A DNA stretch of 64,000 nucleotides, from positions 4,340,001-4,404,000 of the forward strand of contig JBLDXI010000032.1 of NCBI GenBank assembly GCA_047495785.1, written 5' to 3'. This DNA is from Lepidodermella squamata. Lineage: Eukaryota; Animalia; Gastrotricha. The notes beneath the pieces were generated by a model that was not told the DNA's origin, ran no database searches, and saw nothing but the letters and a program-made list of their open reading frames with translations. Positions 1 through 64,000 of the stretch are shown here, piece after piece (within the stretch, counting starts at the first letter, position 1; the number at the start of each line of letters is the position of its first letter). The translations under genes and the position numbers were made by a program.

Positions 1-3000
1 GTGTCGGCGTCGACATGCAGCCGAGACGGGATCACAACCCGTGGAACGTCATTTTTTTCGTATCTTTCCTGCTCATCGTCTGCTTTTTTGTAAGTTTCTT
101 GTCGGATTTAATCAACAGAATTGATAAAACAAATTTACTACAGATTCTGAACATGTTCGTCGGTGTGGTTGTTCACAACTTTCAAAAGGTTCAAGAACGC
201 GTTCGGGCCGAGTTCAAAGCTAAGAAACTGCTGCAGAAACAAGAAAAGCTGTTGAACCGGCTTCGGAAACGCTCTCAAATGAACCCTAACCGTCAAAGTA
301 AGTTCTGCGAAATTCCTTTGTCATGTCCTTTATTCGTGGTGTCGTTTTAGGACTTCTGGTTAAGCTTACTAAACGAAGCCCAATGACGCGAGTTACGCAG
401 ACCTCGCCGGCTCTTCAAACTCTCGACGCGACCTTGGCCAATCTTGAAGCCTCCCCAGCAATTACGCTATCCTCCTCGATTCCAGCCGTGAAAGTATCGG
501 TCGAGAACAAAGCGCCTGCCGAAGATCTGTCCTTCCTCGAGGAATATCCCTACTGGCGGCTTGTGACGTATCAAATCTTCACTCACAAGTACTTTGAGCT
601 TGTTCTCGCGGCAATAACAGCCCTAAACATCCTGGTTATGGCTATCGAATTCTACGAAATGCCTCCAGAGTTGCAAATGGCCGTCAAAATAATCGGCTAC
701 GTATTCACGGCTCTTCTCGTGCTCGAAGTCTTCGCCAAAGTTGCTGCTTTCGGCTTCTATCGCTACATCAGAGAACGCTGGAACCAGCTGGACGTCGCTA
801 TTGTTTTCCTATCATTCGGCGCCATCTATTTAGAAGACGCCTCATCGGTAGTCATTCCGGTCAATCCGACTCTGATTCGAGTAGCCCGCATTGTTCGAAT
901 CGCTCGTGTTTTCAAACTACTGAAAACCGCGTCCGGAATTCGCCGGCTTCTCGACACGGTTGGCCGCGCCCTGCCTCAAGTCGGCAACTTGACCTTGTTC
1001 TTCCTTCTTCTATTCTTCATCTACGCCTCGTTAGGCGTTGAAGTAACTAATTTATCTAATTATTTTCCGTTGATACTGGAATAATGTATTTTCAGCTGTT
1101 TGGCAAATTTGATGGCGAGTATGGCAAGTGTGAAGGCCTGTCGCGCCACGCCAACTTCCACAACTTCGGCATTGCCCTGTTGACGCTGTTCCGCATTTTC
1201 ACCGGTGACGACTGGAACGGCATCCTCAAGGACATGCTGCGGTTGTCGAACAATAAGGAAGAGTGCGCGCTGCTGATGAAATCGGCCGCCAATGCGACGC
1301 CCGATCGCGATTTCAACATCGAGTGCACCATCGCCGGCGTCCTCGCGCCCTTCTACTTTGTCTCGTTCGTGCTATTCGCCCAGTTCGTGCTGATCAACGT
1401 CGTCGTAGCTGTCCTCATGAATGAGCTTGAGGTAATAATGGTGTTCACTAGCTTTGAGAAGATTGATCTTGACTTGTTCTCTCTTGGCGCGTTCAATAGA
1501 GAATGGTAAAATGATTGCACCATTGATTTATTGACTCAACCATTTTTGAGCACTCTGACATTAACTGACGCTCTTCCCTTTACATCGCTGTATATTTAGA
1601 ACATACTTCAAAACGCCTGAATTGAACCCCGCCTTGAGGATTTATCCGCGAGAGTGGCAAACTTTTGCACGTTCGCATTTGATTTTTCCAATTTTTTCAG
1701 TGAAACATCATCCATGCTTTCAATATATATGTTTATCCGAGGCACATATCGTTATTCGTTATTTCCCAACAGCAATTACTAATCCATTATTTTTCATCAA
1801 TATTTATGCTTATATTGGCTAACAATTTGATGTGATTTCATTCCACAGGAGTCACATCGCCGCGATGCAATGGAAAAGCTGGAGAGACCTGAAAATGCCG
1901 ACGAGGAAAATATCGAGCAAAAAGCGGCCGTTATGGAGGAAATCGTTAAAACAGCTTGCCAAGACCTGGTAAATTAATTAAGATTATTTGCAATATTTTC
2001 TCGTTTAACCAATTAAACTGTGATGGTGTCCCTCGAAATCGCAGTTCGAGTGCAATTTTCAGTCTTGCGTAAAAAAGAAGAAAGTGGTCGTCAGACGGCT
2101 GTCAGTGAACATGAAACGAAGACGATTTAGCACAACTGGTAATTGGTCGAAAGTGTTGTTTCAATGGCGTGTCTCCTCGTATTAACTTGGAGTGGCAAAA
2201 AATAACATCCCCTGTGAAACCTCAAATTTAGTAAACATTTTAGCGGCGTATTTTTATCCTTTAGCCGCAGTTTACCCTGATGTAAATTTGGCGTGATATT
2301 AATTATTTAATTAACACCACTTTCATGAATTTTTAATTTCTATTTTCCAGGTCGATCAGCTTCAAGCTAAGCTGGGAACAACTCGCGATGAAGTGATAGG
2401 CATAGTTACAACGGAATATTTGATCCGCGAGCAGGAAAACGAACAAAGCTATACGCCGAACACTAACGTTGTCACTACGCCAGCCTCGGTGGAACAATCG
2501 CCTAGTCTGCTGGCTCTAACGGCGTCGCGGCCTGTTCTCGTCAGCCACAGTGACACGATGTGTACTGTTAGCGTGGAAGAGCGCAAAAAACGCCGCCAAT
2601 TCCGCGCGAGTCTCGACCAGCAAAGTCGATCCATCCAGCGCGAAGGCTCGCTGAAGGTGCGACGGCGGGAGAGCAGTTACATCTCTGTTGATGCTGACGC
2701 GCTGGAACAAATTTTCCACGATCTGGGCGACGCGTTGACGCGGAACAAAGAGCCACCTGGCGCGCAACGTTCCGGTTCACTGGTCATCGACGAGTTTCTG
2801 GAAATGCGACGGCGGGCTAGTCACCATAACTTTGCGGCGGTAACACCACCCTGCGGTGGTGCGGTGGTGCGTCGCCAGGCCAGTCAGCGGCCGCGAGTGA
2901 AACAGCAAATGGCTATCGACGAGGTGCTGGAGGCGAAACCGCGGCTGAGCGCGTCGTGCCACGACTTGGAACGCGCGACAGGCAAACCGGCGGCGACGAG

Positions 3001-3016
3001 CACACTGCCATTTTAA
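1..3016 (+). CDS. Cav3: T-type (Cav3-like) voltage-gated channel alpha-1 subunit, paralog A; 5'-truncated (end of DIII, III-IV linker, DIV, C-tail). Exons <1-89, 144-297, 351-1042, 1096-1431, 1849-1968, 2351-3016
   Basis: Cav3 motifs [23 protein letters not shown]4 [30 protein letters not shown], pore FTGDDW, and [22 protein letters not shown] introns join the ORF fragments in frame. Confidence 0.93.
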
Positions 3017-5046
3017 TTGCATCATCAGTTTTCGTCGGAATTTTCGGAGGCCTTGTCTATCTATTAGAAGTTATATGTTGCTATTGCGCCGTGTTTTACG
3101 CGCCCGTCTAAAGTTGTACCGCAATGAAGATGATGGTTTGTAGTGATGATGCGATAACTTGATTGGAAACGCGATGCGCTTCCGCTGCTGCTGAGACAAA
3201 ACAAGAATGAGAGAGCGCAATGAGATGATTTATTATTGCTTCAATAAAATGAAAATAATAGCCATGAGAGACCAGCAGCAGGCGCCGTGTGGCGATGATG
3301 ATAATAAATAGCCGCTGCCGATTTAACGCCTTTTTCTTGTAAAACAACGCGAGTTTTTTTCAGTCTTACGTCGCCTATACACATATTTGGGAATAGAACA
3401 TGTTGTATATGCCGCGTTTTGGAACAAGTGTGCGTCCTGAATCATCCTATTATTCTTATCACTTGTATATATTTTTACAGCAGTTTTGCGGGTTATTTAG
3501 AAACGATGCTACGAACGAGAAGACAAGTGCGCCCATCAATATAACATCATATACAATTGCGTTTTTTTTTATCATCGCGTGAATATCGGCACCGATAATA
3601 GCCGTGTGCACATTGTGATGCCAAACACACGCGTTTATCTCCGGGCGCTATTTAAGGCCCAGCCAACTAGGGAGTGATTATTGCGGACGCAGAAAAACCG
3701 TTTCCACCCAACAAGTGTCAGCATGCTGTGTTGTAGGAAAAACGATCGATCGCGGACTTTAATCGGTGCCAAAAAGCTTACACGCAAACAGGGACAATCT
3801 CATTTTGGTGCCTGTGGATAGAATCTTCCCAGGGCCTGGCGCGGATTTTTACACACAGCAACGCCGCGTCACTTGCAGCATCGGTGTCCACTACTCCAGC
3901 CGCCTTAATTAGGCGCAACAATTCTTAACGACAATTATTTTTATTATCCGGGGCGCGCAGTACAAAACCCCGTCCGTCTTTCCCCAATAGACATTGGCAT
4001 AGATTTATTTAATGTATTTATCAAGGACACATTTCTGTGACCTAAGCACGGGGAATAACCGGCATTTTTTCTGGGTGAAAAAGTGCTATTTCCGTATACA
4101 ACCGGATCGCATCTTCAAAATTTTAGAGACGTGGCTTTCCTAACCAAGGTTTTAATCCTGAGACTGATGTTCATCAGAAATGAACTGTTAGCATCAAGCT
4201 CAGCGAAGTTCAAGAGACCTCGTTAGTCTAGGAAAAAGTTTCATAATTGCCCGAACGCTGTACTCATTTTGATAATCTGATCGCCCCCTAACCATTATCG
4301 GATGTAGGTACAGTGATCAATAATATATCCCCGATTTTTGCGCCGGAATAATTAACGAAATGGAACTTTGACCCAATAGGTATTGTCTGGCGATAATTTC
4401 CGATCCGTTCAAGTTACAAGTGGGTGCTTATAATAGTTGACGTCACCATTATATTAAGTTGTCACCTTAATTTTCTCGCATGCCTGTGCTCTATCTCGTA
4501 TTAGCGCATCTTTGCAGATAAGTCATGAAAAATAATAATATTCAATTTCAGCGCCTCATCACGAATTACAAAAAAACGATACTTATTACATGGGTACTCT
4601 CGCACGGGGCCCGATGGGACGCGCTTTTTCAATATAGCGCACGCTGCTGATGCATGCATGCCCGTGTTTTCAGCATCGCAGTAATTAAAATGTTAGTGTA
4701 AAAAAATGGTGCCGTTATCGCACAGTGCACGCTGTCGTACTATTTTGTATGCTTTTTTTACGACGGAAAATAGCGACCCATAATTTTACAAAAAAATTAT
4801 CCGACTATCGGCAAAACGTTTCCAACTCATTTGGCATCTTTATCGATTTCCATTTCGTTATACAATTTTTGCCTTTTGCCAACTTATCAACTAATACAGC
4901 CTTCGTCTGTCAAATTTCCAGTGGTTATTAAAATCTGAGAAAGCAAGACTCTAGTATGATATTGAGGAGTTGCGCCTCGCATCGCCTACACAACTGACCG
5001 GTCTGTGAACTGCGGGCATGAACTGCTCGACGCGAAAAGTCAGTTG

Positions 5047-8000
5047 ATGGCGTCGTTCAAATCCAGAGATGGCGCTCGTCGTCGCGCCATTCGAAGGATA
5101 GGCGTCGCCGAAGAAGACCACTTCTGCGAAGATCGCATCATCGAGCCGGTTCGAGTCAAACTCATCGCCCCACCAACGCCGCGACTCGCGCCACTGGCAA
5201 ATGAAGAAATTACCATCATAAACAACGTCAACTACCAAAGCATAGCCAACGATCTGCCGGCAGTTGCTAATGAAGAACCGGCGAGTACGTGTTACATCAG
5301 ACCTCAGGAAGAGGAGAAGCGATATGCCGATACGTCGTTCTATTACTGTACTCGGCAGAATTCTTTCAGAAGGCTGATGATAGCGCTGGTCGAGTCAAAG
5401 TGGTTTGGACGGTTTTCTGTGTTCCTGATTCTAGTCAATTGTGCCTCGCTTGGTTTCATGGACACATGCGATTTCAACTGCATAATCTACCGCTGCCAGG
5501 TCATGCAAACCATCGATCTATGCGTGTTTGTCTTCTTCACAATTGAAATGCTGATAAAAATGATCGCGATGGGAATAGTCGGGCCGCGGTCCTACCTGTC
5601 GGAGCCTTGGAATGTCTTCGACTTTGTCATCATTGTCGTCGGCTCGACCGAGTTCGTCTACGGCAAGGGTGCGACGGCGTTTTCGGCGATTCGAACCTTC
5701 CGCGTTCTGCGCCCACTGCGCGCCATAAATCGAATACCGAGTTTAAAAATTTTGGTCGAACTGCTGCTTGAAAGCTTGCCTATGCTCGGCAACGTGCTCA
5801 TGTTCACGTTTTTCATCTTTTTCGTCTTCGGAATCTGTGGCATTCAACTGTGGGCCGGTGTGCTGCGGCATCGCTGCTTTTTCCCTGATACGCCCGAGTT
5901 CAAGGCGCAAATCGAGGCGCAGAACTTGACCCACTTTCTTATGGAAATGCCTAATTTCTACCGACGGCCCGGTGGCGGCGACTTTGTGTGCAGTCCTCAG
6001 TTTGGCATGCTGCGTTGTGAAGACATTCCGTTATTCGAGTAAGTTCTATTCATTCGAATCGCATCTTTTTTAGCCGTAAATTTCTCACCCAGGCAAGAAG
6101 GGTCGATTTGCGACCAGATTTTCCACGATGATGAAGCGATAATTTGCGGCAACCTGGTACCGAATTACACCGACTGCCGGCCGGGCGCGCCGAACCCGTC
6201 TCGCGAGACGGTCAGCTTCGACAACATTGGCGCCGCGTGGATCGCCATCTTTCAAGTAATCAACCTCGAATCGTGGACTGAAGTGATGTACTTCGTCCAG
6301 GATGCTTACTCTTTCTGGGTGTGGATCTACTTTGTCATTCTCATTGTGGTAAGTTTGATTTTCAGAGAATTACTCCAAAAAATTGATTCACTTTCTTAGA
6401 TTGGCTCATACTTTGCTCTAAACTTGTGCCTCGTCGTTATTGCCAATCACTTTCAAGAAGCTAAAAGCCGAACGTCGTCGCGCCTCGGCGGCACTCGTCT
6501 CTCGATAGATAGCACCTCAATCTACCTCCAAGTGCTAGACCTCATAGCTTACGGCATTCGGCAGTGCTTCGACTTTTTAAGCTGTGAAATCCCGCCAGTC
6601 ATACGCCAGCAGCAGCAACAAGCAGCTACGGCTGACGGCCGATCCACCGGCGGCGGTGGGGGCGAAGACAATCCGAGACGTGAAACTAGCTCAGAGCAAC
6701 TCGACCTCATCATGAGAGTCAGTGCTTATGGCATTTGTAAGTATTTTGCATAAAATCAATAATTTTTTTATTTACTTTATTTATCAACAGCTTTATCTGC
6801 TGCTCCTGTTGCTAACGGAGATGTAAATCGTCAGAAGAATAAACGTCCCAGTGTTTTTGTCAGTAAGTTATAAATAGCCACACAGTAAAGCTAAAGGATA
6901 ATTTTTGTGTTTTTTTTCAATCAGCTTTCATTCAACGTGAAGTTTCAGGCAGCCGGAAGTTTTTGCGCGATTTGTTCGAGCACGACAGCGTTGCGATGAT
7001 CATCATGGGCGTCATTGTGCTGAATACGCTCATCATGGGAACAGAACACCACCAACAGCCGGAATCGCTGACTGTCGCCATCGAAAGCCTCAACGTCGCC
7101 TTCACGATATTCTTCGCCGTTGAACTCATGCTGAAAATATACGCTTATGGCTTTCAGGTGTACATTCGCGACGGCTTCAACATGCTCGATTTGATTGTGG
7201 TGGTTGTCAAGTAATTACTTTTTCATTTTTAATTCGGTACAATCTAAGCTCTCTCACTAATTTTATTCAGCATTTTAATCAGGTATCAACTGGAAACAGA
7301 TTTAAAATCATTTCGAAAGACGCCGAAGAGAATGGGGTTGACTGATTATAATTTTCTTTAGGCTTCAATTTTCTTTCAATTTTATTGAGGGTTGTAGAAA
7401 TTTAGCATGTGTACTTCTTCTGCCTAGACAGAATTTTATTTTGCGCATCTGGAAATTTTCGGGATTATGTGAATTAATTTCGGATCTGTGGTTAAATTTT
7501 ACTCTAATCTAACATTTTAGTCTTGCTGAACTGGTGCAAGGCTCCGGAACCGGGTTCTTTGTGCTGCGAGCCTTCCGGTTAGTTCGCCTCGTCAAAATCA
7601 TTCGCTTCTTGCCCGGCCTACAGCGCCAGTTGCTCATCATGATGCGAACCGTCGACAACGTCGCCTCGTTCTTCTTACTCGTCAGTCTTTTCCTGTTCGT
7701 ATTCGCCATCATGGGCATGTCGCTGTTCGGCTGCCAGTACTGCCCGTCGCTGAACCGGTACATGCGGCCGGAATTCAAAGGCGTCGACGTGCCTGTCGGC
7801 GAGTTCGAACTCAACGACACGCTGATATTCGACCTGAGCCGTACTTCGAATGTCACGCTCGAGACGCCGAATGAAGGCCGCGACCACAGCCACGAGATCG
7901 ACCTGATATCATACTTCATATGCCCGCGAACCAACTTCGACACTCTTGCTTCGTCTTTATTCACCGTTCTACAGGTTTAAATCGATTTCCTCGAAATTTA

Positions 8001-11000
8001 ATGTATAAAAATGATCTAATTTCTCCAGGTTTTTACTCAAGACTCTTGGACCTCGGTGCTTAAAGATGGCATGACGGTCACATCGGACTGGGCTGGTCTT
8101 TATTTCGTAGCACTAGTGTCGATTGGCAACTACGTCCTCCTTAACTTGCTTGTCGCCATCTTGGTCGAAGGGTTCAGTAGCAGTGAAGAGGTTTGTAGAA
8201 AATGAAGTTTTTCGAATGACCTTTTAAAATTGAAATTAATGAAAACAGGACAGCTTAGCTAATAGCGAGGTCAGCCAGGATCATTTTTTTGCATCTGCAT
8301 TGCAAAAGGACAAGATAAAAACAGCGCCGATGGCATCTGTTGAGGTATGATCTTCGCCATTCTTATCTCATTGTAGCAAATAAGCTTCCGTTGCAGAGTT
8401 TATCGGACAGTTCAGAGACACCTCGCGGGTTGCCGATGCATACAATTTTAACAACACCCATCAGCAACTCGCCCATGTCGTGGCGGTCGACGTTGCGAGC
8501 CGCCTCCGCCAACGCCTGCTGCGGTCTCGGCCGCGTGATAGGCCAGCGGCGGCAGTATTCGTTCTTCGTCCTGTCGCCCGAGAACATGTTCCGCCGCGGC
8601 CTCGACTGCTTCGTGTCCAGCCGCTACTTCGACAACGTCATCTTGTTCTTCATCGTCTACAACTGCATTGTGATAACCATGGAGCGGCCGTCAATCAAAA
8701 AGGACAGTCTCGAGCGGAAGCTTATCGATCTATCTAATTCTGCCATTAATTTGATCTTCCTCATCGAAGCTATTCTTAAAATCATTGCCAAAGGTTTCAT
8801 TATCGGCGAAGGTGCCTACCTCAAAAACGGCTGGAATATTCTCGACTTCATCCTAGTAAATTGCTCAACTGTCTACACGCTGTTCGATCTGTTTTTCTCG
8901 CGGGTGGAGGAGGCTAAGATACTAGAAATTTTACGAGTTTTACGGCTACTACGAGCTTTAAGACCACTTCGAGTCGTCAACCGAGCTCCAGGGTTGAAAA
9001 TAGTCGTCGAAACACTGCTATTATCTGTCAAGCCGATTGGAAACATCATTGTGATAACATCGGCATTTTTCCTAATTTTCGCAATTTTGGGTGTTCAAAT
9101 GTTTCGCGGCTGTTTCTACCGGTGCGTTGTCGCCGGGTCGAAGTACGTGTCGAACCGGCAAAGAGCGGCGGCGCATCACGGCGGGCATCAGGCGTCTGAG
9201 GCTGAAATGCTGACATTTGAAACACTGTCTGGCGTGAAGAATCGGACGGATTGCGATGAGCTCGGTTCGACGTTTGAGTGGGAGAACGAGAGCTACAATT
9301 TCGACAACCTGCTGCAGGCCCTAATGACGCTGTTCGTTTTCGCCACCTTCGACGGCTGGGTCGAAATAACTCGCGCTGGTATCGACTGCGTTGGCACCGA
9401 TCTTCAGCCTATTCACGACTACAACCCGTGGCGCATTCTGTACTTCATTTCATTCCTGCTCATCGTGTGCTTCTTTGTAAGCCTGGGCATATCTAAGATT
9501 TTTGCCGATGAATTATCATTATTTTACAGGTTGTCAACATGTTTGTTGGTGTGGTTGTGACCAATTTCGAAAAAGTCCACAAGCGGGTGTTGGCCGAAAA
9601 GGAAGCCCAGCGACGGCGTGCTAAACGCATGCAGATACCAGCCCAGAAAAAATTCAGCATACCCAAAAGTAAGTCGCCTCTTCATGTTTGCTTAATCCTG
9701 ATCTAATCCTGATGATTCGATTTTTCAAGAAAAAATGTTCAAGTGCATGAATCGAAGTGGTTCGTCGTCGTCGCGGCCGATGTCGATGTCGAACGAAAAT
9801 TCGAATGTTCGAGCACCACCAGCCAGTCGCGGGGAGCCTCCAGCTCGGAGACAAGGCATATCAATGTCACAGACCCAGGCCGAGCTACGTAAGATGATAT
9901 GAAGCTACTTTCATCCTTACATTTAGCGTTTTACTGTGCATTGATGTGATAATGACAACATTTTTGGCGATTGTTTTAGGTCTATTACGGCAGCGATTCC
10001 GAAGCAGTAAATACTTTATTAGAAAGCTTTTCCCATTGCGTTTCTTCTGAGCTCTGGTAGACGGGAGCTAGTCTTGATAACTTTAGAACTAGAAATTGCA
10101 CGTTAAAACTATTATTTCACCCCTTTGACATTTCTGGAACGAGGACCTTGGGGCATCATCGTGAAATATTTCTGTATCATAACTTGGAAAAATTTACTAC
10201 GAAGATAGAGCGAAATATTCATTAATTTGAACGCTCTTTATTTCAACTTTTAGTAACCTTGAGTTCTCTATTTTCGTAGTCGTAGTATAATTTGCTTATA
10301 TTAGTGAGACCTGCTCAATCTGGATGTGGGCTTAATTTTGATTAATCCCCGCATTATTCCTGTTTGCATAAATTATTCCTCCTTAATGACCTATTTTTTG
10401 CAGTGCGAAATACGGTTCGACGCAACGCTCTATTGCATCGGTACCTGCAGTGGCGGCTGCGCATGTATCGCATATTCACACACCAATATTTCGAACTCGT
10501 ACTCGTCGCAATCACCACCGTAAATGTGCTAATCATGGCCGTCGAGTACTACCAAATGCCGAAAGAACTGCTGTTCGCCATCAAAGCCGCTAGTTACGCC
10601 TTCACAGTGCTACTCGGCCTCGAGCTCTGCATGAAAATGATAGCCATGGGCGTGAAGCGGTGCCTGCGCGACCCGTGGACCAAGCTCGACATATTCATCC
10701 TAGCCGCGTCATGTGCCGAGGTCCTCATGGAAGACTCCTACACGCGTTTCATGCCAATCAACCCGACTATTTTTCGACTTCTCCGCCTTGTGAGAATAGC
10801 GCGAGTGTTTCGGCTTTTAAAAACTGCGAAAGGAGTACGCCGGTTGCTGGATACCGTCAGCCAAGCCCTGCCTAAAGTCGCTCATCTCTCGCTCGTGTTT
10901 TTCCTCCTGTTTTTCATCTACGCCTCGCTGGGCGTTGAGCTATTCGGAAAATTTTCATGCCCATACGCAAAATGTGGCGGGCTGTCGCGTCACGCGAGTT

Positions 11001-12355
11001 TCGAACATTTCGGCATTGCCCTGCTAACCCTGTTCCGCGTCTTCACCGGTGACAAGTGGAACGGCATTCTGAAGGACATGCTGCACGTGTCGAGCGATGT
11101 CGACTACTGCTTGAAGCTGCTCGACGTTCAGGAGCAACTAGATGGCACGGTCGAGTGCCGAACAGCCGGCTACACGGCCCCATTCTTCTTCGTGTCATTC
11201 GTGCTAACCTCTCGATTCGTACTCATCAACGTCGTCATTGCCGTACTCATGAGCCAGTTGCAGCGGTCACAGCGTGAAGAAGCCGACGAGGCGAATGCCG
11301 ACCGCGTTAATATAACGCGAATTTTCCACACCAAGAAGGCGCCGCCTAATTCGGTGAGTTCAAATTCATCGCACAACGCAGATTTTTTTTAATTTATTTC
11401 AATGCATTGAAAGTGAATTAAATCAGTATTTTTCTGGAGATTTTGGAAAATTACACCTTTAAAATTACAGAACGTTAGGGAACCTATTCGTAAGAATGAG
11501 GTTGCTACTCAGGTTTCAATCGGACCATCGTTTCGATGGGTAAGTGTAACGGAATAACAAAAAGCACTCGACGACAGCTTCCTTGCACGGAAAATATTTC
11601 AAAAAATGGCACTTTTTCGCTTACAACACAATGCAAAAAATAATTTCACAATAGCATGGCTCTTCTTTCTAAAATCTCGAGCGCACATTGAAATTCGCAT
11701 GTGGGTGTTAATTTGAGTTCATTCTGTTTTGCAGGTTCAAAACAGCGAAGAAGATCTTGTGGTGGAGATGAACACGCTGTTTCACTACGGCAGTCGTTAC
11801 GGCACGCGCGATACCGGTCTGAGCGCCGCCCAGCACCACCAACGCCTCGCCTCTGTCGCTAGCTACCCGACGCGGCCGGTCAGTCGGCAGCCGTCCAGCC
11901 GTCGCCCGAGCCACTTCAGTGTCAGCAGTCGCGAACTCGGCGGTTCGATACGGCTGATCGACGCCAGCGCGCCGTCTCTCAGCAGCCTGTCTGCCCGCGC
12001 TCTTCAGTCGCACCGGCCGTCGTTCAAAGATCATCGGCGTTTGCCGCGAAACGCCTCAACAAGGTCGTCGAACAGAAGCAGTAAGCGGCGAGTTTCGCTT
12101 CGGATGAAAGCGTCCAGCCTGCACGGTGCCATCGACGACCCTCGCATCCGGCTGTGGACCGATGCGGCTCTGCGACATCAGCACTCGCTGCGTGGCGACA
12201 CCGCGAGCTCGGCATCGACTGTCGGCTTGGAAGACTGCAGTGACGTCATCGACAACACGGTGACGTACTACGAACCGCCGCCGATAACTGTTCACCAGGA
12301 AGAGGAAGATGATCTACCCAGCAGCAATGTCGAGTCATTTTGTATAGATGTCTGA
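5047..12355 (+). CDS. Cav3: T-type (Cav3-like) channel, paralog B, complete four-domain multi-exon gene
   Basis: DI S4 [29 protein letters not shown], pore INLESW (E 6268); NLCLVVIA plus gating-brake-like helix; DII pore FTQDSW (D 8041); DIII pore ATFDGW (D 9351); DIV pore FTGDKW (D 11051). First in-frame ATG is 5047, and the start is less certain than the body. Confidence 0.93.
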
Positions 12356-12995
12356 CGATGAAAGTTGGAATTACGACTGTGTAAAATCTGCGTGAATTCA
12401 ATATTCTATCAATATTTTTCAACAATATTTTTTGTACTTCAAGAAGGAGAATGCAGGTCAAATTTGAGCAATAAAATGAATTCATTATTAGTGTCGTGTT
12501 GAATCATAAAATTGCACTAAATTTAACCTAATAGAACTGACAACAATATCTGGTGCTCAGACGTGAAAAATATGGCATAAATGCCTCCTTAATCCCTATG
12601 AAGACCGCTCATACCAATGCCGGAGAGGTGGCTGAGATCGCCGTGCGCGTGCGGCTGCGTTTCTTCGCATTATAAAATTTGATCTTGTACCGAGAGACAA
12701 GCACGTGGCTAAAGCAGCCAAGAGATTATCTCGTTTACGTTATCTTTTACGCATATCTCTTCCAAGGAGGTACCGCTAATTTAGACGTGGGCACCTTTAA
12801 TCCTCGGCTATAAGTCGCGAATTTTTTCGAAGCAAATCTGCTTGTTTACCGCCTACTTGAAACGCCCTCTCAACTGCCAAAAAATTATGGTTTAAAAGCT
12901 GCCGGACACACCTGTAAAATCAACATTCGCTGTTTTCGACCCTGAATTCAAGTTGCTTTTTCTCTACGTTCGAAGTATTCACATTACCTGAAGCC

Positions 12996-13528
12996 ATGAT
13001 GAAGCTAGCTATCGCAATTTCTGCCATTATTGCTCTCGGCTTGATCGACCAAGCCCTAGGTACCGTTTTGTTGATCCAATGATGGGATGATTTTTCAATG
13101 TACAATTTTTACAGCTGTCAAATGCATCGTTCACGGCCAAGTGACGACTAACGCAGTCCCTGGTAATGCTACATCTTGCAACGGTGACTATTGCTACAAG
13201 ACCTTGGTGGTGCAAGACAGCAAGAACTTCACCACCCGAGGCTGCTCTTCGATGTGCATGAGTTAGTTGTGCTAATAACGTAATTATTTCATAATTTAAT
13301 CTTGTTATTTGCAGCCGGAGGCGTTAAGATCAGCGAAAAGTCTGCACAGAATCAATATTGCTGCTCAATGGGGTGAGTTCACTTGAGTTCGAAGTATTGC
13401 ACGACATCGCTCATCTCATTTTTTCATCCAGTGACAATTGCAACTCTGCTCGTGGAGCCTTCTCGACTGACTTTGTCCTCCCCGTCGTCATCGCAACTGC
13501 TGCCGCTTTCGTCGCTTTCCGCCGATGA
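12996..13528 (+). CDS. Three-finger (Ly6/uPAR/Quiver-like) GPI-anchored protein TF1, 4 exons
   Basis: Spliced: MMKLAIAISAIIALGLIDQAL-AVKCIVHG...SCNGDYCYK...TTRGCSSMC...QYCCSMGDNCN-SARG...AFVAFRR*. Signal peptide, 8-Cys pattern ending CCxxxxCN, hydrophobic C-terminus. Confidence 0.88.
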
Positions 13529-13869
13529 ACTCGTGATCAACAATAATAAAATCCTGAAATTAATGATCCCTTGAACCCTGATCAAAAAATAAGTGCTTAA
13601 TTCAGCTAAATTCAAATAAATGCGGATTCAGCTGGGGAATTTATTTTGTTTTGGATTCGACTGAAGGTAAATGCAGTGAGCTCAACAGTATTGATTTTTT
13701 TCTGTAGTGCAGAGCTGCCGTGACGAATAATTATTATTCCAGTAATTTTTTTGTAAAAGTACTTTTGTTATGACCGTCGCTGTCTCAAGAGGGCCATTCA
13801 CACGGATAAAAAACGTAATAAAAATCTGCGATTTTTCTTGGAGCAAATATTTGATCTATTTTATGGGAA

Positions 13870-15223
13870 ATGATTGTCTTCGGGAACTTCCTTACGCTAT
13901 CAATCATCAGCTGTTTGGCTAGGTTCGGGAAGGCCTGGAATTTCTCATCCGGCACGCCGACAATCGAACTGAAAGAGCGATTCTTTGAATTGTGCCCAAT
14001 AGCCAAGGGCAGCAATCTACCAACCGATTGGCAGCTGCTCAACAAAAATTTCTCAGATCCGATCGTCATCTACATTTACACTTCAATTGCAATCATCAGT
14101 GAAGTCAACGATGTAGAAATGAGGTGTGCAGTATTAACTTGCGACCAACTGAGATAATATATTATTTTTTGTAATATCGATCAATTTAAGCATGACTGCC
14201 ATGATGCTGTTCGCTGTTCAGTGGTTTCCACCTTGCAAGCGGGATTTTCGAAAAGAGCTCTTGCCCGGTTACCAGAACGTGTCCGAGACTTTGCTTAGTA
14301 GGATGGGCTTCGAAATCCCGAGGGAGGATATTTGGTTCCCTGACATGCAGCACATCAACGGCATCGGCAACACGCGTCCCTTCAGACAGTAAGTGCTGCC
14401 ACAACTGTTGTCCCTATTCATAAAAAAACGCATACCTATGCAGGGAGCCGAGAATAACTGTGAGGCTTTTTGCTAATCCGCCTCGATTTCGCCTGCAGGT
14501 AATCGACCGAGTTACGTCGAAATGCTTTGGGTTCAATTTTCAAAAGTTTCCGTTCGACACGGCCTCGTGCACGTTCGAATACGAGCATGACAATAAGGCG
14601 AACGAAGCATCAATTAGTATGAAACTGGCGGCAATAAATGAAGACTACGAGCCGCTTCGGGAAGACGACATCTGGGAGTTCGTGGATTACAACGGGACCG
14701 TTTCAATGGTTTCATCTTATCATCACGCAACTTTCATGCTGACGATCAGACGAAAATACAAATATTACGGTAAATATTTATGATAAACTCATTATTAATG
14801 ATTTATCTTGTTCAAGTTGGGAACATCTTCGTTCCAACAATAGCGCTGTACCTGCTACAAGTTGTCGGCTTAGTCATGGCCCCTCATCATCCCGATCGCC
14901 CGACATTTTGTGTCACCGTCAATTTGGCTGTGGCGGTTTTGCAGACGATGGTTGCAGACCTGATCCCGCGAACATCGCAGGACGTCTATGCAATGGATAT
15001 TTTAGTCGCTTTGATGATAATTTGCCTGATAATCACGGTGTACACGCTAATTTCCTGCTCAGCTGGTGAGGCGAAAGCACTACGCCGCCACAAAATTTGG
15101 CGCTCCAAGGACGGATCATGGAGCCTCAGCGTCGTCCGTGTCGGGGACATTGTCGTCGGAGCTCTGTCCCTAACCTCAGGGCTAGGAGTCCTGTTCTACT
15201 ACGGGTACAAAATGACAAATTGA
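13870..15223 (+). CDS. Divergent Cys-loop (pentameric ligand-gated) ion channel subunit 1, 4 exons
   Basis: Signal peptide, IWFPD motif, Cys-loop CFGFNFQKFPFDTASC, TIRRK..YY pre-M1, M1 IFVPT, M2 PDRPTFCVTVNLAV, M2-M3 IPRTS, four TM segments. Confidence 0.85.
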
Positions 15224-15319
15224 AGTCAGATATTTCAATTTCACTGCTTTAATCGCAACCTATCAGCTGTGATAAATGATGTAATAAAATTCATTGCGAT
15301 GAGTCATAATGCTCGCAGA

Positions 15320-15820
15320 TCATAGGTTTTTGAGATAGATGAGAAACGGAGCTGCAAGGCTGAGGGCAGGACAGAAAGATGTTGGGAGCAGCACTGGTGC
15401 GAAATTGCAACCACTCCTGAATGTCTCATGTGAGAAAATGATCGACAATTTAATGACGATTCAACTTACAAGCTTGAGCAGCAGAAAGTTGTCGATGTGA
15501 AAGAAATCGGACTGCCGGGCTCAGATGATACAGAATCTACCTCAACTAGTAGCATTAAACTTTAGGCTAGCTTGTATTCCGATATAAATAAATTCTTTTA
15601 TACTTGCACAGTCTGAACAGCCTCGGGATGTCAGGGTACCCGTGCTTCGCTTCTCGAACAGCTTGTAGCAGTTTCTGCTCTTGCATGTCGTCGCATTTTG
15701 CGGCACTTCGTTAGAATTCGGCACTGGATCATGCTTGACGCAGTCGAGGAAGACCACCTGGCTCGATGCTACATCGATTGAAATAACTAAAGCAAAAGCA
15801 ACAAAGCTTAAACGCGACAT
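15320..15820 (-). CDS. Three-finger GPI-anchored protein TF2, 3 exons
   Basis: MSRLSFVAFALVISIDVASS..LDCVKHD..TCKSRNCYK..SRGCSDC..TFCCSSLSGCN..ALSLAAPFLIYLKNL*. Confidence 0.85.
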
Positions 15821-16021
15821 GTTGAGCATTTGCTGTAACGAAATGTTTTGCGGCTTCCTGCCGCCTGCGAAGCCTAATCGGATTAGGTAAACCAGCCGCA
15901 TTCTGCTTTCACCAAATATACCAGCAAAACAACAGCCGAAAAAATAAGAGAGCATTTACCGTTTTCATAAAAGAATGTGTTTATTTATTTTGATATCTCG
16001 GCAGGTGAAATGTAATTTTTA

Positions 16022-16524
16022 TTAAACAGTTAAGGATGCTTGTCGTAGTATGAATAGCCATAAGAGTAGAGCTGTCAGCGTGATAACACCAGCGCCAACA
16101 TTAGCAGCGCTATTGCAGTTGTCCCTAAAATTTAAAATATAATGGCGCCATATATAACCTCTAGGACTTACCCGGAGGAGCAGCAATAAGTTGTCGCCAT
16201 GACATTCTGGCCCCCTGGTTGCATAGAGGATGCTGTTTGAATGTGTCCTGATGATGAATCAAAAATTATGGTATGGCTATCCTGTTGAGCAGTTCAGCTT
16301 ATACCTTCGCAGGACGCGCAACCGCGGCTTACAAACGAGGTGCTGCCTCTAATTTCGACAAGTTTGAAGCATTTTAGGCCCTTGCAAGATTTAGCACTGG
16401 CCATGTCGAAACCATTTGCATCAACTTTCCCATGCATGATGCAGTCGAGTTTACCTATCATTGCTGTTGCACAAACGACAGTTAAGCTAAGCCATACAAC
16501 GCCTCGAGCAAGCAAGCTCCACAT
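16022..16524 (-). CDS. Three-finger GPI-anchored protein TF3, 3 exons
   Basis: MWSLLARGVVWLSLTVVCATA..LDCIMHG..SCKGLKCFK..SRGCASC..TYCCSSGDNCN..LTALLLWLFIL..*. Confidence 0.87.
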
Positions 16525-16921
16525 TTGCGATTATTCGGGGAAAAACAGATGAAACAGCTTTATCATCGATTGATTGTGCGCCTTTATCTTTCAAATATTC
16601 GCCGATGGTCAAGGTTTATTGCTCTCATTGTAATAAAGATTGCCTCGCATCGGTCGGCTGAGTGCCAAATTTTCATGAAAGAGAGGCAAACTCTCAATTA
16701 GGTACCATTATTACTATGACGAAGTGAGGCTAGATTACATTTGTACGTCACCTCTTTTATTTTAAGACAGATCTTTAGATAGTTTTCTACCATCGCGCAC
16801 AAGGAAGTTGTTGAAATCATCACATCAATATCAAATTTTCATAAAATGCAGCCATTATTACTAGAAATAATATGAATATATATTTATGATCGTGCTGGAA
16901 ACTTATGATGGGATACAGCTT

Positions 16922-17468
16922 TTAGGAGATAATACAGCGTTTGCCCATCACAATGACGCCCATCGCAACAGCGACGTAGACGAAGAGTTCGGACACGCTG
17001 AACACGATTGTTGACGCTGGGTTGCAGTTATCTCTGTTTAAATTAAAAAAAATGAATTTTAAACCCGCGGAATCATTTTGAAACTTACGAGGCGCAGCAG
17101 GTAATGACGGTTGTCGAGTTGGTGGTGTTGAGCTGAGCGCCTATAATTTTAAGCAATAATTTTTAAGATAGCTTTTTTGGATGGCAGAAATCCTAACCGA
17201 TGCAGGTTGTGGCGCAGCCGCGGGTAGCGTAAGTTCCGAGGGTAACAGTGGTCACTGAAAGGTAGCAGTAGTTATCAGTGCAGCTTGTCGCGTTGCTAGG
17301 CGCTGCCGACTGTGTGTTCCAGGTAGCGTTATGAGATTTGCAAGTGATGGCTGCAAGAGAAAATTAGTTCATCAGAGGAATTGATATCGCGAAATCGCCT
17401 ATACCTTGGCTGCCTGCGATGAAGGAGCAGGCGACGAAGAGGCCGAGCGAGAACGCGATGTTGTTCAT
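16922..17468 (-). CDS. Three-finger GPI-anchored protein TF4, 4 exons
   Basis: MNNIAFSLGLFVACSFIAGSQ..ITCKSH..SCTDNYCY..TRGCATTC..TCCASDNCN..LFVYVAVAMGVIVM..*; absent from the ORF track. Confidence 0.87.
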
Positions 17469-18353
17469 GGTTTATTCGCAAGAAAATCTCAAGTATTAAA
17501 TTCAAACTAAAACGGGATAATAACTTTGTAGCGACTGAGAACTTTAATTATAATTCGTAAGTATATTAACCGGGCTATAAAGTGGCGCCCGCGATTATTG
17601 TGTTGAATGGTGGCGGTGTGCTGGTTGATGAACAGGTGGGCGGCCAAATAACCGCGTGTGCGTCGATCTTCTTCTCCAGCCCTCTTGTTTATCATCTATC
17701 TCTATCACTATCTTATACAGTTAATACACACCAACGCTTCAAAATAACAAGAGATACCAGCACCAAAGAAAAGTAGGCGGCCGTACACCGGCAGCACCGC
17801 GTAATTTGAAACAATAGATTTTTTTATTCGCGCACTAATTATGTTTTTTACTAAGGAAAAAAGTCGCTCCAATAAATGTACTACATCCGAACTGAAGCTT
17901 GGGGTAAATTAATATGAAGCGTAATGAGAAAGGACTTGATAATATAATGAAATGATATGAATACCTACAACGAGTGGGTTTACGTCTCGATGTGAGCGCA
18001 TCTGGTTTAAAACTTTGACCTGTCTGACATGATTTTTTTTACACTTACAACTTTCGCCTGGAAATTCGTTATAGATCTGAAAACTGCGTGGTGATTTCTG
18101 GATCATTTCAAGCTTCGGCATCAAATGTACTCTACGATAAAAATGATGAAAGACGCCAAGATGTTGTTACATGAATATCGTTTTTATTTTTGAAAAAATA
18201 TCTAGTTTGGCTGACGATGATTTCACAATCTTTCCTTGTGCGCGGCTACGGCGAAGATTTACGAGAAATAACACATATATTATTTACATGCAATAAACCA
18301 ATCGCGTGGCGATCAGGTTTAAATATTATCATGACAATTAAGATAGGTGACAT

Positions 18354-18907
18354 CTATCGGCGGAAAGCGATCGCGAGGCCGAGAAACGCTGTCGCCATGG
18401 CGGCGATAAGAGGCGCTAGTCCAGTTCCAAGAGTGTTGCCAGCGTTGCAGTTGTCACTGTTCGGAAAAAGCGGAAAAATTAGCAATTCATCAGACGAGAA
18501 AATTGAATGCAAAACTAACGCATCATTGCAGCAGTAGTAGGAGCTGGTGACACCGCTGGAGTTGACGCTGCCTGGGAGACAAGCGTTAGCGCAGCCACGA
18601 ACTCGGTAGTAGGTGCCATCAGAGGCGACAGATTCGGTTTTCTGATAAAAGCAACATCACATTAGCATTTAGTCTTTGTTACGTCGGAATAAGAAACTAA
18701 CGTAGCAAATTGTTCCGGTGCACGAGGTTGTGACAGTCGATCCGTTGCTGGCTTGTGTCGTCGAATAGCATGTCATGGCTAAAATGAAGCGCAAAATGTT
18801 CGGTTACAGTATTGATTTCGCATCATAAGCAGATGTGGTATACCAAATGTGTGTTGAGCAACGAAGGCGAGGCCGAGAACCAGGGTGACACAAATTGCAG
18901 AGTGCAT
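18354..18907 (-). CDS. Three-finger GPI-anchored protein TF5, 4 exons
   Basis: MHSAICVTLVLGLAFVAQHTF..MTCYST..SCTGTICYK..VRGCANAC..YYCCNDADNCN..LIAAMATAFLGLAIAFRR*. Confidence 0.87.
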
Positions 18908-20185
18908 TTCTTTTTCGCAAGGCGTTGCTCGATTTAACGTATTAAAAGTCTAATTTGGAAGAAATAACTATTTGAAAATGATTTGAAATGTTGACAATAT
19001 AGCCGGAGTGTTTCACTATTATGAAGCCGCGGCGTAGGCGCTCTGCTGCGTGGTTTTTTTCGCAGTTTCTACACTAATGGCGCCCTGTTTATCTAGATAA
19101 CGCTCATCTGCCCGCACCAGCCATTCGCGTGTGTAGCTATAATACACTCCTTGTTTATTCGCTGTCGTACTGCTGCCTATTAGGCGGTTGATAAAACATC
19201 TCATGCTTTTACCTTCGTTAATTGAAAATCCTCGAGGGTGTAGACAGGAAAGTGTTTATACTCATTTAAAAACCCGAAAATTAGTAGGCTTCAAGCGAAG
19301 GAGGGCGCGTATATGCTCAACGCCAACGCCTTACGCTAGATATTGTACTGAAGATGATGATTACGAAGTGAGGGAACTTGTTATGATTAACTGAAGGTTA
19401 AGCCAAATCCATGAATGAGTGGTGTCAAGCGTGCAACTATTGTAAGTATCTATCTCCTGAAAAAAATTAGAAAAAAAACTAAAATGATAATTGACAATGA
19501 AGTGAAATGATAATGGTTCTATTAATAGTTTGTGCGACTGAACGGCATGTACCGTTTCCGGTTTTGGAGAGGGTGAAGGCGGCAAAACAATGGTCATCGC
19601 CCACCACCACTGTATAGCAGATTTTAATTGTTTCCAATAATTTTACACTTCTCAATCGAGTTCACAATCATTTTCAAATGAAAGCTCCTGCGCTTGAAAC
19701 AAGGCACAAAATTGCATACGCCCTATCTCATTAATCAATTTTCAATTTTTCAAAGTTCGAGCTCTCAACAATGGGGTTTATTACCTCTTGTCAAGCTGCC
19801 CTCTTTTGGGCGTTAAAGCTTATAAATAAATAAATTATGCTCAATAACAAAATAAATAAATAATTTTGACCCAACTTGCTGTTGAAGATGAATTAAAACC
19901 AGCTTGGCATATCCATTCGGCGAAGCTTCTGTTAAAGTAATACAGCAGAAAAACTCGATTGGCATACAATTTTTAACTTTTATTCTTTTATTCACAAATT
20001 AAATGCATGAAGGCTAGACTCAAAGAAATAGATCGAATAGAACTGAAAAGTAAGAAATCAACGAATAAAAATAAAGATCTCGGCGCAAAAATAAAGGGCA
20101 ATAATTATACTGTAAATTTTAAACAGGTTTTTCTACTGTCAACATTATTTTGATCGAGGTTTATTTGATATGTATATACACGCGT

Positions 20186-23100
20186 TTACTCGTACTTCTC
20201 AGCGAGCGCTAGGCCCGACGACACCATGCCGACAACGCAAATGATGCAGCCGAAGACGATGAGGAACACATCGAAGGCAACGGTCCAGTAGCTGAGCTGC
20301 GAGCGCAGCAATTTGATGTGGAACCAGCAAGGCCAGACCAGCGCCAGCATCGTGCCGGTGAATGAGCCGATGAAGCTCATCAGAATCGAAAAATGCGGCA
20401 CGAACAGCGCGACGAGCAGCGTGCCGACGATGAGGCCGGCGCGCGCGAAAATCGCCCACGGCTTGAGGCGCGCATCGCCCATCGTCGAGTCGCCGTAACA
20501 CGACGGGAAAATGGCGTCCGAATTCACCTGGTCCGATGAGGCGAAGAAGATGTCGCCGAGGATTTCGACCGATGTGAAGTACGGCAGCGGGTACGTGAGG
20601 AGCGCTTTCAGTATCAGAATTAAATTGACGATAGCCTTGAGGCCGCTGCCGGGTAGGTTGTTCGTGATGGCCTCTTTCGTTTCGTTGCCGAACGTCAAGA
20701 AAGGAATGTAGGCAAAAACGAGCTTCATTATTGACGCGGCGACAAATGTCCACTTAAGCATGGGCCAAAATTGGCGAGGCTCGGACATGTTTTCCTCGGT
20801 GAGCGGTAGAAAAATCTGCGCGACATTGCTGGACAAAATGAGACCCATCGCAAGGGCTATCGATTTGATGTTCAGGTCAAACTTCACCGCAGACCACTAA
20901 AATGAAAACAAATAGCAATATTAAAGCTTCGAATTTCACCCAACCAGAGTGCTCGAGTGGTTTAAGAGGTCAGACTTAAGATCTGATGGGAGTAATCCCG
21001 CGTGGGTTCGAACCCCACCTCTGGTAACACCATTTTTTTCCGTCCCGGAAGGCAACAAAATAATCAATGAAATAAATTATCAATAAAATGAATTAAGAAT
21101 TAAGAACTAAGGTAGATTTTCTAACTAGTAAACAGTTTAGCACGAATCGAATCTTTCTGAGTATTGATAGATAATTTATCTATCAATACTCAGAAAGATT
21201 CGATTCGTGCTAAACTGTTTACTAGTTAGAAAATCTACCTTAATTCGGTAGCTAATATGTTTCTAGCTTTGGTTTTAATATAATTGAATAATCCAACTCT
21301 AAATGAATTAAGTTAATATTTAATTTTAGTCGATCTGGCTTATAGCGCTTAGTATCTTAGGTATAGAGATTCCTTTAAGATTCGGCCCAGACATAAAATA
21401 GTCCAGCAAGGAAAACTCGATAATAACTAACCTGCCATTCAGAAATGTGAATGAGACAGTAACCGATGACGGCTACCATCATGACACCATGAACAGCCAT
21501 ACAGGCCGCTGAGATCCACGCGAGATGTTTAATGTTCTGCAAGAATGCATAGGGCAGCACGAGGATGCCGGAGATGAGGATCCACGTGTAGATGGTGAGG
21601 TCGGGGCCGGGGAACGAATCGCCGAGCAGGTCGCCGCACAGCACCAGGTAGATGACGCATGTCATGAGCAGCTCCGCTAGCTGGCTGAAATTAACGAGAG
21701 AAGGGCCTAGGCGACGGCCGAACACCGTGGCCGCCACCTCGGAGTAGGTGCGGCGAATGCGCACCCGCCCGCCCACGCCGTCCTGCTCGTACAGGCAGTC
21801 GACGAGAATGCGCCCCGTGTAACAGGCGACAGCGCCGAGGCCGAGAATGGCAGCGAGGGCCCAATAGCCGCCCTCGAGGACGGCGTATGGGAACCCGACG
21901 ACGAACATGCCCTGGATTGAGTTGTTGATGTTCCACGACGCCTCCCAGGCCGTGATGCGAGAATGCCGGCGTGCCCGCCCGTCGCCGAACTCTTCGAAGG
22001 TGTCCGACTCGGCGGTGCCTGAGCGTTTGAGGCTGTAGGCGCTGTCATCGGTGCCAATCACGCCGTAGCCGGTGTGCTGCACGTTTCGCTCGTCGTAGAG
22101 GCGAGATGTCTCGCGGGCGTTGCGGTGCTTACTCTGCGAGTCGTTGGCGCCGCCACCGCCGGTCTCCGACGCGCCACTGTCCGAGGCTGTTGACATGTTT
22201 ATCGGAGCTGTTGCGAGTACAAGAAATCAAAGTACGAAGCAAAAATTTAATAGAACAGACTCATTTAAATCATTGCCTATAAAAAATGCGATTTGAGTTC
22301 GTTATGGGCGTTACAAGTTCGTATAGTCCTTCGACAAGAAGCGAAATGATCTATCGACTAGATTTTTTCAATAAATATTTTCGTCTCAAAGATGTAAAAT
22401 AATGTCGCAAGGTTAATTTTGCTCTCTTCAGTGCCGCCGCTTGTGTCCTCAGCGGCACGGGGGTAAGACAGAGCAAGGAAGCAGCTAATAGCGTAGTTAT
22501 GACCGAAAACTACAGGCACAGCTACCTGGATCTTTAGCTGGGTGCGCACCTCAACTAGCAATTTTCAATATCCTGCAATTAAAATCGCAGGCTAAGGACT
22601 TTCCCTAATCATCACAGTGGACAACCGATTAATGTATCGAAGAACACTGAAAGATGCGTGAAGTGTGCTCATGAAAGGCAGAGAAGAGGCCATCATAACT
22701 GGGTCGTGGCAGAAAGTTTCCGAATCTCAGTTTTGAGTTAAAGACTATTTTCCGGCCTATAAAACGTAATTAACGATTTCCTATTATTACGGTTGGCACA
22801 AAAATACTGAAAACACTTTTATTGATGTAGCGTGCGGATTTGTGTTCGCTAATCGCCTGGCTCGAATCGATACGCGGCAGCTTAGAAGTACGGCATCATC
22901 ATCGCCATCGCCATCGTCGACGACGACGATGTAGATGATGATGATGATATGAACCGCGGTGGGAAAGCGAAAGAACGAGGAGGCGAAACGAACCTTGTTG
23001 CACATCGGCGCGGTTGCCGCTGTTGGTGCGGCCGCGCGCAGTCGACGGCGCGGCAAATTCACTGCTGCGACTCTCCGCGATACCGTAGTAGTCGGCGTCG

Positions 23101-23243
23101 TAGTTCGTGTGGTAGCCGATGACAGTTTTCCGATTGCCAGCCGCGGCATTAGGCCGCTGAGCGCCGCCGCCACCGCCTCCCTGCGCCGAGCTGCCATTAT
23201 CCGCCATCATCAGCCCGCTGCTTGTCAGATTTGTCAGCGACAT
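20186..23243 (-). CDS. SLC32A1: Vesicular inhibitory amino acid (GABA/glycine) transporter; exons 23243-22994 (inferred), 22207-21432, 20896-20186
   Basis: VGAT/UNC-47 signature ITAWEASWNINNSIQGMFVVGFPYA..GGY, ACYTGRILVDCLY, ELLMTCVIY, QIFLP, ITNNLP, KALLTYPLPY, PHFSILMSFIGSFTG. The upstream exon splices in frame (phase 1) but is less certain than the two main exons. Confidence 0.9.
20943..21026 (+). tRNA. trnL-TAA: tRNA-Leu(UAA), long variable arm, antisense inside VGAT intron 2
   Basis: Acceptor stem ACCAGAG/CTCTGGT plus discriminator A, D-loop AGTGG, anticodon arm TCAGA-CTTAAGA-TCTGA, variable arm, T arm GTGGG-TTCGAAC-CCCAC. Confidence 0.95.
21033..21039 (+). terminator. RNA polymerase III oligo-T terminator of tRNA-Leu
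   Basis: T7 run 6 nt after the tRNA 3' end. Confidence 0.75.
21108..21242. repeat. Perfect 135-bp palindrome (67-bp arms, 1-nt spacer); possible hairpin MITE
   Basis: 21108-21174 is the exact reverse complement of 21176-21242; the element begins and ends with TA. Confidence 0.95.
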
Positions 23244-24572
23244 TCAACTATTCGCCTATTACAACCGCAAGAACAAGAATAAAAGCTCGAGAAAGTCGTA
23301 CATATACAACAATGTTCGGAACTAGGTCGCTTATAGTGGCATAATTGGGGGAAATAATGTTTGGGAACTAGAAGAAAGTTGATGATAACACAGCTGCTTT
23401 TTGTGGTTGACAGGTTACTTTTAAGACCTTGAAAGCCTAGGATTATACAACGATCGTTCAGATATTTTGCTCACAAATGTTTTATTAGCAAAATCTATAT
23501 TAAATCTCCTCTAGTATTTCAATCTAATTGGCCGCAATGGAAGGTTTAATTTGAAAATGCATGGAAATATGAAACCCATACAACACGGATGTTTCATTCG
23601 GAGCGTTATTTATCAATGGAATTATCGGTTAGGTCGTCTCTATTCACAACAGCTGCCCTGCGTCCTACTTTTCACCGGTTAAATTACGAGTAAATAATGC
23701 GTGGATGATGGGCAGTGGGGCAATAAGAAACAGATCTGTTGAGTCTCATCGACCCAATAGATGCGTTGCTGTACGTTTGCGATGATGTCTAAATGAGTTT
23801 TTAATAATAAAAAAGAGCAGTCGATTCCACAACAGCCGCGTCGCCGACAGAGATTCCGCTCGGGAGTCGCTGGCGGTGCACAGTTTGCTCAATATTTTCG
23901 TGTAAACTTGGCACTGACTTGAGCTATCAACCCCGCGTTTTCATGAATGATTTTTAGTATTATACTGCCGCCGAGTGTTCTCATTGTATTACTATATTGT
24001 TTGATTTTCCGCGGATTTTTTTCTTTCCCTTGTCACGGTAAAACAGCGATGAGCGATGAGTCCGGCCGATCAGCTCTCAGTTCCATCGAGGCTCGGCCGG
24101 ATTAAGGACGCCAGCTATGATCTATATAGCGATCGGGTAAATACGCGGATCATTTCAAATGTATGACCACCTGTACTGTGGGAGTCAAATCGATTCGGAC
24201 GGGATGTGCGTTATTTGAGTATCGTAAAGCGCCGGTCCGGGGCTGCAGTCGACATGAAAATAATGACCTTCTAGGTTTTACTAATCCGACGATTTGCCAG
24301 CATAAACAGCGGTAACAGAAAATTGTGGAAATACAGCCATGTTCGTAAATATTCTCGTCTATTCACACCTGTCGTGTTTTATAAGGACAATAAGCTGAGG
24401 ACGAAAACATGATGACTCGAATAATTAATTGCTAATTGATAAAACAAAGCTACACACGGCACGCGTTAATGGATATGTTTAAAACAAAGCTCGAAGATAA
24501 TGATAAGCGGTGTTTAAGAGAAACAAAAAGTTTGTTTTCCTAAGAAAGTAGCAAATAACGTAACAAAGTAGA

Positions 24573-25181
24573 ATGACACTAGCGAGAAAACTTGCGATAA
24601 CTTTACTCAGTGCATCGCTGTTCGCTATCGGTTGCAAAGGTGATGAGCGGCTGCATCAAATATTTGAACCTTTAAATTTCTAATTTGACCCTCAAGGTTT
24701 GACCTGCAGTTGGAGCGCGGTTTATACCGATGCTATTCCAGCCACAACTTGTACCGGCGCCACCTCCTGCTACGTAAATATTGAATTCGAAGGATTCCTT
24801 AACAAATTCTGAAATTTTTCAATTATTAATTTGAAGAAACTCGTCCAATCAAGTAATGGCTTCATCTTGACAACTCGAGGATGCGGTTTGCTATTGAAAT
24901 ATATACATTGGAAAAATTCTTAACACACCTTGTTTTCCAGCAACTACTTGCGTCCAAGGGACAATGACCTCATCGGGAGGCACGGTGACCAACAGCTACT
25001 GCTGCGCAACTTCGTTAGTTTTTTAATCTATTAATAATCTTGGTCATTCGTTGCATCTTCTCCAAACAGGGACCAATGCAATTCAGCCGGAAATTTCAGA
25101 TACTCGTTTTTGAATGTGCTACTGTTACCAGCGACAGCGTTGATTCTAACATTTCATCTTGATTCAAAGCCAATATTTTAG
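24573..25181 (+). CDS. Three-finger GPI-anchored protein TF6, 5 exons
   Basis: MTLARKLAITLLSASLFAIGCKG-LTCSW..TCTGATSCYKLV..TRGCATTC..SYCCATSDQCN..VLLLPATALIL..*; absent from the ORF track. Confidence 0.87.
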
Positions 25182-25209
25182 ATTAAAGTGAACTTTTTAT
25201 TTTTAGAAA

Positions 25210-25752
25210 ATGAAACGATATTACTTATCTGTATGTACTGTTTACGGCTTTCTACCGTTAGTTTTTGGTGGGTGCACTTACCTGTTGAGTTGATCGGATA
25301 TCATATAACTGTCATCCAAAGGTTTCAATTGCTATTCGCACAACTCAACAACTGGAGCTGACACATTGCCTAGCAGTTCAAGTAGTTGTACGAGCACAGC
25401 TTACTGTTTCAAATACGTCAACATTCTGAACAACGTGTCTTACACTCAACGTGGTTGTTCAACCGCCTGCAGTGGTATTCCCGAATTACTTCGATTCATA
25501 TTATTATTTGTGACTAACTAGATGGTTTTAGGAATATCAATTGAAACAACAACTTCGACCAATGGAACCAAATTTTACATTTATTGCTGCGCTGGGTAAT
25601 TTTCCGACGAAGTTATGTGACATTCTTAAATTTCAGTCATTTATAGGGAAAGCTGCAATTTTTCATTATCAAAGTTTTCATTTGATGGACTGTTACCTGC
25701 GATTTTTTCACTAGTAGTAGCGCTTTTTTACGTGAAAAATAAAATGACTTAA
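25210..25752 (+). CDS. Three-finger GPI-anchored protein TF7, 4 exons
   Basis: MKRYYLSVCTVYGFLPLVFG-FNCYSH..SCTSTAYCFK..QRGCSTAC..IYCCAGESCN..LLPAIFSLVVALFY..*. Confidence 0.85.
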
Positions 25753-26071
25753 TTATACATTTTCGGCGTGATAATATTTACTATGCATCTTAAGATTGAT
25801 AATGATAATGATGAGTCGCGAGGGCGTGTAGGAAAACTGTCCTGATAAGAATAGAGCTAAGACGATGTTGCGTTATAAACCTAATGTGTGGCTGCCTGTG
25901 GGCAATGAAGCACAGCATGTAGTGAGTACTCTAGCCGCATAACAACTTCTTAATTTCAATCAACTAGCCCAATTTTGTTCCTCTAGGCTGTACTCCCACC
26001 TGTCACGCTCATTGTTTGCAGTTTCTAAGACTGAAGTTCGAATTTTTATTATATTTAGCAGAATATAAGAG

Positions 26072-26642
26072 ATGCAAGCTCTTAATGGCGCAACCGTAAT
26101 TCTGATTGCGATTTGCTTCGCTGATTTCACGCAAGGTTCGAACATATATATTCCGATGCGCTCTAAAATGATACCTACAACTACGAATTTTCAGCTTTGA
26201 CGTGCGCCTACAGCCAAGGAATCGTCAACACAACGTCAGGTGCGACTTGCACAGGTGGAACGATTTGTTATGTATGTGATGAACGGTTTCACAAATGATC
26301 GTAGCTAACTGAAATTTAGAAATTGGTTCAAACCTCGGGTTCAACTACGCAGACAACTCGTGGATGTGGTAGGCTCCTTGAGATTTTTGTAAAACCTGTC
26401 TCATGCTGAGAATAGGAAATTCATGTACGGAAGGCTTATTGACCACCAGTAATGGAGCGATTTCGCAGACATTTTGCTGCAGCGTGTAAGCACACGATTA
26501 TGAATCGAATCCATTTTCTGCAATGTTTTTTTCGAAATCCTATAGCGACAACTGCAACGCAGCAAATGCGAAATTTGAGGCATTCACAGCAATCGCGACT
26601 TGCAGCCTCCTATCGATAATTATACTTTCCTTCAGACTATAA
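26072..26642 (+). CDS. Three-finger GPI-anchored protein TF8, 5 exons
   Basis: MQALNGATVILIAICFADFTQA-LTCAY..TCTGGTICYKLV..TRGCGNSC..TFCCSVDNCN..LLSIIILSFRL*. Confidence 0.87.
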
Positions 26643-26705
26643 TTAGGCGGAATCCCTAATAAATAATTAACGCCGAAACTGAATTCCTAATCTAGAAATT
26701 TTACG

Positions 26706-27224
26706 ATGGCTATTTTTGGCGCAATAGCCGTTCTTACTGCGGCGATGTTCGCTCTTCATCTCAGTTATACTTCTGGTTAGTTTGGATTACCATGCAGCTA
26801 TTGACTTACCTAGCTATTGTATTGAAGCTTATACGTGCTATTCATCAGCTGCCTCAATCAATGCAACGTCATTCGCGTCGAACTCGACTTGTACGGGCGA
26901 TAGCTGCTACAAATTGGTGCAAGTTTCGTCGAATACAACTGCTCTAGTAACGACAACCCAACGCGGCTGCTCGTCAGGATGCACAGGTTTGAAGTCTCAT
27001 CCTACTAATGATTGGAAAATAATTCAACCAATTTGCAGAAAATTCGGTTTCTTCGACGACGGGTACAAGCGTGAAGATCTACTGCTGCATTGGGTAAGTT
27101 TACCGTCGCAGTTTTTCCACTTCAATTCTCAACTATTTCATTCAGGGATCAATGCAACGCCGCGCCTGATCTTAAAGCGAATGGGCTCATATCGTTTATA
27201 GCTCTGCTGCTGATTTTTGCTTGA
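26706..27224 (+). CDS. Three-finger GPI-anchored protein TF9, 4 exons
   Basis: MAIFGAIAVLTAAMFALHLSYTSA-YTCYS..TCTGDSCYKLV..QRGCSSGC..IYCCIGDQCN..LISFIALLLIFA*. Confidence 0.88.
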
Positions 27225-27255
27225 AATCAAATAGTTTTAAGTTTTAATATTGAAT

Positions 27256-27314
27256 AAAAATGTTCGAAGATAGTTTGGTTCAAAAAAATGTTCGAAGATA
27301 GTTTGGTTCAAAAA
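27256..27314. repeat. Perfect 28-bp tandem duplication
   Basis: TGTTCGAAGATAGTTTGGTTCAAAA occurs at 27261 and 27289. Confidence 0.85.
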
Positions 27315-27647
27315 CAAGTATAAGGATCCTGAGTTCTAGCCCACGCCACTGTGTTCGTTCGAAATGTTTATCGCGAACCTCACGTTCGGTGTTACTCTTG
27401 AGGATAACAGCGATGATGGTATGTTTCAAGTCCGGTGTTAGCGTCAACATGTTGTGTGTGGGAAGCCACTGCTGTTGATCCGATCTAAATTAGGTTGTAG
27501 AAAATTAAACATCTTCAGATCGCTACGACTTGAAGGCCTGCGTAATTAGCTCCCTTAAGAGTCAATTGCGAGTCTCGGGTGGCATAAACATGATGTTGTG
27601 TTTTTTACAAAGTTCGAGTAAAGGGTATTTAAGGCTGCCTGAAAAGC

Positions 27648-30155
27648 ATGATAAACCGCAGAAAGGTTAAAGACACAATTATGCAGATTTTTACATTGCT
27701 ATTTGCTCTATTCGTAAGTCGAACTGCATCATCGAAGCCCTATAAGCTATCCATGATGCAGTTGATACCCTTCACAGGCAACGAGCCGATGAATGGCGAT
27801 GGCTGTAAAGCCGCCTCGCAAATCGCTGTCGATCTCATCAACAACCGGTCCGACATCTTGCCCGATTATGAGGTTGAAATAGCTTTTCGGGACGAGGTCG
27901 TCGGGATCGCCGCAGCTCGATCAGCCGTTCAGTTCGCTCGATCTTTTGAAGGCACGACTTCGAACGCATCCGTGTTCCAATCGCCTGTCATGGTAGGTCC
28001 ATTCTTTTCGGGCGGATGTAAAGCCATCGGGCCTATGCTGCAGCACATCAACTCAATTGACATCTCAATCGCATGTGCCGCTCCCTTTCTAGCTGATCGG
28101 CGATTGTATCCTAATTTCTACATGATGCGATCAACCGGGCGAGTTTTGACCTACGCAATCGCTCAGTTTGTTCGACGAATCGGCGGCTGGCAACGGGCAG
28201 GCATCGTCACTAATGCCGGGGCGATTTTCGACTACGGCTCCGCGAGTCTCCTTCAAGATCTCGCTCTGCAACAGGGCGTTTCAGTGCCGCTGTTCGAGGT
28301 TTTGCTCGACTTCGAGGACGATCTTATCGTTGAATTGAAGAACCGTGATGTTCGAGTTGTTGTCATTTTCACTTCTGTTAACAGGCTTGCCTGGCGTTTC
28401 CTATGTAACGCTCATAAGAACGGTATGACAGGCTCGCGGTACGTCTTCATAATTCTCGGCATAGCTTTTAGCGACCCTCGAAACGCACCTCCGATGATCA
28501 TCCCAGGCTGCCGAAGAGAGGTGGTCATGGAGCAGTTGAAATACTCGTTCCAAGTTGCCCCTGTTATGGTGAATCCAAGAAGTAATATGATAGCCACATC
28601 TGGTGTAAGTGTCACCCAATTCGATCAACTTTTCGATTCGTACACGAACAAATCGCGACCTGTCGACTACGAATTCCGTCACCTGTGCCACGATACTGTT
28701 CTGCAGGGCCTGCTGACATTAGACACGGCTGAGACTTTCCTCAACAAAGATGGGCTGTCTATTCGCGATCTTCAGGAAAAACGTGAGCCAGTAATGAAAG
28801 CTGTCAATTCCTCAGCAATAGCCATCGAATACACCGGCTTGAGAATGGGCCCGATGAAGTACAACCAATTCGGCGAGGTTGACATGGATCTTCTCATGGT
28901 CGGCTATTGGACACCGGACGTCGGGGTGACCAATGTTTACCTGGTTAAGCAATTTCCGAATACAACCGGCTACGACTACAAGCATTACTACATCGAACTA
29001 GCTTCATCGAATTCACAACGTGGCAACAACTGGTGGTGGACCCCGCGAGACAGAAAACCACCCAAAGATAGAGCAGCCTCGGAAAAAATTCAAACTAAAT
29101 TGTCGAACCACCTGTTTGCCGCAATCATCTGCATCGGATTGGCGCTTTCGCTAGCCAAGTTTGCTACTCTTGTGAAAATCCTGTTGCTTCACATCCAAAA
29201 TTCACGAGAGCAGCTTCGAAACACTTTTCGAACACGCCCCCTCAGCCGGTGTATCACATGTGTTGGATGCATTCTACTCAACATTTCCGCAATGTTATTC
29301 GCTAATTTTGCCGTTGACGATGATCGTTTTCAAGACACAGTTCACTACGGTCTGCAAATCGCTGTTCTCATGATTGCATCCACCTTAATAACCGCATCGA
29401 TGAGCGTCCGTGCGCTGGTCGCTAGGTTGCATTTGCAGCGCGATATTTACGAATCGATTGCAAAACAGCACGCTTCGATGGGCCCGAGTGTTTCATCTCG
29501 CGCGGGAAGTGTTTCGCTGAATCGTTCCAAGGGCAGCGACGCCTCATCCTACCGCCGTAGATCGTCGGTTGGCTACGCTCACAGGAATTCGCTAACTGTC
29601 GATGGCATAAGGCCAAGTTTCATCAGTAATGGCACTCTGCTAATGATTGAGGTTTTCGAATCTAGTCGGCTTGAAAGACGGAGTGTGACGTTTCTTCTGC
29701 CCTTCATGCTACCTATATTATCGTACTTGGTCATCTATTTTGCGGCCGGGAACAATATTTACTGCGCCAATAAGCTCCTGAAAACAACTTATTCCGACAA
29801 TGATGATAAATGGGTGACGTATGAAGCGAACATTTGCCAGTCTGACTTTTTGTGGTACATTTTCCCGTTGGCTGAATGTTTCCTTCTTCTGTTGATCGGA
29901 ATCTATCAAGCGCGACGGTTGAACGTTGAAAAAGGCAGCGTTGCTGGGGTACTTCGCGATGAATTCACGTTTTCCTACGTCGCCATGATCAACGCTTTTG
30001 TTTGCCTGGTATTCACGACGCTTATTTTGTTTATGATAGCGGATCCAATCGGCCAGTCACTTGTTGTCGTCTTCATGGCTATGCTAGTATCGACATCCAC
30101 GTTTTCCCTGTTATTTTATCCCTTTTTCAAGTCGTTGCTTTCTCGAAATTGCTAA
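27648..30155 (+). CDS. Intronless GABA-B-receptor-like class C GPCR 1 (Venus flytrap + 7TM); probable start at ATG 27681
   Basis: Signal peptide, AVDLINNRSDILPDY, GPFFSGGC, LADRRLYPNFY, LCNAHKNGMTGSRYVFI (GABA-B-type VFT motifs), no Cys-rich domain, seven hydrophobic segments. Confidence 0.85.
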   Translation: MINRRKVKDTIMQIFTLLFALFVSRTASSKPYKLSMMQLIPFTGNEPMNGDGCKAASQIAVDLINNRSDILPDYEVEIAFRDEVVGIAAARSAVQFARSFEGTTSNASVFQSPVMVGPFFSGGCKAIGPMLQHINSIDISIACAAPFLADRRLYPNFYMMRSTGRVLTYAIAQFVRRIGGWQRAGIVTNAGAIFDYGSASLLQDLALQQGVSVPLFEVLLDFEDDLIVELKNRDVRVVVIFTSVNRLAWRFLCNAHKNGMTGSRYVFIILGIAFSDPRNAPPMIIPGCRREVVMEQLKYSFQVAPVMVNPRSNMIATSGVSVTQFDQLFDSYTNKSRPVDYEFRHLCHDTVLQGLLTLDTAETFLNKDGLSIRDLQEKREPVMKAVNSSAIAIEYTGLRMGPMKYNQFGEVDMDLLMVGYWTPDVGVTNVYLVKQFPNTTGYDYKHYYIELASSNSQRGNNWWWTPRDRKPPKDRAASEKIQTKLSNHLFAAIICIGLALSLAKFATLVKILLLHIQNSREQLRNTFRTRPLSRCITCVGCILLNISAMLFANFAVDDDRFQDTVHYGLQIAVLMIASTLITASMSVRALVARLHLQRDIYESIAKQHASMGPSVSSRAGSVSLNRSKGSDASSYRRRSSVGYAHRNSLTVDGIRPSFISNGTLLMIEVFESSRLERRSVTFLLPFMLPILSYLVIYFAAGNNIYCANKLLKTTYSDNDDKWVTYEANICQSDFLWYIFPLAECFLLLLIGIYQARRLNVEKGSVAGVLRDEFTFSYVAMINAFVCLVFTTLILFMIADPIGQSLVVVFMAMLVSTSTFSLLFYPFFKSLLSRNC

Positions 30156-30287
30156 CTTCGGAATGTTTCGTGATAACTGAAAAATTCGAGGATATAAGCG
30201 ACATAATTTTATTGTTGAAAATAAATTAATCCAATAATCGTCAATCACGAGGTCGAAGCATCATCTCTTTGCAAGTTCAAATTTTTT

Positions 30288-30653
30288 TCACTGAATTTTT
30301 GCGGAATTTAATTGTCCGAGACCTTGCGCTTTTTGCTGCCTGGCAAGCAGCATCCTCTGAGCAGCCAGTCTTAGCTTTGGGCTCCTCTCCAGCAGCTGTT
30401 TGATCTGATTTGTAAAGAAACTAGGCAAAAAATACAATTAAATGTGGTTATTGAAGATTTTGCATTGCCGACTCACTTTGGCTGGCGGTTTTGTCCCGGT
30501 GCTAGAGGCATTGCAGAAACTTCGGATTGACCCAGAAGCAGGGCCACCGCAGCGCACATCAACACTAAATAAAAATATAGTGATGTTTCGCGGAATATCG
30601 CAAAAGCGTGACTTACTAAAATACACAGAATATTGCATGGTGTCAGATTTCAT
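30288..30653 (-). CDS. Small predicted secreted peptide, 85 aa, unknown family; exons 30653-30617, 30564-30477, 30420-30288
   Basis: Two canonical introns (GTAAGT..TTTAG 52 nt; GTGAGT..CCTAG 56 nt) give MKSDTMQYSVYFMLMCAAVALLLGQSEVSA-MPLAPGQNRQPNFFTNQIKQLLERSPKLRLAAQRMLLARQQKAQGLGQLNSAKIQ*. Confidence 0.7.
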
Positions 30654-30820
30654 AGGAAATGTATAAAATGTTCGAATAACCGCAGATAAGTTTGAGCGGC
30701 GAAACAGGCATGTCGCAGCAAGAATTATTTTGACGACTCGGAAAATATCGCATATTTTTCAGCTAATTATTAATAATTTGAATTTTATTTTAATGACTCA
30801 AAGTCGTGTGACGCCAATGA

Positions 30821-32103
30821 CTAGACTTCTGTTCCGAGCAAAACATCGTCACGAGGAAGGCTGTCTAGCAATTGAGCTTGATTGCTGTTCGAATCAGGCT
30901 GCTGAGCGCTAAGCTCCGGATATGCTACAGCATGCCTCCGGCCCCCGCTCCAAGTTCGAACTCTCACAGACATAGTATAACCAACCGAGCCAAGCTTCCA
31001 CAGCAGGATGGCGCGAAATTTGCTGTCGAAAATCGTGAAAACAACAAAATTAGCCGTGTACTGCACGAGAACGAGAAAGAGTGCGCCGTAGAACATGCTC
31101 GACAGTAAAGTAGAGTCGAACTCGAGCAGGTGATAGCGCGAGGCGGAGAGGAATGTACGCAAAATGAAAGTTGCTAGTTCACCTGGCAGTCCCAGAAAAT
31201 TCTCCACGACTATCGCGAGCGTTAGAGACTTCCTCGGGTTGGACAGCTGCCTTTCTCGCATAACTCTATCCATGGATTTTCGCAGCAATTTCGGAGATCT
31301 TGCGTCAACTACAGCAGGTTTACGAATGAGCTGGCGCAGTAAAATTGAGTTGAAAACAGCAAGAATAATAACAGCAACTGCAGGATGAAGCAGATAAATT
31401 TGAAAAAAAATTCGAAAATTTTCAGTTAATTACCTGAGCTCATAAAGTAAACTTTAATGAAAGAGTAAATTGTAAACAGCAGAGAATTTGGCCACCGTTC
31501 CACAATGCAGCCGTTGAAGAAGTCGAGTTTTATCGAAATGATTTGAGGGATAGCTGCTATACCCATTGCAAAGCAGATCGCTAAAGTCACTATTTTAGCT
31601 CGATTCAACTTTCGGTCAACATTGAGCCGCTTCTTCTCAGTTGTTATGTAAAAATACCGGTCGACTGTCATCGCCGTAGTCAAAATTAACGTTGTCGGCG
31701 AGGCGTAGTTAGCAACAGGTCGGAAGAAGTATGTCTCGAAAATCAAGCGTCGGAATGACTTTTGCGAAACAAGAGCTTCAATGACGTAGATTCCGTTTGT
31801 TAGCAAGGCCATGATTTGAATCATGCCGCGGACCATGAGGAAGAAATAGGCGGACGATTTCAGCCGCCGGTTTTTGTAGACAATTATCGACACGCCGTTT
31901 GCAACGCAACCGAGAAGGCAGGCGAAGACGAGAAGGTAAGCGGCGACGGATCGCGATTCGACCTCCTGCGCCGACGTCCGCTTCGGCTTGTACGTCAGCA
32001 GGTCGAGGAACGCGCTGCAATTGTGGCGGTGGTTGATGATCTGTTTAATCTGGCCGGTCAGCGATTCGTCGCTCACTGTCTCATCGCTGACGGTTGGATT
32101 CAT
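30821..32103 (-). CDS. Rhodopsin-class peptide GPCR (FMRFamide/sex-peptide-receptor-like); exons 32103-31434, 31377-30821
   Basis: TM1 LGCVANG, KSSAYFFL, TM3 MTVDRY, TM4 AAIP, TM6 FLGLP, TM7 ANFVVFTIFDSKFR; a 56-nt GT-AG intron joins the two ORFs. Confidence 0.85.
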
Positions 32104-32834
32104 GATTTCTCGCTATATCGCGGCATGAATGCTGTTCGTTATAGCTTTTAAAAGCGTCGTGGGAGCCGGCTCGTGCGATTGATACTTTTTGCGCGCGCTT
32201 TCTATTCTCTCTTCCTTTCTCTCGTTCACTATGCGCAATTTCGTCTAAAATAGCACATAGAAGCCGGATGCACTCGGCCGGCTCGGTGACGGAAGCGAGA
32301 ATACGAGCCGACGCAAGTGTTTACGAAAAGCTGTTATTTTAGCCGCAGCTTTTCGCACGACAACAGCGGCTGCGGCTGCGTTATAGATGAATGCAAAATT
32401 ATGAGTCCTGAATCGAAATCTGAACCAATTAGTTACCAGCAATGTAGCTATTACCTGCGCAGCAGATGAGGATTTTAGAGGATTTGAGGATTTGAGTGCT
32501 GAGCGGCACGACAGAGCAGAATTTACAGCGAGCTTTCTCCAGTTAATTCGGGTCAGCTATAATTCCTATATGGGTATGATGTCACGAATTCTCAATCTTC
32601 CTGATGAACACCCGCCCCCACGCAAATAGCTTTCCTGGTAATCAAAATAATCACATGTCATCAAAAAAATTTGGGTCTGCGTCCAAAAAGGCTAACCCTA
32701 CGCTTCTTTCAGCCAAAAGAAGATGAAATGGGCTGTAAGTAATCGCTGAAAAATATTACGAAACATACAAAAGCAACTGGGCGTAATCACTTTTTCAAAG
32801 CAGACAAATAAATCTTGAAGGATGAAAAGCCAAA

Positions 32835-34179
32835 ATGAGTTTTAAGTTTAACACCGCTTTTTATGTTTCCTTTGCGATGGCAACGTTCTCTACTGCCGAT
32901 ACTGCCAAGTTATCATCGAAGCTGAGAACTAACAAAGTATTGGTGATTTCATTTGACGGCTTCCCTAATTCTTACCTATCAAACGGCGATGTTCATCGTA
33001 ATTTCGATTTTATCCGACGAAACGGTGTTTTTTCGGATTCTTTTCAAAATGTCTTTCCGGGCGAGACGTTTCCCAATCATTTTTCGATGGTGACTGGTCT
33101 TTACGCTGAATCACACGGCATTGTTTCGAATCTTTTCTACGACCCTGTCACTGGGCGTCACTTTTTCTCGAAGCGCTACGACGAGCCGAATCACCAGACC
33201 TCGGAATGGTGGTCAGCTGAGCCGATTTGGGTGACGCTACAACGCCGCGGTCTCGCGCGAGTTGCCACGTCCATGTGGCCAAGCGACCGCGTCAAGTATC
33301 CGCCAGATGACATGCAGCCGTTCAGATGTCGTCAAGACTTTACTCTAGCCGTGCCTTTTACGACACGTGTCGATCAAGTGATGAAATGGCTTGTCGAAGA
33401 CGGCGTTGACTTAGCTCTCATGCTTCATTTCCAACCTGACGATGCTGGCCATATAGCCGGATCGGGCGCTGCAGTTCACCGGGCAGTCTCAAAAATTGAC
33501 GATGACGTCGGCTATGTGCTCCGTAGCATCGAAAAGGCCGGCCTTTCCGGGAAATTAGACCTGATTCTACTATCTGATCACTCAATGAATCGAATTGAAA
33601 GGATAGTTTTTCTCGAAAATTTTCTGGATTTAAATGCTACGTTGGAAAGGCAATCACGAGTCGGTGCCCATGCTGATTTATGGCCGAAGCCTGAATTCAT
33701 GGATTACGTCTATAAAACACTTAAGAAAGCTGAGGAAAAAGTTTATGGGGCTTTCAAAGTTTACAAGCGGGAAGAATTGCCGGAAAGACTTCACTTTAGC
33801 AATCATCCTCGAATTGCGCCTATTATTATTATCGGCACTGTTGGGACTTTCGTCGCTGCTGTAATTTATTTTGTAAATTGTATTCGCCTTAATTTTTGCT
33901 GAATTGTTTTATTCGCAGGATTTGAAAACTGACCCTGAGATGTTTGGGTACCGGGCAATACATGGCTGGGATCCGGCTGATCGTAATCAACAGCCCATGT
34001 TTATGGCTATCGGGCCTTCTTTCAAATCAGGCGGCTACAACGCAAGTAACACAACTCGCGGCATGGAAACGAAAGATCTTTACTCGATAATTCTTCGCCT
34101 GCTGAAAATCAACGGCAAATTGATGCCGCCAAACAACGCATCTTTCACTGTTATCGAAGATCTGTTCAATATTTCTTAA
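32835..34179 (+). CDS. Ectonucleotide pyrophosphatase/phosphodiesterase (ENPP4/5-like); exons 32835-33860, 33919-34179
   Basis: Signal peptide, ISFDGF, catalytic TFPNHFSMVTGLYAESHGIVSN, WWSAEPIWVT, QPDDAGH, LSDHSM, HGWD. Confidence 0.92.
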
Positions 34180-34189
34180 TAAAGGATTC

Positions 34190-36667
34190 TTAATTGTTGA
34201 TTGATAGGCGTCGACATTTCTCAGAAATCCGAGTCGAATTGACGTGCTCTGTGACGGCTACGGCTGAAATATTATGAACACGTAATTCGTGTAGTTCATT
34301 AGCGTTCGTGGGTAATGGCGGTGAGAAGGAGCTAACAACTTCGTATCCGATAGTCATCGCATACACAAGAATAGATACTAGAATAGCCGCCACGCTATGA
34401 ACAATATTGCGGAGGTCGGCGCGGTGTCCGAGAATTTCACTAATCATAATTGCAGCTAGAATTATCGTGAGCATGTTTACCTGGGCTAACGCGTAGGGTT
34501 TCATCGCGCCAGCGCCGTGTTTCATGTAGAGGCGCATCGAAAACGACCCGATGATGCCTACGAAAAACAACATTGATTCAAAGGCGCATATGGCTATCAG
34601 CCAATGCTCAAGACCGCCACTGCTACATGCGTAGGTTTCCGTATCTTCGTAACGATCTTCTTCGATTCGATAAACGATACGGCGTGCGTTTGCGACAGCT
34701 TGCGTGAAAGGTGGGTCAGATGCCAACCAAATTACGAGCATGATGGCCAAAATTATTGCGGCTATAATGATCGCAATATTTGAATCGCGGTAGCGACGAT
34801 ACACCTCGTACTCATCGACACGGCGGACAGATTTTGACCTGTCCTCTGCTGTATTGTCAAAAACCTTTATACGGTATCGCTTCGCCACAATTTTCGAAGT
34901 TCTAGTACTCAACTTTGTGCTCCAGCCCTTAGCTTGAGGTATGACAAAATTATCGCGAGCCGCGATGAAGTACGAAATGACCAGCAGAAATCCAGAGTTG
35001 ATCATCCGAACGCCGAAAATTAAGCATGGGAAAGTGAGAACGCAAAACGCAATCGAATTCGGCCTTTCATTACCGATCACGATCGTAATCGATGCAAGGT
35101 TCAGGATAACACAGCCAGAAAGGATGCAAATCTTAGATATGAAAACTTGACGAGGGCTGGAATTGGAGATATCTTGCCGCTTAACATACGTTATGAATAT
35201 GGTTACTTTTAAGAAAACAGCCGCTAGAGAAATCGCCGCGATGGAGATGATATACTGGCTAGGTGCATCTTGTGTTAACATCATATTTTCAGGGTATGCT
35301 TTGGGCGCGACTCCGAGCTTGTTGCGCCATGCGGGTCTCACGGCAGTTGGAACCAGTCGATAGCTTGACAATTCATCGTACCGCTGAGAGCCATTGTGTT
35401 CGACGTAGAATACAGTTTCGAAGGAATTCGATTGCGGGACGTATTGATATACAACTTGGGGCTCTTCGTCCAGCTCAAGCCTGAACTTCGAGTAACCGAT
35501 CTCTCCCGATCTTAGACCCCGAAATCTTCCACTAGCCATGGACGCGTTTACGAAATCAGCAACAACTTTCGGCTCGCTCTTGTAATCTAGGAGCGATAGA
35601 TTTTTCGAAGCTAAATTTCTATTAGCTGTATCAAGCGCTAAAATGCCCTGAATCGCATTGTCGTGGCAAAGTTCTCGGAACAGATAATCAGCTGATCCTG
35701 TCACATTAGTGCGTTTTTGAAGCAAGCTATCGAATGTAGGCTTATCGTAGCCTAGAGAAGTGTTTCCGTTGTTTTTTGTCGAAAACATGATGGTACCAAC
35801 GAAGAAGGTAAACTTCATTTGCTCAATCAAAACATCGCGGGTGCAACCTGGCGGCAGGCGTGGTAACTTGCCATTCAAGTCGAAAACTATGCTCGGCTGA
35901 GGCATGAATACGTATCTGGCGCCTGTAACGCCATGTCGATAAGCAAAGCAAAGAAATTTGACGAATGGGTCGATGACAGTCATTTCGAGTAAAACCACTC
36001 TTAGATCACTCGATTTGAAGGAAATCATGGTTGCGTCATCTATTTCTAAGGTTGGCTCGAACCAGGGAACGAGAATTCCCTGGGAAATAAGCAATTTCTG
36101 CATGACAACGGCCCCTGTGAAATCGCGGAAACTAGATGCGATCGTCATTATGGCGACTCGGTCCCACTTTCCAACCTGAGCGACAAAAAGGTACCGCGAG
36201 AACACGACCACGTCAGCAGTCGTCCGCATGTGGTACAAATTTGGAAACTGAATCCGATTTCCAGCAGTCGAAGCAGCCGAACAGCCCGAGGCTAACTCGA
36301 CCATGTCAAGGTAGTGCAGAGTCCGAGCGAGACCTATGCACCCGTTCGAGAAAAATGGCCCGAGAATCAGCGGCGAAATGGCTGACTGGCGTCGCCACTT
36401 GAACGAAATGGCTTCGTTGATGACCAACAACGAATTTGCGCCTTCATCCCGATGGACAGCGTCGATGTGGATATCGGGCAATATATCTGATCGGCGATTA
36501 GCTTCGTCGATAGCGACCTGGGCTGCATCGCGGCAAACTGCACCATCACGTGGGTCATTGCCTGTGAACATCTGGAAGACGAGCAACGACATATTGTTCG
36601 GCTTCAAGGCTGTGCTTGCTGAGCAGTTGAAGAGAAATGGCAGTAGGAGCAGATTTAATCGATTCAT
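34190..36667 (-). CDS. Intronless GABA-B-receptor-like class C GPCR 2, paralog of 27648-30155
   Basis: Signal peptide, AIDEANRRSDILPD, GPFFSNGC, QFPNLY, LCFAYRHGVTGARYVF, LCHD, 7TM. Shares FTGN..G..C and GLR motifs with GPCR 1. Confidence 0.85.
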   Translation of the reverse strand: MNRLNLLLLPFLFNCSASTALKPNNMSLLVFQMFTGNDPRDGAVCRDAAQVAIDEANRRSDILPDIHIDAVHRDEGANSLLVINEAISFKWRRQSAISPLILGPFFSNGCIGLARTLHYLDMVELASGCSAASTAGNRIQFPNLYHMRTTADVVVFSRYLFVAQVGKWDRVAIMTIASSFRDFTGAVVMQKLLISQGILVPWFEPTLEIDDATMISFKSSDLRVVLLEMTVIDPFVKFLCFAYRHGVTGARYVFMPQPSIVFDLNGKLPRLPPGCTRDVLIEQMKFTFFVGTIMFSTKNNGNTSLGYDKPTFDSLLQKRTNVTGSADYLFRELCHDNAIQGILALDTANRNLASKNLSLLDYKSEPKVVADFVNASMASGRFRGLRSGEIGYSKFRLELDEEPQVVYQYVPQSNSFETVFYVEHNGSQRYDELSSYRLVPTAVRPAWRNKLGVAPKAYPENMMLTQDAPSQYIISIAAISLAAVFLKVTIFITYVKRQDISNSSPRQVFISKICILSGCVILNLASITIVIGNERPNSIAFCVLTFPCLIFGVRMINSGFLLVISYFIAARDNFVIPQAKGWSTKLSTRTSKIVAKRYRIKVFDNTAEDRSKSVRRVDEYEVYRRYRDSNIAIIIAAIILAIMLVIWLASDPPFTQAVANARRIVYRIEEDRYEDTETYACSSGGLEHWLIAICAFESMLFFVGIIGSFSMRLYMKHGAGAMKPYALAQVNMLTIILAAIMISEILGHRADLRNIVHSVAAILVSILVYAMTIGYEVVSSFSPPLPTNANELHELRVHNISAVAVTEHVNSTRISEKCRRLSINN

Positions 36668-37210
36668 TTCAAGCGCGTATTATAGGATTAAAGCAAAGCT
36701 AGCTCGTGAGATTTTTGAACAGCTCTGCAAAGGTATGACTTGAACTACTATATCGGACACCATCTCTGTCATTAGCCAAATTGGATTTTACATTCAACTT
36801 GATTAAGCTCAACTGTGCGACGAGCGACGAGTTGTACCCATTTTTTTAAGACGGTCAATTTATGGCTTTGTTTGTGATAGTGGGCTTTGGGTTAGTAAAA
36901 TCACTAACAAAAGATACTATGTGATTCATCATCAAATTCTGTAAAAAATTCCAACTTGCACAGTGCGTTTAATTATCTTAACTGGCAAACTGAAGATTCC
37001 TGGAGGACGATGCACCCAACGGCTGGTGGCAGACTTTGGCAATTTCTATCAGGCTATTCCGATGCCAATTAATTTGCCGCCTTAGAAATCTCACGTGTTT
37101 GCCGCTTTCGCCGTTTTGTTTGCCGAATTACCAGCCTCAGATTATTTGCAGAAGCTTACTCACTTCTGCTTCTCGAGTTTTTGTTTCCACTGAAAAATAA
37201 GACAATCGTT

Positions 37211-38530
37211 ATGAAAGCATTCCGGAATCTTCAGCTTCAATTTTTTCGATTAGTTGCCCTTTTCATAGCGACTTGTAATGGGGCTTTTGCGTTAAATGTA
37301 ACGGCCGAGTCGGCTGAAATAATGCAGTCGAATTCCACAACTATGAATTCAAAGCAACAAATGGCTGAGTATATTCAATCGATTAAAGACCTGGCATTCC
37401 AAGAATTTTTATCTCGGCCAGACGCGGATACAAATTCGTCTTACATTTTACAGAAATGCCCGCATGTCTCCGCTGAACGCCTGTTCCCCGTCCTCGACAG
37501 TGGAGCGTACGAAGATTTGCTTCCAGTTACACTGCAATTTCAGCCCGAGTTTTTCTATGGTATAAACGACGTCGATGAGACACTGTCAATCGTCTCGATG
37601 CTTCGCATCATTTGGGATGTCATATGCCCTGACTACGGCCTAAACGTTCGGTTTTTCCGGGAGATCCTACCGTCATCTGATTTCTACTCTAAGCCAACAT
37701 TCAGACATTTGAATTCTGTACGCGACCCGGGCCTCAACCAGAACTTTGACGAATTTTTCAAGATTGAATCGAATGGGTATTACAACGAGGCAGCGAACAT
37801 GGTGTTTAGCTGGCAGAAATATGGCGTGTTTGAATCATTTTGCGATATTTCATTTCGTTATTTCCCATTCGGAGAGACCGAGTGCGGCATTATTTTTGTA
37901 AGCACGCTGTCTCCAGAGCTCATAAACATTACGTCAGCTCATATGGGCAAGTACACTGAGGCATTTCTGCAACCACGACGATCGTGGATTTACAAAAGCA
38001 ACCGATCTGTTATAGACATATACCGCGATGGTCGAGACAGAACTTTTCGTAGAGCGACATTCTATTTGAAATTCAGCCGCGTGCCCGACTACTATGTCAG
38101 CAACCAAATTGTGCCGTGTAGCGTTCTCGCCTTGATGGAAGTCTTCGGCCTTCTAATGCCTCCTCGCTATCCCGATCGACCCGCCTTCGCTATGACAATT
38201 CTTCTCGCTCTAACGGTTCTTCAAGGACAAGTGCTACAAAGCGTTCCAATAACTTCCGAACGCATTTATCTCAACGATTATGTCCTGCTATGCTGCCTGA
38301 TCGCCACCCTTTGCAGCGTCTACGCCTGCTTTACAAACTGTTTAGCCAACTCGTCCAGTAAGTCGCGTCGAGCCTTTATCTACCGCAGGTTCAGGCTTCA
38401 AATTTGCAAATGGCTGTCATTTTCAATCGCTCTCGTTCGCATCGTGGACTGCTTCATCGGCCTGGGATCGCTCGTCCTTCTCGGGCTGCTCAATGTTTAC
38501 ACTTACACTCTAGCACTTCAATGGGGCTGA
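37211..38530 (+). CDS. Intronless divergent Cys-loop ion channel subunit 2
   Basis: Signal peptide, INDVDETL, Cys-loop CDISFRYFPFGETEC, FSRVPDYY, M1 QIVP, M2 PDRPAFAMTILLALTV, VPITS, four TMs. Confidence 0.88.
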   Translation: MKAFRNLQLQFFRLVALFIATCNGAFALNVTAESAEIMQSNSTTMNSKQQMAEYIQSIKDLAFQEFLSRPDADTNSSYILQKCPHVSAERLFPVLDSGAYEDLLPVTLQFQPEFFYGINDVDETLSIVSMLRIIWDVICPDYGLNVRFFREILPSSDFYSKPTFRHLNSVRDPGLNQNFDEFFKIESNGYYNEAANMVFSWQKYGVFESFCDISFRYFPFGETECGIIFVSTLSPELINITSAHMGKYTEAFLQPRRSWIYKSNRSVIDIYRDGRDRTFRRATFYLKFSRVPDYYVSNQIVPCSVLALMEVFGLLMPPRYPDRPAFAMTILLALTVLQGQVLQSVPITSERIYLNDYVLLCCLIATLCSVYACFTNCLANSSSKSRRAFIYRRFRLQICKWLSFSIALVRIVDCFIGLGSLVLLGLLNVYTYTLALQWG

Positions 38531-38745
38531 GAGCGGTATTTTTATATTCTGTTCTAAGGAACTTTTGGTATCAGAGCTGTTTTTCTGCTCACCCGGTGCG
38601 CAGTTTTATTGTTACGGTGATAGGGCATAGTAAAATAAAGCGCTGTTGTCGATGTTTGTGTTTTTTTTTGCTACAACTACATTACACCTATATGTTCCCT
38701 GCTTTCCAGCCAAGGAACGGCTGACTAGAAAAAATCAGCTCAATA

Positions 38746-39229
38746 ATGGAAATGAAGCAGTTTGTCATTCTGTTTGCTGCCATTGTATGCCTCACAGATT
38801 TTTCAGGTTTTATTTTCAATAGACAACAGTTTTGAAGCTTTCATTTTCTTTTTTGCAACAGTTAGCCAGACACTAATAAAATGCATCCAAAGCTATGCTT
38901 GGTCCGACCAGCAGCCGGCTAAGAATGAGACGACGAGCTGCGATACATTCGGATCTTGCGTTCGGATGATAAATCGAACAAAAGGCTACAACATCACTTT
39001 CATCACAAGAACTTGCGCGATTGATAAATGCAAGAGTACCAACTACACGTTCTACAACAAGAAAGTTGGCGCCGTTGAGATAGCTTACATTTATTGCTGC
39101 AATACTAATAACTGCAACGGCGCAGCTAACCTCAACTCGTGGTCTTACATTGGCATTTTTCGATCGGACATGCATTTTTGTTCAATTTTAATCATAATAT
39201 TAGCCCTGCTGGGTTTCCTTCCGACGTAG
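38746..39229 (+). CDS. Three-finger GPI-anchored protein TF10, 2 exons
   Basis: MEMKQFVILFAAIVCLTDFS..IKCIQS..SCDTFGSCVR..TRTCAIDKC..IYCCNTNNCN..ILIIILALLGFLPT*. Confidence 0.87.
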
Positions 39230-39515
39230 ATTCAGTCAACAGTGAATCTCACATGCTCAAAATCGATGATGAAATAATTTGTCCTGTCTCCTGATTGAAA
39301 GCTCCCATTGTGCTTTTTGATAAGCACCGAGAATAAAAACCCGTAAATAATATTGACAACGGCCGTCGTAGTCTTTGAGGATTAGACATCAGCCGCATTT
39401 TGAAGCATGTCACACACCTTGTGAAAAATGTAGCTGCTTCACACTCAGGTTGCAAACATAGCCTATTCGTAGCAGCAACAATAACACCGACAATATAGTC
39501 ATCAGCAATAACTAA

Positions 39516-40082
39516 ATGCCGAGGATAGCAGCTTCCCAATATTTACTTTTTATATTGATTATTTTGTCGGATGTGCAGGGTATTTGCATTTAATCAAGTC
39601 ACTCGATAATTTAAAATGCTTTCCAAACTTTTGATCAGCTGACAATCTAACAACAATTTGCTACGATAACTATCATTACTCGGACTTTTATTCTGACACT
39701 TTGTATTCTACACACTGTACGACAACCGGATATTGCCTGGTAATTTCTAACTAATCATATAGAAAAAGCTATCTTTTATTGAAATTTTATTAAGAAAGTA
39801 GAAAACTACACATCGGAACGGCCGAGATGGTTTATATACCGCACGTGCGTGAAAAATTGTTCCGAAGCCAAGGTTCGCTGGACTAACGAAACAACTGGTA
39901 CAATTTACGCGATCGATTATTACTGCTGCCGGCGCAACTTTTGCAACAGCGCATTTTCGCTTCACAATTATTTTTCTCAACATCAGACTTCAATCGCTGC
40001 TTTCATAATTGTCCTGGCTCTAGCCAATCTAAATTTTCAAGAAATTCAAAATTCGTTCCAAATTTATTCGAAATTAAAATGA
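39516..40082 (+). CDS. Three-finger GPI-anchored protein TF11, 3 exons
   Basis: MPRIAASQYLLFILIILSDVQA..TICYD..HCTTTGYCLK..YRTCVKNC..YYCCRRNFCN..IAAFIIVLALA..*. Confidence 0.85.
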
Positions 40083-40084
40083 TG

Positions 40085-43000
40085 CTATTTCGACACCGTT
40101 TCACTGACGTAGGAAATCCATGAAAAACTATGCGTTATCATTTTGCCCAAGCGCCGGCGATTAGGATCCGGGGCGAAATTCCGGCGCCTGGCCTCAGCAT
40201 ATCGACGCAGAAGCTCGACAATCTCACCGCTTGTTGTTCGACTCAACGGTCCAGCTGGGCTCGCGAAGCCAGCGAAAGATGTCTCCATTTCTTCATCTGT
40301 CTCCGCTTGCTCAACTCTGATTTTGACTCGGCTGGTTACTGAAGAAAACACCGACTCGTTTCCGCCCTTATTATCCTCGGCTATAACTTGTGACAACGTC
40401 TCGTGCGCATTATCAACTGCTCTTTGCATAAACGCCACACTCAAAGCCATTGGACACGTGAGATTCGCGGCAGAACGCGAGCAAAACATCCTTTCGATTC
40501 GGCCGCGCCATGCCTGCCGTCCCTCCTCGCCATCGAACATGTTGCTGAGAACATAGCAGGATAGGCTACTGGCGCACTGCCTTGAGAGCTTGTTCTGGCT
40601 CCGCAGACTGTTCAGCGACGGAAAACGCTTGCTGTCGTTGTAGCTTTGCAGGCGCATTTCTTCGAGTACGTATTCACAAGACAGAACTCGCATCAATTGA
40701 TTCAAGGGTAGTTCTAGTAACGGTGAATCTTCACCGATCATCGGCCTCTGAAAGATAGAAAATATTGAAACCGCATTTAAAGAATGAGACAAAATGCTAA
40801 CAATTCTAGTCTCGAACTCCTCAGTTATTGTTTTTTCAATAGTTTCGCATCGTTCTGTTGTCATTCGCGAAATTTTTGTGGCCACTTCACTGTTTCTCTG
40901 ATCTTTCGAATTTTCCGGCGACAGTTTCGGCGTGCCACTCGGTAACACGTTTTCGACCTCCTTCTCGCTGGAATCTTGTAAATTTCGCATCAGCACAGCA
41001 ACGACGATGTTGATGAGAAAGAACTGCGTGAGCAATACGAATGAAATGAAGTAGACAGGGGAGATGAAGTAGACGATTCCACAGGGTATCGCCCGGTTCG
41101 AATGTGCGATGAAGGCTTCGCAAATCTCTGAATTACCGGCGATCGCCAGCATATCCTTAAGGATAGCGTTCCAGTTATCGCCTGTGAAGATGCGAAACAG
41201 GGTAAGCATTGTCAGGCCGAAGTTGTCGAAACCGGCATGGCGGGATAGGCCTTCACATGTTGTGCCCTCGGGGCAGACGAAAGTTCCGTAAAATTGAACA
41301 CCAAGCGCCGCATACACGAAAAACAGCAGCAGGAACAGAATTGAGAGGTACATGACGTGAGGTATCGCTTTGGCAATGGTGTCGATCAAATGCCGAATAC
41401 CCTCGGCAGATTTCAGGAGTTTGAACGCCCTAGCAATGCGAAATACTCTTGCTGCGCGAATAAGAGTGGGGTTAATTGGAATATAAGCCTCTAGGACGAT
41501 GCCGAAAACTGAAAGCAGAAAGATTCCGAGGTCGATTTGGTTCCAGCGCTCGGAGATGTAGCGCACGAAACCGAAAGCAACGATTTTCATCAAAGCTTCC
41601 AGTGCCATAAGTGTCATGAAAAAGTAGCTGCAGTAGCCGATTAGCACGTTGAAAATTTGAGGCATTTGGTAATACTCAACTGCCATTATAAGGAGGTTGA
41701 CAAGCGTGAGGCCGATGATGACGATTTCGAAAATGTCGTTCGTCACAAATTTGTAGAGAAATATTCGCCAAGATGGGTAATGCATCCAATATTCGTCCGC
41801 CTGGGGCGAATCTTCGTCTTCATCCGAGAACAGCCTGTGCAGTTCTTTCGGCGGGCCATCAGCCGGATGGCCGGGGACTCCTTGTGCGGCATGGTGGGCT
41901 GGGATTGCCAGCGATTTCGCGGCTATTCGAGCGAGGACGCTTGACGTTTGCAAGCTGCACATGCGCTGTTTCACCTGCTTTTCGATGTACTTTTGCACTC
42001 GCTCAAAGTTGTTTACAACAACGCCGACGAACATGTTTAGAGCCTAACATTTGAACTCATTTTAGCTTTGTTAATGCGGCGCGGTATGAATGTGAACTTA
42101 CGAAGAAACAAACAATCAGCAAAAAAGAGATGAAGTAAAAATAGGCAAACGGGCTGTGACCAGGAACAGGCTGAAAAAAATAAAGATCATCGCTACGAAA
42201 TTATTGCAATTTTCCTCATCCATTACTAACTTGTAAATCTGAACCAGCACACTCAACACCGTTGAGAGTCACAGCAGTCCAGCCGTCGAGGGTAGAAAAG
42301 ACGAATAGAGTCATGAAAGCTTGCGGTAGACTGTTGAAGTTGTACGGCTCGATTTCCCACTCGAAACCGAGACTCTCGCACTGATTTCGGTCTTGAACAG
42401 ACTCGAACATGCGTATGACCGCGCCGGTTTTCGCCAGAATTGCGGCGTTTCCATCGCTGCCATTTACTTCGATGACTTGGGGGAATACGCATCGAGCAAA
42501 GCATCCGCTATACAGCTGCACGCCGAGAATTGAGAAGACTCCGAAAAATACAAAGCAGATGAACACTGCATCGAAATATTATTCGATTAAATGAAGTAAA
42601 ATTTAGGAAAAAATTCACCAATATTGCCGATTGGTTTTAGTGAAAGCATCAGCGTTTCCAGGACTATTTGCAAGCCTTGCGCTCGACTAATAACACGAAC
42701 AGGGCGTAGAGCTTTCACGAGACAGAAAACTCTCAGAACTGTTCGGAAAATCTCGAAAGCCCCGAAAGTATCATCGCCATCATCGCCCATGTGCATCGGG
42801 ACATGTTCAAGGACGACGTCGAGTAACCCAGCAACAACTAGAAGGAAATCAATCTTGCCCCACATATTACTTAGAACCGCCTTGTGACCATTCGAGAAGC
42901 CGAATGCAATACTTCTAGCCAAGATTTCCAACGTAAAAACAGCGGTGAAAAAGTGGTTAGCCGTATTCATCGTGTGGCGTTCCCAGGAGTCCTGGCCCAT

Positions 43001-46000
43001 CAGCGGCCGCTCCAAAACTATAGGAACACAACTAGCCAAAATGACGAAGAGGAAGAACGTCTCGTAATTCTTTGAGGCGAGCAGCTTTTTTAGTTTTCGG
43101 CGCAGACGGCTGTTACGATCGAACAAGCAAAGGGCGTTATCCGAACGGTAACGGCGTCGAATTTTCTCGGCAAATGTTGTTGGCTTCGGAATCCTGGCAG
43201 TGTGTTTCAGCAATTGGGGTAATAACTGTTTGAAACTTAAAATTAAAATCTAAATAATTCTAATAACGGGGCACATACCTCAGCAGCTCTTTCCTCGGCA
43301 AGCAGTTGTAGCACATCGTTCGACCCGAAAACAGCCAGCTCCAATTCAGGCCCATCGTCCTTAAAAAAAGAAGAAATGAACTTGAATTCGGAGAAAAATG
43401 CGAGTAACTTACATCCATTCCACAGAACCCCTCGACCAAAATTGCAATCAGCAGGTTGAAGATGATGTAGTTTCCGATGGCTACAACAGCCACGAAATAA
43501 ACCCCGGAAAAATTGCTGGTGAAGTGCATCCCGTCACGCATGATTGGCGACCAGCTGTCCTGGGTAAATATCTGCAAAAAGCCAAAACTCGTCGGCAGAA
43601 GGCAATCAAATCAAGAAAAACCTGTAGAACAGTGAACAGTGACTGGAATAATGAATCGAAGTTGATTTGCGAGCACTTCATGTGTCCCGGAAATGCCTCA
43701 GTAGCATTCGATTCACTCGTGGTATTTGAGGATAAGGACTGAAATTCAAAGTATTGATCGAGACTTAGCACCTGCATCATACAAGGCAGTGGCTCCAGCG
43801 AAGCGTTTCGACTCGCCTGTGTGTCGTTGTCTTTGTGCTGCTCCATTTGGCAGAATTTACATCCGAAAAGAGACATCCCGAATAACGAAGAAATAAACAG
43901 GAAAAAACTGAGAAGCATGAAAAATGTTGCGACGTTATCAACAGTTCGAATCATAGCCATGAGCTGTTTCTTTAAATCATCCGGCATAAAATGGATGATT
44001 TTCACGAGCCGAACAAGTCGGAAAAGCCTCAAGACAGAGAACCCGGACGGACCTGACCCTGAAGCAAGTAGCTCAGCGACACTTTCAAGTAGAAATGACG
44101 ATGCTATCACAGTTGAACAAACTTGAAATTTATATTACTTTATGCTTATGATGACAGTATCGATTATGTTGAAGCTGTTTGAGATGAATACGATCGGGCC
44201 GTAGGCGTAGAATTTGACGAGCAACTCGACAACAAAAACGAAGGTGAAAAGTATATTTACGACCTCGTGAATCAGCGTTACAACGTGCGACTAAATTTCG
44301 GAATCGAAAATTGATCAATTCAAAACTTAAAAAAATTCATACCTGTCCGTAATGCTCTGTCGCCATTACACAGGCATTTAGGACTATCATGATGCCGGTG
44401 ATGATGAGGGTAACGTTGTGCCCTAAAATATGGCGGAGAAACGCCCGGCTTCGCTGAACTGCCGCCCCGATGTGAACACAAAAGGCACACCGCTTCTTTT
44501 GTCTAGGAGGATACTCGCCCGGCTGTAGTTCGGGCGCTATTTTCTTCGGGAAAACTCGATGCCACGCGTGGTTTATCCAATGAATGAGCCATTTAATCAT
44601 TTGAGCATACAGGCCGTCATCCTTCTCATCGCCGGCCTCTGCCTCGGCTTCGGCGAGGATCGAATCTACTTCGCTCGGTTCTTTGGCAACAAGCTGTTCT
44701 TCCGCTTTCTGCAAAATAAATCTATATAACTGGACTATCAAATTTTGAATTTATGCTCACGAGTAGCTCGGTTTCGCGAGCTTTTGTTTTCGTAAATTGG
44801 GTAGCGACGACAACGAGGCAAAGGTTCACAGTGAGGTATGCCCCGATCTAAATATCAATGATCAAGGAATGACTCAAAGAAACTATTCGTTTACCATGAC
44901 GAGAGCAATGAAATAAATCCACACCCAGAAGGAATAGGCATCCTGTATCAAGTACATGATGTCTGTCCATGATTCGAGCGAGATGACTTGGAAGATTGCC
45001 AGCCAGGCGAAGCCAATGTTGTCAAAATTCAGCGTGCCTCTCAGCGGGTTCGGGCCATCTTGCCGACACTCGGTGTAATTTCTAACCCAACTACGGCAAG
45101 CTTCCAGCCGTTCGCGATCGTACGCAAATCTCTCCAAACACATTGATTTTTTGCGTCTGGAAAATGAAAATCAGGCAAATTGATATTGATTGAAAACGAA
45201 GCTTGTATTACTCTTCAAGCGCAATGTCGCTACAGCGAAGTAAGCCGAACGAATCCGTACAAATAAATTCGACTTCATCGGGCGGTTCATAGTAAGCTGG
45301 CATGAATGGTGGAGGCTATATTATGATCAAAAAAACATCCAACATCCGAGTGAAACAAATGCTGTTAGTTACCGTTGCATCTTTTGGAAAGAAACAGCGC
45401 TGCCTCAATATTCCAGCCCATAATTGGACAGCAACAATACCAAATACGGAAAACGTGAAGAAGAACAATATCAGCACTGTCAAGTTTGGATGTACTTCTT
45501 TTAAAAAATCGTTATAATTTTAGAAAACGCCGTTACCGTTGCCCATCATAGGCAAAATGTCCAGCAGGAGCGATATGAGTAATCGAAGGCTTTTAATTCT
45601 GTTAATTGCTCGCAACGGCCTCAAAACTCGAATTGCTCTGATGGCTGTGAAATTAACCCCACTGTTCGCGAAGATATACTCGGATGCACTAAATCCAACA
45701 GATGTTAAGTACATCTCAATTGCTAGGAAATTGACCCTAATACCTGATAATCACAATGAAGAAGTCGAAGCAGTTCCATGAATCCCTGAGGTAGGCATTT
45801 TCGCCGGCCCAGAAGCCGAGCGCGAGAATTTTGAGGCACATTTCGAAGAAGAAGAACATAAAAATGAAGTGTTCAACCTGCGACAGCACAGCGCAGGTCG
45901 GTTTAAGGCACGCGACATCGCACGGATCGGTCATGCCCAGCGCTATGCAGTTGACGAGAATGGCGACGAGGCTGACGCGTTTGAAGGCCTTGCTCGCGAT

Positions 46001-46096
46001 CAGCCGATCGGCGTTGTAGCGCAGCCGAGCCAGGAATCGCGGCGGCGGCCCCGGCGGTCCGGGCAGCTGGTCGAGGTCGACGAACGACTGCGGCAT
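40085..46096 (-). CDS. Cav3: T-type (Cav3-like) channel, paralog C, complete four-domain gene
   Basis: DI S4 [17 protein letters not shown], pore ISLESW (E 44973-75), [11 protein letters not shown]; DII pore FTQDSW (43557-59); DIII pore STLDGW (42285-87); DIV pore FTGDNW (41177-79). DIV plus C-tail lie in one ~2-kb exon. Confidence 0.93.
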
Positions 46097-46386
46097 CGCC
46101 ACGACTGCGATCAGGTCATTTTATTGCACGTGTTTTACGACAGCTTTTATGAGGTCAAGTGTGCGCGTGCGTATTTCAGTGTAATGAATTTTCATGAGTA
46201 TTTTTATCTGGTTAAATTTCGGTACAGTAGATAACTAGGGAGCGTCTGCGTCTGCCTGTCTGCCGGCCGGTCTTCGTAAGAAAAATCAGTGCGAGTGATT
46301 CTGCCTCTAAGGGCGCCGAGGTGTTAAAAGCACTGTTTTCGTAAGTAGCCGTGCCGCAACTTGCGACGTCTAAAAAGTGCTTTATT

Positions 46387-46960
46387 TTAGGGCGGCCTTA
46401 TTTTTTGACACAGTAAAGATAAATTTAATATCGCTAAAGATAATGTTATTAGAACGGAGCGGGCTGTTGTTAGGGACAGTGGCGGCGTTGAGTTGCACAA
46501 CTGGCTTTGACAGCAGTAGTAAGTGGCTTTGAAGTAGAACGTAGCGTTGCGAAATTCAACGGTTGTTGGAAAGCATGACGATGAGCAAGATCGATAGACG
46601 TAGGTCATGGTTGTTGTCGCATTAACCATTTTCTATATAGTGTGTAAAAGAAAAACCTCGTTGATGCTACTTGAAGCTGTAATGTACTTACGATGCAAGA
46701 TCCTGTCGTGATGCAAGTGACCCATGAGCCGTCGTTGTACGATGTTGCGGATTGATCAGCAGCTGAAACTTGTCCAGCTACGGTGTTGAAGCCCGAGTAA
46801 CAAATTCTCGTATAATTTGTTTGGCCTCTAACTGCAAGACGATTATATTTTAGATTTATTTGCTAACGATTTACAAATGCCGCTTACCACAAGTTGGCTG
46901 GTAGCCAATAATGAAAATTATCACCAGTGTGCTTTGAAATCGCGATGCTGTTTTAAGCAT
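46387..46960 (-). CDS. Three-finger GPI-anchored protein TF12, 3 exons
   Basis: MLKTASRFQSTLVIIFIIGYQPTC..RICYSG..VTCITTGSCIKMV..YRSCSSSC..YYCCQSQLCN..VLITLSLAILNL..*. Confidence 0.85.
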
Positions 46961-47439
46961 ATTCATGAGGATTTGAAAATAGATTGCCATAGTTTTCAAG
47001 AATTTGTCCACGGAAATTATGTCAAGTTCAGATCTCTTACTCGAGAATTTAAAGCTGTCTAATACTCATCTCGAAATTGGCTCGCGCCGTAAACAGGGCC
47101 CCAGCCAAGAACTCGAAAACGTAATGAGATGAACTTCTGAATAACCACAACTAACAACCGGTCGAGTGAATAATTCGCTTTTAGCATGCATTCAAAAGTT
47201 CAACTTGCTTACACGTTTCACCTGACGGAGCAGTCATCATTAATAATCACGTTTTCTTCTGGAAAAAAACTGCGGCTTGTAATGTAGTGTTGACTCGTTA
47301 GTATGCCTCTCGCACGTTACGATGGCCTCGAAGGCAGACTTGACAAAAAATTAATTGCGTAATCACGATTTTTGCTGTTGTCAGTCGGGTCATCACATAA
47401 TTATGGACAAAAATGAAGCTATCGCGGAAATTGTGTATG

Positions 47440-48199
47440 TACCGTATTTCTCGAAAATATACACCGGGGTATATTCGGGATTGAACCAACAATTTTATTG
47501 GGTTGTAATCGGGGTGGGGGATATTTTCGAGGTGCGGTATATTTATGATTCACTAACAAATTTACAGGACTAAGGTAAATACTGTTTCAACACGTTTTCG
47601 TTTTATTGGAGCGAAGCGTGAAAAAGAAGGATAACTTACGCTTTTATTCATGTTTTATCAGTTAGGTTTAGTTCTATACGATCGGAACACGATATCAGCC
47701 CTGAAATTAGTAACATTGAATACGTATTTCCAAAAGAATTGACTGTAAAATTCGAAATGATCCTCTCCCAACTTCGTTCTTTATCCCTCTATTGAGTTAT
47801 CACTGATATTCTTAGGCCCAGCCCTAGCTAAGCAACCGGCTGATAGGGTGCTTATTTCGTTTTTATAGTAAATTGATATTGCGCTCCGATTTTTTTAAAT
47901 AATGTGGGGTAGAATTTCGAGGTGCGGTATATTTATGATCAAACGGTAACTTTTGTAGGGTTGTATTCGGTGTGGGGTATATTTGTATGGTATGACATGA
48001 GTAAAACGTTCATATCTGAACTCGCCGCACTCGATTTACTCATCGCAACTCGCCTCCGGCTCGTTCCGACTCGTAAATCTCGGGCGGCTCCGTACAGATA
48101 TAAACGTTTTACTCATGTCATACCATACAAATATCGAATTGTCAAAGCTACTCGACCTATATTTCTGAGGACAATTCTATATTTTCGAGAAATACGGTA
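47440..48199. mobile_element. Non-autonomous DNA transposon (MITE), Tc2/Kanga-like (Tc1-mariner/pogo group), ~760 bp
   Basis: Perfect 22-bp inverted termini TACCGTATTTCTCGAAAATATA (47440-61 / 48178-99), read as a TA target site plus a TIR starting CCGTAT. Internal direct repeat TTTCGAGGTGCGGTATATTTATGAT at ~47525 and ~47916. No transposase ORF. Confidence 0.7.
47979..48134. mobile_element. 156-bp foldback/MITE nested in the larger element
   Basis: 40-bp inverted arms (47979-48018 / 48095-48134) with 1 mismatch, and further imperfect pairing inside. Confidence 0.75.
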
Positions 48200-48557
48200 T
48201 TTGAAACAAGTTCGATAAAAATGGAAATTACCAGGACCCTACCCCCAAACTCCGAATTTTTGTAGATGTGCCCTAAAACTACAAAATCGTGGTTGCCGGC
48301 AAGGGCAGTGATGAGGCAGCGAGCTAGTCCGATCAAGATTCGAGGCATATGACCCGAAAAAAGAAGATCGGCAACTTACCACCAGTACCGAATAATAAGC
48401 TCGAAATTTGGCGGCGAAAATTCCGAATTCTCAGTCGAACCGCACCTTCGCGCGGAGCGGAGCGCGAAGTTGGAAATCTGATTTGGGAAACTATAGCTTC
48501 GCCTTGATGGCAGTTTCTCACCAAAATTATACGAGGATAACGGACAACGGTATAAAT

Positions 48558-51065
48558 ATGAACGCTTTTTGCACTTTTATCGTCCTCTGCTGCCGGCTGT
48601 TATTTTTCTTGTTTTTCTCATTGCTCGATACGGTGTCTTCAGGTAGCACTAATTGCTTGATGATGAAACCTTGTCACGTGTATGTGGAAACGTGGTAACT
48701 ACTAAGCCCTTGACTAAAATGGCGGATTATTTTAACCATTTAATAACACCTTCAAATGACAAAATTAAGTTTCTCCCATTCTGCATCACTTATAAACGCA
48801 TATCCTTGTCAAAGCTAAAGTAGAAACCAGCCTCGCAACTATAAATCGGTTTTCCGAACCTGTCGACTTCCAAGTTATAGCCGAGAATACATCGCTAACT
48901 ACCATGAGATAAATGGATATGGCACGAACTCGTCCTTGGTGTAAAAATGATCTTCCTAGCTTCAAACCGTGGAGCAATACATATTAATATTTAATAATTT
49001 TTGATGAAATGATGTCATTATTAGATAGGCTCCAGGTCAACATTAGTTACAATACATGAGTCGATTGGCTGTGCCAAAATCTCGAAAAACTCATATTCCC
49101 ACTCATCTGCTGATAATCCTTCTTTTTAATCCATTGCTCATCTTCGCAACTGTTGGTACGTTCGGAACTTTTATGAAAGATACTTCTTTTTAGCCGGCCT
49201 TTATGCCGTTTCAGAGAGTCCAAACACTACGAAGCCGCTGGATGAAAAGGTGCGTATTGTTTCCGATTCCAAAAGTTTCATTCGACTGATGAATTCATGT
49301 ACAACAGCAAAGATGCGAACGAACAAAGCAGCTATTAAGTCTTTACGATGCAGACAACGATGGGGAAGTTCGCCTAGATAATGTGTCAAATCTATGCGAC
49401 ATACTCGTTCAGCAAGACTTTCAATCGTCGTTCACGCGTTACAAAGATTGTGATATCGATTTCTTGAATTCTGACGAAAATGCATACGACATGAAGCGGA
49501 CCAGCGTAGCTGAAAGATACGGCTACGGGACACTGGCTATTGCCGTAATTAACATTCTACCGATCGGCTTATTTTTCATTGTTCCAAAGCCGTCCCATCC
49601 GAAGTATCGTCATGTGATGATGGCTCTCATGTAAATAGTGAACAAAACTCACATTTTTATTATTTTTCGCAATTTTTTAGAGCACTCGCGATGTCAACTT
49701 TAGTATGCGATACAGCCCTGCATCTTGTTCCGAAGGTCCCTACATTTTTATTTCATATTTTCGCGTTATTGTTGCCTTGAAATCAGGCTTTTAATTTTAG
49801 AAAAACAACAAACCAAGTTTCAGGCAAACTGATAGTAATCACAGATACTGTCCTGAAGGAGCTTCTAATGCTCGTTCCAATCTATGGACTTTACCTGTGA
49901 GTCTTACTTCCCTTTTTCCGATTACATGCTCACTCCAACTTGCGATATAGATTCGAGATGATCGTCGGAACACGACAGCACGTAAAAAAGCACAAAGGCT
50001 TCAATCGACAGCAATCTTATGCAAAGACTGGGACCCGGGATGCTCATCTGGAATCGAACGATGACGGATCCACGAATGAAATCATCAGTTCCAGGTCATC
50101 AGATTTGGAAGCTGCTAAATTAAGATCACGGCGTTTCAGCCTGGCAGTCGGGCCAGGAACTCATTTGACTGAACTGCGATCGAACAGCAGTACAGCGCAA
50201 TTCGAGGTATAACCTGATCCTGTGGGGAAAGAAACATAAACCCTCTAAATCTGCTGTGTTGCAGAGGAATGCCGTTGGAAACTCTGAAGTTCAGAAAAAG
50301 TCAGTCCGTCGGCAAATATCTCATTTCATGGAAAGCAGAATCCCAGGTAATAGTTTTGAAGACGTCTTCATGGCTTCACTAGAACTTCTTTCTCATTTTA
50401 TCAGAGGTGCACCGTGTAATGCAATGCTTTGTCGAAGGTGATAATACCGGTTTTCCAAGTTATTATTAGCTATACATTTGCAAACCTCTTCAGAATGTTT
50501 ACCGAAAAAAGGATTGGGATGGGTCATCATAATCAGTATGTTTTTCAAGGCTAACTTTATTCGTTACATTTGAGTGTAACTGCCTTTCAGCTGATGCTGC
50601 CCACAGTGTAAGATGGCTTCGAATTTTACTTCATATAGACTATAACGGTGTACTATCATTTTAGGTTCTGGACGGAATCGCTATTGGTAAGTTTCTTGCA
50701 GTCGCAGCTTGGTCTACCTGAATTCACGCGACGTTTAGGAGCTGCTTTTTCCACGAGTGTTCTTAGCGGTGTATCAACTTCAATCGCCGTTGTACGTTTT
50801 AACTTCAACTTTAAGCAAACAAATAATGCTAACATTAGTCGTGAAACAGTCTTTCCAAGCCATCCCATTTGAAATCGGCGACTTTGCAACGCTGATCACT
50901 ACCGGCGTAACTTGGCGAGGCTCATTGATTTGGCATGTTTTCTATTCAATCATTTCGTTCATCGGCCTCTATATCGGCTTGGAGGTGTCCACAGATGACG
51001 CTGCTCGCCAATGGGTGTACATTTTTATCGCAGGCGTCTTCCTTCATCATGCCCTTAGTGAATTC
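48558..51065 (+). CDS. SLC39/ZIP metal transporter, LIV-1 subfamily-like, many small exons; last exon (TM8) not resolved
   Basis: Signal peptide, ERYGYGTLAI, ALAMSTLVCDTALHLVP (cf. ALAVGTLxGDALLHLIP), GWVIII, DAAHSVLDGIAIGAAF, GVSTSIAV, IPFEIGDFATL, AGVFL..AL. Confidence 0.78.
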
Positions 51066-52929
51066 GTAAGTAGCGAGATTGCTTAGTTAATTTTTCTCAA
51101 GCCACTTTTTCCTTGGGACTAATAGTAGATGGACTCGACACTTCCTATCTAACGCATAATAAATCGTTCGGGGAGACCGGAGAGGCAAAAAACGTGTGAA
51201 TTGATCGCGTGTTGTTTTGATCGCAGAAAAAAATGGCCGATTAACAAAAAATTCAACCGCAAAACCAGCATCCCACCATTACGCGAATTTTATGTCGTCG
51301 ATTTTACGCTGGGCACATGTTTACTCCAAAACAACACACCTTTTTCTTGAATTAATTGAACCATCGCATAGATCATAGTTCGAGGATCGCAGCGATGAAA
51401 AATTTATCGGCTATTTAACTTTAGAAGCCAGTGCAATTTCGCTTTGATTATAAGCTACCGTGATCAGACCTGCGCCTTGTGCGCATAATTTTTAAGGCTG
51501 ATCAATGATATTTTCACTGACTTTTGGGGTGAAAATGCACAAAATAAGGCTTGTTCATCGGACTCATTGGCCGATTACAATAGACTTCGCAGTTCACGCA
51601 GTGAATTTAATATTAAACGATTCCCCACAATTCCATAGGTATATCAATTTACGATGCTATTTGGCATTTTGCTGGCATTTTGGCATTATTGCATTTTGAA
51701 ACAATTTCATGGCTAATATGGTAGAAATCGTAACATCTAAAAGGGCATTTGATCGGAGGCCAATTGACATTATGTTCCGCTTTCCATTACATCTCAACTA
51801 TTTTTAAACAAATGAATCAAATAATGGGGAAAGGTATGGATAAAAATATTCACACGAAAGGATGCTAGTATGTTTAAAAAAGTTATATTGAAGTTATATT
51901 TTAACTTTGCTAAATATTTTGCAAACTTTATTCCGAAATCAAGCGGAACCAACCTCTAATCCTAACGATCCTAACGCTAACTTTCGCTACTGAAAAATTG
52001 GCTAGAAAAGCCAAACCCAAATTTAAATGGTGTAAAAATAGTTAGGATTACGCGGAACCTTTTTATCAATGCGCCGAAAAATCCTTGCAAATTTAGAGAT
52101 AATTATTCCCATATTCAGTTGTTCTTCTGAATAATGAAAAAAAATTCTTATTTAGGAAGTTGAGATTTAATTATTAATTTGTTGAATAATATTTTATTTT
52201 TTGGCATCGCAGCGTGCGTCCTTCGTTGCTCTTTTTGAATCTTCAAGAATTATTTTCATATCGCTTATACCTGCGGAGAAATCGTGACCCCATTGCCCAA
52301 GATTGGCAATTTTTCGCCGCTTAATGGGAGAAGGCTGTGTGTTGTTGTAAAAAAAGATTATTTTCATTCATAAATTTAGCGTGAAAAAAAATCGCGATTC
52401 AGCCATTTTTTGCTCCCGTCCGAATGATTTTGAGGAGTGTCGAGTCCATCTACTATTAGTCCCAAGACTTTTTCGGCTAATAGATGCCGCAGTTATGTCA
52501 TATCGAAGAAAAGTTCTGGACGTTCCTCCTACTTCAACACGTCGGCATTGTACTTGGATTTGCGGTCATTTTCATTATAACAATCTTCGAGGAACCTTTA
52601 CACTATTCATTTAGAATAAGAAATGCATGACCTTTGCACTTATTATCTATGACTAAAATGTTTACATTAAAAAGAATCACTGAATAGGCATGCGGGTCAT
52701 TTCTTTCCTCTCGAAAACACAGATTTTATGAAGACGCGATATTCAAAACTTCTGTGCATCATCCCAAGCGGCCGATGTGTGAGATGAAAACAAAGCACTT
52801 TTATTGCATTTCGATTTTGACACTGCTCGCCCGATGTAACCGTGCTACTCTATTATACATACTTTGACCGCTGAAATTCATCGCGCCGTGAAGTTCCTGA
52901 CTAATGAATTGAATACATTTTTCGAACAG

Positions 52930-55900
52930 ATGGCGACGAGATCGCCGAATAGTGAGGTGTTGCAGGCCAAGTCATTCCTTTGCCTAAGCCTGGACAATCC
53001 ATTCCGGCGAGCTGCTATTAGACTCGTCTCCTCAAGATAAGTTCTTGCTATGTTGCCATCATCATTTATCCCATATCATTTTATATACATGGTTCGAGCG
53101 ATTTTCAATATTTATGATCGTAGTCAATTCAATGGCTCTTGGCATGGTCGACCCATGTGACGTCAAATGCCGCAAGCCAGTTTGCGCCACACTCCAGGTT
53201 GTTGAAGACGTAATATCAGCCTTTTTCGCGGTCGAAATGTTGTTAAAAATGCTAGCGATGGGCATAACTGGAAAGGGCGCCTATTTAGACGAGTCGTGGA
53301 ACCGCTTCGACTGCTTCATCGTCATAATTGGCACTTCCGAGTACATATTCGCCGACCAAGAGATCAACTTGTCAGCTATCAGAGCCATTCGAGTTCTGCG
53401 ACCACTTCGGGCGATCAACAGAATTTCGAGCCTCCGTCTTTTGGTCACTCTGCTGCTTGACATTCTTCCCATGCTAGGCAATGGTAAGGTCTCAACGTTA
53501 CACCTTGAAATCTTTGAAATTGCCCTTTTCAGTGATGATTTTCTGCTTCTTCATTTTCTTCGTATTCGGCATTGTTGCAGTTCAACTTTGGGCCGGGATG
53601 CTTAGGCATCGGTGTTTTTTCCCTAATGATCTGTTCACATCTAACTCAACCGCCCAACCGCCGCCTTTCATGCCTCAGTACTACAGCCAGCCACATCGCG
53701 AATTCATTTGCTCACCCGCGGGCGGGGAGACTCACTGCGGGCAGATACCGCAATACGAAAAGCACAGTTCGATGTGCGCCGACATGTTCCCGGCTTCTAC
53801 CGAACCGACCAAACTAATGCTGTGCCGCCGCTGGGTTGCGAACTACACCGAGTGCCGGCCTGATGGGCCTAATCCAGCCCGCGGTACCATTAACTTCGAC
53901 AACATTGGATCGGCGTGGATCGCTATTTTTCAGGTCATATCGCTCGAATCTTGGACGGAGGTCATGTACATGATGATGGTGAAGCATATTCGCAAAGTTC
54001 TTGAACATTTTCTAAATCGAGTTATGCAACACAGGATTCGTTTTCGTTCTGGGTTTGGATCTTTTTTATCCTGCTTGTCTTGGTAATTCTGGAGTATTGA
54101 TTTTTCTATTCGTTTAAAATTTGAAAATGTGTAGATTGGGTCCTATCTAGCGGTTAATTTGTGCCTCGTGGTCATTGCAACTCAATTTTCCGAGACGAAA
54201 TTGCGCGAGGCTGAAAGGATGGTAAGTTAGGCGAGGACATTTTTTTTAATGCATTGCTCACGCTTTCTGCTCTTAGAAAAAAGAGCGACTGGCTGAAATC
54301 GATTCTGCAAGCTCATCCTCATCAATGTCGTCGATTATGTCGACTGACGACGGTCTGTACGCCCAGATAATCGACCTGATATTCCACTATATTCGCTATG
54401 TAAAACGCAAGCTGTGCCGAGTGAAATCGAAAAAGCGTCACCTTAGTCTTCTCGTAATGTCCGTTAATGTTCCTGGCAACCGGCGTCTCACTCGCCAGGG
54501 CTCTTCGGTTGGCGGCGGGGCTTGCCCGGGTTGCCGACATCGTCTGCGTCTGATGCGACATGGCCGGCTAAGCAAAGCTGAGAGCAAAGAGCCGTGTCTG
54601 CTATGCGGTCGGTCGCCGAATTTCGAGCAGCTATTGTCGAAATTTCCGTACGGAGAAAAGCGATACTGCAAAAACAACTGCCTTAACGGTTTTGTCTCCT
54701 GTATCCAACGATCTCGAACTTGGCTAAGGGACCTACTCGAGCATGATGCGTGTGTTGCCGCTGTCATGGGTACGATTGTTGTCAATGCCGTAGTGATGGC
54801 GCTCGAACACCATAACCAACCAGAAGCGCTCACTTCTTTCATCGAGGTCATGAATATGATCTTTACTACAATTTTCGTCACCGAGCTCTGCATCAAGCTG
54901 TTTGCATACGGGTTCGAAGCTTTCATTCGAGAGGCCTTCAACGTCTTGGATGCTGTTGTTATCGCGATTAAGTACCTAATTAAATTTTTTATTTTTCTTG
55001 TTTAATCTCGATGTGTTTGAAGTATTGCGGAGCTGTTTTTCGACCAGGACGGTTCAAGCTCTGGCTTTGCGGTGTTGAGGCTGTTCAGGCTTGTGAGGAT
55101 CGTCAAAATCATTCGATTTCTACCGGCTCTGCAAAAGCAACTAATGGTTATGGTGGCTGTTGTCGATCACGTGGCCACTTTCTTCCTTCTCCTCGGATTT
55201 TTCTTATTTATTTCGTCACTGTTGGGCATGTCGCTTTTCGGCTGCAAATTCTGCGAGAAGACCACACGAGGAAACGGCGGAAATATTCTTTTGAACGGTA
55301 CAATGTCCACCTGTGCTCTTCAGGTAAACTCATATCCAGGAACAACAGCAAACAAACTATAAAATAATTCAGGTTATCGACATCGATCAAGTCGAGGCAC
55401 TGGAGCGTGGCTTAGCGGCCATGCGTTCAGCTGCTGACGATGAAGAGGAAGTCTACTACGGCTGCTCTATAGCCAACTTCGATTCACCCTTCCAAGCCAT
55501 TTTCACTGTTCTACAGGTGTTCACTCAAGACGATTGGGGTGCCGTAATGCAGGATGGCATGCATTACACGTCACCGTGGGCTGGTGTTTATTTCGTTTCT
55601 TTGGTAACCATCGGCAACTACATCATTTTCAACCTTCTGGTCGCCATTCTTGTCGAAGGTTTCAGCAGCAAAAGCGTAAGAAATTTTCACCCTTAACTAT
55701 AGCTACTACTATAATTCGGCTTTGCAGCAAGACGATTTGCTCGATTGCGAGAACAAAGCTTTGGAAATTATAAAAAAGAAGACTGAAACAAACCTCCAGT
55801 TAGATCCGGAGGAGCTCGAGAATGGCGCTGTCGATGGGGCAAAAGCAGAGAGCAATTTTGCCCGTGCAGCTCGTTGTTGTCGCTGCATGGGCAGCGTTTT

Positions 55901-58900
55901 CGTTCGTTGTTGGGCAGCTGAGCTTTCAGATCGGGCGTTGTTCATCTTTCCAAGAGATGCCTTCCCACGGCGGCAACTTCGTCGCATGTTCGCGTCCGAG
56001 CTCTGCGATAAAATCTTCTTCTTCGTCATTATTGGCAGCTGTTTGGTTATCGTAATCGAACGGCCTGGAATTGACAAAGACGGCTTGGAGCGTTTATTGA
56101 TAACCTATGCCAATTACGCTTTCACGGTGATTTTCTTCCTGGAAGCTTTTACTAAAATCATCGCGTATGGCTTCTGCCTCGGTCGCAAGACATACCTGCG
56201 CAATGGCTGGAATGCGCTGGATCTTTTCTTGCTCACCATTGCGATTGTCGATATCACGCTCGAATTTGATGATTCGGACAAGAAGCTCCTACAGGCGCTC
56301 CGAGTTCTTCGGCTCCTTCGCGCGCTACGTCCTCTACGCATAATCAGCCGATCGCCAGGCTTGCAAATCGTCCTCCAAACATTGATGATCTCAATCAAGC
56401 CCATTGGGAATATTAGTAAGTTTGATAAAGCGACCCATAAAGATTCATTTCTCTTCTGATTTAGTACTCATTTGCTGCTTTTTCTTCTTGATATTCGCGA
56501 TATTGGGTGTACAGCTGTTCAGCGGGTGTTTCGCGCGTTGCTTAGCGCCTCGATCTGCTGTTATCCCGAACGCATCAGCAATCGTATCAGCTTCAGGTGC
56601 CGAAACCTACTCGGAGTGGGCCACTGAAGCTTTGGCTAATGTTAAAACGCGTAACGACTGCACAGCAGCCGGCTTTGACTGGGAAACTGACAGCTATAAC
56701 TTCAACTCTCTGCCTGAGGTGGGTTCTGTCTGAAATGCCAATGAAAAGCTTATTAATCCTCCATTCGTATGCGTCAGGCTCTGATGGCTCTTTTTGTATT
56801 CGCAACTCTTGACGGGTGGACTGACATCACCCGCAGCGGCGTCGACTGCGTGTCGCCCGACCAGCAGCCCATTCGAGATTACAATATGTGGGCCTACGGC
56901 TACTTTATTTCCTTCCTGCTCATCGTCTGCTTCTTCGTATGATGCAACAACTTTGTTTCGAGAGCTTATATTTTTTGAGCTTTTGAAAGGCACTGAACAT
57001 GTTTGTTGGCGTGGTTGTTAATAATTTCCAGAATGTCCAACGTCAGGTGAAACAGCACATCGAGAAACAAGCGACCGGCGAAGCTAGAGCATCAGATGCG
57101 TTTGCTGCAGCCTTAGCCAAGCAGTATACTCGGGCAAACTCAACAGGTATCGCAGTTTTGCGAAATCCAAATTAAAAAAATCGCACTTTCGAGATGTTTT
57201 TTTGCCTAATCTTCTGTTCATTCCTGTATAGTATCGTACGCATCTGGACGACGTGTGACTGTCGGTGAGAGGAGCTATTATTAGAGATTGCCTCAGATCT
57301 TAGTATAATCTCTCTATTAGTGACCCAATTTTGGTTCGATTTCCCCGTTTGGCGACGACGCCTGTGTTTGCTTGTAATGCACAAGTACTTTGAGTATACC
57401 GTCATTGGAGCGACTGTTCTAAACGTTATCATGATGGTAATTACTATCTGTCCTACCTCCTCACTTTCACTTCAATTGAACCTTTTAAGACGTGCGAGTA
57501 TTACATGATGCCACCGTGGCTTGTAAGCACCATTACCATAGCTTCTTACGTGTTTCTCGGCCTACTCGCTATCGAAGTCAGCCTTAAGTTGACAGCATTC
57601 GGACCAGCTCGCTATTTTTCCGATCGTTGGAATCAAAGTGATGTTGCCATAGTACTTCTCTCAATCTGTGGAATCATATTGGAAGAACTGCCTAAGGAGT
57701 CTGTTCCCGTCAATCCAACTGTCGTTACCTTTCCACGCGTTTTCCGAATCGTTCGAATCCTCAAGCTGTTAAAATCAGCTTCGGGCGTTAGAAAGCTCCT
57801 GGAAACATTAAGCGAAGCAATCCCTCAAGTCATCAATCTCTCTCTGCTGTTCTTCCTACTCTTTTTCATCTATGCTTCCCTCGGCGTGGAACTCTACGGC
57901 AATTTCGACTGCCATTACGAAGTTTGCGAAGGCCTGTCGAGACATGCGAACTTCAAGAACTTCGGCATGGCGCTTCTAACGCTATTCCGCATCTTCACCG
58001 GCGATAACTGGAACGGCATTCTGAAGGACATTCTCTGGATGTCGAACGACGAACAAGAGTGCACTACCTCGGGCGATAAGCATGGCCACGATCATGAGGC
58101 CGTTGGAGGCATTGTATGCTAACAAGTTTCTTTCAGCATTTGCTCTTTGACTCTCTTCATTTCGTAGGCTTGCGGAGTGATACACTCTGTTGCGCCAGTG
58201 TATTTTGTCTCTTTCGTGTTACTCGCCCAATTCGTGCTGATCAACGTTGTAGTTGCAGGTAATAATAGGCCTTATTATGATGCCATAACTTCCACATATT
58301 AAGCTTTGTTCATTTCAATTTGAAAACCCATGGCTTCATCTAAATTTTTGCGTAATACTTTAGTTCTGATGAGCCAACTTGAAGACGCTGCGAAGCGTAT
58401 CGAGAATGAAAATGCACAGATGGAGGAGGCGAAGAGACTAAGCAAGCGTAGTTCGAGGTCAAAATTCCTAGACGAAGACACAATCCTAAGTCGGAGCACG
58501 TCTCGCTATTCGGTATGGTTTCAACTTTAAAATTTCCTTGTTCGATTATTCACAAAAATCCTCAGGCGACCAATTACAGTGGTATTGCAATGCACACATT
58601 GAACGGGCATAATTCGACAGATACTATGGCGAGATACCGCGAGCAGGAGACGAGCTTGACCGATGACGATGGACCCGTAATGACACCCGTATCGACGCGC
58701 CGACTGGCCGGCATGATGAGCCCGCGCATGCTAGCCTCGTTCGATGAAGATGAAGACGAAGACGAAGAGTTTTTGAGGCCATTGCCCGAAATAATCAACG
58801 AAGACCACCTCTGGCTGACCCGCGTAATGGAGCCTGAAGCTGCTAGCGTAGCTTCTTTTGAGTACATCCTGCAACACCAGGTAACATCCGCGTTTTTATC

Positions 58901-59360
58901 AGAATTAGTGGCTAAAAATGCGTTGAATCGATAGGACATCTGCGATGCAGAGTACTTAGCGATGCGGCTTCGAAATTTGACGCTTGATACAGATTCGGCG
59001 GTTGTCAGTGATATCACGATGTCGCCGCTGGTCTCGCCCAGCGGCTCGCCTGTTCGCGTCGTTCATCGGGCGCGCTCTTTCGACCGGCCGCCGGCCGTGC
59101 GCCAAACCATCACCCCGTGCCGCTCGCCCCTCGACATCATCGACGACTGTCCTCGCGTGCCTAAGCGCAGTACACCCGGGCGCTACGTCTACCTCCACAA
59201 CACGCCGACGATGATTGCACCCGTCAATAATGGTTTGGCGCGCACCTTTGCTCCGCCGGCTTCTCTCGAATCGCGGCGAGCACGCTTTGCAGGGAAACTA
59301 CCCGCCGTGCCCGAATCAGCAAGCGCTGCCTCTTTCATCGATATTATCGAATATATCTGA
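52930..59360 (+). CDS. Cav3: T-type (Cav3-like) channel, paralog D, complete four-domain gene; first intron is AT-AC
   Basis: N-terminal [20 protein letters not shown] pore ISLESW (53946), [15 protein letters not shown] (Cav3 gating brake), DII pore FTQDDW (55529), DIII pore ATLDGW (56811), DIV pore FTGDNW (58003). Confidence 0.94.
53037..53088 (+). other. Non-canonical AT-AC intron (52 nt, phase 2)
   Basis: TCA AG|ATAAGTTC...TTTTATATAC|A TGG TTC GAG restores ..VSSRWFER.. . Read unspliced there is an in-frame TAA, and no AG occurs between 53042 and the WFER codons. Confidence 0.78.
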
Positions 59361-59664
59361 ACAAATTCGTTGCCTAAAATTAACCAATAAACCATTTTCG
59401 ATACTGTTGCCTTATTTTTATCATTATGTACTCCCCTTGTTATGAAAATGTGGGTCATCGGAATAATGTACTCTGTTTGAGGAAAACAACAACAAGAGCG
59501 TCTTTGGTTCAAGTAACACATTTTCCGATTTTAACTCTCGCCCACATGGGGTCTAGGTGTCAAACAGCGTCGTGTCAACGCAGTCACTTAGTCGGCGGCC
59601 CCCTTGTGGGTGGATGGCACGAACCTCGTTTCAAACACACTAGCCTCAATTCGTGCGTAATAAA

Positions 59665-62600
59665 ATGCCTGGATTGCTGTTGTCGCCCCCGCGCCAGGAA
59701 TCGACGGTCAGCACCGGCGATTTCCGCGGTAGCACGGTATATTTGGACGTTCCATCAGTTAGTGGCCACCACGCAGTGTCCCCGGCAGTGGGCAGTAGTG
59801 CCAAGCCGTCATCAGAACCTGTCTACGCTGAAAAGTCACTGCTGTGTCTTACCACCGATAATTGGCTGAGGCGTATTGCAATCCGCGTCATCGCCTCGCC
59901 GTGGTTCGAACGTGCCTCGATGCTCGCCATCATCGCAAATTGCCTCGCTCTTGGTTCAACCGACCCGTGCGATGTCGCTTGCAGAACAGCAACTTGCCAA
60001 GCTATTCAATTCGTCGAGTTGCTGATATTTCTGTTTTTCGCCGTCGAAATGCTCATCAAAATGCTGGCGATGGGTGTTTTCGGGTCAAACTCATATCTCG
60101 CTGAGACCTGGAATCGCCTTGACTGCTTCATCGTTCTAGCAGGGTAACAAACTTGAACCAATTTTCTTTCAATGACTGAGTTTACATTCTAACGCAGTCT
60201 GACAGAATACGCGTTTGCAAGCCATGGGGAAGTTAACCTGTCAGCGATTCGGGCATTTCGCGTCATGCGGCCTCTTCGAGCGATAAATCGAATTTCAAGT
60301 ATAGAACTTTTTATGTGGAGTTTTATGTGGAATACAAAGTCTTTTTTCTCAGGTTTGCGCCTCCTAGTGAATCTTCTACTGGATATTTTACCGATGTTGG
60401 GGAATGGTTGTTTTAGCTTTTCATAATTGAATTCTTCCCAACGCGATTTTATTTCTAGTGCTAGTGTTGTGCTTTTTCATCTTCTTCATTTTCGGCACCG
60501 TGGCTGTGCAGCTATGGGCTGGAATTCTTCGAAACCGCTGCTTCTTCCCAGACGACATCTCGCCACCCGACTTCATGCCAGCATATTACCAACAGAGTCA
60601 TGCAGATTTTGTGTGCTCGGCGAGTGGATTCGGCATGTTCCTTTGCTCAGATTTGCCGAGCATCGAACGAGAATCTTCGATGTGCGGCGATCTATTCGAA
60701 TTTGATCCTGACAAAATGGTCGAATGCGCTCGTTGGGTGACAAATTACACCGAATGCCGACCGGGTGGGCCTAACCCGGCGCGAGATACTGTCAGCTTCG
60801 ACAACATCGGGTTAGCAATAAGCTTCATTGGACAAAATTTGTCACTATTTTTCTAACTCATAGGTACGCGTCGATTGCCATCTTCCAGGTGATATCACTG
60901 GAGGGTTGGACTGACATAATGTATCTGGTCATGGACGCCTTTTCATTTTGGGTCTGGGGCTACTTTCTGCTGCTCGTACTGGTAATCTCTAATTAGATTG
61001 ATCTAAAGGGGACATTATTATGTCATTTTTTAGCTTGGATCTTACCTTGCTGTCAATCTCTGCCTCGTAGTCATTGCTGCTCAATTTTCTGTCACAAAAA
61101 TGCGTGAAAAAGCAAAGCTGGTAATTTATTATAAAATATTGACAATCAAAATTGTAAAGAATTTTTCAATCTCAGAAACGTGAAAGACTAGAGCTCGCTA
61201 GGTCTCAAGTCTCTCTGCTACCTCGTTGGACCTTTCGACTTTCGGCAGCTCGAACGGAGACTCAAGCGACAATTTATACGTCCAGATTCTAACTCTGATT
61301 TTCCACTACGCTCGCATCGCTTTCCGATGGGTGCGCGATCGGATTCGCGGCCAACCACCGCCCGTTGTCGACGTCCTTGTAACCGGGCATCTGCGCCCAA
61401 GCCACAGCAATTTCAGGATTCGAACTTCAAGCGTCGCGTCGCAGAGAGCAGCGCTTCGCCAGTCGTCTACCGTTTGTCCGAAATGTCGCGCATCGCCCGC
61501 CAGTTCTTACCGGCCCCTTGAGAAGCCACTCGAGTCGCGACAAGTTTCGTTCAATAACGAACTAGAACTGCCGCCCATGCACAGCCGGTGCCATCTTTGC
61601 GGCGAAGTTTTCGACGTAGCGCTGAGCCGTGGCAGTTCCGTCAACGATAACGCCGATGACGATGTGCTTCAGGAGGTAACACTTAAAGTTCGCCGAAGCA
61701 CCGTCTACTGGACGACACTAGGTAAGTATATATAGCCATGCAAGAACCATCGGTTTAGAAGAATCAAATTGGCAGAAAAAATACAGAGATTCCGTCACAC
61801 GAGTCGTGCGTGGATGAAGCGTTTCATCGAAAGCAAATTCATCAGCTTGTTCATCATGTCAACAATAGCAATCAACGCCGCAATTATGGCTGCGGAACAT
61901 CACAATCAGGTCGGTATTTTTTACTTTCAACCGCGCCATTATGCATATATTGAGAATTTCAGCCTGCAATGCTGACACACTTCATGGAGATTTCCAATAT
62001 TGTTTTCACTGTTATTTTTGCCGTCGAATTTTTACTCAAAGCTTACGCTTATCGATTTGAAGAGTTCATCATCGAGCCGTTCAACGTCATCGATGCGGCT
62101 ATTGTAGTGATCAAGTAAAAATTTGATTCCTTATAAAGAATTTCCCTTGCAATTCCGTATTTCAGTGTTCTTGATCTCGTTTCGTCCGGATCCTCCGGCG
62201 GTGGGTCTGGTTTCGCAGTTTTACGCTTATTCCGTCTCGTCCGTATTGTGAAAATAGTTCGATTCTTGCCTGCCCTTCAGCGCCAGTTGCTAATAATGAT
62301 TCACACTGTCGACCACGTGGCAACGTTTTTCGTTCTACTAACTTTTTTCCTGTTCATATCGGCTCTTCTTGGCATGTCGCTTTTCGGATGCAAGTTCTGC
62401 GTTATCTACTCAACCCAGCATGGGTCTTCTGAAGAGAGCGCGAATGCTGTACCCGAATTTGTCTCAGTTGGCAGGTGTACATATTCTGTAAAATCGCTCG
62501 CCGACTATTTAGCTCAGTTAGCTACGACCGAGTCAGGTGGAGACCAAAATGCAACGAATGCAACGAATGCGCCAGTTCCGCAAGAGCTGATGGAATGCCC

Positions 62601-64000
62601 GGCAGCAAACTTCGACAACGTCGGGCAAGCGCTGTTCACTGTGCTGCAAATCTTCACTCAGGACGACTGGGGCGCTATAATGAAAAATGGCATGCATTTC
62701 ACGACAGATTGGGCCGGTCTTTACTTCATAGCCATCGTCACGCTTGGCAACTACATCATCTTCAATTTGCTCGTCGCCATCCTTGTCGAGGGATTCAGCA
62801 GCAAAAGTGTAAGTTTTTGACTGAGAAATCAACCCTTTGCGAAACTTAATTGCAGGAGGAAGCCGTTATGAAAGCGAACAAATTGTTGGCAGCTCAGGAC
62901 GATGAATTGAGCACTGCCAAGGTGCCGGTTGATATCGCCGAAGAAGTAAAACGGCAGAATACTATGCTATGGCCGTGCCGCATCGCGCGAAAGTACCACC
63001 TGCGTCTGAAAAGCAAATTTCTAGCGATGTGGAACGCTGACGGCGATGCGAATTTTTCGCTGCTAATTTTCAGACGCGATCACAAGTTGCGCGTGTTTTT
63101 GAACGCAGTACTGACGTCGCAAACCTACGAAAGCGTTCTGCTCGGCTTGGTCTTCGCCTCTTGCTTGTTGATCGCGCTCGAAAACCCGCGCATCGGCAAA
63201 AACAGCTGGGAGCGCCTCGCCCTGAAATCAATCAACCACGCCATCAACATCGCGTTCATGATCGAATGTGTCGGCAAAATAATCGCGCAGGGCTTTGCTT
63301 TCGGTCGCGATGCTTACCTGCGTTCGTGGTGGAACGTCCTCGACTTCTTCCTCATTTGCATTGCATCCGTCGATGTAGCCCTAGATGTGCTTGATCCTAA
63401 TGTAGCCAACCGTAAAATGATACAGGTACTGCGAGTTTTGCGCCTTCTTCGTGCTCTCCGGCCACTGAGAATGATCAACAAAACGCGCGGACTCAAGGTT
63501 GTCATTGAAACATTGCTGATGTCGATCAAACCTATTGGAAATATAAGTAAGCGTTTATACAGCGCGCCTTTAGATAACACTTTAAATTAATTCTAACAGT
63601 TTTGATTTGTTGCTTCTTCTTCGCGATTTTCGCAATTTTCGGAGTTCAGCTGTTCCGCGGCTGTTTCGCGCGCTGCGTCGCTCCAAAGCAAATGCCCGTT
63701 AACTTTTCGCTGATATATCCTGGCGATGGCTCTGACGGTCATAACGTCTCCAAAGAGGCTTACATCCGATGGGCCATGGAGACAATTTCGACTCTCGACA
63801 ACAAAACGCAGTGCTTGAACCACGGCCTAGAGTGGGAGACGGAGTCGTACAATTTCGACTCGTTGCCAGAAGCCCTCATGGCCCTATTCGTTTTTTCGAC
63901 TCTTGACGGCTGGGCTGATATCACGCGAAATGGCGTCGCTTGCGTTGGTGTCGACCAACAGCCTATTCCTAATTACAACCCGTGGAACTTTTTGTATTTT
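59665..64000 (+). CDS. Cav3: T-type (Cav3-like) channel, paralog E; DI-DIII, 3'-truncated by the window edge
   Basis: [22 protein letters not shown] pore ISLEGW (60901), [14 protein letters not shown] pore FTQDDW (62662), DIII pore STLDGW (63905). Confidence 0.93.

Follow-up and report, generated by a model that had tools for sequence, protein, structure and literature searches.

Whether the four-repeat channel genes crowded into one locus of Lepidodermella squamata are separate and intact members of the T-type (Cav3) family, and how old they are, is the question addressed here. The threshold at which firing, pacemaking and low-threshold secretion begin is determined by T-type channels. The stretch analysed, referred to as the window, is 64 kb long and comes from the forward strand of contig JBLDXI010000032.1, positions 4,340,001-4,404,000 (assembly GCA_047495785.1). 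A first-pass annotation had proposed an old, lineage-specific tandem radiation of five apparently intact Cav3 genes, termed A to E below. Our analysis leads us to conclude that, very probably, the window holds five separate Cav3 α1 genes, which arose from old duplications within one animal lineage and have been kept by purifying selection.

The loci were located with six-frame segments resembling gene B and with a Cav3 profile made from 24 reference proteins. Both searches returned exactly five collinear groups, at the places and on the strands previously assigned, and our own models agree almost to the base with the earlier ones (Table 1). On both strands of the whole 64-kb window, the Cav3 profile gave no match outside these five loci. 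Gene models were built with a dynamic-programming gene finder that combines codon usage, splice matrices, an intron-length prior and profile support, and were then adjusted by eye against the paralogs and the Cav3 profile. The same comparison led to the rejection of 30-nt ‘introns’ proposed in early gene-finder passes and of a spurious 12-nt exon in gene B (7271-7282). The models of several poorly conserved linkers and tails (gene A after 1431, gene B at 9669-10403 and 11354-11734, gene D at 56990-57436) are putative. Channel genes reach both window edges, as noted before, with gene A starting upstream of position 1 and gene E continuing past 64000.

Table 1. Channel genes and other features of the window. 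Profile positions refer to the Cav3 profile.
Feature	Position	Strand	Description
Gene A	1..3016	+	5′ part precedes window; end of repeat III S6, III-IV linker, repeat IV, C-terminal tail; profile positions 1238-1582
Gene A, well-supported exons	1-89, 144-297, 351-1042, 1096-1431	+	
Gene A, tentative tail exons	~1849-1968, ~2351-3016	+	
Gene B	5047..12355	+	Complete, four repeats, ~1868 aa, 13 exons; profile positions 55-1596, in order
Repeat II pore loop of B	8029..8049	+	VFTQDSW; exon begins at 8029
Long introns of B	7211-7520, 9889-10403, 11354-11734	+	No Rfam family, tRNA or duplicate channel exon in Rfam, ARAGORN and profile scans
In-frame introns	A 90-143, B 9477-9529, E 60299-60352	+	
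B-C interval	12356..40084		Unrelated genes (Pfam, Rfam, ARAGORN); Cav3-profile matches 0
Cys-loop-like ORFs	14460-15223, 37181-38530		Pfam
Amino-acid transporter	20186-22196	-	Pfam; tRNA-Leu within its intron (Rfam, ARAGORN)
Two ANF_receptor ORFs	27648-30155, 34190-36667		Pfam
7tm_1 ORF	31426-32103		Pfam
ENPP	32835-33902		Pfam
Gene C	40085..46096	-	Complete, four repeats, ~1750 aa, 15 exons; profile positions 71-1666
C-D spacer	46097..52929		6.8 kb; C and D divergent; Cav3-profile matches 0
ZIP zinc-transporter gene, at least a piece	50757-51086	+	Pfam; in C-D spacer
Gene D	52930..59360	+	Complete, four repeats, ~1807 aa, 19 exons
AT..AC intron of D	53037..53088	+	52 nt, ATAAGT donor
Gene E	59665..64000	+	Repeats I-III; 3′ part past window end; profile positions 48-1256

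Genes B, C and D follow the Cav3 profile in order from about position 50-80 to about 1600, that is from S1 of repeat I to S6 of repeat IV, and all profile parts of A and E that fall inside the window are present. The build of four repeats with six helices each is contained in one polypeptide, unbroken in B, C and D, and every gene has the 24-helix plan with positively charged S4 sensors; for A and E both statements refer to the parts within the window. The absence of frameshifts after intron removal, claimed in the first-pass annotation, is borne out by our models of B, C and D, which contain no stops or frameshifts and are open throughout the four repeats once introns of 42-62 nt are taken out. 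The gene finder is built to avoid stops; it never reports a frameshift as such, and a broken copy would be missed if its break fitted a plausible 50-nt ‘intron’. An AATAAA hexamer lies 26 nt past the stop of gene D.

Nearly all introns are 42-62 nt long with GT-AG ends, and many are common to the paralogs in position and phase. Gene B lacks five intron positions that are retained in C, D or E, while six or seven positions in D and three in C occur in no other paralog, some of them with weak splice signals. The sole exception to GT-AG is one AT-AC intron in gene D. Every GT-AG alternative at this place runs into a stop, and the AT-AC ends alone join ...RLVSS/R/WFERFS in frame and in register with gene E (...[12 protein letters not shown]). 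At this position, genes B, C and E are uninterrupted.

The family assignment is consistent across all copies. Bit scores against the human Cav3.1-3.3 structures exceed those against Cav1, Cav2 and Nav by 100-170 in every gene. Gene A reached 282-300 bits with Cav3.1/3.3/3.2 against at most 179 with Nav and Cav1/2, gene B 373-414 bits with Cav3.x (Cav1/2 ≤288, Nav ≤242, NALCN ≤87), gene C 395-410 bits (Cav1/2 ≤247) and gene D 342-349 bits (Cav1/2 ≤234). A second comparison with gene B gave 388 bits for Cav3 and 214 for the next family, and for the repeat II exon of gene E only Cav3 structures match at an E value of 1e-30 or better (200-207 bits). For the sister protein P0015, all 119 further matches listed share ion-channel domains, and the named ones among them are nearly all T-type. 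The Cav3-type proximal I-II linker, or ‘gating brake’, is matched at profile positions 385-414 up to 455 in genes B to E (30-39 bits), with predicted helices of the [10 protein letters not shown] ... LYAQI type in C, D and E and a weaker alignment in B. No AID (GY..WI) or IQ-type motif was found in any model, and the Cav1/2 references carry the AID in alignment columns where the window genes have none. Pfam returned only Ion_trans/PKD_channel for the repeat IV and tail exon of C, and no match for the tails of A and B. Together with the tree described below, these scores rule out Cav1/2, Nav, NALCN and protist four-repeat channels as the identity of any copy.

A careful maximum-likelihood tree (LG+C20 PMSF, 33 rows × 1038 columns, with Cav1, Cav2, Nav and protist outgroups), of the kind suggested in the first-pass annotation, places the window genes inside an animal Cav3 clade that consists of Hydra, the window clade and bilaterian Cav3 (100/99). 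From this and the best scores it follows that the copies do not stem from different channel families. The window genes form one clade whose sole other members are metagenome relatives (100/99), in keeping with the proposed lineage-specific expansion. Within this clade, C, D and E group together (100/100) with E as sister to C and D (100/100), and a sister relationship of A and B is without support. Gene C is the most divergent copy, with an end branch of 0.78 and substitutions in S4 of repeats II and III, where a Cys replaces one repeat III Arg.

The canonical bilaterian Cav3 clade (95/98), comprising deuterostomes, rotifers, molluscs, an annelid, arthropods and nematodes, leaves out the window clade, and the window clade, Hydra and bilaterian Cav3 form an unresolved three-way split. 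The window clade could be the Cav3 of a fast-evolving lineage, or it could be an older separate branch. In the second case, a Cav3-like branch would have split off before canonical bilaterian Cav3 diversified, and would have survived and expanded in this lineage only. Both the exclusion from the bilaterian clade and the three-way split speak for such a branch, as do the filter pattern E-D-D-D common to all clade members and an AU test in which grouping of the window clade with protostomes was weakly rejected (p-AU 0.034). However, the window clade sits on long branches, so that its exclusion may be an artefact, and its union with the long-branched rotifer Cav3 was not rejected by an AU test (p-AU 0.09). 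We regard an older branch as rather unlikely, and prefer duplication of Cav3 within one animal lineage.

These duplications are not recent. The identity between paralogs is 44-54% in the conserved core, similar to that between the Cav3 channels of Hydra and amphioxus (47%), and at synonymous sites the paralogs have diverged to saturation (pS 0.67-0.82). Because of this saturation, pN and pS are reported in place of dN/dS. The closest Cav3 relatives are ORFs from ENA metagenomes. Gene A and metagenome locus L001 share 74% identity, gene B and locus L002 73%, each pair being sisters in the tree (100/99 and 100/100, respectively). Gene D is 68% identical to gene 2 of locus L005 and sister to it (SH-aLRT 98), a placement taken from a quick 25-row tree with SH-aLRT values only. 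The old age that had been proposed for the duplications follows from this saturation and from the separate orthologues that A, B and D possess in other organisms. Including the metagenome relatives, the clade comprises at least seven paralog lines.

Selection has acted on these genes. Between A or B and its respective orthologue, pS is saturated and pN amounts to 0.17-0.21; pN lies well under pS in all pairs. In the exons of gene D, half-depth (allelic) variants are synonymous in nine of nine cases, which indicates that D is under selection now; a 58-nt indel allele sits within a D intron. It might be argued that one or more copies, most likely C or E, are unexpressed or decaying pseudogenes that still look open, given that frameshifts are masked by the design of the gene finder, that C has the longest branch as well as its S4 substitutions, and that some paralog-specific introns score weakly at their splice sites. 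Yet every copy keeps all conserved blocks in order, joined by introns of genome-typical length, and retains the pore, S4 and S6 motifs. An unconstrained copy at the observed protein identity and with saturated synonymous sites would have gained stops, and the low pN relative to pS also argues against decay. A pseudogene among the five appears quite improbable.

The number of copies might also reflect an assembly artefact, caused by uncollapsed haplotypes, duplicated contigs or a chimeric join. A search of sequencing runs for this locus yielded one public run, made up of DNA-like contigs, and no RNA run; none of its contigs spans the whole D-E stretch. However, the copies differ at about half of their core protein positions, their intron sets differ and their linkers cannot be aligned. 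Independent contigs cover 56500-62400 evenly and with no loose ends, overlapping pieces (59337-59642 and 59613-60137) cross the D-E spacer, and a related organism (L005) also carries two such genes side by side. We consider the likelihood of such an artefact to be negligible, in agreement with the first-pass annotation, which had doubted haplotype or assembly duplicates.

The description of the radiation as tandem holds for only part of the locus. Genes A and B lie about 2 kb apart and D and E are separated by 305 nt from stop to start, each pair being co-oriented, but gene C is inverted, and unrelated genes split the groups, occupying 28 kb between B and C and the spacer between C and D. Genes C, D and E are mutual closest relatives and co-located, which points to local duplication plus one inversion. 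A and B adjoin yet diverged deeply. Among the intervening genes, the ENPP gene has best protein matches of at most 39% identity.

Most of the Cav3 hallmarks ascribed to all copies are present, but the E-E-D-D selectivity filter of Cav3 is replaced by E-D-D-D. This pattern is complete in B, C and D; the partial genes contribute E-D-D for repeats I-III (gene E) and D for repeat IV (gene A, IFTGDDW), and the metagenome relatives L001, L002, L003 and L005 share it. The window genes that cover repeat II have Asp at its filter site, whereas Cav3, Cav1 and Cav2 channels have Glu there; in an indel-free profile alignment the window sequences read TQDSW or TQDDW, and 22 canonical Cav3 references read TQEDW. 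Further pore-loop changes include a +1 Ser in place of Asp (B and C) and, in repeat IV of B, a +1 Lys. The outer loop of repeat II has 61-73 residues and three to four cysteines, compared with 17 residues and one cysteine in human Cav3.2. A profile search detected no second copy of the repeat II outer-loop exon in any window gene. Loops and tails had been described as mutually unalignable. This applies to the II-III linkers and C-terminal tails, for which local alignments between paralogs give z values of ~0 against shuffles, but not to the I-II linkers, parts of which can be aligned (z 5-18).

The five proteins would function as voltage-gated cation channels, with activation probably at low voltage. 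The paralogs may be specialised; their greatest differences fall in the outer loop of repeat II, the II-III linkers and the tails. Cytoplasmic linkers and tails of Cav3 set regulation and targeting. In Cav3.1, a mutant engineered to carry E-D-D-D still conducts as a low-voltage channel, with activation that is faster and shifted to slightly more negative voltages and with deactivation that is slower (Garza-Lopez et al., bioRxiv 10.1101/626069). In snail Cav3, the outer loop of repeat II is the product of alternative exon 12 and is reported to alter Na+/Ca2+ passage (PMC7382465). In L. squamata, gene duplication may take the part played elsewhere among invertebrates by alternative exons of a single Cav3 gene. 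It is conceivable, and we put it forward tentatively, that the genes represent an undescribed Cav3 sub-family with a natural E-D-D-D pore and at least seven paralog lines, in which duplication would replace splicing of the repeat II outer loop and the members would differ in Na+/Ca2+ preference and regulation; such a sub-family may predate bilaterian diversification.

One Cav3 gene has been reported for invertebrates, two for cnidarians and three for vertebrates (PMC7456537), and animals beyond vertebrates and cnidarians are described as managing with one Cav3 gene that is alternatively spliced (PMC7456537; PMC7382465). At least five old, conserved Cav3 genes in one lineage would be the largest natural Cav3 repertoire found in the literature. 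The shared Asp at the repeat II filter and the long, variable outer loops offer a natural series for studying the roles of the pore ring and turret in Ca2+/Na+ selectivity and gating, and the locus bears on how small animals with compact genomes diversify excitability.

Compared with canonical Cav3 channels (human Cav3.1-3.3, Lymnaea LCav3 and Hydra Cav3), the window genes have the same four-repeat build, are 40-48% identical over ~1300-1400 core positions, and belong to the same clade (100/99). They share the S4 and S4-S5 motifs (for example RPLRAINR and KIxRFLPxLQ), the gating-brake helices predicted past IS6, the Asp residues in the repeat III and IV filters, and the absence of AID, IQ and GPHH motifs. 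They differ from them in the E-D-D-D filter, the longer repeat II outer loop, the presence of at least five genes at one locus and the position outside the bilaterian group (95/98). The engineered Cav3.1 mutant carries the Glu-to-Asp substitution seen here in the filter of repeat II. In contrast to that mammalian point mutant, however, the change is natural, occurs in all window genes that cover repeat II and in the metagenome relatives, and is accompanied by other pore-loop changes. As with alternative exon 12 (12a/12b) of invertebrate Cav3 (PMC7382465), diversity is centred on a cysteine-rich repeat II outer loop, but here separate genes carry one loop version each, whereas there one gene carries two exons. 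Vertebrate Cav3 copies are unlinked and derive from whole-genome duplication. The cnidarian Cav3a/Cav3b and vertebrate Cav3.1-3.3 sets resemble the window genes as independent, lineage-restricted duplications of Cav3 (PMC7456537), and contain fewer copies than the window clade with its metagenome relatives.

The first-pass annotation had proposed five divergent, apparently intact genes of the T-type (Cav3) calcium channel family, derived from old duplications in one lineage. The DNA bears out this observation, and its interpretation is correct at the core but has to be amended on three points: other genes break up the array, part of which is inverted; the pore filter reads E-D-D-D in place of the hallmark E-E-D-D; and the relation of the clade to canonical bilaterian Cav3 admits two readings. 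The window has a G+C content of 42-50%, long bacterial-type genes are absent, and its many open reading pieces are separated by very short gaps. Pfam places Ion_trans ORFs at 1-1.1 kb, 5-12.4 kb, 40-44 kb (minus), 53-58 kb and 59.6-64 kb. Pieces resembling gene B form five collinear groups, and a profile of 24 full-length Cav3-like proteins, run against both strands, matched these five groups, each in profile order, with no match outside them on either strand of the whole 64-kb window. The curated models agree almost exactly with the five loci and coordinates originally claimed (Table). Only 305 nt separate D from E, yet D closes with a complete tail and stop codon, and E opens with an N-terminus and a repeat I of its own. 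Unrelated families identified by Pfam lie between the channel ORFs (an amino-acid transporter, two ANF_receptor ORFs, a rhodopsin-type receptor, ENPP, Cys-loop-like ORFs and a ZIP transporter piece). The five-gene cluster stands, but not as an uninterrupted, same-strand array.

Table. Channel genes, neighbouring features and metagenome relatives. Scores are bits against solved structures, best Cav3 / next family; outer loops are read from the models.
Feature	Position (nt)	Strand	Structure	Score	Repeat II outer loop
Gene A	exons 1-89, 144-297, 351-1042, 1096-1431; tail to 3016 tentative	+		300 / 179	
Gene A gaps	1432-1848, 1969-2350				
Gene B	5047-12355	+	13 exons, ~1868 aa	414, 388 / 288, 214	67 residues, 3 cysteines
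Gene B inter-exon gaps	7211-7520, 9889-10403 (or 9669-10403), 11354-11734				
Gene C	46096-40085	-	15 exons, ~1750 aa	410 / 247	66 residues, 4 cysteines
Gene C repeat III S4	42619-43225				
Gene D	52930-59360	+	19 exons, ~1807 aa	349 / 234	61 residues, 4 cysteines
Gene D AT..AC intron	53037-53088		52 nt		
Gene D second allele	58203-58782				
Gene D allelic deletion	58287-58344		58 nt		
Gene E	59665 to beyond 64000	+	12 exons within window	207 / no other chain at 1e-30	73 residues, 4 cysteines
Cys-loop receptor-like ORFs	14460-15223, 37181-38530	+, +			
Amino-acid transporter ORFs	20186-20887, 21375-22196	-			
tRNA-Leu (anticodon TAA)	20943-21026	+			
ANF_receptor ORFs	27648-30155, 34190-36667	+, -	single-exon, 835 and 825 aa		
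L001 (metagenome contig)	3147-4247		intron-poor		
L003 (metagenome contig)	8507-10918		intron-poor		
L005 (metagenome contig) genes 1, 2	2294-7753, 8286-11680		co-oriented		

Membrane-signalling genes are dense in the window: channels, receptors, transporters and Cys-loop-like ORFs. Both ANF_receptor ORFs carry the ligand-binding domain, and in their C-terminal halves Pfam recognised neither a membrane nor an enzyme domain. The two Cys-loop-like ORFs would be very divergent subunits, since their Pfam scores come no higher than the neighbourhood of the curated cut-offs or fall under them. A plus-strand tRNA-Leu gene separates the two minus-strand ORFs of the amino-acid transporter gene and so sits in an intron of that gene.

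Gene models were built with a dynamic-programming gene finder that used codon log-odds from long window ORFs, donor and acceptor matrices from first-pass introns and an intron-length prior, and that rewarded codons aligned to the Cav3 profile; its output was corrected by eye. The introns are stereotyped, 42-62 nt long with GT-AG ends, with few exceptions. Conserved columns contain 29 intron positions across the five models, 11 of which are common to two to four paralogs in identical phase (position 815 of B being treated as equivalent to 814 in C, D and E). Profile positions 384 (phase 0) and 657 (phase 2), for instance, are shared by B-E, and position 1266 (phase 0) by A-D. Gene B has lost five positions kept in other paralogs, and six or seven are private to D. 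In B, C and D a polyadenylation-type hexamer lies 17-115 nt beyond the stop codon. At the N-terminal end of repeat I, D carries an intron whose ends are AT..AC and whose donor, ATAAGT, is of the major type, at a position without an intron in B, C and E; only these ends preserve the frame of D and its alignment with E. The gaps in A and B measure 310-515 nt, as against 42-62 nt for the other introns, and contain no detectable Rfam family, tRNA or additional channel exon. They may be true long introns or hold unrecognised small exons of unconserved linkers or tails.

Queried with its long exons against every solved structure, each gene matched the three human T-type channels best, always by a large margin. 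Repeat III of B, searched exhaustively against 1.84 billion representative proteins, retrieved Cav3 proteins with 36-41% identity (from amphioxus, bee, snail, tunicate and Hydra), with protist four-repeat channels, Cav1, Cav2 and Nav lower. In the profile alignment, the window genes share 40-48% identity with amphioxus or Hydra Cav3 and 26-29% with Cav1/Cav2. A careful maximum-likelihood tree (IQ-TREE, LG+C20+F+G4 PMSF, 33 sequences, 1038 columns) bears out the proposed family membership, placing them inside the animal Cav3 clade (support 100/99), apart from protist E-E-D-D channels, Cav1 and Cav2. The S4 arginine/lysine ladders and neighbouring Cav3-specific motifs are retained, and the segment that follows IS6 can be aligned to the gating brake of Cav3, with a clear match in C, D and E and a weaker one in B. 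The models lack the beta-subunit site present in the aligned Cav1/2 references, and the IQ/GPHH modules. In gene C, a Cys replaces one arginine in S4 of repeat III, a His and an Asp-rich stretch follow S4 of repeat II, and the branch is the longest of the five.

Canonical bilaterian Cav3 forms a clade (95/98) that includes fast-evolving rotifers and nematodes and excludes the window clade, that is, A-E with their metagenome relatives; the tree does not settle the branching order among Hydra, the window clade and the bilaterian clade. Forcing the window clade with protostomes costs 26 log-likelihood units (p-AU 0.034), and with rotifers 15 units (p-AU 0.09). The window clade may represent a fast-evolving lineage's own Cav3, or an older separate branch.

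The paralogs share 44-54% core identity, the value for Hydra and amphioxus Cav3 being 47%. Every pair is saturated at synonymous sites (pS 0.67-0.82; pN 0.33-0.41). Loops and tails had been described as mutually unalignable, which holds for the II-III linkers and tails (z ~0 against shuffles) but not for the I-II linkers, which are partly alignable (z 5-18). Close relatives in public protein data are confined to ORFs on ENA metagenome contigs, with four useful loci: L001 (repeat IV 74% identical to A), L002 (73% identical to B), the more distant L003, sister to all others, and, from another sample, L005 (ERZ27332993 contig, 11.7 kb), with two E-D-D-D Cav3-like genes ~530 nt apart. Trees recover the pairs A and L001 (100/99), B and L002 (100/100), and D and L005 gene 2 (SH-aLRT 98), and unite C, D and E (100/100). 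Because A, B and D each pair with a relative of their own, all splits among A-E are older than the divergence between the window species and these relatives, in keeping with the old duplications first proposed. L005 gene 1, a line absent from the window, and L003 are additional, giving at least seven paralog lines. The two adjacent genes of L005 indicate that side-by-side Cav3-like genes occur in a relative too; the A-B neighbourhood is not preserved in L001, whose next genes encode a CUB-domain protein and a short-chain dehydrogenase. The metagenome relatives have far fewer introns (in L003 one 2.4-kb open frame covers repeats III and IV), so the window species kept or gained many short ones.

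A search of sequencing runs found the locus in no RNA run and in one public run of DNA-like contigs, whose coverage of 56500-62400 is even, also across introns and spacer, and shows no loose ends. This run also contains, at roughly half depth, a second allele for the 3' part of D. All nine exonic single-base differences between the D alleles are synonymous in the model, five of them in the unconserved tail exon, which supports the reading frame as well as purifying selection acting on D today. The allelic deletion lies inside a 105-nt intron, which would thereby shrink to the usual size. Among the variants listed, none of this kind falls in the E part. A and B keep 68-73% of residues relative to their orthologues, at saturated synonymous sites; for C and E the support as living genes consists of intact frames and kept motifs. 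The frames of all models are consistent with the intactness first reported. From sequence we infer that the paralogs may be specialised and may gate as T-type channels.

Of the Cav3 hallmarks ascribed to all copies, the S4 motifs, the gating brake and the missing beta-subunit and IQ sites hold; the E-E-D-D filter does not. At the filter position of repeat II, every copy that covers it has Asp instead of Glu (TQDSW or TQDDW), whereas TQEDW is the reading in 22 canonical Cav3 references, those in which the four filter positions are all aligned; as the alignment is free of indels, the ring reads E-D-D-D. This Asp is common to all clade members seen, metagenome relatives included. The repeat II outer loop comprises 17 residues with one cysteine in human Cav3.2 (from the alignment), compared to 61-73 residues in B-E.

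Reviews give one Cav3 gene in invertebrates, two in cnidarians and three in vertebrates (PMC7456537). In the literature searched, neither a larger repertoire nor a natural E-D-D-D Cav3 is reported, and E-D-D-D calcium channels appear in one paper only, on an engineered Cav3.1 mutant that is functional and activates faster and at slightly more negative voltage (bioRxiv 10.1101/626069). That filter was made in the laboratory, whereas in the window genes it is natural; and while the reviewed repertoires hold at most three Cav3 genes, those of vertebrates, this window contains five of the family.

What the first reader, a model, noticed from the sequence alone, without database searches (positions are those of the whole stretch)
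8029..8049. Non-canonical EDDD selectivity filter shared by the cluster
Seen: DII pore loops read TQDSW (B 8041, C 43557) or TQDDW (D 55529, E 62662). With DI LESW/LEGW, DIII DGW and DIV GDxW, the three complete genes have E-D-D-D, and E has E-D-D in the three domains visible. Established: canonical Cav3 is EEDD (DII TQEDW), Cav1/2 are EEEE, and Nav1 is DEKA. Inference: the E-to-D change predates the duplications, and the shorter side chain should widen the filter and weaken Ca2+ selectivity. I cannot check whether EDDD Cav3s are already described in this lineage.
Basis: partly seen in the sequence, partly recalled or inferred. Interest (0 to 1): 0.85.

Follow-up and report, generated by a model that had tools for sequence, protein, structure and literature searches.

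The report
T-type calcium channels with altered filter
A small invertebrate, probably a gastrotrich, has a tandem family of intact T-type calcium-channel genes in which one of the four pore residues that choose the ion is aspartate instead of the glutamate that reviews call invariant; the change is old and conserved, but its effect on the current is untested.

Summary
Window bases 8029-8049 encode V-F-T-Q-D-S-W, the start of an exon of gene B. Genes C, D and E carry TQDSW, TQDDW and TQDDW at the stated places. The aspartate aligns without gaps to the domain II filter glutamate of human Cav3.1, Cav3.2 and Cav3.3. No glutamate exists anywhere in these pore loops. B, C and D read E-D-D-D, E reads E-D-D, and A shows only its domain IV Asp.

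My gene models are open through all modelled domains, with 47-61 nt GT-AG introns. All 24 exonic variants listed for gene B are synonymous. A related animal found in two metagenomes has one-to-one orthologues of A, B, D and E with the same Asp. It also has a sister paralogue that keeps Glu (TQESW). The change therefore most likely arose once, before the cluster's duplications.

Three reviews state that Cav3 is always EEDD, and I found no paper on a natural EDDD channel. Annotated but unstudied teleost paralogues also read TQDDW, so this lineage is not unique. Nothing functional was tested here.

First-reader notes of this scan report more EDDD Cav3 genes on other pieces of this genome. I did not check them.

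The parts
8029..8049 (+). Gene B, domain II filter V-F-T-Q-D-S-W; the filter Asp codon GAC is at 8041-8043
7975..8028 (+). 54-nt GT-AG intron of gene B that splits the domain II pore loop between TVLQ and VFTQD; gene C has an intron at the same place (43572-43621, minus strand), D and E do not
8029..8190 (+). Gene B exon holding the filter, the P2 helix and S6 of domain II
5413..11251 (+). Gene B, modelled conserved core (domain I S1 to domain IV S6). Filter residues: LESW 6265-6276, FDGW 9348-9359, GDKW 11048-11059. The N- and C-terminal ends were not modelled.
40088..46096 (-). Gene C, apparently complete (candidate start near 46096; the last exon 42043-40088 holds domain IV and the tail). 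LESW 44978-44967, TQDSW 43565-43551, LDGW 42290-42279, GDNW 41182-41171.
53108..58257 (+). Gene D, modelled core. LESW 53943-53954, TQDDW 55523-55537, LDGW 56808-56819, GDNW 58000-58011.
59920..64000 (+). Gene E, domains I to III (cut by the window end). LEGW 60898-60909, TQDDW 62656-62670, LDGW 63902-63913. The domain II S4-S6 exon is 62166-62808.
1..1419 (+). Gene A, 3' part only (end of domain III, and domain IV with GDDW at 1204-1215). Its domain II lies before the window.

Best explanation
The window holds part of a tandem array of paralogous genes that descend from the animal T-type (Cav3) calcium channel. In their common ancestor the domain II filter glutamate became aspartate through one third-position change (GAR to GAY; all four window genes now have GAC). 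This turned the E-E-D-D ring into E-D-D-D. The change came after a first duplication that left one paralogue with Glu, and before the duplications that produced genes A to E. It has been kept in every copy of two diverged species, so these are working channels and not decaying copies. Shown: the sequences, the alignment, intact reading frames in the modelled parts, the orthology and the signs of constraint. Inferred: they are voltage-gated, low-voltage-activated cation channels whose filter binds divalent ions less tightly and lets more monovalent cations through than an EEDD channel. This rests on the published behaviour of the engineered Cav3.1 EDDD mutant. Also inferred: the paralogues differ in Na+/Ca2+ preference, because the residue after the filter position differs between them (domain II D, S or A; domain IV N, K or D). 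Published work holds that position to govern Ca2+ versus Na+ preference.
For: Placement of the Asp:
- The domain II exon of gene E aligns without gaps over 66 residues to human Cav3.3, Cav3.2 and Cav3.1. The query reads '[11 protein letters not shown]' against 'vfqiltqEdwn', with full-chain E-values near 1e-57 to 1e-59, against about 1e-28 for Cav1.1.
- The filter columns of the 51-sequence alignment agree.
- In the AlphaFold model the Asp is the first residue after the P1 helix (helix 152-164, Asp165, next helix 169-175). The four best fold matches are Cav3.1, Cav3.3 and Cav3.2.

Gene integrity:
- Models for B, C and D have all four domains open, with 47-61 nt GT-AG introns.

Phylogeny:
- The ten genes form one clade with support 100.
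- The Glu-bearing L001 is sister to nine Asp-bearing genes (support 99).
- The orthologue pairs are B-L003 (100), A-L006 (98), D-L005 (98) and E-L004 (98).
- The clade sits inside metazoan Cav3 (support 99), with a choanoflagellate outside.

Constraint:
- dN is 0.20-0.45 while dS is saturated.
- All 24 exonic variants listed for gene B in DNA contigs are synonymous, and 16 lie outside the modelled exons.

Family features:
- A gating-brake-like motif follows domain I S6 ([10 protein letters not shown] and a second helix..Y.Q[IV]..L[IV]).
- Pfam finds no IQ domain in the complete tail of gene C.

Function, from papers only.
Against: - No current has been measured.
- I have no clear proof that the genes are expressed. 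One spliced contig in run X3 matches intron 9477-9529 of gene B, but that run also covers introns and may be largely DNA.
- E to D keeps the charge. The Cav3.1 EDDD mutant changes only moderately, and Asp-lined CatSper pores are Ca2+-selective, so the change could be nearly neutral.
- A single origin is favoured but not proven (AU p = 0.065).
- The linkers and gene ends were not fully modelled, so 'intact' holds only for the conserved cores of B, D and E, and for C from its candidate start to its stop.
- The clade branches outside the bilaterian Cav3 group, beside Hydra, although the animal is probably a spiralian. This may be a long-branch effect.
Confidence: 0.6

Rival explanations
1. The E-to-D change is functionally almost neutral. 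The channels are ordinary Ca2+-preferring T-type channels, and the Asp was fixed by chance in the ancestor and then inherited by all copies.
For: The charge is kept. The engineered EDDD Cav3.1 still activates near -50 mV with only modest kinetic shifts. A fast-evolving teleost paralogue switches between TQEDW, TQDDW and TQENW among species, which suggests the position tolerates change. CatSper pores lined by Asp are Ca2+-selective.
Against: The Asp has not reverted in any of nine genes of two species whose synonymous sites are saturated. It is accompanied in all nine, and in no other Cav3 in the alignment, by Phe three residues before the filter position in both domain II and domain IV. That pattern looks like a coordinated rebuild. 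The same preprint reports altered permeation for the EDDD mutant.
Confidence: 0.3
2. The cluster copies are pseudogenes or decaying duplicates, and the odd filter reflects relaxed selection.
For: It is a large tandem family. No firm RNA evidence was obtained.
Against: The modelled domains of B, C and D have open frames and canonical short introns. Orthologues are kept in a second species. dN is far below the saturated dS. Exonic variants in gene B are 24 synonymous to 0 non-synonymous.
Confidence: 0.03
3. The alignment is out of register, and a Glu or another residue actually sits at the filter position.
For: None found.
Against: The alignment to three solved human Cav3 structures is gap-free from the P1 helix through S6. 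There is no Glu anywhere between the NFD motif and S6 in B, C, D or E. The model puts Asp165 at the P1-P2 turn.
Confidence: 0.01
4. The genes form a separate, old Cav3-like subfamily rather than a recent lineage-specific radiation of the single invertebrate Cav3 gene.
For: The ten-gene clade branches outside the well-supported bilaterian Cav3 group, in an unresolved position with Hydra. The whole clade, including its Glu-bearing member, lacks the Lys of the canonical domain III 'KDGW'.
Against: No member from any other named animal was found among the 150 best representatives or among 120 fragment hits. Long branches can push a fast-evolving group toward the base of a tree. No other, canonical Cav3 from the metagenome relative appeared in the searches.
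Confidence: 0.15

Closest known systems
Canonical Cav3 T-type channels (human Cav3.1-3.3; Lymnaea LCav3; Trichoplax TCav3)
   Same: Four-domain architecture. The best sequence and fold matches are Cav3. The genes fall in the metazoan Cav3 clade. Domain III and IV filter residues are Asp. A gating-brake-like motif is present, and Pfam finds no IQ domain in the tail of gene C.
   Different: The domain II filter residue is Asp, not Glu. Phe replaces Leu (domain II) and Ser/Ala (domain IV) three residues before the filter. The Lys before the domain III Asp is lost. There are at least five tandem genes here, where invertebrates are said to have one or two (PMC10120453).
Engineered 'CatSper-like' Cav3.1 pore mutant EDDD (Garza-Lopez et al. 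2016, Cell Calcium; bioRxiv 10.1101/626069)
   Same: The same ring, E-D-D-D, on a Cav3 background.
   Different: It is a single laboratory substitution in a human channel. Here the ring is natural, old and embedded in other filter-side changes. The mutant's reported traits (less Cd2+ block; more Na+, Mn2+ and Cd2+ permeability; slightly negative shift of activation; faster activation; slower deactivation) are a prediction for these genes, not a measurement.
Cav3 channels made Na+-permeable at the position after the domain II filter residue (Lymnaea exon 12a; anthozoan Cav3 with Asn)
   Same: Genes B and C (Ser), and the A-type orthologue L006 (Ala), lack the Asp after the domain II filter residue, as the anthozoan gene does. 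Separate genes rather than splice variants carry the alternatives.
   Different: Those channels keep EEDD. Here the neutral residue sits on an EDDD ring. In B it is combined with a Lys, and in A with an Asp, at the matching domain IV position.
Short Cav3 paralogue of percomorph teleosts (for example Oreochromis XP_039472111.1, annotated 'alpha-1H-like')
   Same: A natural E-D-D-D ring (TLEGW / TQDDW / KDGW / TGDNW) in cichlids, Micropterus and Etheostoma.
   Different: It arose independently within vertebrate Cav3. The residue varies between related fish (TQEDW, TQENW). It keeps Leu before TQ and the domain III Lys. I found no functional study of it.
CatSper sperm channels
   Same: Asp at the filter position.
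   Different: They are one-domain subunits that form a DDDD ring, and are only distantly related. They show that an Asp-lined filter can still select Ca2+.

Membership tests
Cav3 (T-type) voltage-gated calcium channels | Four homologous six-helix domains in one polypeptide, with charged S4 segments | tested here: met
   Spliced models of B, C and D contain domains I-IV in order, with Arg/Lys-rich S4 segments. Pfam Ion_trans matches the pieces.
Cav3 (T-type) voltage-gated calcium channels | Closer in sequence and by descent to Cav3 than to Cav1/Cav2, Nav or NALCN | tested here: met
   The E-value against solved Cav3 chains is 1e-57 to 1e-59, against about 1e-28 for Cav1 and 1e-15 for Nav. The genes lie inside the metazoan Cav3 clade with support 99, and Cav1/2-type rows fall outside.
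Cav3 (T-type) voltage-gated calcium channels | E-E-D-D selectivity-filter ring, stated to be present in all known Cav3 (PMC4436565, PMC5379919, PMC10120453) | tested here: not met
   B, C and D read E-D-D-D and E reads E-D-D. By descent they belong to the family. By this motif they are a variant.
Cav3 (T-type) voltage-gated calcium channels | Helix-loop-helix 'gating brake' at the start of the I-II linker, in place of the AID beta-subunit site | tested here: inconclusive
   D, C, L001 and L006 carry ATQF[ST][EK]TK.RE after domain I S6, as Lymnaea and vertebrate Cav3 do, followed by a ..Y.Q[IV]..L[IV] stretch. HMMER lines this stretch up with the Cav3.2 and Cav3.3 brake region, but below significance. 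B is more diverged. My AID pattern matched nothing, but it also missed the four Cav1/2 controls, so that scan is uninformative.
Cav3 (T-type) voltage-gated calcium channels | No calmodulin-binding IQ motif in the C-terminal tail | tested here: met
   The complete last exon of gene C (domain IV plus about 290 tail residues) hits only Ion_trans and PKD_channel in Pfam, with no Ca_chan_IQ or GPHH. A simple IQ pattern found nothing in the models, but the models cover the tail poorly, except for gene C's last exon checked with Pfam. The tails of B and D were not fully modelled.
Cav3 (T-type) voltage-gated calcium channels | Low-voltage activation, fast inactivation, small conductance | not testable with these tools
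   Needs electrophysiology.

The most novel reading that the evidence does not exclude
This animal has turned its Cav3 gene into a graded set of paralogues on a shared E-D-D-D ring. The residues next to the ring (domain II D/S/A; domain IV N/K/D) set each copy somewhere between Ca2+-preferring and Na+-carrying. These channels would then take over part of the fast inward current that other animals assign to Nav1. Unchecked notes of this scan report that the para-type Nav, a Cav2 and the Nav2 genes of the same genome also have non-canonical filters.
Probability: 0.2. Interest if true: 0.75.

Novelty: new variant of a known kind. Interest (0 to 1): 0.55.

Why it matters
The EEDD ring is treated in the literature as a fixed hallmark of T-type channels from choanoflagellates to humans. 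This window holds a natural, conserved exception carried by several paralogues that also differ at the neighbouring positions thought to decide between Ca2+ and Na+. A Glu-bearing sister gene in the relative can serve as an internal control. That gives electrophysiologists a ready-made series for testing how ring side-chain length and the outer residues combine to set selectivity, without designing mutants. It also corrects the 'always EEDD' statement, because unstudied teleost paralogues break it too.

Tried and rejected
- **Taxon identification.** A protein search with the window's ENPP-like gene gave at most 39% identity, so it did not place the animal.
- **Genome identity.** The link to Lepidodermella squamata is circumstantial. 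The published assembly is 122 Mb in 157 contigs at 43% GC, made from amplified DNA in 2024. The scan lists about 1,995 windows on 148 pieces, the window is about 45% GC, the holder run is from 2024, and the reads show palindromic joints.
- **Expression.** No run on record as RNA holds the genes. Laying run X3 gave low depth, coverage of introns as well as exons, and a single spliced joint. I make no claim of expression.
- **dN/dS.** Synonymous sites are saturated, so NG86 and YN00 gave no ratio for orthologue pairs. I report dN and the saturation only.
- **Spliced aligner.** My first version invented short introns in the variable turrets and shifted the frame. One search showed the true 49-nt intron of gene D. 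I added splice-site and length terms and reran it. The modelled I-II linker of gene E is still wrong in one exon.
- **Polymorphism count.** The first count used the wrong codon phase for the last exon. One search corrected it.
- **Tree building.** Automatic alignment inside treekit timed out. I aligned with a faster MAFFT mode.
- **More species.** A profile search of fragment-sized proteins found no further Asp-bearing species.
- **Metagenome DNA scan.** I did not run it, because protein searches already covered ENA, JGI and Logan assemblies.
- **Full-length fold.** A four-domain fold was not possible, because spliced proteins have no reference in these tools.
Full report
**What is at the coordinates.** Window bases 8029-8049 read GTTTTTACTCAAGACTCTTGG, which is V-F-T-Q-D-S-W. 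This is the first codon run of an exon. The 54 bases before it (7975-8028) are a GT-AG intron, and the preceding exon ends in ...SLFTVLQ.
- Domain I: LESW in B, C and D, and LEGW in E.
- Domain II: TQDSW in B and C, and TQDDW in D and E.
- Domain III: DGW in B, C, D and E.
- Domain IV: GDDW in A, GDKW in B, and GDNW in C and D.

All four domain II Asp codons are GAC.

**Whether the Asp really sits at the filter position.** The domain II exon of gene E (window 62167-62805, 213 residues, uninterrupted) was compared with all solved structures. The best matches are human Cav3.3, Cav3.2 and Cav3.1, with E-values of 6e-59 to 2e-56. Cav1.1 scores about 4e-28 and Nav channels about 1e-15.

From the P1 helix through S6 the alignment has no gap over 66 residues. 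It places the query's '[18 protein letters not shown]' on 'vfqiltqEdwnvvlyngm'. There is no glutamate anywhere between the NFD motif and S6 in B, C, D or E. No other register could therefore put a Glu in the ring.

An AlphaFold model of this exon has mean pLDDT 64, and about 80 in the pore-loop blocks. It shows a helix at residues 152-164, then Asp165-Asp166-Trp167-Gly168, then a helix at 169-175. Asp165 is thus at the P1-P2 turn. The four best fold matches in the PDB are Cav3.1 (twice), Cav3.3 and Cav3.2.

In a 51-sequence alignment the four filter columns read EDDD for B, C and D, EDD- for E and ---D for A. They read EEDD for Lymnaea, vertebrate, Hydra, leech and choanoflagellate Cav3, and EEEE for a Cav1/2-type outgroup.

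**Whether the genes are intact.** I wrote a small protein-to-genome spliced aligner and ran it against the Lymnaea Cav3 protein, the best named relative.
- After I added splice-site and length terms, B, C and D gave open models through all four domains. E is open through domains I-III, and A from the end of domain III through domain IV.
- Nearly all introns are 47-61 nt with GT-AG ends.
- Gene C appears complete. It has a candidate start near 46096 and a single last exon of 652 codons (42043-40088) that holds domain IV and the tail.
- The ends and parts of the linkers of B, D and E were not modelled, so 'intact' applies to their conserved cores.

**Evidence of selection.** DNA contigs of run X1, and a few of X3, laid on gene B show 40 listed differences. 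Of these, 24 fall in modelled exons and all 24 are synonymous. The other 16 lie outside the modelled exons (one search used the wrong phase for the last exon, and one search corrects it). Between orthologues (see below) dN is 0.20-0.45, while synonymous sites are saturated, so no ratio can be computed. Both results indicate long-term purifying selection.

**Expression is not established.** No run on record as RNA holds the genes. Run X3 contains one contig that skips intron 9477-9529 of gene B. It also covers intronic sequence and carries strand-switch joints typical of amplified DNA.

**Relatives.** I searched 1.84 billion representative proteins with the gene E exon. Apart from ordinary Cav3 channels, this found fragments with TQDDW, TQDSW, TQDAW and TQESW at 58-64% identity. 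All come from two ENA metagenome assemblies.

Their contigs (L001-L006, about 38% GC against about 45% in the window) carry five Cav3 genes of one related animal.

| Locus | Domain I | Domain II | Domain III | Domain IV |
|---|---|---|---|---|
| L001 | LEGW | TQESW | TFDGW | TGDNW |
| L003 | not on contig | TQDSW | TFDGW | TGDKW |
| L004 | LESW | TQDDW | TLDGW | TGDNW |
| L005 | not on contig | TQDDW | TLDGW | not on contig |
| L006 | LEGW | TQDAW | TFDGW | TGDDW |

A maximum-likelihood tree (LG+G4, 1079 columns) joins the ten genes with support 100. It pairs B with L003 (100), A with L006 (98), D with L005 (98) and E with L004 (98). It places the Glu-bearing L001 as sister to all nine Asp-bearing genes (support 99).

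The duplications that made A, B, D and E are therefore older than the split of the two species. On this tree, parsimony needs one E-to-D change on the stem of the nine genes, plus a second, unrelated one in a cichlid fish. Forcing L001 to group with the B and A pairs costs 33.4 log-likelihood units. The AU test gives p = 0.065, so a single origin is favoured but not formally proven.

The ten-gene clade lies inside metazoan Cav3 (support 99), with the choanoflagellate Salpingoeca infusionum channel outside. It sits beside Hydra rather than within the bilaterian group. I take this as a possible long-branch effect and list the alternative as a rival.

**Which animal.** I could only test this indirectly.
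- The published assembly is 122 Mb in 157 contigs at 43% GC. It was made in 2024 from multiple-displacement-amplified DNA (PMC11660948).
- The scan counts about 1,995 windows of 62-64 kb on 148 pieces, and the window is about 45% GC.
- The main holder run dates from 2024, and the strand-switch joints fit amplified DNA.

I call the identification probable. A protein search with a neighbouring gene did not help.

**How rare the change is.**
- Among the 150 best representatives, domain II loops of the TQxxW type read TQEDW 49 times. TQD.W occurs five times, four from this lineage and one from Oreochromis.
- Among 120 fragment-sized hits to a profile of the family, 109 read TQEDW and two read TQENW, one of them from the coral Porites. 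That is the known anthozoan type. Only the two already-known metagenome fragments differ otherwise.
- The Oreochromis protein belongs to a short (about 1,200-1,400 residues), fast-evolving percomorph paralogue annotated 'alpha-1H-like' or 'alpha-1I-like'. It reads TQDDW in Oreochromis, Astatotilapia, Micropterus and Etheostoma, TQENW in Sander, and TQEDW in most others.

Natural EDDD rings therefore exist in public annotation outside this lineage, though there the residue varies between species.

**What the literature says.** Three papers from the field state that EEDD is present in all known Cav3 channels, from choanoflagellates to humans (PMC4436565; PMC5379919; PMC10120453). Full-text searches for EDDD with T-type or calcium-channel terms, and for the motifs themselves, returned only the work on engineered Cav3.1.

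That preprint reports the following for the domain II mutant EDDD: a small negative shift of activation, faster activation and slower deactivation. It cites the authors' 2016 Cell Calcium paper for reduced Cd2+ block and higher permeability to Cd2+, Mn2+ and Na+. It is a prediction by analogy, not a result for these genes.

**More than one residue changed.** Several other filter-side positions differ from canonical Cav3.
- All nine Asp-bearing genes have Phe three residues before the filter position in both domain II (FTQD) and domain IV (FTGD). L001 and every other Cav3 in the alignment have Leu, and Ser, Ala or Cys, at those positions.
- The whole ten-gene clade lacks the Lys of the canonical domain III 'KDGW'.
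- The residue after the filter position differs by paralogue and is conserved between the two species:

| Gene pair | Domain II | Domain IV |
|---|---|---|
| D/L005 and E/L004 | Asp | Asn, where known |
| B/L003 | Ser | Lys |
| C | Ser | Asn |
| A/L006 | Ala (seen in L006) | Asp |

Spafford's review argues that an Asp at this domain II position favours Ca2+ selectivity and a neutral residue favours Na+ permeability. It also says that only an anthozoan Cav3 gene was known to lack this Asp, and that among non-vertebrates only anthozoans and flatworms have two Cav3 genes. On that reasoning D and E would be the more Ca2+-preferring copies and B and C the more Na+-permeable. This is inference only.

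**Family membership.** By descent these are Cav3 genes.
- They have four domains, their best matches are Cav3, and they fall in the Cav3 clade.
- They have a gating-brake-like motif ([10 protein letters not shown] and a second helix) after domain I S6.
- Pfam finds no IQ or GPHH domain in the complete tail of gene C.
- They fail the motif definition (EEDD) used in reviews.

I therefore class them as a new variant of a known kind.

**Context from the scan (unchecked notes).** Other first-reader notes report more EDDD Cav3 genes on other pieces of this genome. They also report a continuation of this array beyond the window end, a Cav3 with TQEAW (which would match the Glu-bearing L001 type), and non-canonical filters in the para-type Nav, a Cav2 and the Nav2 genes. 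I did not test these. They motivate the more speculative reading given in the section on the most novel reading.

**Verdict.** The evolutionary inference is supported. The functional inference is reasonable and backed by mutant data from the literature, but untested here. For channel specialists this is a real, conserved exception to a stated rule, and it comes with a useful natural series of paralogues. The substitution is conservative, however, and is not unique in nature. I score interest as moderate.

Noticed in passing
window 8032-8034, 43568-43566(-), 55520-55522, 62653-62655 (domain II) and the domain IV loops near 11042, 41188(-), 57994, 1198: All Asp-bearing genes of both species have Phe three residues before the filter residue in both domain II (FTQD) and domain IV (FTGD). 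The Glu-bearing paralogue L001 and all other Cav3 in the alignment have Leu, and Ser, Ala or Cys. This looks like a coordinated rebuild of the filter support.
   Followed up: partly
window 9348-9359, 42290-42279(-), 56808-56819, 63902-63913: The whole ten-gene clade, including its EEDD member, has Phe or Leu in place of the Lys of the canonical Cav3 domain III 'KDGW'.
   Followed up: partly
window 11048-11059 (B, GDKW); 1204-1215 (A, GDDW); L003 and L006: The residue after the domain IV filter Asp is Lys in B and Asp in A. Both are kept in the orthologues of the second species (L003 TGDKW, L006 TGDDW). The domain II partner is neutral in B, L003 and L006; A's own domain II lies outside the window.
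   Followed up: partly
P0058, P0293, P0294, P0302, P0304 (teleost proteins): Percomorph fish have a short Cav3 paralogue whose domain II filter varies between species: TQDDW in cichlids, Micropterus and Etheostoma, TQENW in Sander, and TQEDW in most. This contradicts the 'always EEDD' statement of the reviews.
   Followed up: partly
window 7975-8028 and 43572-43621(-): B and C share an intron inside the domain II pore loop, between TVLQ and [VI]FTQD. D and E have none there.
   Followed up: no
window 20189-22226(-), 27633-30152(+), 32826-33899(+), 34193-36679(-), 37073-38527(+): Between the channel genes lie an amino-acid transporter (Aa_trans), two long intronless ORFs with an ANF_receptor ligand-binding domain, an ENPP-type phosphodiesterase, and an ORF with weak Cys-loop receptor matches below the Pfam cut-off.
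   Followed up: no
runs X1 and X3 laid on window 5400-11390: Many 'opposite strands' joints appear in X3 contigs, as expected for multiple-displacement-amplified DNA. One joint skips intron 9477-9529, so X3 may hold some cDNA-derived sequence.
   Followed up: partly
L001 1-21059: The Glu-bearing Cav3 gene of the metagenome relative is not in a Cav3 array within the 21 kb fetched. It lies between SNF2-helicase and diacylglycerol-kinase genes on one side and ribosomal protein SA and KDEL-receptor genes on the other.
   Followed up: no

Follow-up and report, generated by a model that had tools for sequence, protein, structure and literature searches.

A conserved lysine just above the filter ring in one of five clustered T-type (Cav3) channel genes

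Five T-type (Cav3) calcium channel genes lie in the 64-kb stretch of DNA analysed here in full (the window). One of them, paralog B, has a lysine in domain IV directly above the acidic ring of the selectivity filter, and a serine at the equivalent place in domain II, which in Cav3 channels is usually occupied by an aspartate. The filter of B is a real, conserved and rare variant inside a known channel family, and a functional meaning for it is plausible. We believe that B most likely encodes a calcium-poor, monovalent-conducting T-type channel, because published mutants in which the domain II Asp is changed to Asn make Cav3 channels sodium-permeable; we put the probability of this reading at about 0.5.

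Results

A cluster of Cav3 genes

The five genes, designated A to E, have introns of about 53 nt with GT-AG ends. Their positions are collected in Table 1 together with those of the other features discussed below; the span given for B is approximate and has no complete exon model behind it. The gap of about 27 kb between B and C holds unrelated genes. More than one Cav3 gene has been described in non-vertebrates only for cnidarians and flatworms (Spafford 2023, PMC10120453), to which the cluster adds an invertebrate with at least five.

Table 1. Positions in the window of the Cav3 genes and of the features discussed in the text. The +1 residue is the one that follows the filter residue.
Feature	Position	Strand	Detail
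Paralog A	1 to ~3000	+	end of domain III, domain IV and C-terminus inside the window
A, domain IV P-loop FTGDDW	1198..1215	+	GAC GAC at 1207-1212; +1 Asp
Paralog B	5005..12355 (approximate)	+	all four domains; open segments with short introns between them
B, domain I P-loop INLESW	6259..6276	+	filter Glu; +1 Ser
B, domain II S5-P turret	7726..7947	+	three Cys; 66 residues between 'FGC' of S5 and 'NFD' of the pore helix; same layout in L001
B, intron of 54 nt	7975..8028	+	GT-AG; shortly before the filter codons of domain II; lacking in the ortholog L001
B, domain II P-loop FTQDSW	8032..8049	+	filter Asp; +1 Ser (TCT, 8044-8046) at the usual 'beacon' Asp position
B, domain III P-loop ATFDGW	9342..9359	+	Phe before filter Asp
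B, intron of 53 nt	9477..9529	+	GT-AG; removed in one contig of run X2
B, Lys at start of S5 (AAA)	10874..10876	+	domain IV; replaces a 91%-conserved Gln
B, domain IV P-loop FTGDKW	11042..11059	+	TTC ACC GGT GAC AAG TGG; filter Asp GAC 11051-11053; +1 Lys AAG 11054-11056
B, Arg in S6 (CGA)	11213..11215	+	domain IV; opposite Gln1848 of human Cav3.2 in the alignment
Paralog C	~46100-40088	-
C, domain II P-loop FTQDSW	43551..43568	-	+1 Ser (AGC)
C, domain IV P-loop FTGDNW	41171..41188	-
Paralog D	~52990-59300	+
D, domain II P-loop FTQDDW	55520..55537	+
D, domain IV P-loop FTGDNW	57994..58011	+
Paralog E	~59900 to the end of the window	+	domain IV beyond the window
E, domain II P-loop FTQDDW	62653..62670	+

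Paralog B as a channel gene

B encodes four homologous six-helix domains, all of which were covered in a tblastn search with a full-length Cav3 protein, and the S4 arginine ladders of domains I to IV can be read in the translations. Among solved structures, domain IV of B matched human Cav3.2, Cav3.1 and Cav3.3 best, with E-values of 1e-113 to 1e-109, whereas a Cav1 structure reached only 1e-61. A domain IV tree placed B inside the Cav3 clade, which was split from the outgroup with a support of 99, and the conserved segments of the gene showed neither stops nor frameshifts. Cav3 channels are distinguished by a gating-brake helix-loop-helix in the I-II linker and by the absence of AID and IQ motifs; in B this linker starts, after S6 of domain I, with a stretch of 14 residues (letters not shown).

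One observation bears on transcription. A contig from X2, a run from 2015 whose type is uncertain and whose sequence is near-identical, joins position 9478 to position 9533 with one letter between them, which corresponds to exact excision of the 53-nt intron plus one synonymous change. This single contig, with a depth of about 7, is the sole joint favouring spliced RNA in a run where some intron sequence is covered as well and fold-back chimeras are numerous, and it is weakly consistent with a spliced B mRNA. The best explanation of these findings is that B is a functional T-type (Cav3) gene under selection (see below), with slight evidence for transcription.

Charges at the outer end of the filter

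We read the P-loops directly from the translations. The +1 residue of domain IV, which is Asn in the Cav3 channels described so far and is kept as such in C and D, is Lys in B and Asp in A; the 'beacon' Asp at +1 of domain II is kept in D and E and replaced by Ser in B and C. All of these assignments had been proposed in an earlier note on this DNA, and they stand. HMMER alignment pairs the Lys of B with the Asn of TGDNW in human Cav3.1, Cav3.2 and Cav3.3.

Below this row, the filter ring itself is E-D-D-D in B, C and D, and E-D-D over domains I to III of E, so that the cluster lacks the E-E-D-D ring by which Cav3 channels are usually recognized. The residue before the filter Asp of domain III is Phe or Leu in the cluster. 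In B, the row just above the ring reads, from domain I to domain IV, Ser/Ser/Gly/Lys, and the net charge of ring and row taken together goes from -5 in the canonical arrangement to -3. No new acidic residue that might compensate was found in pore loops II to IV of B, nor by eye in domain I. These readings support B as the paralog whose outer filter is least acidic, and agree with the earlier proposal that B has lost one acid (Ser for Asp) and gained one base (Lys for Asn).

Rarity of the variant

We then asked how often such residues occur elsewhere. The 249 proteins retrieved, pooled from an exhaustive representative search and a word-index protein search, contained 140 TGDxW motifs, in which the variable residue was Asn in 129, Asp in three, Gly in three, Ala in two, and His, Ser and Lys in one each. 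The single TGDKW belongs to P0002, the ortholog of B described below. In the representative set, 28 of 29 Cav3 proteins had TQEDW in domain II, and in 43 of 47 other Cav3 loops a Lys or Arg preceded the filter Asp of domain III.

In the literature the Cav3 ring is 'always EEDD' and has been called invariant (Spafford 2023, PMC10120453), and a single cnidarian (anthozoan) gene is the one reported exception among Cav3 channels to the domain II +1 Asp (PMC10120453, PMC9694082), which bears out the claim that this residue is highly conserved. On their predicted proteins, B and C are new exceptions to the 'always' present domain II Asp, A and B depart from the described domain IV Asn, and the E-D-D-D ring of the cluster is an exception to 'always EEDD'.

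The lysine is real and conserved

The earlier note had allowed that the unusual codons might be sequencing errors and had called for a check in sequencing data. In the Logan contigs of run X1, which cover 96% of words and contain two haplotypes at about half depth each, a unitig spanning 11030-11500 showed zero differences from the window at a depth of 78. Its first 30 letters are shared with an alternative-haplotype unitig that ends at 11059, and because of this overlap both haplotypes carry AAG. The Lys codon is confirmed to that extent; X1 may be the source sample, and we do not count it as independent support for this reason.

Evidence from another species came from the exhaustive representative search, which returned P0002, a protein of 283 residues that is 72% identical to domain IV of B and reads FRVFTGDKW at the filter. 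It is encoded on L001, a 5.8-kb metagenome scaffold from a different species (GC 38%, compared with 45% in the window), which also encodes FTQDSW, ATFDGW and a domain II turret with three Cys. At both key codons B and L001 differ synonymously (AAG and AAA for the Lys, TCT and TCA for the Ser). Over 775 aligned codons the two genes share about 71% of amino acids and 64% of nucleotides, with dN at 0.19-0.23 and dS saturated, which indicates strong purifying selection since a deep split. Further GDKW orthologs were not found in JGI metagenome contigs, where the sole locus recovered, L005, is a distant protist-like channel with TGDAW; the word-index protein search returned neither a protein identical to those of the window nor any named close relative.

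In the domain IV tree B pairs with P0002 (GDKW) with a support of 100, A with P0025 (GDDW), C with P0056 and D with P0106. Because each paralog pairs with its own metagenome ortholog, the duplications, the Asp of A and the Lys of B all predate the species split; the contig that carries the ortholog of A, L002, contains domain IV only. The tree neighbours are sequences of a tunicate, Hydra, a scorpion and amphioxus, a placement that looks like a long-branch effect.

We have rejected the readings of B as an error or a pseudogene, as both haplotypes and the L001 ortholog contradict them. That the Lys arose in sequencing or assembly, or that B is a decaying copy, is scarcely credible when an independent assembly from another species keeps the Lys under a synonymous codon, the two haplotypes agree on it, dN is far below dS and the conserved segments are free of stops and frameshifts. 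Nothing was found in favour of such a reading, apart from the consideration that the source sample and the main DNA run may be one and the same.

The domain II Asp was lost twice

In a tree of domains II and III, the pair formed by B and L001 is sister to a group in which E is joined by C and, within that, by D with its relative L004: (B, L001) and (E, (C, (D, L004))), with a support of 99/99. Forcing B, L001 and C into a single clade cost 26.5 log-likelihood units (AU p = 0.004), a test that is weakened by the fact that the group was named after the tree had been seen. The Ser codons also fall into different families, TCT or TCA in B and L001 and AGC in C, between which no single synonymous step leads. 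Given the different codons, the nesting of C with D and E, and the AU result, B and C must have lost the domain II Asp independently.

Other changes in the B lineage

To describe the remaining changes in domain IV, we scanned for residues that B and its ortholog share, that are absent from 64 other Cav3 sequences and that fall at sites at least 85% conserved. The B lineage has seven such sites. Those away from the filter and S6 include a Thr for Asn in S3, a Glu for Gly after S3 and, around the beginning of S5, an Ala for Gly and a Val for Leu; the list also holds the N to K change at filter +1. A Lys replaces Gln at the start of S5 (Table 1), and in S6 an Arg stands where 67 of 68 motif matches have Gln, the only Arg being that of P0002. 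The equivalent residue of human Cav3.2, Gln1848, lines the central cavity and hydrogen-bonds antagonists (PMC11143251). Judged by these replacements, the B lineage has gained three positive charges in the pore module of domain IV. The same scan gave three sites for A (among them N to D at filter +1), seven for C, none of them charged, and one for D. Domains II and III of B have three lineage-specific sites, none in a pore loop.

We also counted cysteines around the pore. The S6-side loop of domain IV has only two Cys in A, B, C, D and L001. Two disulfide pairs in this loop are considered obligatory for sodium-permeable Cav3 channels (Spafford 2023, PMC10120453).

Discussion

Ion preference of paralog B

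According to current theory (Spafford 2023, PMC10120453), the choice between calcium and sodium in one- and four-domain channels is set by the residue immediately above the ring. The outer calcium site of CavAb, site 1, is built from the +1 side chains, and the single +1 Asp that is kept in domain II of animal Cav channels joins directly in calcium binding (PMC7583514). The Asp-to-Asn mutant D975N of Cav3.2 gave a sodium-dependent current of 6.5-fold, compared with 1.3 for the wild type, and D1098N of the snail channel LCav3-12b gave 8.6-fold compared with 2.3; a single turret lysine at the same level takes LCav3 from 2.3-fold to 15.6-fold, a switch that is reversed by K1067A (PMC9694082).

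The row above the ring of canonical Cav3 channels can be written as Gly/Asp/Gly/Asn. Immediately over the constriction, the Asp of domain II and the Asn of domain IV are placed opposite one another (PMC10120453), at the outer calcium site. B has lost the acid that would hold calcium at the mouth of the pore, and opposite its place would stand a fixed positive charge; we infer from homology that the Lys side chain reaches the ion path. Replacement of Asp by Ser, combined with a Lys opposite, would be expected to abolish the outer calcium site. High-affinity calcium binding and block by calcium would then be lost, leaving a low-voltage-activated current carried mainly by sodium or other monovalent ions. 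The S6 Arg of domain IV would line the cavity below the filter and may lower conductance. These expectations are drawn by analogy, and results obtained on E-E-D-D channels may not transfer to B because its background is different (an E-D-D-D ring, Ser at +1 of domain I and no Lys in domain III). Against a calcium-poor, monovalent-conducting B stand the one Cys pair that all paralogs have in the S6-side loop of domain IV, compared with the two of Spafford, and the possibility that a pair of basic residues in the ion path hinders conduction instead of retuning it.

Other readings of the filter have to be weighed against this one. The Lys might have a role in structure or gating and stay out of the ion path, in which case any shift in selectivity would come from loss of the domain II Asp only and B would resemble C. 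Ser alone is viable, as C has it without the Lys; mutations in the filter of Cav3.1 are known to shift gating (10.1101/626069); and four of the seven changes in the B lineage fall in S3, the S3-S4 region and S5, away from the pore lining. We nevertheless consider a purely structural Lys rather unlikely, given that the +1 position lines the outer site by homology and that pore loops II to IV have gained no acidic partner for it. Moreover, the lineage-defining N to D change of A falls at the very same position, which points to selection on charge there. It is also conceivable, if unlikely, that B conducts poorly or not at all, and serves as a voltage sensor, as a small leak-like conductance or as a modulator of other channels. 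In NALCN, where a Cav-like pore also contains a basic residue in the filter, the open probability is very low (PMC10120453), and B has two conserved basic residues in the putative ion path, the Lys above the filter and the Arg in the cavity. The conservation of its S4 charge ladders and S6 segments, the retention of four acidic residues in the ring and the purifying selection across its pore loops are what we would expect of a channel that still conducts.

Alternatively, the lineage background, including the E-D-D-D ring and other acids of the vestibule, might compensate and leave B selective for calcium. An engineered E-D-D-D form of Cav3.1 is indeed still a calcium channel, with small gating shifts only (10.1101/626069), and the single disulfide in the S6-side loop of domain IV is the configuration of calcium-selective channels (Spafford 2023, PMC10120453). 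Set against this, neutralization of the domain II Asp is by itself enough to render Cav3 of snail and of human permeable to sodium, and in B a positive charge comes in addition, so we regard full compensation as improbable. We are equally doubtful of the most far-reaching possibility, in which B would be a truly sodium-selective low-voltage-activated channel, its +1 Lys acting, from a novel position, like the lysine of DEKA, as part of a lineage-wide move to make sodium channels from calcium channels.

A natural series of filters

Whichever reading holds, the cluster offers a natural test set in one genetic background, with +1 residues in domains II and IV of Asp and Asn in D, Ser and Asn in C, and Ser and Lys in B, and with Asp in domain IV of A. 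These states are all ancient and conserved, and the Asp was lost on two occasions. The graded series that the earlier note proposed, starting from an extra-acidic A, would depend on domain II of A, which falls beyond the window. The set as a whole could show whether charge above the ring tunes ion preference in steps, and B could show whether a Lys at +1 can substitute for one inside the ring.

Comparison with known channels

B resembles canonical Cav3 channels, such as human Cav3.1 to Cav3.3 and snail LCav3-12b, in its four domains, its best sequence matches and its placement in the Cav3 clade, as well as in the filter Asp of domains III and IV, the TGDxW and TQxxW frames and the one disulfide of the domain IV S6-side loop. 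It differs from them at the filter and in the cavity. The canonical ring is E-E-D-D and that of the cluster E-D-D-D; the domain II +1 residue is Asp in canonical channels and Ser in B and C; and the domain IV +1 residue is canonically Asn, in contrast to Lys in B and Asp in A. Canonical channels also have Lys or Arg before the filter Asp of domain III, where the cluster has Phe or Leu, and Gln in S6 of domain IV, where B has Arg.

The anthozoan Cav3 gene (Class Ib of Spafford 2023) is like B and C in being a separate gene, not a splice form, whose sister genes keep the domain II Asp. Class Ib is characterized by high measured sodium permeability and by a neutral residue other than glycine at this position, the latter shared by B and C with their Ser; its S6-side loop in domain IV has two disulfide pairs, that of A, B, C, D and L001 only one Cys pair. 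The anthozoan residue is Asn, whereas here it is Ser and arose twice, in B and in C; the ring of the cluster, E-D-D-D, sets it apart further, and a Lys at +1 of domain IV, as in B, is unreported for the anthozoan gene.

NavAb, NaChBac and the engineered CavAb are homotetramers with four identical loops, unlike B with its four different domains. In NavAb and NaChBac the loop is TLESW and its +1 Ser confers sodium selectivity, and in the engineered CavAb (TLDDW) a +1 Asp creates the outer calcium site. The NLESW and TQDSW loops of B read like the sodium form. We know of no channel of the NavAb, NaChBac or CavAb type with Lys at +1.

A pore Lys in a four-domain channel recalls Nav1 (DEKA) and NALCN (EEKE or EKEE), where it is associated with sodium conduction, and the earlier note had drawn this analogy. 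It holds in that B too has a Lys in the pore. In Nav1 and NALCN, however, the Lys takes the place of one of the ring residues, that of domain II or III, whereas the ring of B is fully acidic and its Lys belongs to domain IV; because this Lys sits one residue above the ring, the analogy is an indirect one.

The form of snail LCav3 that contains exon 12a (LCav3-12a), an exon also found in nematodes, is like B in that a single Lys just above the ring cuts the negative charge there, and in its domain II turret with three Cys. The three Cys to which the earlier note had drawn attention are present in B. The turret is nevertheless not of the 12a type, because snail exon 12a encodes 39 residues in all and the turret of B alone has 66 between FGC and NFD; no alternative exon of the 12a/12b kind was seen at B. 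The mechanism would also differ, in that the turret Lys of LCav3-12a neutralizes, by a salt bridge, a domain II +1 Asp that is still present, whereas the Lys of B lies in the filter strand of domain IV and its Asp partner is absent. With these differences allowed for, and judging by position and charge, we regard the turret lysine of LCav3-12a as a closer precedent for B than DEKA or EEKE.

Residues at and beside the selectivity filter

The 'beacon' aspartate of domain II, which follows the ring residue of the pore loop (the filter+1 position), was lost independently, twice, in the Cav3 paralogs B and C. The serine found there is encoded by TCT in B versus AGC in C, and C groups with D and E in the tree (AU test, p = 0.004).

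Phe or Leu precedes the domain III filter Asp in every window paralog at the four loops tabulated; Lys or Arg occupies this site in 43 of the 47 other Cav3 loops of the representative set. It corresponds to Lys1462 in Cav3.1 and Lys1503 in Cav3.2, and is a drug-site residue. P0052, a metagenome protein that is sister to the window Cav3 cluster in the domain IV tree, likewise carries Phe at this domain III position (LSFDGW). Its domain IV filter+1 residue is His (TGDHW), indicating that the filter+1 site is repeatedly variable across that region of the Cav3 tree.

At one site in the domain IV S6 segment, an Arg (codon CGA in B) is exclusive to B and P0002, its ortholog from another species; 67 of 68 Cav3 motif matches have Gln there. 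The aligned residue in human Cav3.2 is Gln1848, which binds antagonists in the central cavity (PMC11143251).

Genomic context and sequencing runs

The Cav3 genes are non-contiguous, with other genes lying between B and C (within 13800-39300).

Positions of the features in the window
Feature	Paralog	Position	Strand
Domain I loop, (S/N)LESW	B	6259-6276	
Domain I loop, (S/N)LESW	C	44967-44984	-
Domain I loop, (S/N)LESW	D	53937-53954	
End of domain II turret, CPRTNFD	B	7900-7947	+
Domain II loop, Asp lost	B	8032-8049	+
Domain II loop, Asp lost	C	43551-43568	-
Domain III loop		9342-9359	
Domain III loop		42279-42296	-
Domain III loop		56802-56819	
Domain III loop		63896-63913	
Domain IV S6 Arg	B	11213-11215	+
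Cys-loop receptor fragment		14460-15223	
Cys-loop receptor fragment		37181-38530	
Amino-acid transporter		21375-22196	-
Long intron-free ORF, ANF_receptor ligand-binding domain		27648-30155	+
Long intron-free ORF, ANF_receptor ligand-binding domain		34190-36667	-
ENPP-type phosphodiesterase		32835-33902	

Over 7500-11500, the best DNA run (X1) carries two haplotypes, each at about half depth, whose differences are dense in places (e.g. 10220-10440 and 10789-11029), also in the part of the domain IV exon that precedes the filter. Over the same interval, contigs of X2, a 2015 run, are rich in fold-back ('opposite strands') joints with a spacing of about 100-110 nt; these look like an amplification artefact, and an RNA or DNA label for that run is therefore unsafe.

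Comparison with known channels

The turret Arg of B lies 20 residues upstream of the domain II filter Asp, close to the switch lysine K1067 of snail LCav3 exon 12a (-19); at -19 itself, both D and E carry Ala, as in the alternative exon 12b. Human Cav3.1 likewise has RK at the position of the turret Arg, so that equating this Arg with K1067 by position is uncertain. The domain III TFDGW of B resembles the Cav1 form. Gly is the domain I filter+1 residue of E and of most Cav3 channels (SLEGW/TLEGW); the Ser of B, C and D is like that of bacterial NavAb and NaChBac (TLESW).

Follow-up and report, generated by a model that had tools for sequence, protein, structure and literature searches.

The window analysed here, 64,000 nucleotides of the genome of the gastrotrich Lepidodermella squamata, contains twelve small genes (g1 to g12) whose products are Ly6/uPAR (LU)-type three-finger proteins, set among ion-channel and receptor genes. 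Cav3-B, a four-domain voltage-gated channel gene on the forward strand (positions 1 to 12355; four Ion_trans matches), ends about 640 bp before g1. Between g1 and g2 lies Cys-loop receptor gene 1 (13870 to 15223, forward strand, start uncertain), which matches Neur_chan_LBD at 20 bits and Neur_chan_memb at 28.2 bits and has a C-x14-C loop with FPFD. Cys-loop receptor gene 2 (37211 to 38530, forward strand), a single exon 216 bp upstream of g10, encodes a signal peptide, a C-x13-C loop and four hydrophobic segments; its Pfam matches are weak, and it has at least 94 paralogues at E < 1e-37. A second four-domain voltage-gated channel gene, Cav3-C (approximately 40085 to 46100, reverse strand; Ion_trans matches), occupies the space between g11 and g12. 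The g11 stop codon abuts the end of the convergent Cav3-C reading frame at 40085, and g12 is just upstream of Cav3-C. The initial annotation was right that the small genes flank the Cav3 and Cys-loop genes, but its picture was incomplete: an amino-acid transporter gene (Aa_trans), two ANF_receptor genes, a G protein-coupled receptor gene (7tm_1) and a type I phosphodiesterase gene (Phosphodiest) are interleaved in the same interval. The phosphodiesterase gene (32835 to 33902) was considered as a GPI-anchor transferase and rejected, given its short frame and a match to nearly the whole phosphodiesterase profile. Intergenic gaps in the window are typically 100-600 bp.

Models of the LU genes were built by hand, and all twelve of the small multi-exon genes previously placed in four blocks could be modelled with block limits that agree. 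Each has two to five exons and a product of 115-154 amino acids; the 33 introns of the twelve models are all GT..AG and 47-67 bp long, all twelve reading frames are intact, and every gene carries a start codon, a predicted signal peptide and a stop codon of its own. The first gene, g1 (12996 to 13528, forward strand), has four exons and encodes 121 amino acids, its head exon scoring 82 bits against profile A1. The next four are on the reverse strand: g2 (15320 to 15829; three exons, 132 amino acids, A1 86 bits), g3 (16022 to 16524; three exons, 132 amino acids, A1 84.5 bits), g4 (16922 to 17468; four exons, 126 amino acids, A1 77.5 bits) and g5 (18354 to 18907; four exons, 121 amino acids). 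Six forward-strand genes follow. These are g6 (24573 to 25181; five exons, 125 amino acids), modelled from sequence alone; g7 (25210 to 25752; four exons, 126 amino acids, A1 74.8 bits); g8 (26072 to 26642; five exons, 118 amino acids), with a weak A1 match at 26320-26370; g9 (26706 to 27224; four exons, 115 amino acids, A1 66.9 bits); g10 (38746 to 39229; two exons, 142 amino acids), whose exon 2 (38862-39229) carries the entire mature domain; and g11 (39516 to 40082; three exons, 150 amino acids). The last, g12 (46387 to 46966; three exons, 154 amino acids), is on the reverse strand. No further LU gene came up in the window, either in a motif scan of it or in three profile searches of the whole genome.

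Transcription was assessed with cDNA contigs from one public run, in which SMART adapter and poly-A tails are present, aligned to block 1 (g1-g5). Nine modelled introns coincide with spliced cDNA joints, among them one of g1 (13261/13315), both introns of g2 (15415/15469 and 15545/15604), two of g4 (17033/17089 and 17139/17197) and all three of g5 (18456/18520, 18641/18702 and 18778/18844). The two other g1 introns fit loose cDNA ends at 13059 and 13372, which read into the next exon, and poly-A sites lie near 13639 for g1 and near 16740 for g4. At least four of the twelve genes (g1, g2, g4 and g5) are thus transcribed and spliced as modelled. Cover of g3 is sparse, with no joint listed, and an alternative is possible for its second exon boundary. 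Cys-loop gene 1 also has low cDNA cover, and the g1 contigs are far deeper. A reading of the LU exons as alternative channel-gene exons was rejected, because each gene has its own start, predicted signal peptide and stop, several genes lie on the opposite strand, and separate poly-A tails are present for g1 and g4.

Each gene encodes a small secretory protein with a minimal four-disulfide LU framework. The mature part has eight cysteines in all twelve, spaced C-(14-19; 28 in g12)-C-(4-5)-C-(16-20)-C-(2-4)-C-(15-22)-CC-(4-5)-CN, and these align throughout, together with the CC-x4/5-CN motif; the pairing into four disulfides is predicted. The residues before the fourth cysteine are RG in g1-g9, RT in g10 and g11, and RS in g12. 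About 70-85 residues separate the first cysteine from the last, and the proteins carry N-glycosylation sites. By inspection, all twelve have hydrophobic runs at the N-terminus (6-17 residues) and the C-terminus (11-24 residues), with small residues directly after CN; g11 has 18 extra residues beyond its C-terminal run. These features support a predicted signal peptide and GPI-like tail in all twelve, and the combination of signal peptide, C-C-C-(RG/RT/RS)C-C-CC-CN pattern and hydrophobic tail first described for these genes was recovered in every model.

Several lines of evidence support the assignment of all twelve proteins to the Ly6/uPAR type. Pfam profiles were scored exon by exon rather than on spliced proteins, and g1-g9 were also placed by local profile comparison. 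The last exon of g12 exceeds the cut-offs for UPAR_LY6 (26.0 bits; cut-off 24.8) and Toxin_TOLIP (24.1 bits; cut-off 21.2), whereas g11 falls short for UPAR_LY6 (19.7 bits) and g10 for QVR (16.2 bits; cut-off 27.3), Toxin_TOLIP and UPAR_LY6 (11.9 bits). No exon tested reached the QVR cut-off, g10 being the best and the other tested exons giving no QVR match. The Ly6/three-finger identity first proposed therefore stands, through the g12 profile match, the predicted fold of g10 and the profile comparison that links in g1-g9; of the profiles named at the outset, UPAR_LY6 and Toxin_TOLIP are matched above cut-off among the exons scored, and QVR is not.

That profile comparison joins the g1-g9 type to g10-g12 with an hhalign probability of 91.6% (E 8e-7, 71 columns); with an HMM built from the g1-g9 type, g10-g12 reach 21-25 bits, whereas none of 600 shuffled sequences exceeds 6.9 bits. 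An intron just past the third cysteine is found in g5, g6, g8, g11 and g12, and LU last exons on contigs C1 and C3 start at the same point. In protein-language-model features, LU, snake-toxin and activin/TGF-beta receptor ectodomain families make up nearly all of the ten nearest clusters. An AlphaFold2 model of g10, made with a composite exon-wise alignment of 20 rows (A3), shows six strands in three hairpins at moderate confidence (pLDDT 68.3); g10 alone gave pLDDT 43 and was unusable. In VIA-align the model matched uPAR domain 1 best (Z 9.2, rmsd 2.4 A over 77 residues), followed by GPIHBP1 (8.9), C4.4A (8.9), Lypd6b (8.1) and Lynx1 (6.3), with snake toxins at Z ~6; all 50 listed rows were three-finger folds. 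Foldseek E-values for the model were weak, at 0.03 and above. An exhaustive HMMER search of 1.84 billion representative proteins found no sequence relatives of the g10 domain, three weak multi-stretch matches to long proteins being taken as spurious, and a PDB sequence search with g10 gave no useful match. Neither the g2 head exon nor the g10 domain returned anything in word-indexed homologue searches, which missed the window's own proteins too.

Pairwise identity within the twelve is 14-42%, so the genes are old duplicates. This makes the description of the set as co-expanded doubtful, as does a genome-wide profile search that found no close paralogue of g10-g12. Elsewhere in the genome the LU family forms roughly 47 other clusters, and its closer paralogue pairs are under purifying selection (dN/dS 0.10-0.27). 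The subfamily to which g1 belongs comprises about 19 genes at five loci, the window included. The other four g1-type loci are on contigs C7, C12 (two loci) and C29, three of the four being independent; their LU genes are 21-34% identical to those of the window, except for a C7 gene that is 57% identical to g1. C12 and C29, like C28 and C33, are treated as duplicated haplotype copies.

The distribution of the g1 type bears on the possibility that these proteins are Lynx1- or Quiver-like partners of Cys-loop receptors, residing in the same membrane and binding the receptor's extracellular domain so as to tune assembly, delivery or gating. LU genes would then stay near receptor genes because the two are regulated or inherited together. 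Precedent exists, since Lynx1, other Ly6 proteins and Drosophila Quiver bind nicotinic receptors (PMC6502960, PMC8771676). Three of the window's LU genes have a Cys-loop gene less than 350 bp away: g1 and g2 flank gene 1, and g10 is preceded by gene 2. At each of the other four g1-type loci, a genuine Cys-loop gene lies 2-7 kb from the LU genes; the receptor neighbours score 96-102 bits for Neur_chan_LBD on C12 and 63 bits for Neur_chan_memb on C7. This proximity exceeds chance (rough p 0.001-0.02) if the background is ~10-25% per locus, a figure that rests on incomplete coordinate lists and rough estimates. The receptor matches beside these loci are 26-36% identical to Cys-loop gene 2; because both sides are strongly diverged, the proximity, if inherited, is old.

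Against this, the receptor family is very large. First-look candidates number 1,471-2,160 genome-wide, or about one gene per 60-120 kb and on most contigs, and three lists of 94-150 strong matches barely overlap, so that the family probably exceeds 1,000 genes in L. squamata and the closeness of LU and Cys-loop genes could be due to chance. Among the matches listed, Cys-loop proximity within 10 kb is seen at just one of the ~47 other LU clusters, similar to the rate at Ion_trans control loci (about one in 15). Other genes also separate LU from Cys-loop genes: on C7 an ankyrin-repeat gene plus an unknown one, on C12 near 1.19 Mb a glycosyl hydrolase 31 gene plus a trefoil gene, and on C12 near 1.32 Mb one unknown gene. 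Around the closest paralogue of Cys-loop gene 2, which is on C74 and 76% identical, tblastn and a motif scan of 100 kb showed no LU gene within 45 kb. The largest Cys-loop arrays (C28, C33 and C16) have no LU match inside them; the sole LU match on these contigs is weak and lies on C28, where the nearest listed receptor match is ~160 kb away. Depth is a poor guide here, but the far deeper cDNA of g1 relative to Cys-loop gene 1 gives no hint of a one-to-one subunit. A complex prediction for two Cys-loop gene 2 ectodomains with the g10 domain gave no answer (score 0.00) and speaks neither for nor against binding. Taken together, we regard partnership of the g1 type with Cys-loop receptors as rather unlikely. 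Its more specific form, in which the g1-type genes have been kept beside receptor genes since old duplications as dedicated membrane-anchored prototoxin partners that set receptor assembly or gating, seems slightly less likely still. If the link were true, it would amount to a genomically linked receptor-plus-modulator system and would help in approaching the function of a giant family of orphan receptors. To our knowledge, it would be the first case of prototoxin-type modulators genomically linked to their receptors.

The more exciting claim of the initial annotation, in which the LU proteins serve the neighbouring Cav3 (T-type) calcium channels as auxiliary subunits, fared worse and drops out. 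It draws on physical adjacency only: g1 follows Cav3-B, g11 abuts the 3' end of Cav3-C, and g12 is upstream of Cav3-C. Gaps of 100-600 bp are the rule in the window, so that adjacency carries little weight. Moreover, the association is not repeated elsewhere. Seven further Cav3-like places, two more on this contig and one each on C13, C38, C12, C15 and C42, have no LU match within about 70 kb in four LU profile searches, which between them detect 11 of the window's 12 genes (two only weakly); conversely, none of the four other g1-type loci has a Cav gene within 20 kb. We therefore consider a Cav3 subunit role highly improbable. Of the broader channel-modulator reading, what holds is that these are LU proteins with a GPI-like tail and are transcribed; the tie to Cav3 is not supported. 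It is equally improbable that the proteins lack a membrane anchor and act as secreted three-finger toxins or defence peptides, or that the genes are decaying pseudogenes. Although the eight-cysteine framework is that of short-chain snake toxins, which match the g10 model, secreted toxins have no C-terminal hydrophobic tail such as the one kept after CN in all twelve, and the intact frames, the splicing of g1, g2, g4 and g5, the poly-A sites of g1 and g4 and a paralogue dN/dS well under 1 all argue against decay.

The explanation we favour, with moderate confidence, is that the twelve genes form an old branch of the LU three-finger family, one that is lineage-specific and has grown in tandem, with a Cys-loop partnership possible for the g1 type. 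Their position beside the Cav3 genes is most likely incidental, because the genome is compact and tandem families lie side by side. Each product would be N-glycosylated, and a GPI anchor put in place of the hydrophobic tail would hold it on the outside of the cell membrane. By analogy with other LU proteins, the three variable loops would then bind the extracellular part of another membrane protein or of a secreted protein, and each paralogue may have its own partner.

As such a branch, the window proteins most resemble the GPI-anchored LU proteins CD59, Lynx1, Lypd6/Lypd6b, PSCA and GPIHBP1, with which they share a signal peptide, one cysteine-rich domain ending in CC-x4-CN and a hydrophobic tail, and to which the predicted g10 fold aligns at Z 6-9. 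On the other hand, they have eight cysteines, lacking the extra first-finger disulfide of typical Ly6 proteins, and, scored exon-wise, just one of the twelve genes reaches a Pfam cut-off. Drosophila Quiver/Sleepless and the insect Ly6 proteins (QVR) are likewise invertebrate LU proteins with a GPI anchor (predicted here), numerous and clustered. Some of these insect proteins modulate potassium channels and nicotinic receptors. They have ten cysteines rather than eight, and g10, at 16.2 bits, is well below the QVR cut-off of 27.3. Short-chain snake three-finger toxins (Toxin_TOLIP) have the eight-cysteine, four-disulfide framework and the fold in common with the window proteins, and g12 passes their cut-off; unlike the toxins, which are secreted and tail-less, the window proteins are longer and have a hydrophobic tail and N-glycosylation sites. 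The tandem arrangement of the window genes is also that of LU genes in mammals and insects (PMC4839075). The recent survey by Paramonov et al. 2026 (PMC13719153) of LU proteins in invertebrates includes in its main text neither gastrotrichs nor linkage to channel genes. The present set adds to it a well-supported, expressed and minimal eight-cysteine LU complement from Gastrotricha, a phylum absent from that main text, and g10, without a relative among the representative proteins searched, illustrates how far LU proteins can drift from database profiles.

Frame-by-frame reading of four blocks in the window gave models for twelve Ly6/uPAR (LU) three-finger genes, g1-g12, whose positions match those of the initial annotation; that observation was correct. 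Each model comprises an ATG, a hydrophobic N-terminus, a single stop codon, and two to five exons separated exclusively by GT..AG introns of 47-67 bp, in compact animal DNA of 40-50% GC. The products are 115-154 aa long and their mature parts share eight cysteines in the pattern C-(14-19; 28 in g12)-C-(4-5)-C-(16-20)-C-(2-4)-C-(15-22)-CC-(4-5)-CN, with RG, RT or RS before the fourth cysteine, 0-4 N-x-S/T sites per protein, and a hydrophobic tail of 11-24 residues near the C-terminus. From inspection, we infer a signal peptide and a GPI signal. Neither a motif scan nor any of three profile searches of the genome revealed a further LU copy in the window.

The models for block 1 (g1-g5) were compared with cDNA contigs from one public run (2015), which was treated as RNA because its contigs carry the SMART cDNA adapter and poly-A/poly-T ends. 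These contigs jump precisely the modeled introns: both in g2, two of three in g4, all three in g5, and one in g1 (joint 13261/13315), where loose ends at 13059 and 13372 read on into the start of the following exon. Poly-A tails lie at ~13639 (g1) and ~16740 (g4), and a DNA run spans the same stretch without the intron-skipping joints. Contig word depth, a poor measure of expression, was 1,000-3,600 for g1 (12990-13640) versus 170-250 for g4/g5 and 5-20 for the neighboring nicotinic-type receptor gene, Cys-loop gene 1; the g1 transcript may be very abundant.

The proposed match to three-finger profiles held in part when Pfam was run exon by exon. A single exon of g12 passed the cut-offs for UPAR_LY6 (26.0 bits; cut-off 24.8) and Toxin_TOLIP (24.1 bits; cut-off 21.2), whereas single exons of g10 and g11 between them matched UPAR_LY6, Toxin_TOLIP, QVR, CD59 and the activin-receptor ectodomain, always below cut-off; the g1 head exon matched only DUF7622, also below cut-off. 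Word-indexed homologue searches and a PDB sequence search returned no relatives, and an exhaustive search of 1.84 billion representative proteins returned only three weak hits to long proteins, broken into several stretches and taken as spurious. Protein-language-model neighbors of g10 included LYPD2, SLURP1, SP-10, arthropod UPAR/Ly6 proteins, activin and TGF-beta receptor ectodomains, and cobra cytotoxin, a placement that serves as a lead only because the score was 0.86.

AlphaFold2 modeled g10 with a pLDDT of 43 as a lone sequence and of 68.3 (pTM 0.54) when given a composite alignment of exon references from 20 LU genes of this genome; the latter model has three hairpins formed from six strands. 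Its top Foldseek rows were GPIHBP1, CD177, Lypd6b, Lynx1, short-chain neurotoxins and C4.4A (E ≥0.03). VIA-align superposed it on uPAR domain 1 (Z 9.2, rmsd 2.4 Å, 77/88 residues), GPIHBP1 and C4.4A (Z 8.9 each), Lypd6b (Z 8.1) and Lynx1 (Z 6.3), and all 50 listed rows were three-finger folds. The g1-g9 type was linked to g10-g12 by hhalign (probability 91.6%, E 8e-7) and by an HMM of the former, which scored the latter at 21-25 bits versus ≤6.9 bits for 600 shuffles. Five genes (g5, g6, g8, g11 and g12) have an intron directly after the third cysteine, the point at which LU last exons on contigs C1 and C3 also start. Because of the Pfam matches, the fold matches, this profile link and the common intron position, all twelve were filed as LU proteins with a minimal four-disulfide core, and the family assignment made initially was correct.

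The array is interleaved with other genes. A four-domain channel gene (1-12355, +) lies upstream of g1 (12996-13528, +), which is followed by Cys-loop gene 1 (about 13870-15223, +), g2-g5 (rest of block 1, 15320-18907, -), an amino-acid transporter gene (20186-22196, -) and g6-g9 (block 2, 24573-27224, +). Next come an ANF-receptor-domain gene (27648-30155, +), a 7TM receptor gene (31426-32103, -), a type I phosphodiesterase gene (32835-33902, +), a second ANF-receptor-domain gene (34190-36667, -) and Cys-loop gene 2 (37211-38530, +), which is upstream of g10 and g11 (block 3, 38746-40082, +). A Cav3 channel gene (40085 to about 46100, -) separates these from g12 (block 4, 46387-46966, -), and to the right of g12 a third channel gene starts at 53045 (+). 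Adjacency alone means little because intergenic gaps are often 100-600 bp, and since LU genes make up about half of those in the interval, nearly any gene there adjoins an LU gene. The g11 stop (+) falls three bases short of the end of the convergent Cav3 frame (-; 40082-40088), and the 3' untranslated regions must overlap. In both Cys-loop genes the FPF motif is conserved and membrane segments three and four are joined by a very short loop; 14 residues separate the two Cys-loop cysteines in gene 1 (14460-14780) and the usual 13 in gene 2 (37181-38530). Both ANF-receptor-domain genes are single-exon frames of ~830 aa in which the ANF_receptor ligand-binding domain was the sole Pfam match, with no channel, cyclase or 7TM part recognized.

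Pairwise protein identity among g1-g12 is only 14-42%, and the array is therefore judged to be old. Across the assembly (121.2 Mb, 151 contigs), a head-exon profile detected ten additional exons of the g1-g9 type (g1-type), at C7:4.14 Mb (three), C12:1.32 Mb (three), C12:1.19 Mb (one) and C29:2.57 Mb (three). Complete models were obtained for eight of the ten, with a common layout of four exons, eight cysteines and a tail. The C12 and C29 triplets (94-98% protein identity, dS 0.07-0.19) are mirror copies, either divergent haplotypes or a recent segmental duplication, and were for that reason counted as a single locus. Purifying selection on the paralogues is indicated by dN/dS values of 0.10-0.27: the C12/C29 pairs gave 0.10-0.24, one tandem pair gave 0.27, and g1 compared with its C7 relative gave ~0.2 at near-saturated dS. 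No close paralogue of g10-g12 was found genome-wide by profile search, the next-best match scoring 29 bits.

The mirroring extends to the surroundings (C12:1300001-1340000, C29:2546001-2586000), which share the LU triplet, a Cys-loop gene and the repeated neighbors, at the same synonymous divergence; C28 and C33 seem to form a second pair of this kind. The LU loci there lie amid several copies of two unexplained gene types (copies are at, e.g., C12:1304136-1305227 and C12:1328725-1329759), one encoding ~350-aa proteins that start MACSYTSIPSTF, in GC-rich DNA open in several frames, and the other ~170-aa proteins with AEAGRGNKGKSVSKS. Two long frames of 378 and 463 aa (C29:2552502-2556243) are not matched by any long frame of the C12 copy; the first residues of their translations suggest a candidate reverse-transcriptase-type mobile element, which may be an insertion by which the two copies differ.

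A last-exon profile gave 52 matches among 63 candidates, in ~47 clusters outside the window, and three loci of ~3 kb each (C3:759449-762637, C1:1165792-1168995, C42:3005649-3008789) hold two or three more adjoining LU last exons with RGC...CC-x4-CN and a hydrophobic tail. LU genes are thus numerous (at least about 70), and tight tandem arrays appear to be their usual layout in this genome; the window holds the largest group among those seen.

The initial annotation proposed that the LU proteins are auxiliary subunits of the neighboring channels. For Cys-loop receptors, tblastn, phmmer of all reading frames and Pfam located exactly one receptor gene per 40-kb region at all four other g1-type loci, 2.1-6.6 kb from the LU genes (Neur_chan_LBD 96-102 bits at C12; Neur_chan_memb 63 bits at C7), with ankyrin-repeat, glycosyl hydrolase 31, trefoil and unrecognized families between. 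The receptor family itself is very large: first-look candidates numbered 1,471-2,160 for each of three queries, and the strong matches listed (at least 94-150 per query) overlap little and lie on most contigs. The majority are single open frames of ~400 aa in dense tandem arrays (e.g., C28:1.43-1.90 Mb, C33:0.12-0.61 Mb, C16:0.18-0.23 Mb, C10:1.59-1.92 Mb, C30:0.87-1.45 Mb), and the family total is probably above 1,000, which amounts to one gene in about every 60-120 kb. On a rough estimate, 10-25% of random points would fall within 8 kb of a Cys-loop gene. The three independent g1-type replicates then give a rough p of about 0.001-0.02, with a distance threshold set after the data were seen. 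The association held at all four other g1-type loci, yet among the listed matches, an estimated 20-25% of the family, a Cys-loop match lay within 10 kb of just one of about 47 other LU clusters (C60:350.8 kb versus 344.4 kb) and of about 1/15 Ion_trans control loci. LU profile searches found no match inside the largest arrays (C28, C33, C16), the nearest being one weak match ~160 kb off on C28, and no LU gene lies within 45 kb of the closest paralogue of Cys-loop gene 2 (C74, 76% identical). With both families so large, chance alone should bring LU and Cys-loop genes together at several places. Proximity of g1-type and Cys-loop genes above chance is suggestive, not established, and a modulator role for LU proteins at these receptors seems rather unlikely.

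The Cav3 half of the proposal was not replicated and is unsupported by these searches: four LU profile searches, which jointly detect 11/12 window genes (two only weakly), gave no match within about 70 kb of the further Cav3-like loci found in a one-domain search (C32:4412632-4421858, C32:4481930, one just upstream of the window, and others on C13, C38, C12, C15 and C42), and tblastn with the window's channel pieces detected no Cav gene closer than 20 kb to any of the other four g1-type loci.

A full-text literature search found no report that Ly6 and Cys-loop genes are linked in a genome. A survey of invertebrate LU proteins, from whose main text gastrotrichs are absent and which does not discuss linkage to channel genes, reports that many have a GPI site and that their function in invertebrates is unknown (PMC13719153). 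Nicotinic-type receptors of molluscs and annelids are described as large tandem expansions of intron-poor genes in a paper that makes no mention of Ly6 or Lynx (PMC6896357).

What the first reader, a model, noticed from the sequence alone, without database searches (positions are those of the whole stretch)
53037..53088. AT-AC intron at the ancestral minor-intron site of Cav3, with a major-spliceosome-like donor and kept in only one paralog
Seen: a 52-nt phase-2 intron ATAAGTTC...TATAC just before WFER in paralog D. B, C and E have no intron there. The donor resembles GTAAGT with G-to-A, not the U12 consensus ATATCCTT, and no TCCTTAAC branch site is visible. Established, from recall and to be verified: vertebrate Cav3 genes have a U12-type AT-AC intron just before the IS1 WFE motif, and rare U2-type AT-AC introns exist. 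Inference: a U12-to-U2 conversion that kept AT-AC termini, perhaps after minor-spliceosome loss; inefficient splicing could throttle paralog D because retention gives an immediate stop.
Basis: partly seen in the sequence, partly recalled or inferred. Interest (0 to 1): 0.78.

Follow-up and report, generated by a model that had tools for sequence, protein, structure and literature searches.

The report
Major-type AT-AC intron in calcium-channel gene
A 52-base intron with rare AT-AC ends sits in a T-type calcium-channel gene exactly where other animals have a minor-spliceosome intron, but it carries ordinary (major) splice signals in a genome where I found no minor splicing machinery; this is a rare, already described evolutionary route, and here several gene copies have it, not one.

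Summary
Window 53037-53088 is a 52-nt, AT-rich, phase-2 insert, ATAAGT...TATAC. Removing it joins ...[13 protein letters not shown] to R-WFER with the same spacing as intronless paralogs B, C and E.

The site is the ancestral minor-intron site. Daphnia magna has a textbook U12-type AT-AC intron (ATATCCTT donor, TTCCTTTAAC branch site) at the same codon and phase.

Here the signals are major-type. The donor AG|ATAAGT fits the canonical U1 of this genome, a T-rich tract abuts the 3' AC, and there is no U12 branch site. Searches of the 121-Mb assembly found no U11, U12, U4atac, U6atac, PDCD7 or CENATAC. U1, U2 and single-copy RNase P RNA were found.

"Kept in only one paralog" is wrong genome-wide. 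Three more Cav3 copies and a related species have ATAAGT...AC at this site, two copies have ATAAGT...AA, and others have GT-AG or no intron.

This matches the known rare "AT-AC U12 to AT-AC U2" pathway (Na-channel genes; Lin 2010, Wu & Krainer). It is a new member of a known kind, in a lineage that seems to have lost minor splicing.

No RNA data were available, so splicing itself is inferred. The "throttle" idea is untested. The scan noted the same thing before on two other stretches of this genome (s1-391906, s1-395238).

The parts
52930..53036 (+). Exon 1 of Cav3-like paralog D. It runs from the ATG to the last two bases (AG) of the split Arg codon and encodes M...[18 protein letters not shown].
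   Evidence: The motif [11 protein letters not shown] aligns with paralogs B, E and F. AACAG lies directly upstream of the ATG.
53037..53088 (+). 52-nt AT-AC intron, phase 2. The donor is AG|ATAAGT (7/9 match to the U1-complementary consensus) and a T-rich tract precedes the 3' AC. There is no U12 donor or branch site.
   Evidence: GC is 0.29. The same termini are conserved in paralogs F, C38 and in a related species.
53089..53483 (+). Exon 2 of D: the third base of the Arg codon, then WFER...MLGN (IS1-IS4 of domain I; Ion_trans).
   Evidence: PF00520; the best named hits are T-type calcium channel alpha-1 subunits.
53484..53532 (+). Next intron of D, an ordinary GT-AG one (GTAAGG...TTTTCAG, 49 nt). 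It serves as the local standard for size and 3' signal.
53533..59360 (+). Rest of gene D. Long open exons cover domains I-IV and the C-terminal tail, and the stop is near 59358. No sign of decay.
   Evidence: stop-to-stop ORFs with conserved channel motifs. Exon borders were not all mapped.
5398..5403 (+). Equivalent point in paralog B (AAG TGG = K-W): no intron.
45986..45991 (-). Equivalent point in paralog C (AAG GCC = K-A of ...IASK-AFKR): no intron.
59899..59904 (+). Equivalent point in paralog E (CCG TGG = P-W): no intron.

Best explanation
53037-53088 is a genuine spliceosomal intron with AT-AC ends in an intact T-type (Cav3-like) calcium-channel gene.

It descends from the ancient U12-type AT-AC intron that nearly all four-domain Na/Ca channels carry just before IS1. 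In this lineage it has been taken over by the major (U2-type) spliceosome.

Inferred mechanism:
1. Canonical U1 pairs with AG|ATAAGT at every position except +1. All six AT-A[C/A] copies have the perfect TAAGT, which offsets that mismatch.
2. The T-rich tract next to the 3' end plays the part of the usual TTTCAG signal.
3. In the second step the A(+1)/C(-1) pair replaces the usual G/G contact between the first and last intron bases.

The AT-AC state was already present in the ancestor of the local Cav3 expansion. It persists because changing only one terminus would break splicing (the 'trapped' state). Some copies escaped to GT-AG and others lost the intron.

Shown: the sequence anatomy, homology of site and phase, conservation of the termini across paralogs and one related species, and failure to detect minor-spliceosome parts.

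Inferred: that the intron is spliced at these bases, and by the major spliceosome.
For: Junction and frame.

Same site and phase as a true U12-type intron in Daphnia magna (CC|ATATCCTT ... TTCCTTTAAC-17 nt-AC|G TGG TTC GAG).

Literature on the D1S1 U12 site: PMC6259924. Fly Ca-alphaT intron 1 is an AT-AC U12 intron conserved in human: PMC2831892.

ATAAGT...AC at the same site in F (L013), the C38 copy (L014) and a related species contig (L039), and ATAAGT...AA in L015 and L023, all with unrelated interiors.

No U12 branch motif; pyrimidine content of positions -14 to -3 is 0.67-0.92.

U11, U12, U4atac and U6atac covariance models find nothing. U12 and U6atac core patterns find nothing real. 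PDCD7 and CENATAC families find nothing.

The same tool finds 47 U2, 42 U1 and the single RNase P RNA. All 30 U1 copies inspected have the canonical ACTTACCTG end.

Gene D is intact.

Known precedent: U2-type AT-AC II introns, G1A rescued by G(-1)C (PMC1557818), and 'a rare pathway from AT-AC U12 to AT-AC U2-type' (PMC2831892).
Against: No transcript evidence. Word searches found no RNA-derived protein fragment of D or F.

The snRNA searches score only the 40-50 best of thousands of first-look candidates, so very divergent minor snRNAs could be missed. The protein-family negatives had no eukaryotic positive control.

The paralogs share ancestry, so six ATAAGT donors are not six independent events.

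The paralog tree on 78 residues is unresolved, so the order of gains and losses is not established.
Confidence: 0.75

Rival explanations
1. The intron is still removed by a minor spliceosome whose snRNAs and splice-site consensus have drifted so far (ATAAGT instead of ATATCC, no TCCTTAAC) that standard models miss them.
For: AT-AC and AT-AA ends are the classic and the rare minor-type termini (PMC1557818, Table 2). The snRNA searches scored only a subset of candidates.
Against: All four snRNAs and two minor-specific protein families are undetected, while single-copy RNase P RNA is found. The donor is a perfect match to canonical U1 apart from +1. A T-rich tract abuts the 3' end, as in local GT-AG introns. 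All 11 introns at this site in the genome lack U12 motifs.
Confidence: 0.08
2. Nothing is spliced at these bases. Paralog D would then be disabled by a 52-bp insertion, or it would use the weak GT-AG pair 53027/53098, or it would start downstream.
For: No RNA evidence. An in-frame GT-AG pair exists. D has a very short N-terminal exon.
Against: The rest of D is open and conserved over four domains. The alternative pair has a 3/9 donor and no pyrimidine tract, and it deletes WFE, which 11 of the 14 Cav3-like copies compared keep. The same AT-AC arrangement is kept in F, the C38 copy and a related species. Exon 1 keeps the family motif [11 protein letters not shown].
Confidence: 0.07
3. The AT-AC state is kept for regulation: slow removal or retention (immediate TAA, nonsense decay) sets the dose of this paralog, as proposed for minor introns.
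For: U2-type AT-AC splicing is reported as less efficient than GT-AG (PMC1557818). Retention gives a stop at 53038.
Against: The stop is automatic for any xTAAGT donor in phase 2. Sister copies work with GT-AG or no intron at the site. The 'trapped' two-mutation barrier explains persistence without any function (PMC2831892). No expression data exist.
Confidence: 0.1

Closest known systems
U2-type AT-AC ('AT-AC II') introns of vertebrate SCN4A/SCN5A (Wu & Krainer 1997, 1999, as cited in PMC1557818 and PMC2831892)
   Same: AT-AC termini with a U2-like donor (G at +5, A at +4, T at +6). They sit in a four-domain voltage-gated channel gene and derive from a U12-type AT-AC intron. They are thought to be 'trapped' because both ends must change together.
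   Different: A different intron position (here the D1S1 site, which is still U12-type in vertebrates). Here the genome shows no minor snRNAs at all. Several paralogs carry it, two of them with AT-AA. Major-spliceosome dependence was shown by experiment there and is only inferred here.
The U12-type AT-AC intron at the D1S1 site of Cav3/Cav1/Cav2/Nav genes (PMC6259924; Drosophila Ca-alphaT intron 1, PMC2831892; Daphnia magna locus L073)
   Same: Same codon position, same phase 2, same AT-AC ends, directly before WFER.
   Different: Those have ATATCCTT donors and a TTCCTTRAC branch site 10-20 nt from the 3' end. The intron here has ATAAGT and a T-rich tract, with no branch motif.
Vestigial U12-like GT-AG introns of C. 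elegans, spliced by the major spliceosome after loss of the minor one (PMC1557818)
   Same: Former minor introns surviving in a lineage without a minor spliceosome, with species-typical U2-type 3' ends.
   Different: Those keep a U12-like donor with GT-AG ends. Here the donor is fully U2-like but the AT-AC ends are kept. That survey found no U2-type AT-AC intron in C. elegans.

Membership tests
U12-type (minor) intron | 5' splice site [A/G]TATCCTT | tested here: not met
   The donor is ATAAGTTC. All six AT-A[C/A] copies have ATAAGT.
U12-type (minor) intron | Branch site TTCCTTRAC about 10-20 nt upstream of the 3' end, with no pyrimidine tract | tested here: not met
   The best match has 3 mismatches. 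A T-rich tract abuts the 3' AC. The Daphnia homologue does have TTCCTTTAAC 17 nt from its AC.
U12-type (minor) intron | Genome encodes U11, U12, U4atac and U6atac snRNAs and minor-specific proteins | tested here: not met
   No hit for RF00548, RF00007, RF00618 or RF00619, for the core patterns, or for PF16021 and PF14968. Controls U2, U1 and RNase P RNA were found. Absence is not proven, because the searches are filtered.
U2-type AT-AC (type II) intron | AT-AC termini with a donor matching the U2-type consensus except at +1 (G at +5) | tested here: met
   AAG|ATAAGT matches CAG|GTAAGT at 7 of 9 positions. U1 genes have the canonical 5' end.
U2-type AT-AC (type II) intron | Species-typical U2-type 3' region (pyrimidine tract next to the 3' end) | tested here: met
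   The intron ends ...CATTTTATATAC. The Y fraction of positions -14 to -3 is 0.67, and 0.83-0.92 in the other AT-AC copies, against about 0.58 in a crude local intron set.
U2-type AT-AC (type II) intron | Splicing depends on U1/U2/U4/U6, not on U11/U12/U4atac/U6atac | not testable with these tools
   This needs snRNA depletion or blocking, or minigene assays. It is only inferred here from the undetected minor snRNAs.
U2-type AT-AC (type II) intron | The junction is actually used in mRNA | not testable with these tools
   No transcript-derived sequence of D, F or the other copies was found.
Cav3 (T-type) calcium channel alpha-1 subunit | Four Ion_trans domains, with closest named relatives being T-type channels | tested here: met
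   Exon 2 hits PF00520 proteins named T-type alpha-1G/H/I at 55-63% identity. ORFs cover four domains. The selectivity-filter residues were not examined.

The most novel reading that the evidence does not exclude
This lineage (other agents of the scan take it for a gastrotrich; I did not check that) has lost the minor spliceosome entirely. Such a loss is not listed among the known animal losses (nematodes, myxozoans, oikopleurids, tardigrades). Its major spliceosome would then routinely splice not only AT-AC but also AT-AA introns. The Cav3 family would be a natural series that shows every step of minor-to-major conversion at one site: AT-AC, AT-AA, GT-AG in the same phase, GT-AG slid by one base, and intron loss.
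Probability: 0.4. Interest if true: 0.6.

Novelty: new member of a known kind. Interest (0 to 1): 0.45.

Why it matters
Minor introns are thought to convert to major ones almost always by way of a GT-AG subtype switch. Direct AT-AC-to-AT-AC conversion has been described for only a few vertebrate introns.

Here the best-known minor-intron site of ion-channel genes shows that route in an invertebrate whose genome seems to lack the minor machinery. One genome holds sister copies in all alternative states, which makes it a convenient natural test set for three things:
- how strictly the major spliceosome couples the first and last intron bases;
- how strong U1 pairing compensates an A at +1;
- how former minor introns survive when the minor spliceosome is lost.

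It also matters for annotation. Gene finders that allow only GT/GC-AG will truncate or mis-join these channel genes.

Tried and rejected
- GT-AG alternatives. None keeps WFE. The only in-frame pair, 53027/53098, is weak.
- Junction shifted by one base (TA...CA). This gives inconsistent ends across copies (CA, CA, CT, CG, AG, AG), whereas AT...A[C/A] is consistent.
- A variant U1 that pairs with A(+1). All 30 U1 copies inspected are canonical.
- The one 3-mismatch hit to the U12 5' region (L040). It is at control level and matches no Rfam family.
- An ORF-only intron finder as a chance test and as a donor baseline. It gave too many false positives to be a clean baseline, so I use it only for intron size.
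- A tree of 78 aligned residues to order the events. It is unresolved except that the C20 copy (AT-AA) and the C42 copy (no intron) are sisters.
- Transcript evidence through the word search. No fragment from this species was found, and the query with F exon 2a found no candidate.
- Wu & Krainer 1999 and Chanfreau 1994 are not held in the library.
- Spliced models. One conceptual join of the L039 exons was printed inside a local script, only to check the frame.

Full report
**What is there.**
The window is G000:C32:4340001-4404000 of a 121-Mb, 151-contig eukaryotic assembly with introns of about 50 nt. It holds four copies of a T-type (Cav3-like) calcium-channel gene. Their domain-I starts lie at 5401 (+, B), 45988 (-, C), 53090 (+, D) and 59902 (+, E).

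In D an ATG at 52930 opens a short exon encoding ...[18 protein letters not shown], which ends with AG at 53036. Then come 52 AT-rich bases (GC 0.29) that begin ATAAGTTC and end TATAC (53037-53088). Then comes A TGG TTC GAG CGA. Removing exactly these 52 bases gives LVSS-R-WFER. That is the same spacing as LVESK-WFGR in B and VIASP-WFER in E, which are uninterrupted here, as is C.

Reading through gives TAA at once. No AG lies between 53042 and 53097, so no GT-AG intron can preserve WFE. The only in-frame GT-AG pair (53027/53098) has a 3/9 donor and no pyrimidine tract, and it deletes VSSRWFE.

The rest of D is open and conserved across four domains to a stop near 59358. Exon 2 finds T-type channel subunits at 55-63% identity.

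**The site is the ancestral minor-intron site.**
Fux et al. (PMC6259924) describe the D1S1 splice site as a rare U12-type AT-AC site shared by Nav1, Nav2, Cav1, Cav2 and Cav3. Lin et al. (PMC2831892) list intron 1 of the Drosophila T-type gene as an AT-AC U12 intron conserved in human.

I checked position and phase on a real sequence, the Daphnia magna T-type gene (L073, reached from hit P0002). It reads ...RMITN CC|ATATCCTTTT, then 4.5 kb, then TTTTCCTTTAAC, 17 nt, AC|G TGG TTC GAG. That is a textbook U12-type AT-AC intron at the same codon and the same phase 2, directly before WFER.

**The signals here are major-type.**
I extracted every intron at this site in the genome:

| Copy | Locus | Donor ... 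3' end | Length | Phase |
|---|---|---|---|---|
| D | window | ATAAGT...AC | 52 nt | 2 |
| F | L013, 5 kb beyond the window | ATAAGT...AC | 265 nt | 2 |
| Contig C38 copy | L014 | ATAAGT...AC | 60 nt | 2 |
| C12 copy | L015 | ATAAGT...AA | 418 nt | 2 |
| C20 copy | L023 | ATAAGT...AA | 55 nt | 2 |
| H | L010 | GTAAGT...AG | 98 nt | 2 |
| C15 copy | L024 | GTAAGT...AG | 53 nt | 2 |
| High-voltage-type channel gene | L026 | GTGAGT...AG | 57 nt | 2 |
| High-voltage-type channel gene | L031 | GTGAGT...AG | 57 nt | 2 |
| A | L011 | GTAAAT...AG, one base to the right | 54 nt | 0 |

- B, C, E, G and the C42 copy have no intron at the site.
- None of the eleven introns (the ten above plus the related-species one described below) has an ATATCC or GTATCC donor.
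- None has a TCCTTAAC-like motif at branch-site distance.
- The AT-A[C/A] introns all have AG or AA before a perfect ATAAGT, which is 6-7 of 9 matches to the U1-complementary consensus.
- They all have a T-rich run right up to the 3' end. The pyrimidine fraction is 0.67-0.92 in positions -14 to -3, against about 0.58 in a crude local intron set.
- All 30 inspected U1 genes carry the canonical ACTTACCTG 5' end, so no compensating U1 variant is needed or seen.

**Conservation beyond the genome.**
A Logan genomic contig from another sample (L039, SRR23086389) was found through hit P0057. It encodes a channel closest to F (71-88% identity) and then to D. At the same point it reads ACA TGG AA|ATAAGT..., 54 nt in all...TTTTTTAC|G TGG TTC GAG. 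With that junction the reading frame stays open from its ATG through IS5 (a local frame check only).

The interiors of all these introns are unalignable and their lengths differ (52 to 418 nt). Only the termini and the donor hexamer are kept. That is what selection on splice signals looks like. It also excludes assembly error and a private insertion in D.

**Minor spliceosome.**
Covariance-model searches of the whole assembly found no U12, U6atac, U4atac or U11. The same tool found 47 U2 genes, 42 U1 genes and the single-copy RNase P RNA.

A 24-nt pattern for the U12 5' region gave one 3-mismatch hit, equal to the reversed-pattern control and not an Rfam match. A 30-nt U6atac core pattern gave none. 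The Pfam families PDCD7 (59K) and CCDC84/CENATAC gave no candidate.

These negatives are filtered searches without a eukaryotic positive control for the protein families. Loss of the minor system is therefore likely, not proven. Larue & Roy (PMC10639083) list nematodes, myxozoans, oikopleurids and tardigrades as the animal lineages without it. Other agents of this scan take the genome for a gastrotrich, which that paper does not mention. I did not test the identity.

**Best explanation.**
The intron is the old U12-type AT-AC intron of the D1S1 site. It is now recognised by the major spliceosome through strong U1 pairing and a local-style 3' tract, with A(+1)/C(-1) taking the place of the usual G/G contact in the second step.

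This is the 'rare pathway from AT-AC U12 to AT-AC U2-type' that Lin et al. proposed for sodium-channel genes, with the same hallmark (G at +5, A at +4, T at +6). They offered the same reason for persistence: both ends must change together. Sheth et al. (PMC1557818) counted 15 such introns in human, 6 in mouse, 3 in fly and none in worm. They also note that G1A is rescued by G(-1)C in yeast and human, less efficiently.

The spread of the state over divergent copies on four contigs, plus a second species, implies that it predates the family's expansion. GT-AG copies and intronless copies are later escapes. The 78-residue tree is too weak to order these events, apart from the sister pair C20 (AT-AA) and C42 (no intron).

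- 'Kept in only one paralog' holds only inside the window.
- The 'throttle' idea is untested. The immediate stop is automatic for any xTAAGT donor in phase 2.
- Splicing itself rests on inference. I found no transcript-derived sequence.

**Verdict.**
This is a real and well-supported feature, and a new example of a known but rare kind. It gains interest from the apparent absence of the minor spliceosome and from the AT-AA sister copies. The scan had already flagged the same phenomenon on two other stretches of this genome (s1-391906 = F, s1-395238 = the 418-nt C12 intron). I checked both in sequence.

Noticed in passing
L015 (G000:C12, near 1123279, minus strand) and L023 (G000:C20, near 2650111, minus strand): Two Cav3 copies have ATAAGT...TTTCAA|G TGG at the same site: AT-AA ends, or TA...AG one base to the right. 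Removal restores KLVNWR-WFER, matching the intronless sister copy L025 (KLVEWR-WFER). I found no paper describing a U2-type AT-AA intron.
   Followed up: partly
L011 (G000:C32:4335652, paralog A, just upstream of the window): The intron at this site is GT-AG but in phase 0 (CGG|GTAAAT...GATAG|TGG), one base to the right of the ancestral phase-2 position. This is a one-base intron slide.
   Followed up: partly
L010 (G000:C32:4479031, paralog H) versus window 53080-53089: H, the copy closest to D (69% identity in exon 2), has GTAAGT...TTATATACAG|G, whereas D has ...TTATATAC|A. This could be a trace of how AT-AC became GT-AG, or chance in AT-rich sequence.
   Followed up: no
G000:C32:4335652-4479423 and contigs C38, C12, C20, C42, C15, C13: Large expansion of Cav3-like genes. 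Eight copies lie within about 145 kb on C32 and at least six are elsewhere; most animals have one to three.
   Followed up: partly
L018 (G000:C32:4417850, paralog G): The frame breaks about 20 residues after WFER. This is either an extra intron or a decayed copy.
   Followed up: no
window 52925-52932: AACAG lies directly before the ATG of D. It looks like a 3' acceptor, possibly for the spliced leader that another agent reported in this genome (s1-421969).
   Followed up: no
window 20943-21026 (+): An 84-nt tRNA gene (Rfam RF00005, 58.5 bits). It is long for a tRNA, so it may have a long variable arm or an intron.
   Followed up: no
G000:C15:3.24-3.29 Mb; C7:1.0-1.6 Mb; C16:0.98-1.07 Mb: U2 (at least 47 copies) and U1 (at least 42 copies) genes occur in large clusters. 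All inspected U1 copies are identical at the 5' end.
   Followed up: partly
P0022 (ENA metagenome contig, 150 aa): An environmental sequence resembles this genome's Cav3 family (it shares the DPCD motif). It is continuous across the D1S1 site (...RMTESVWFER...), like the intronless copies.
   Followed up: no
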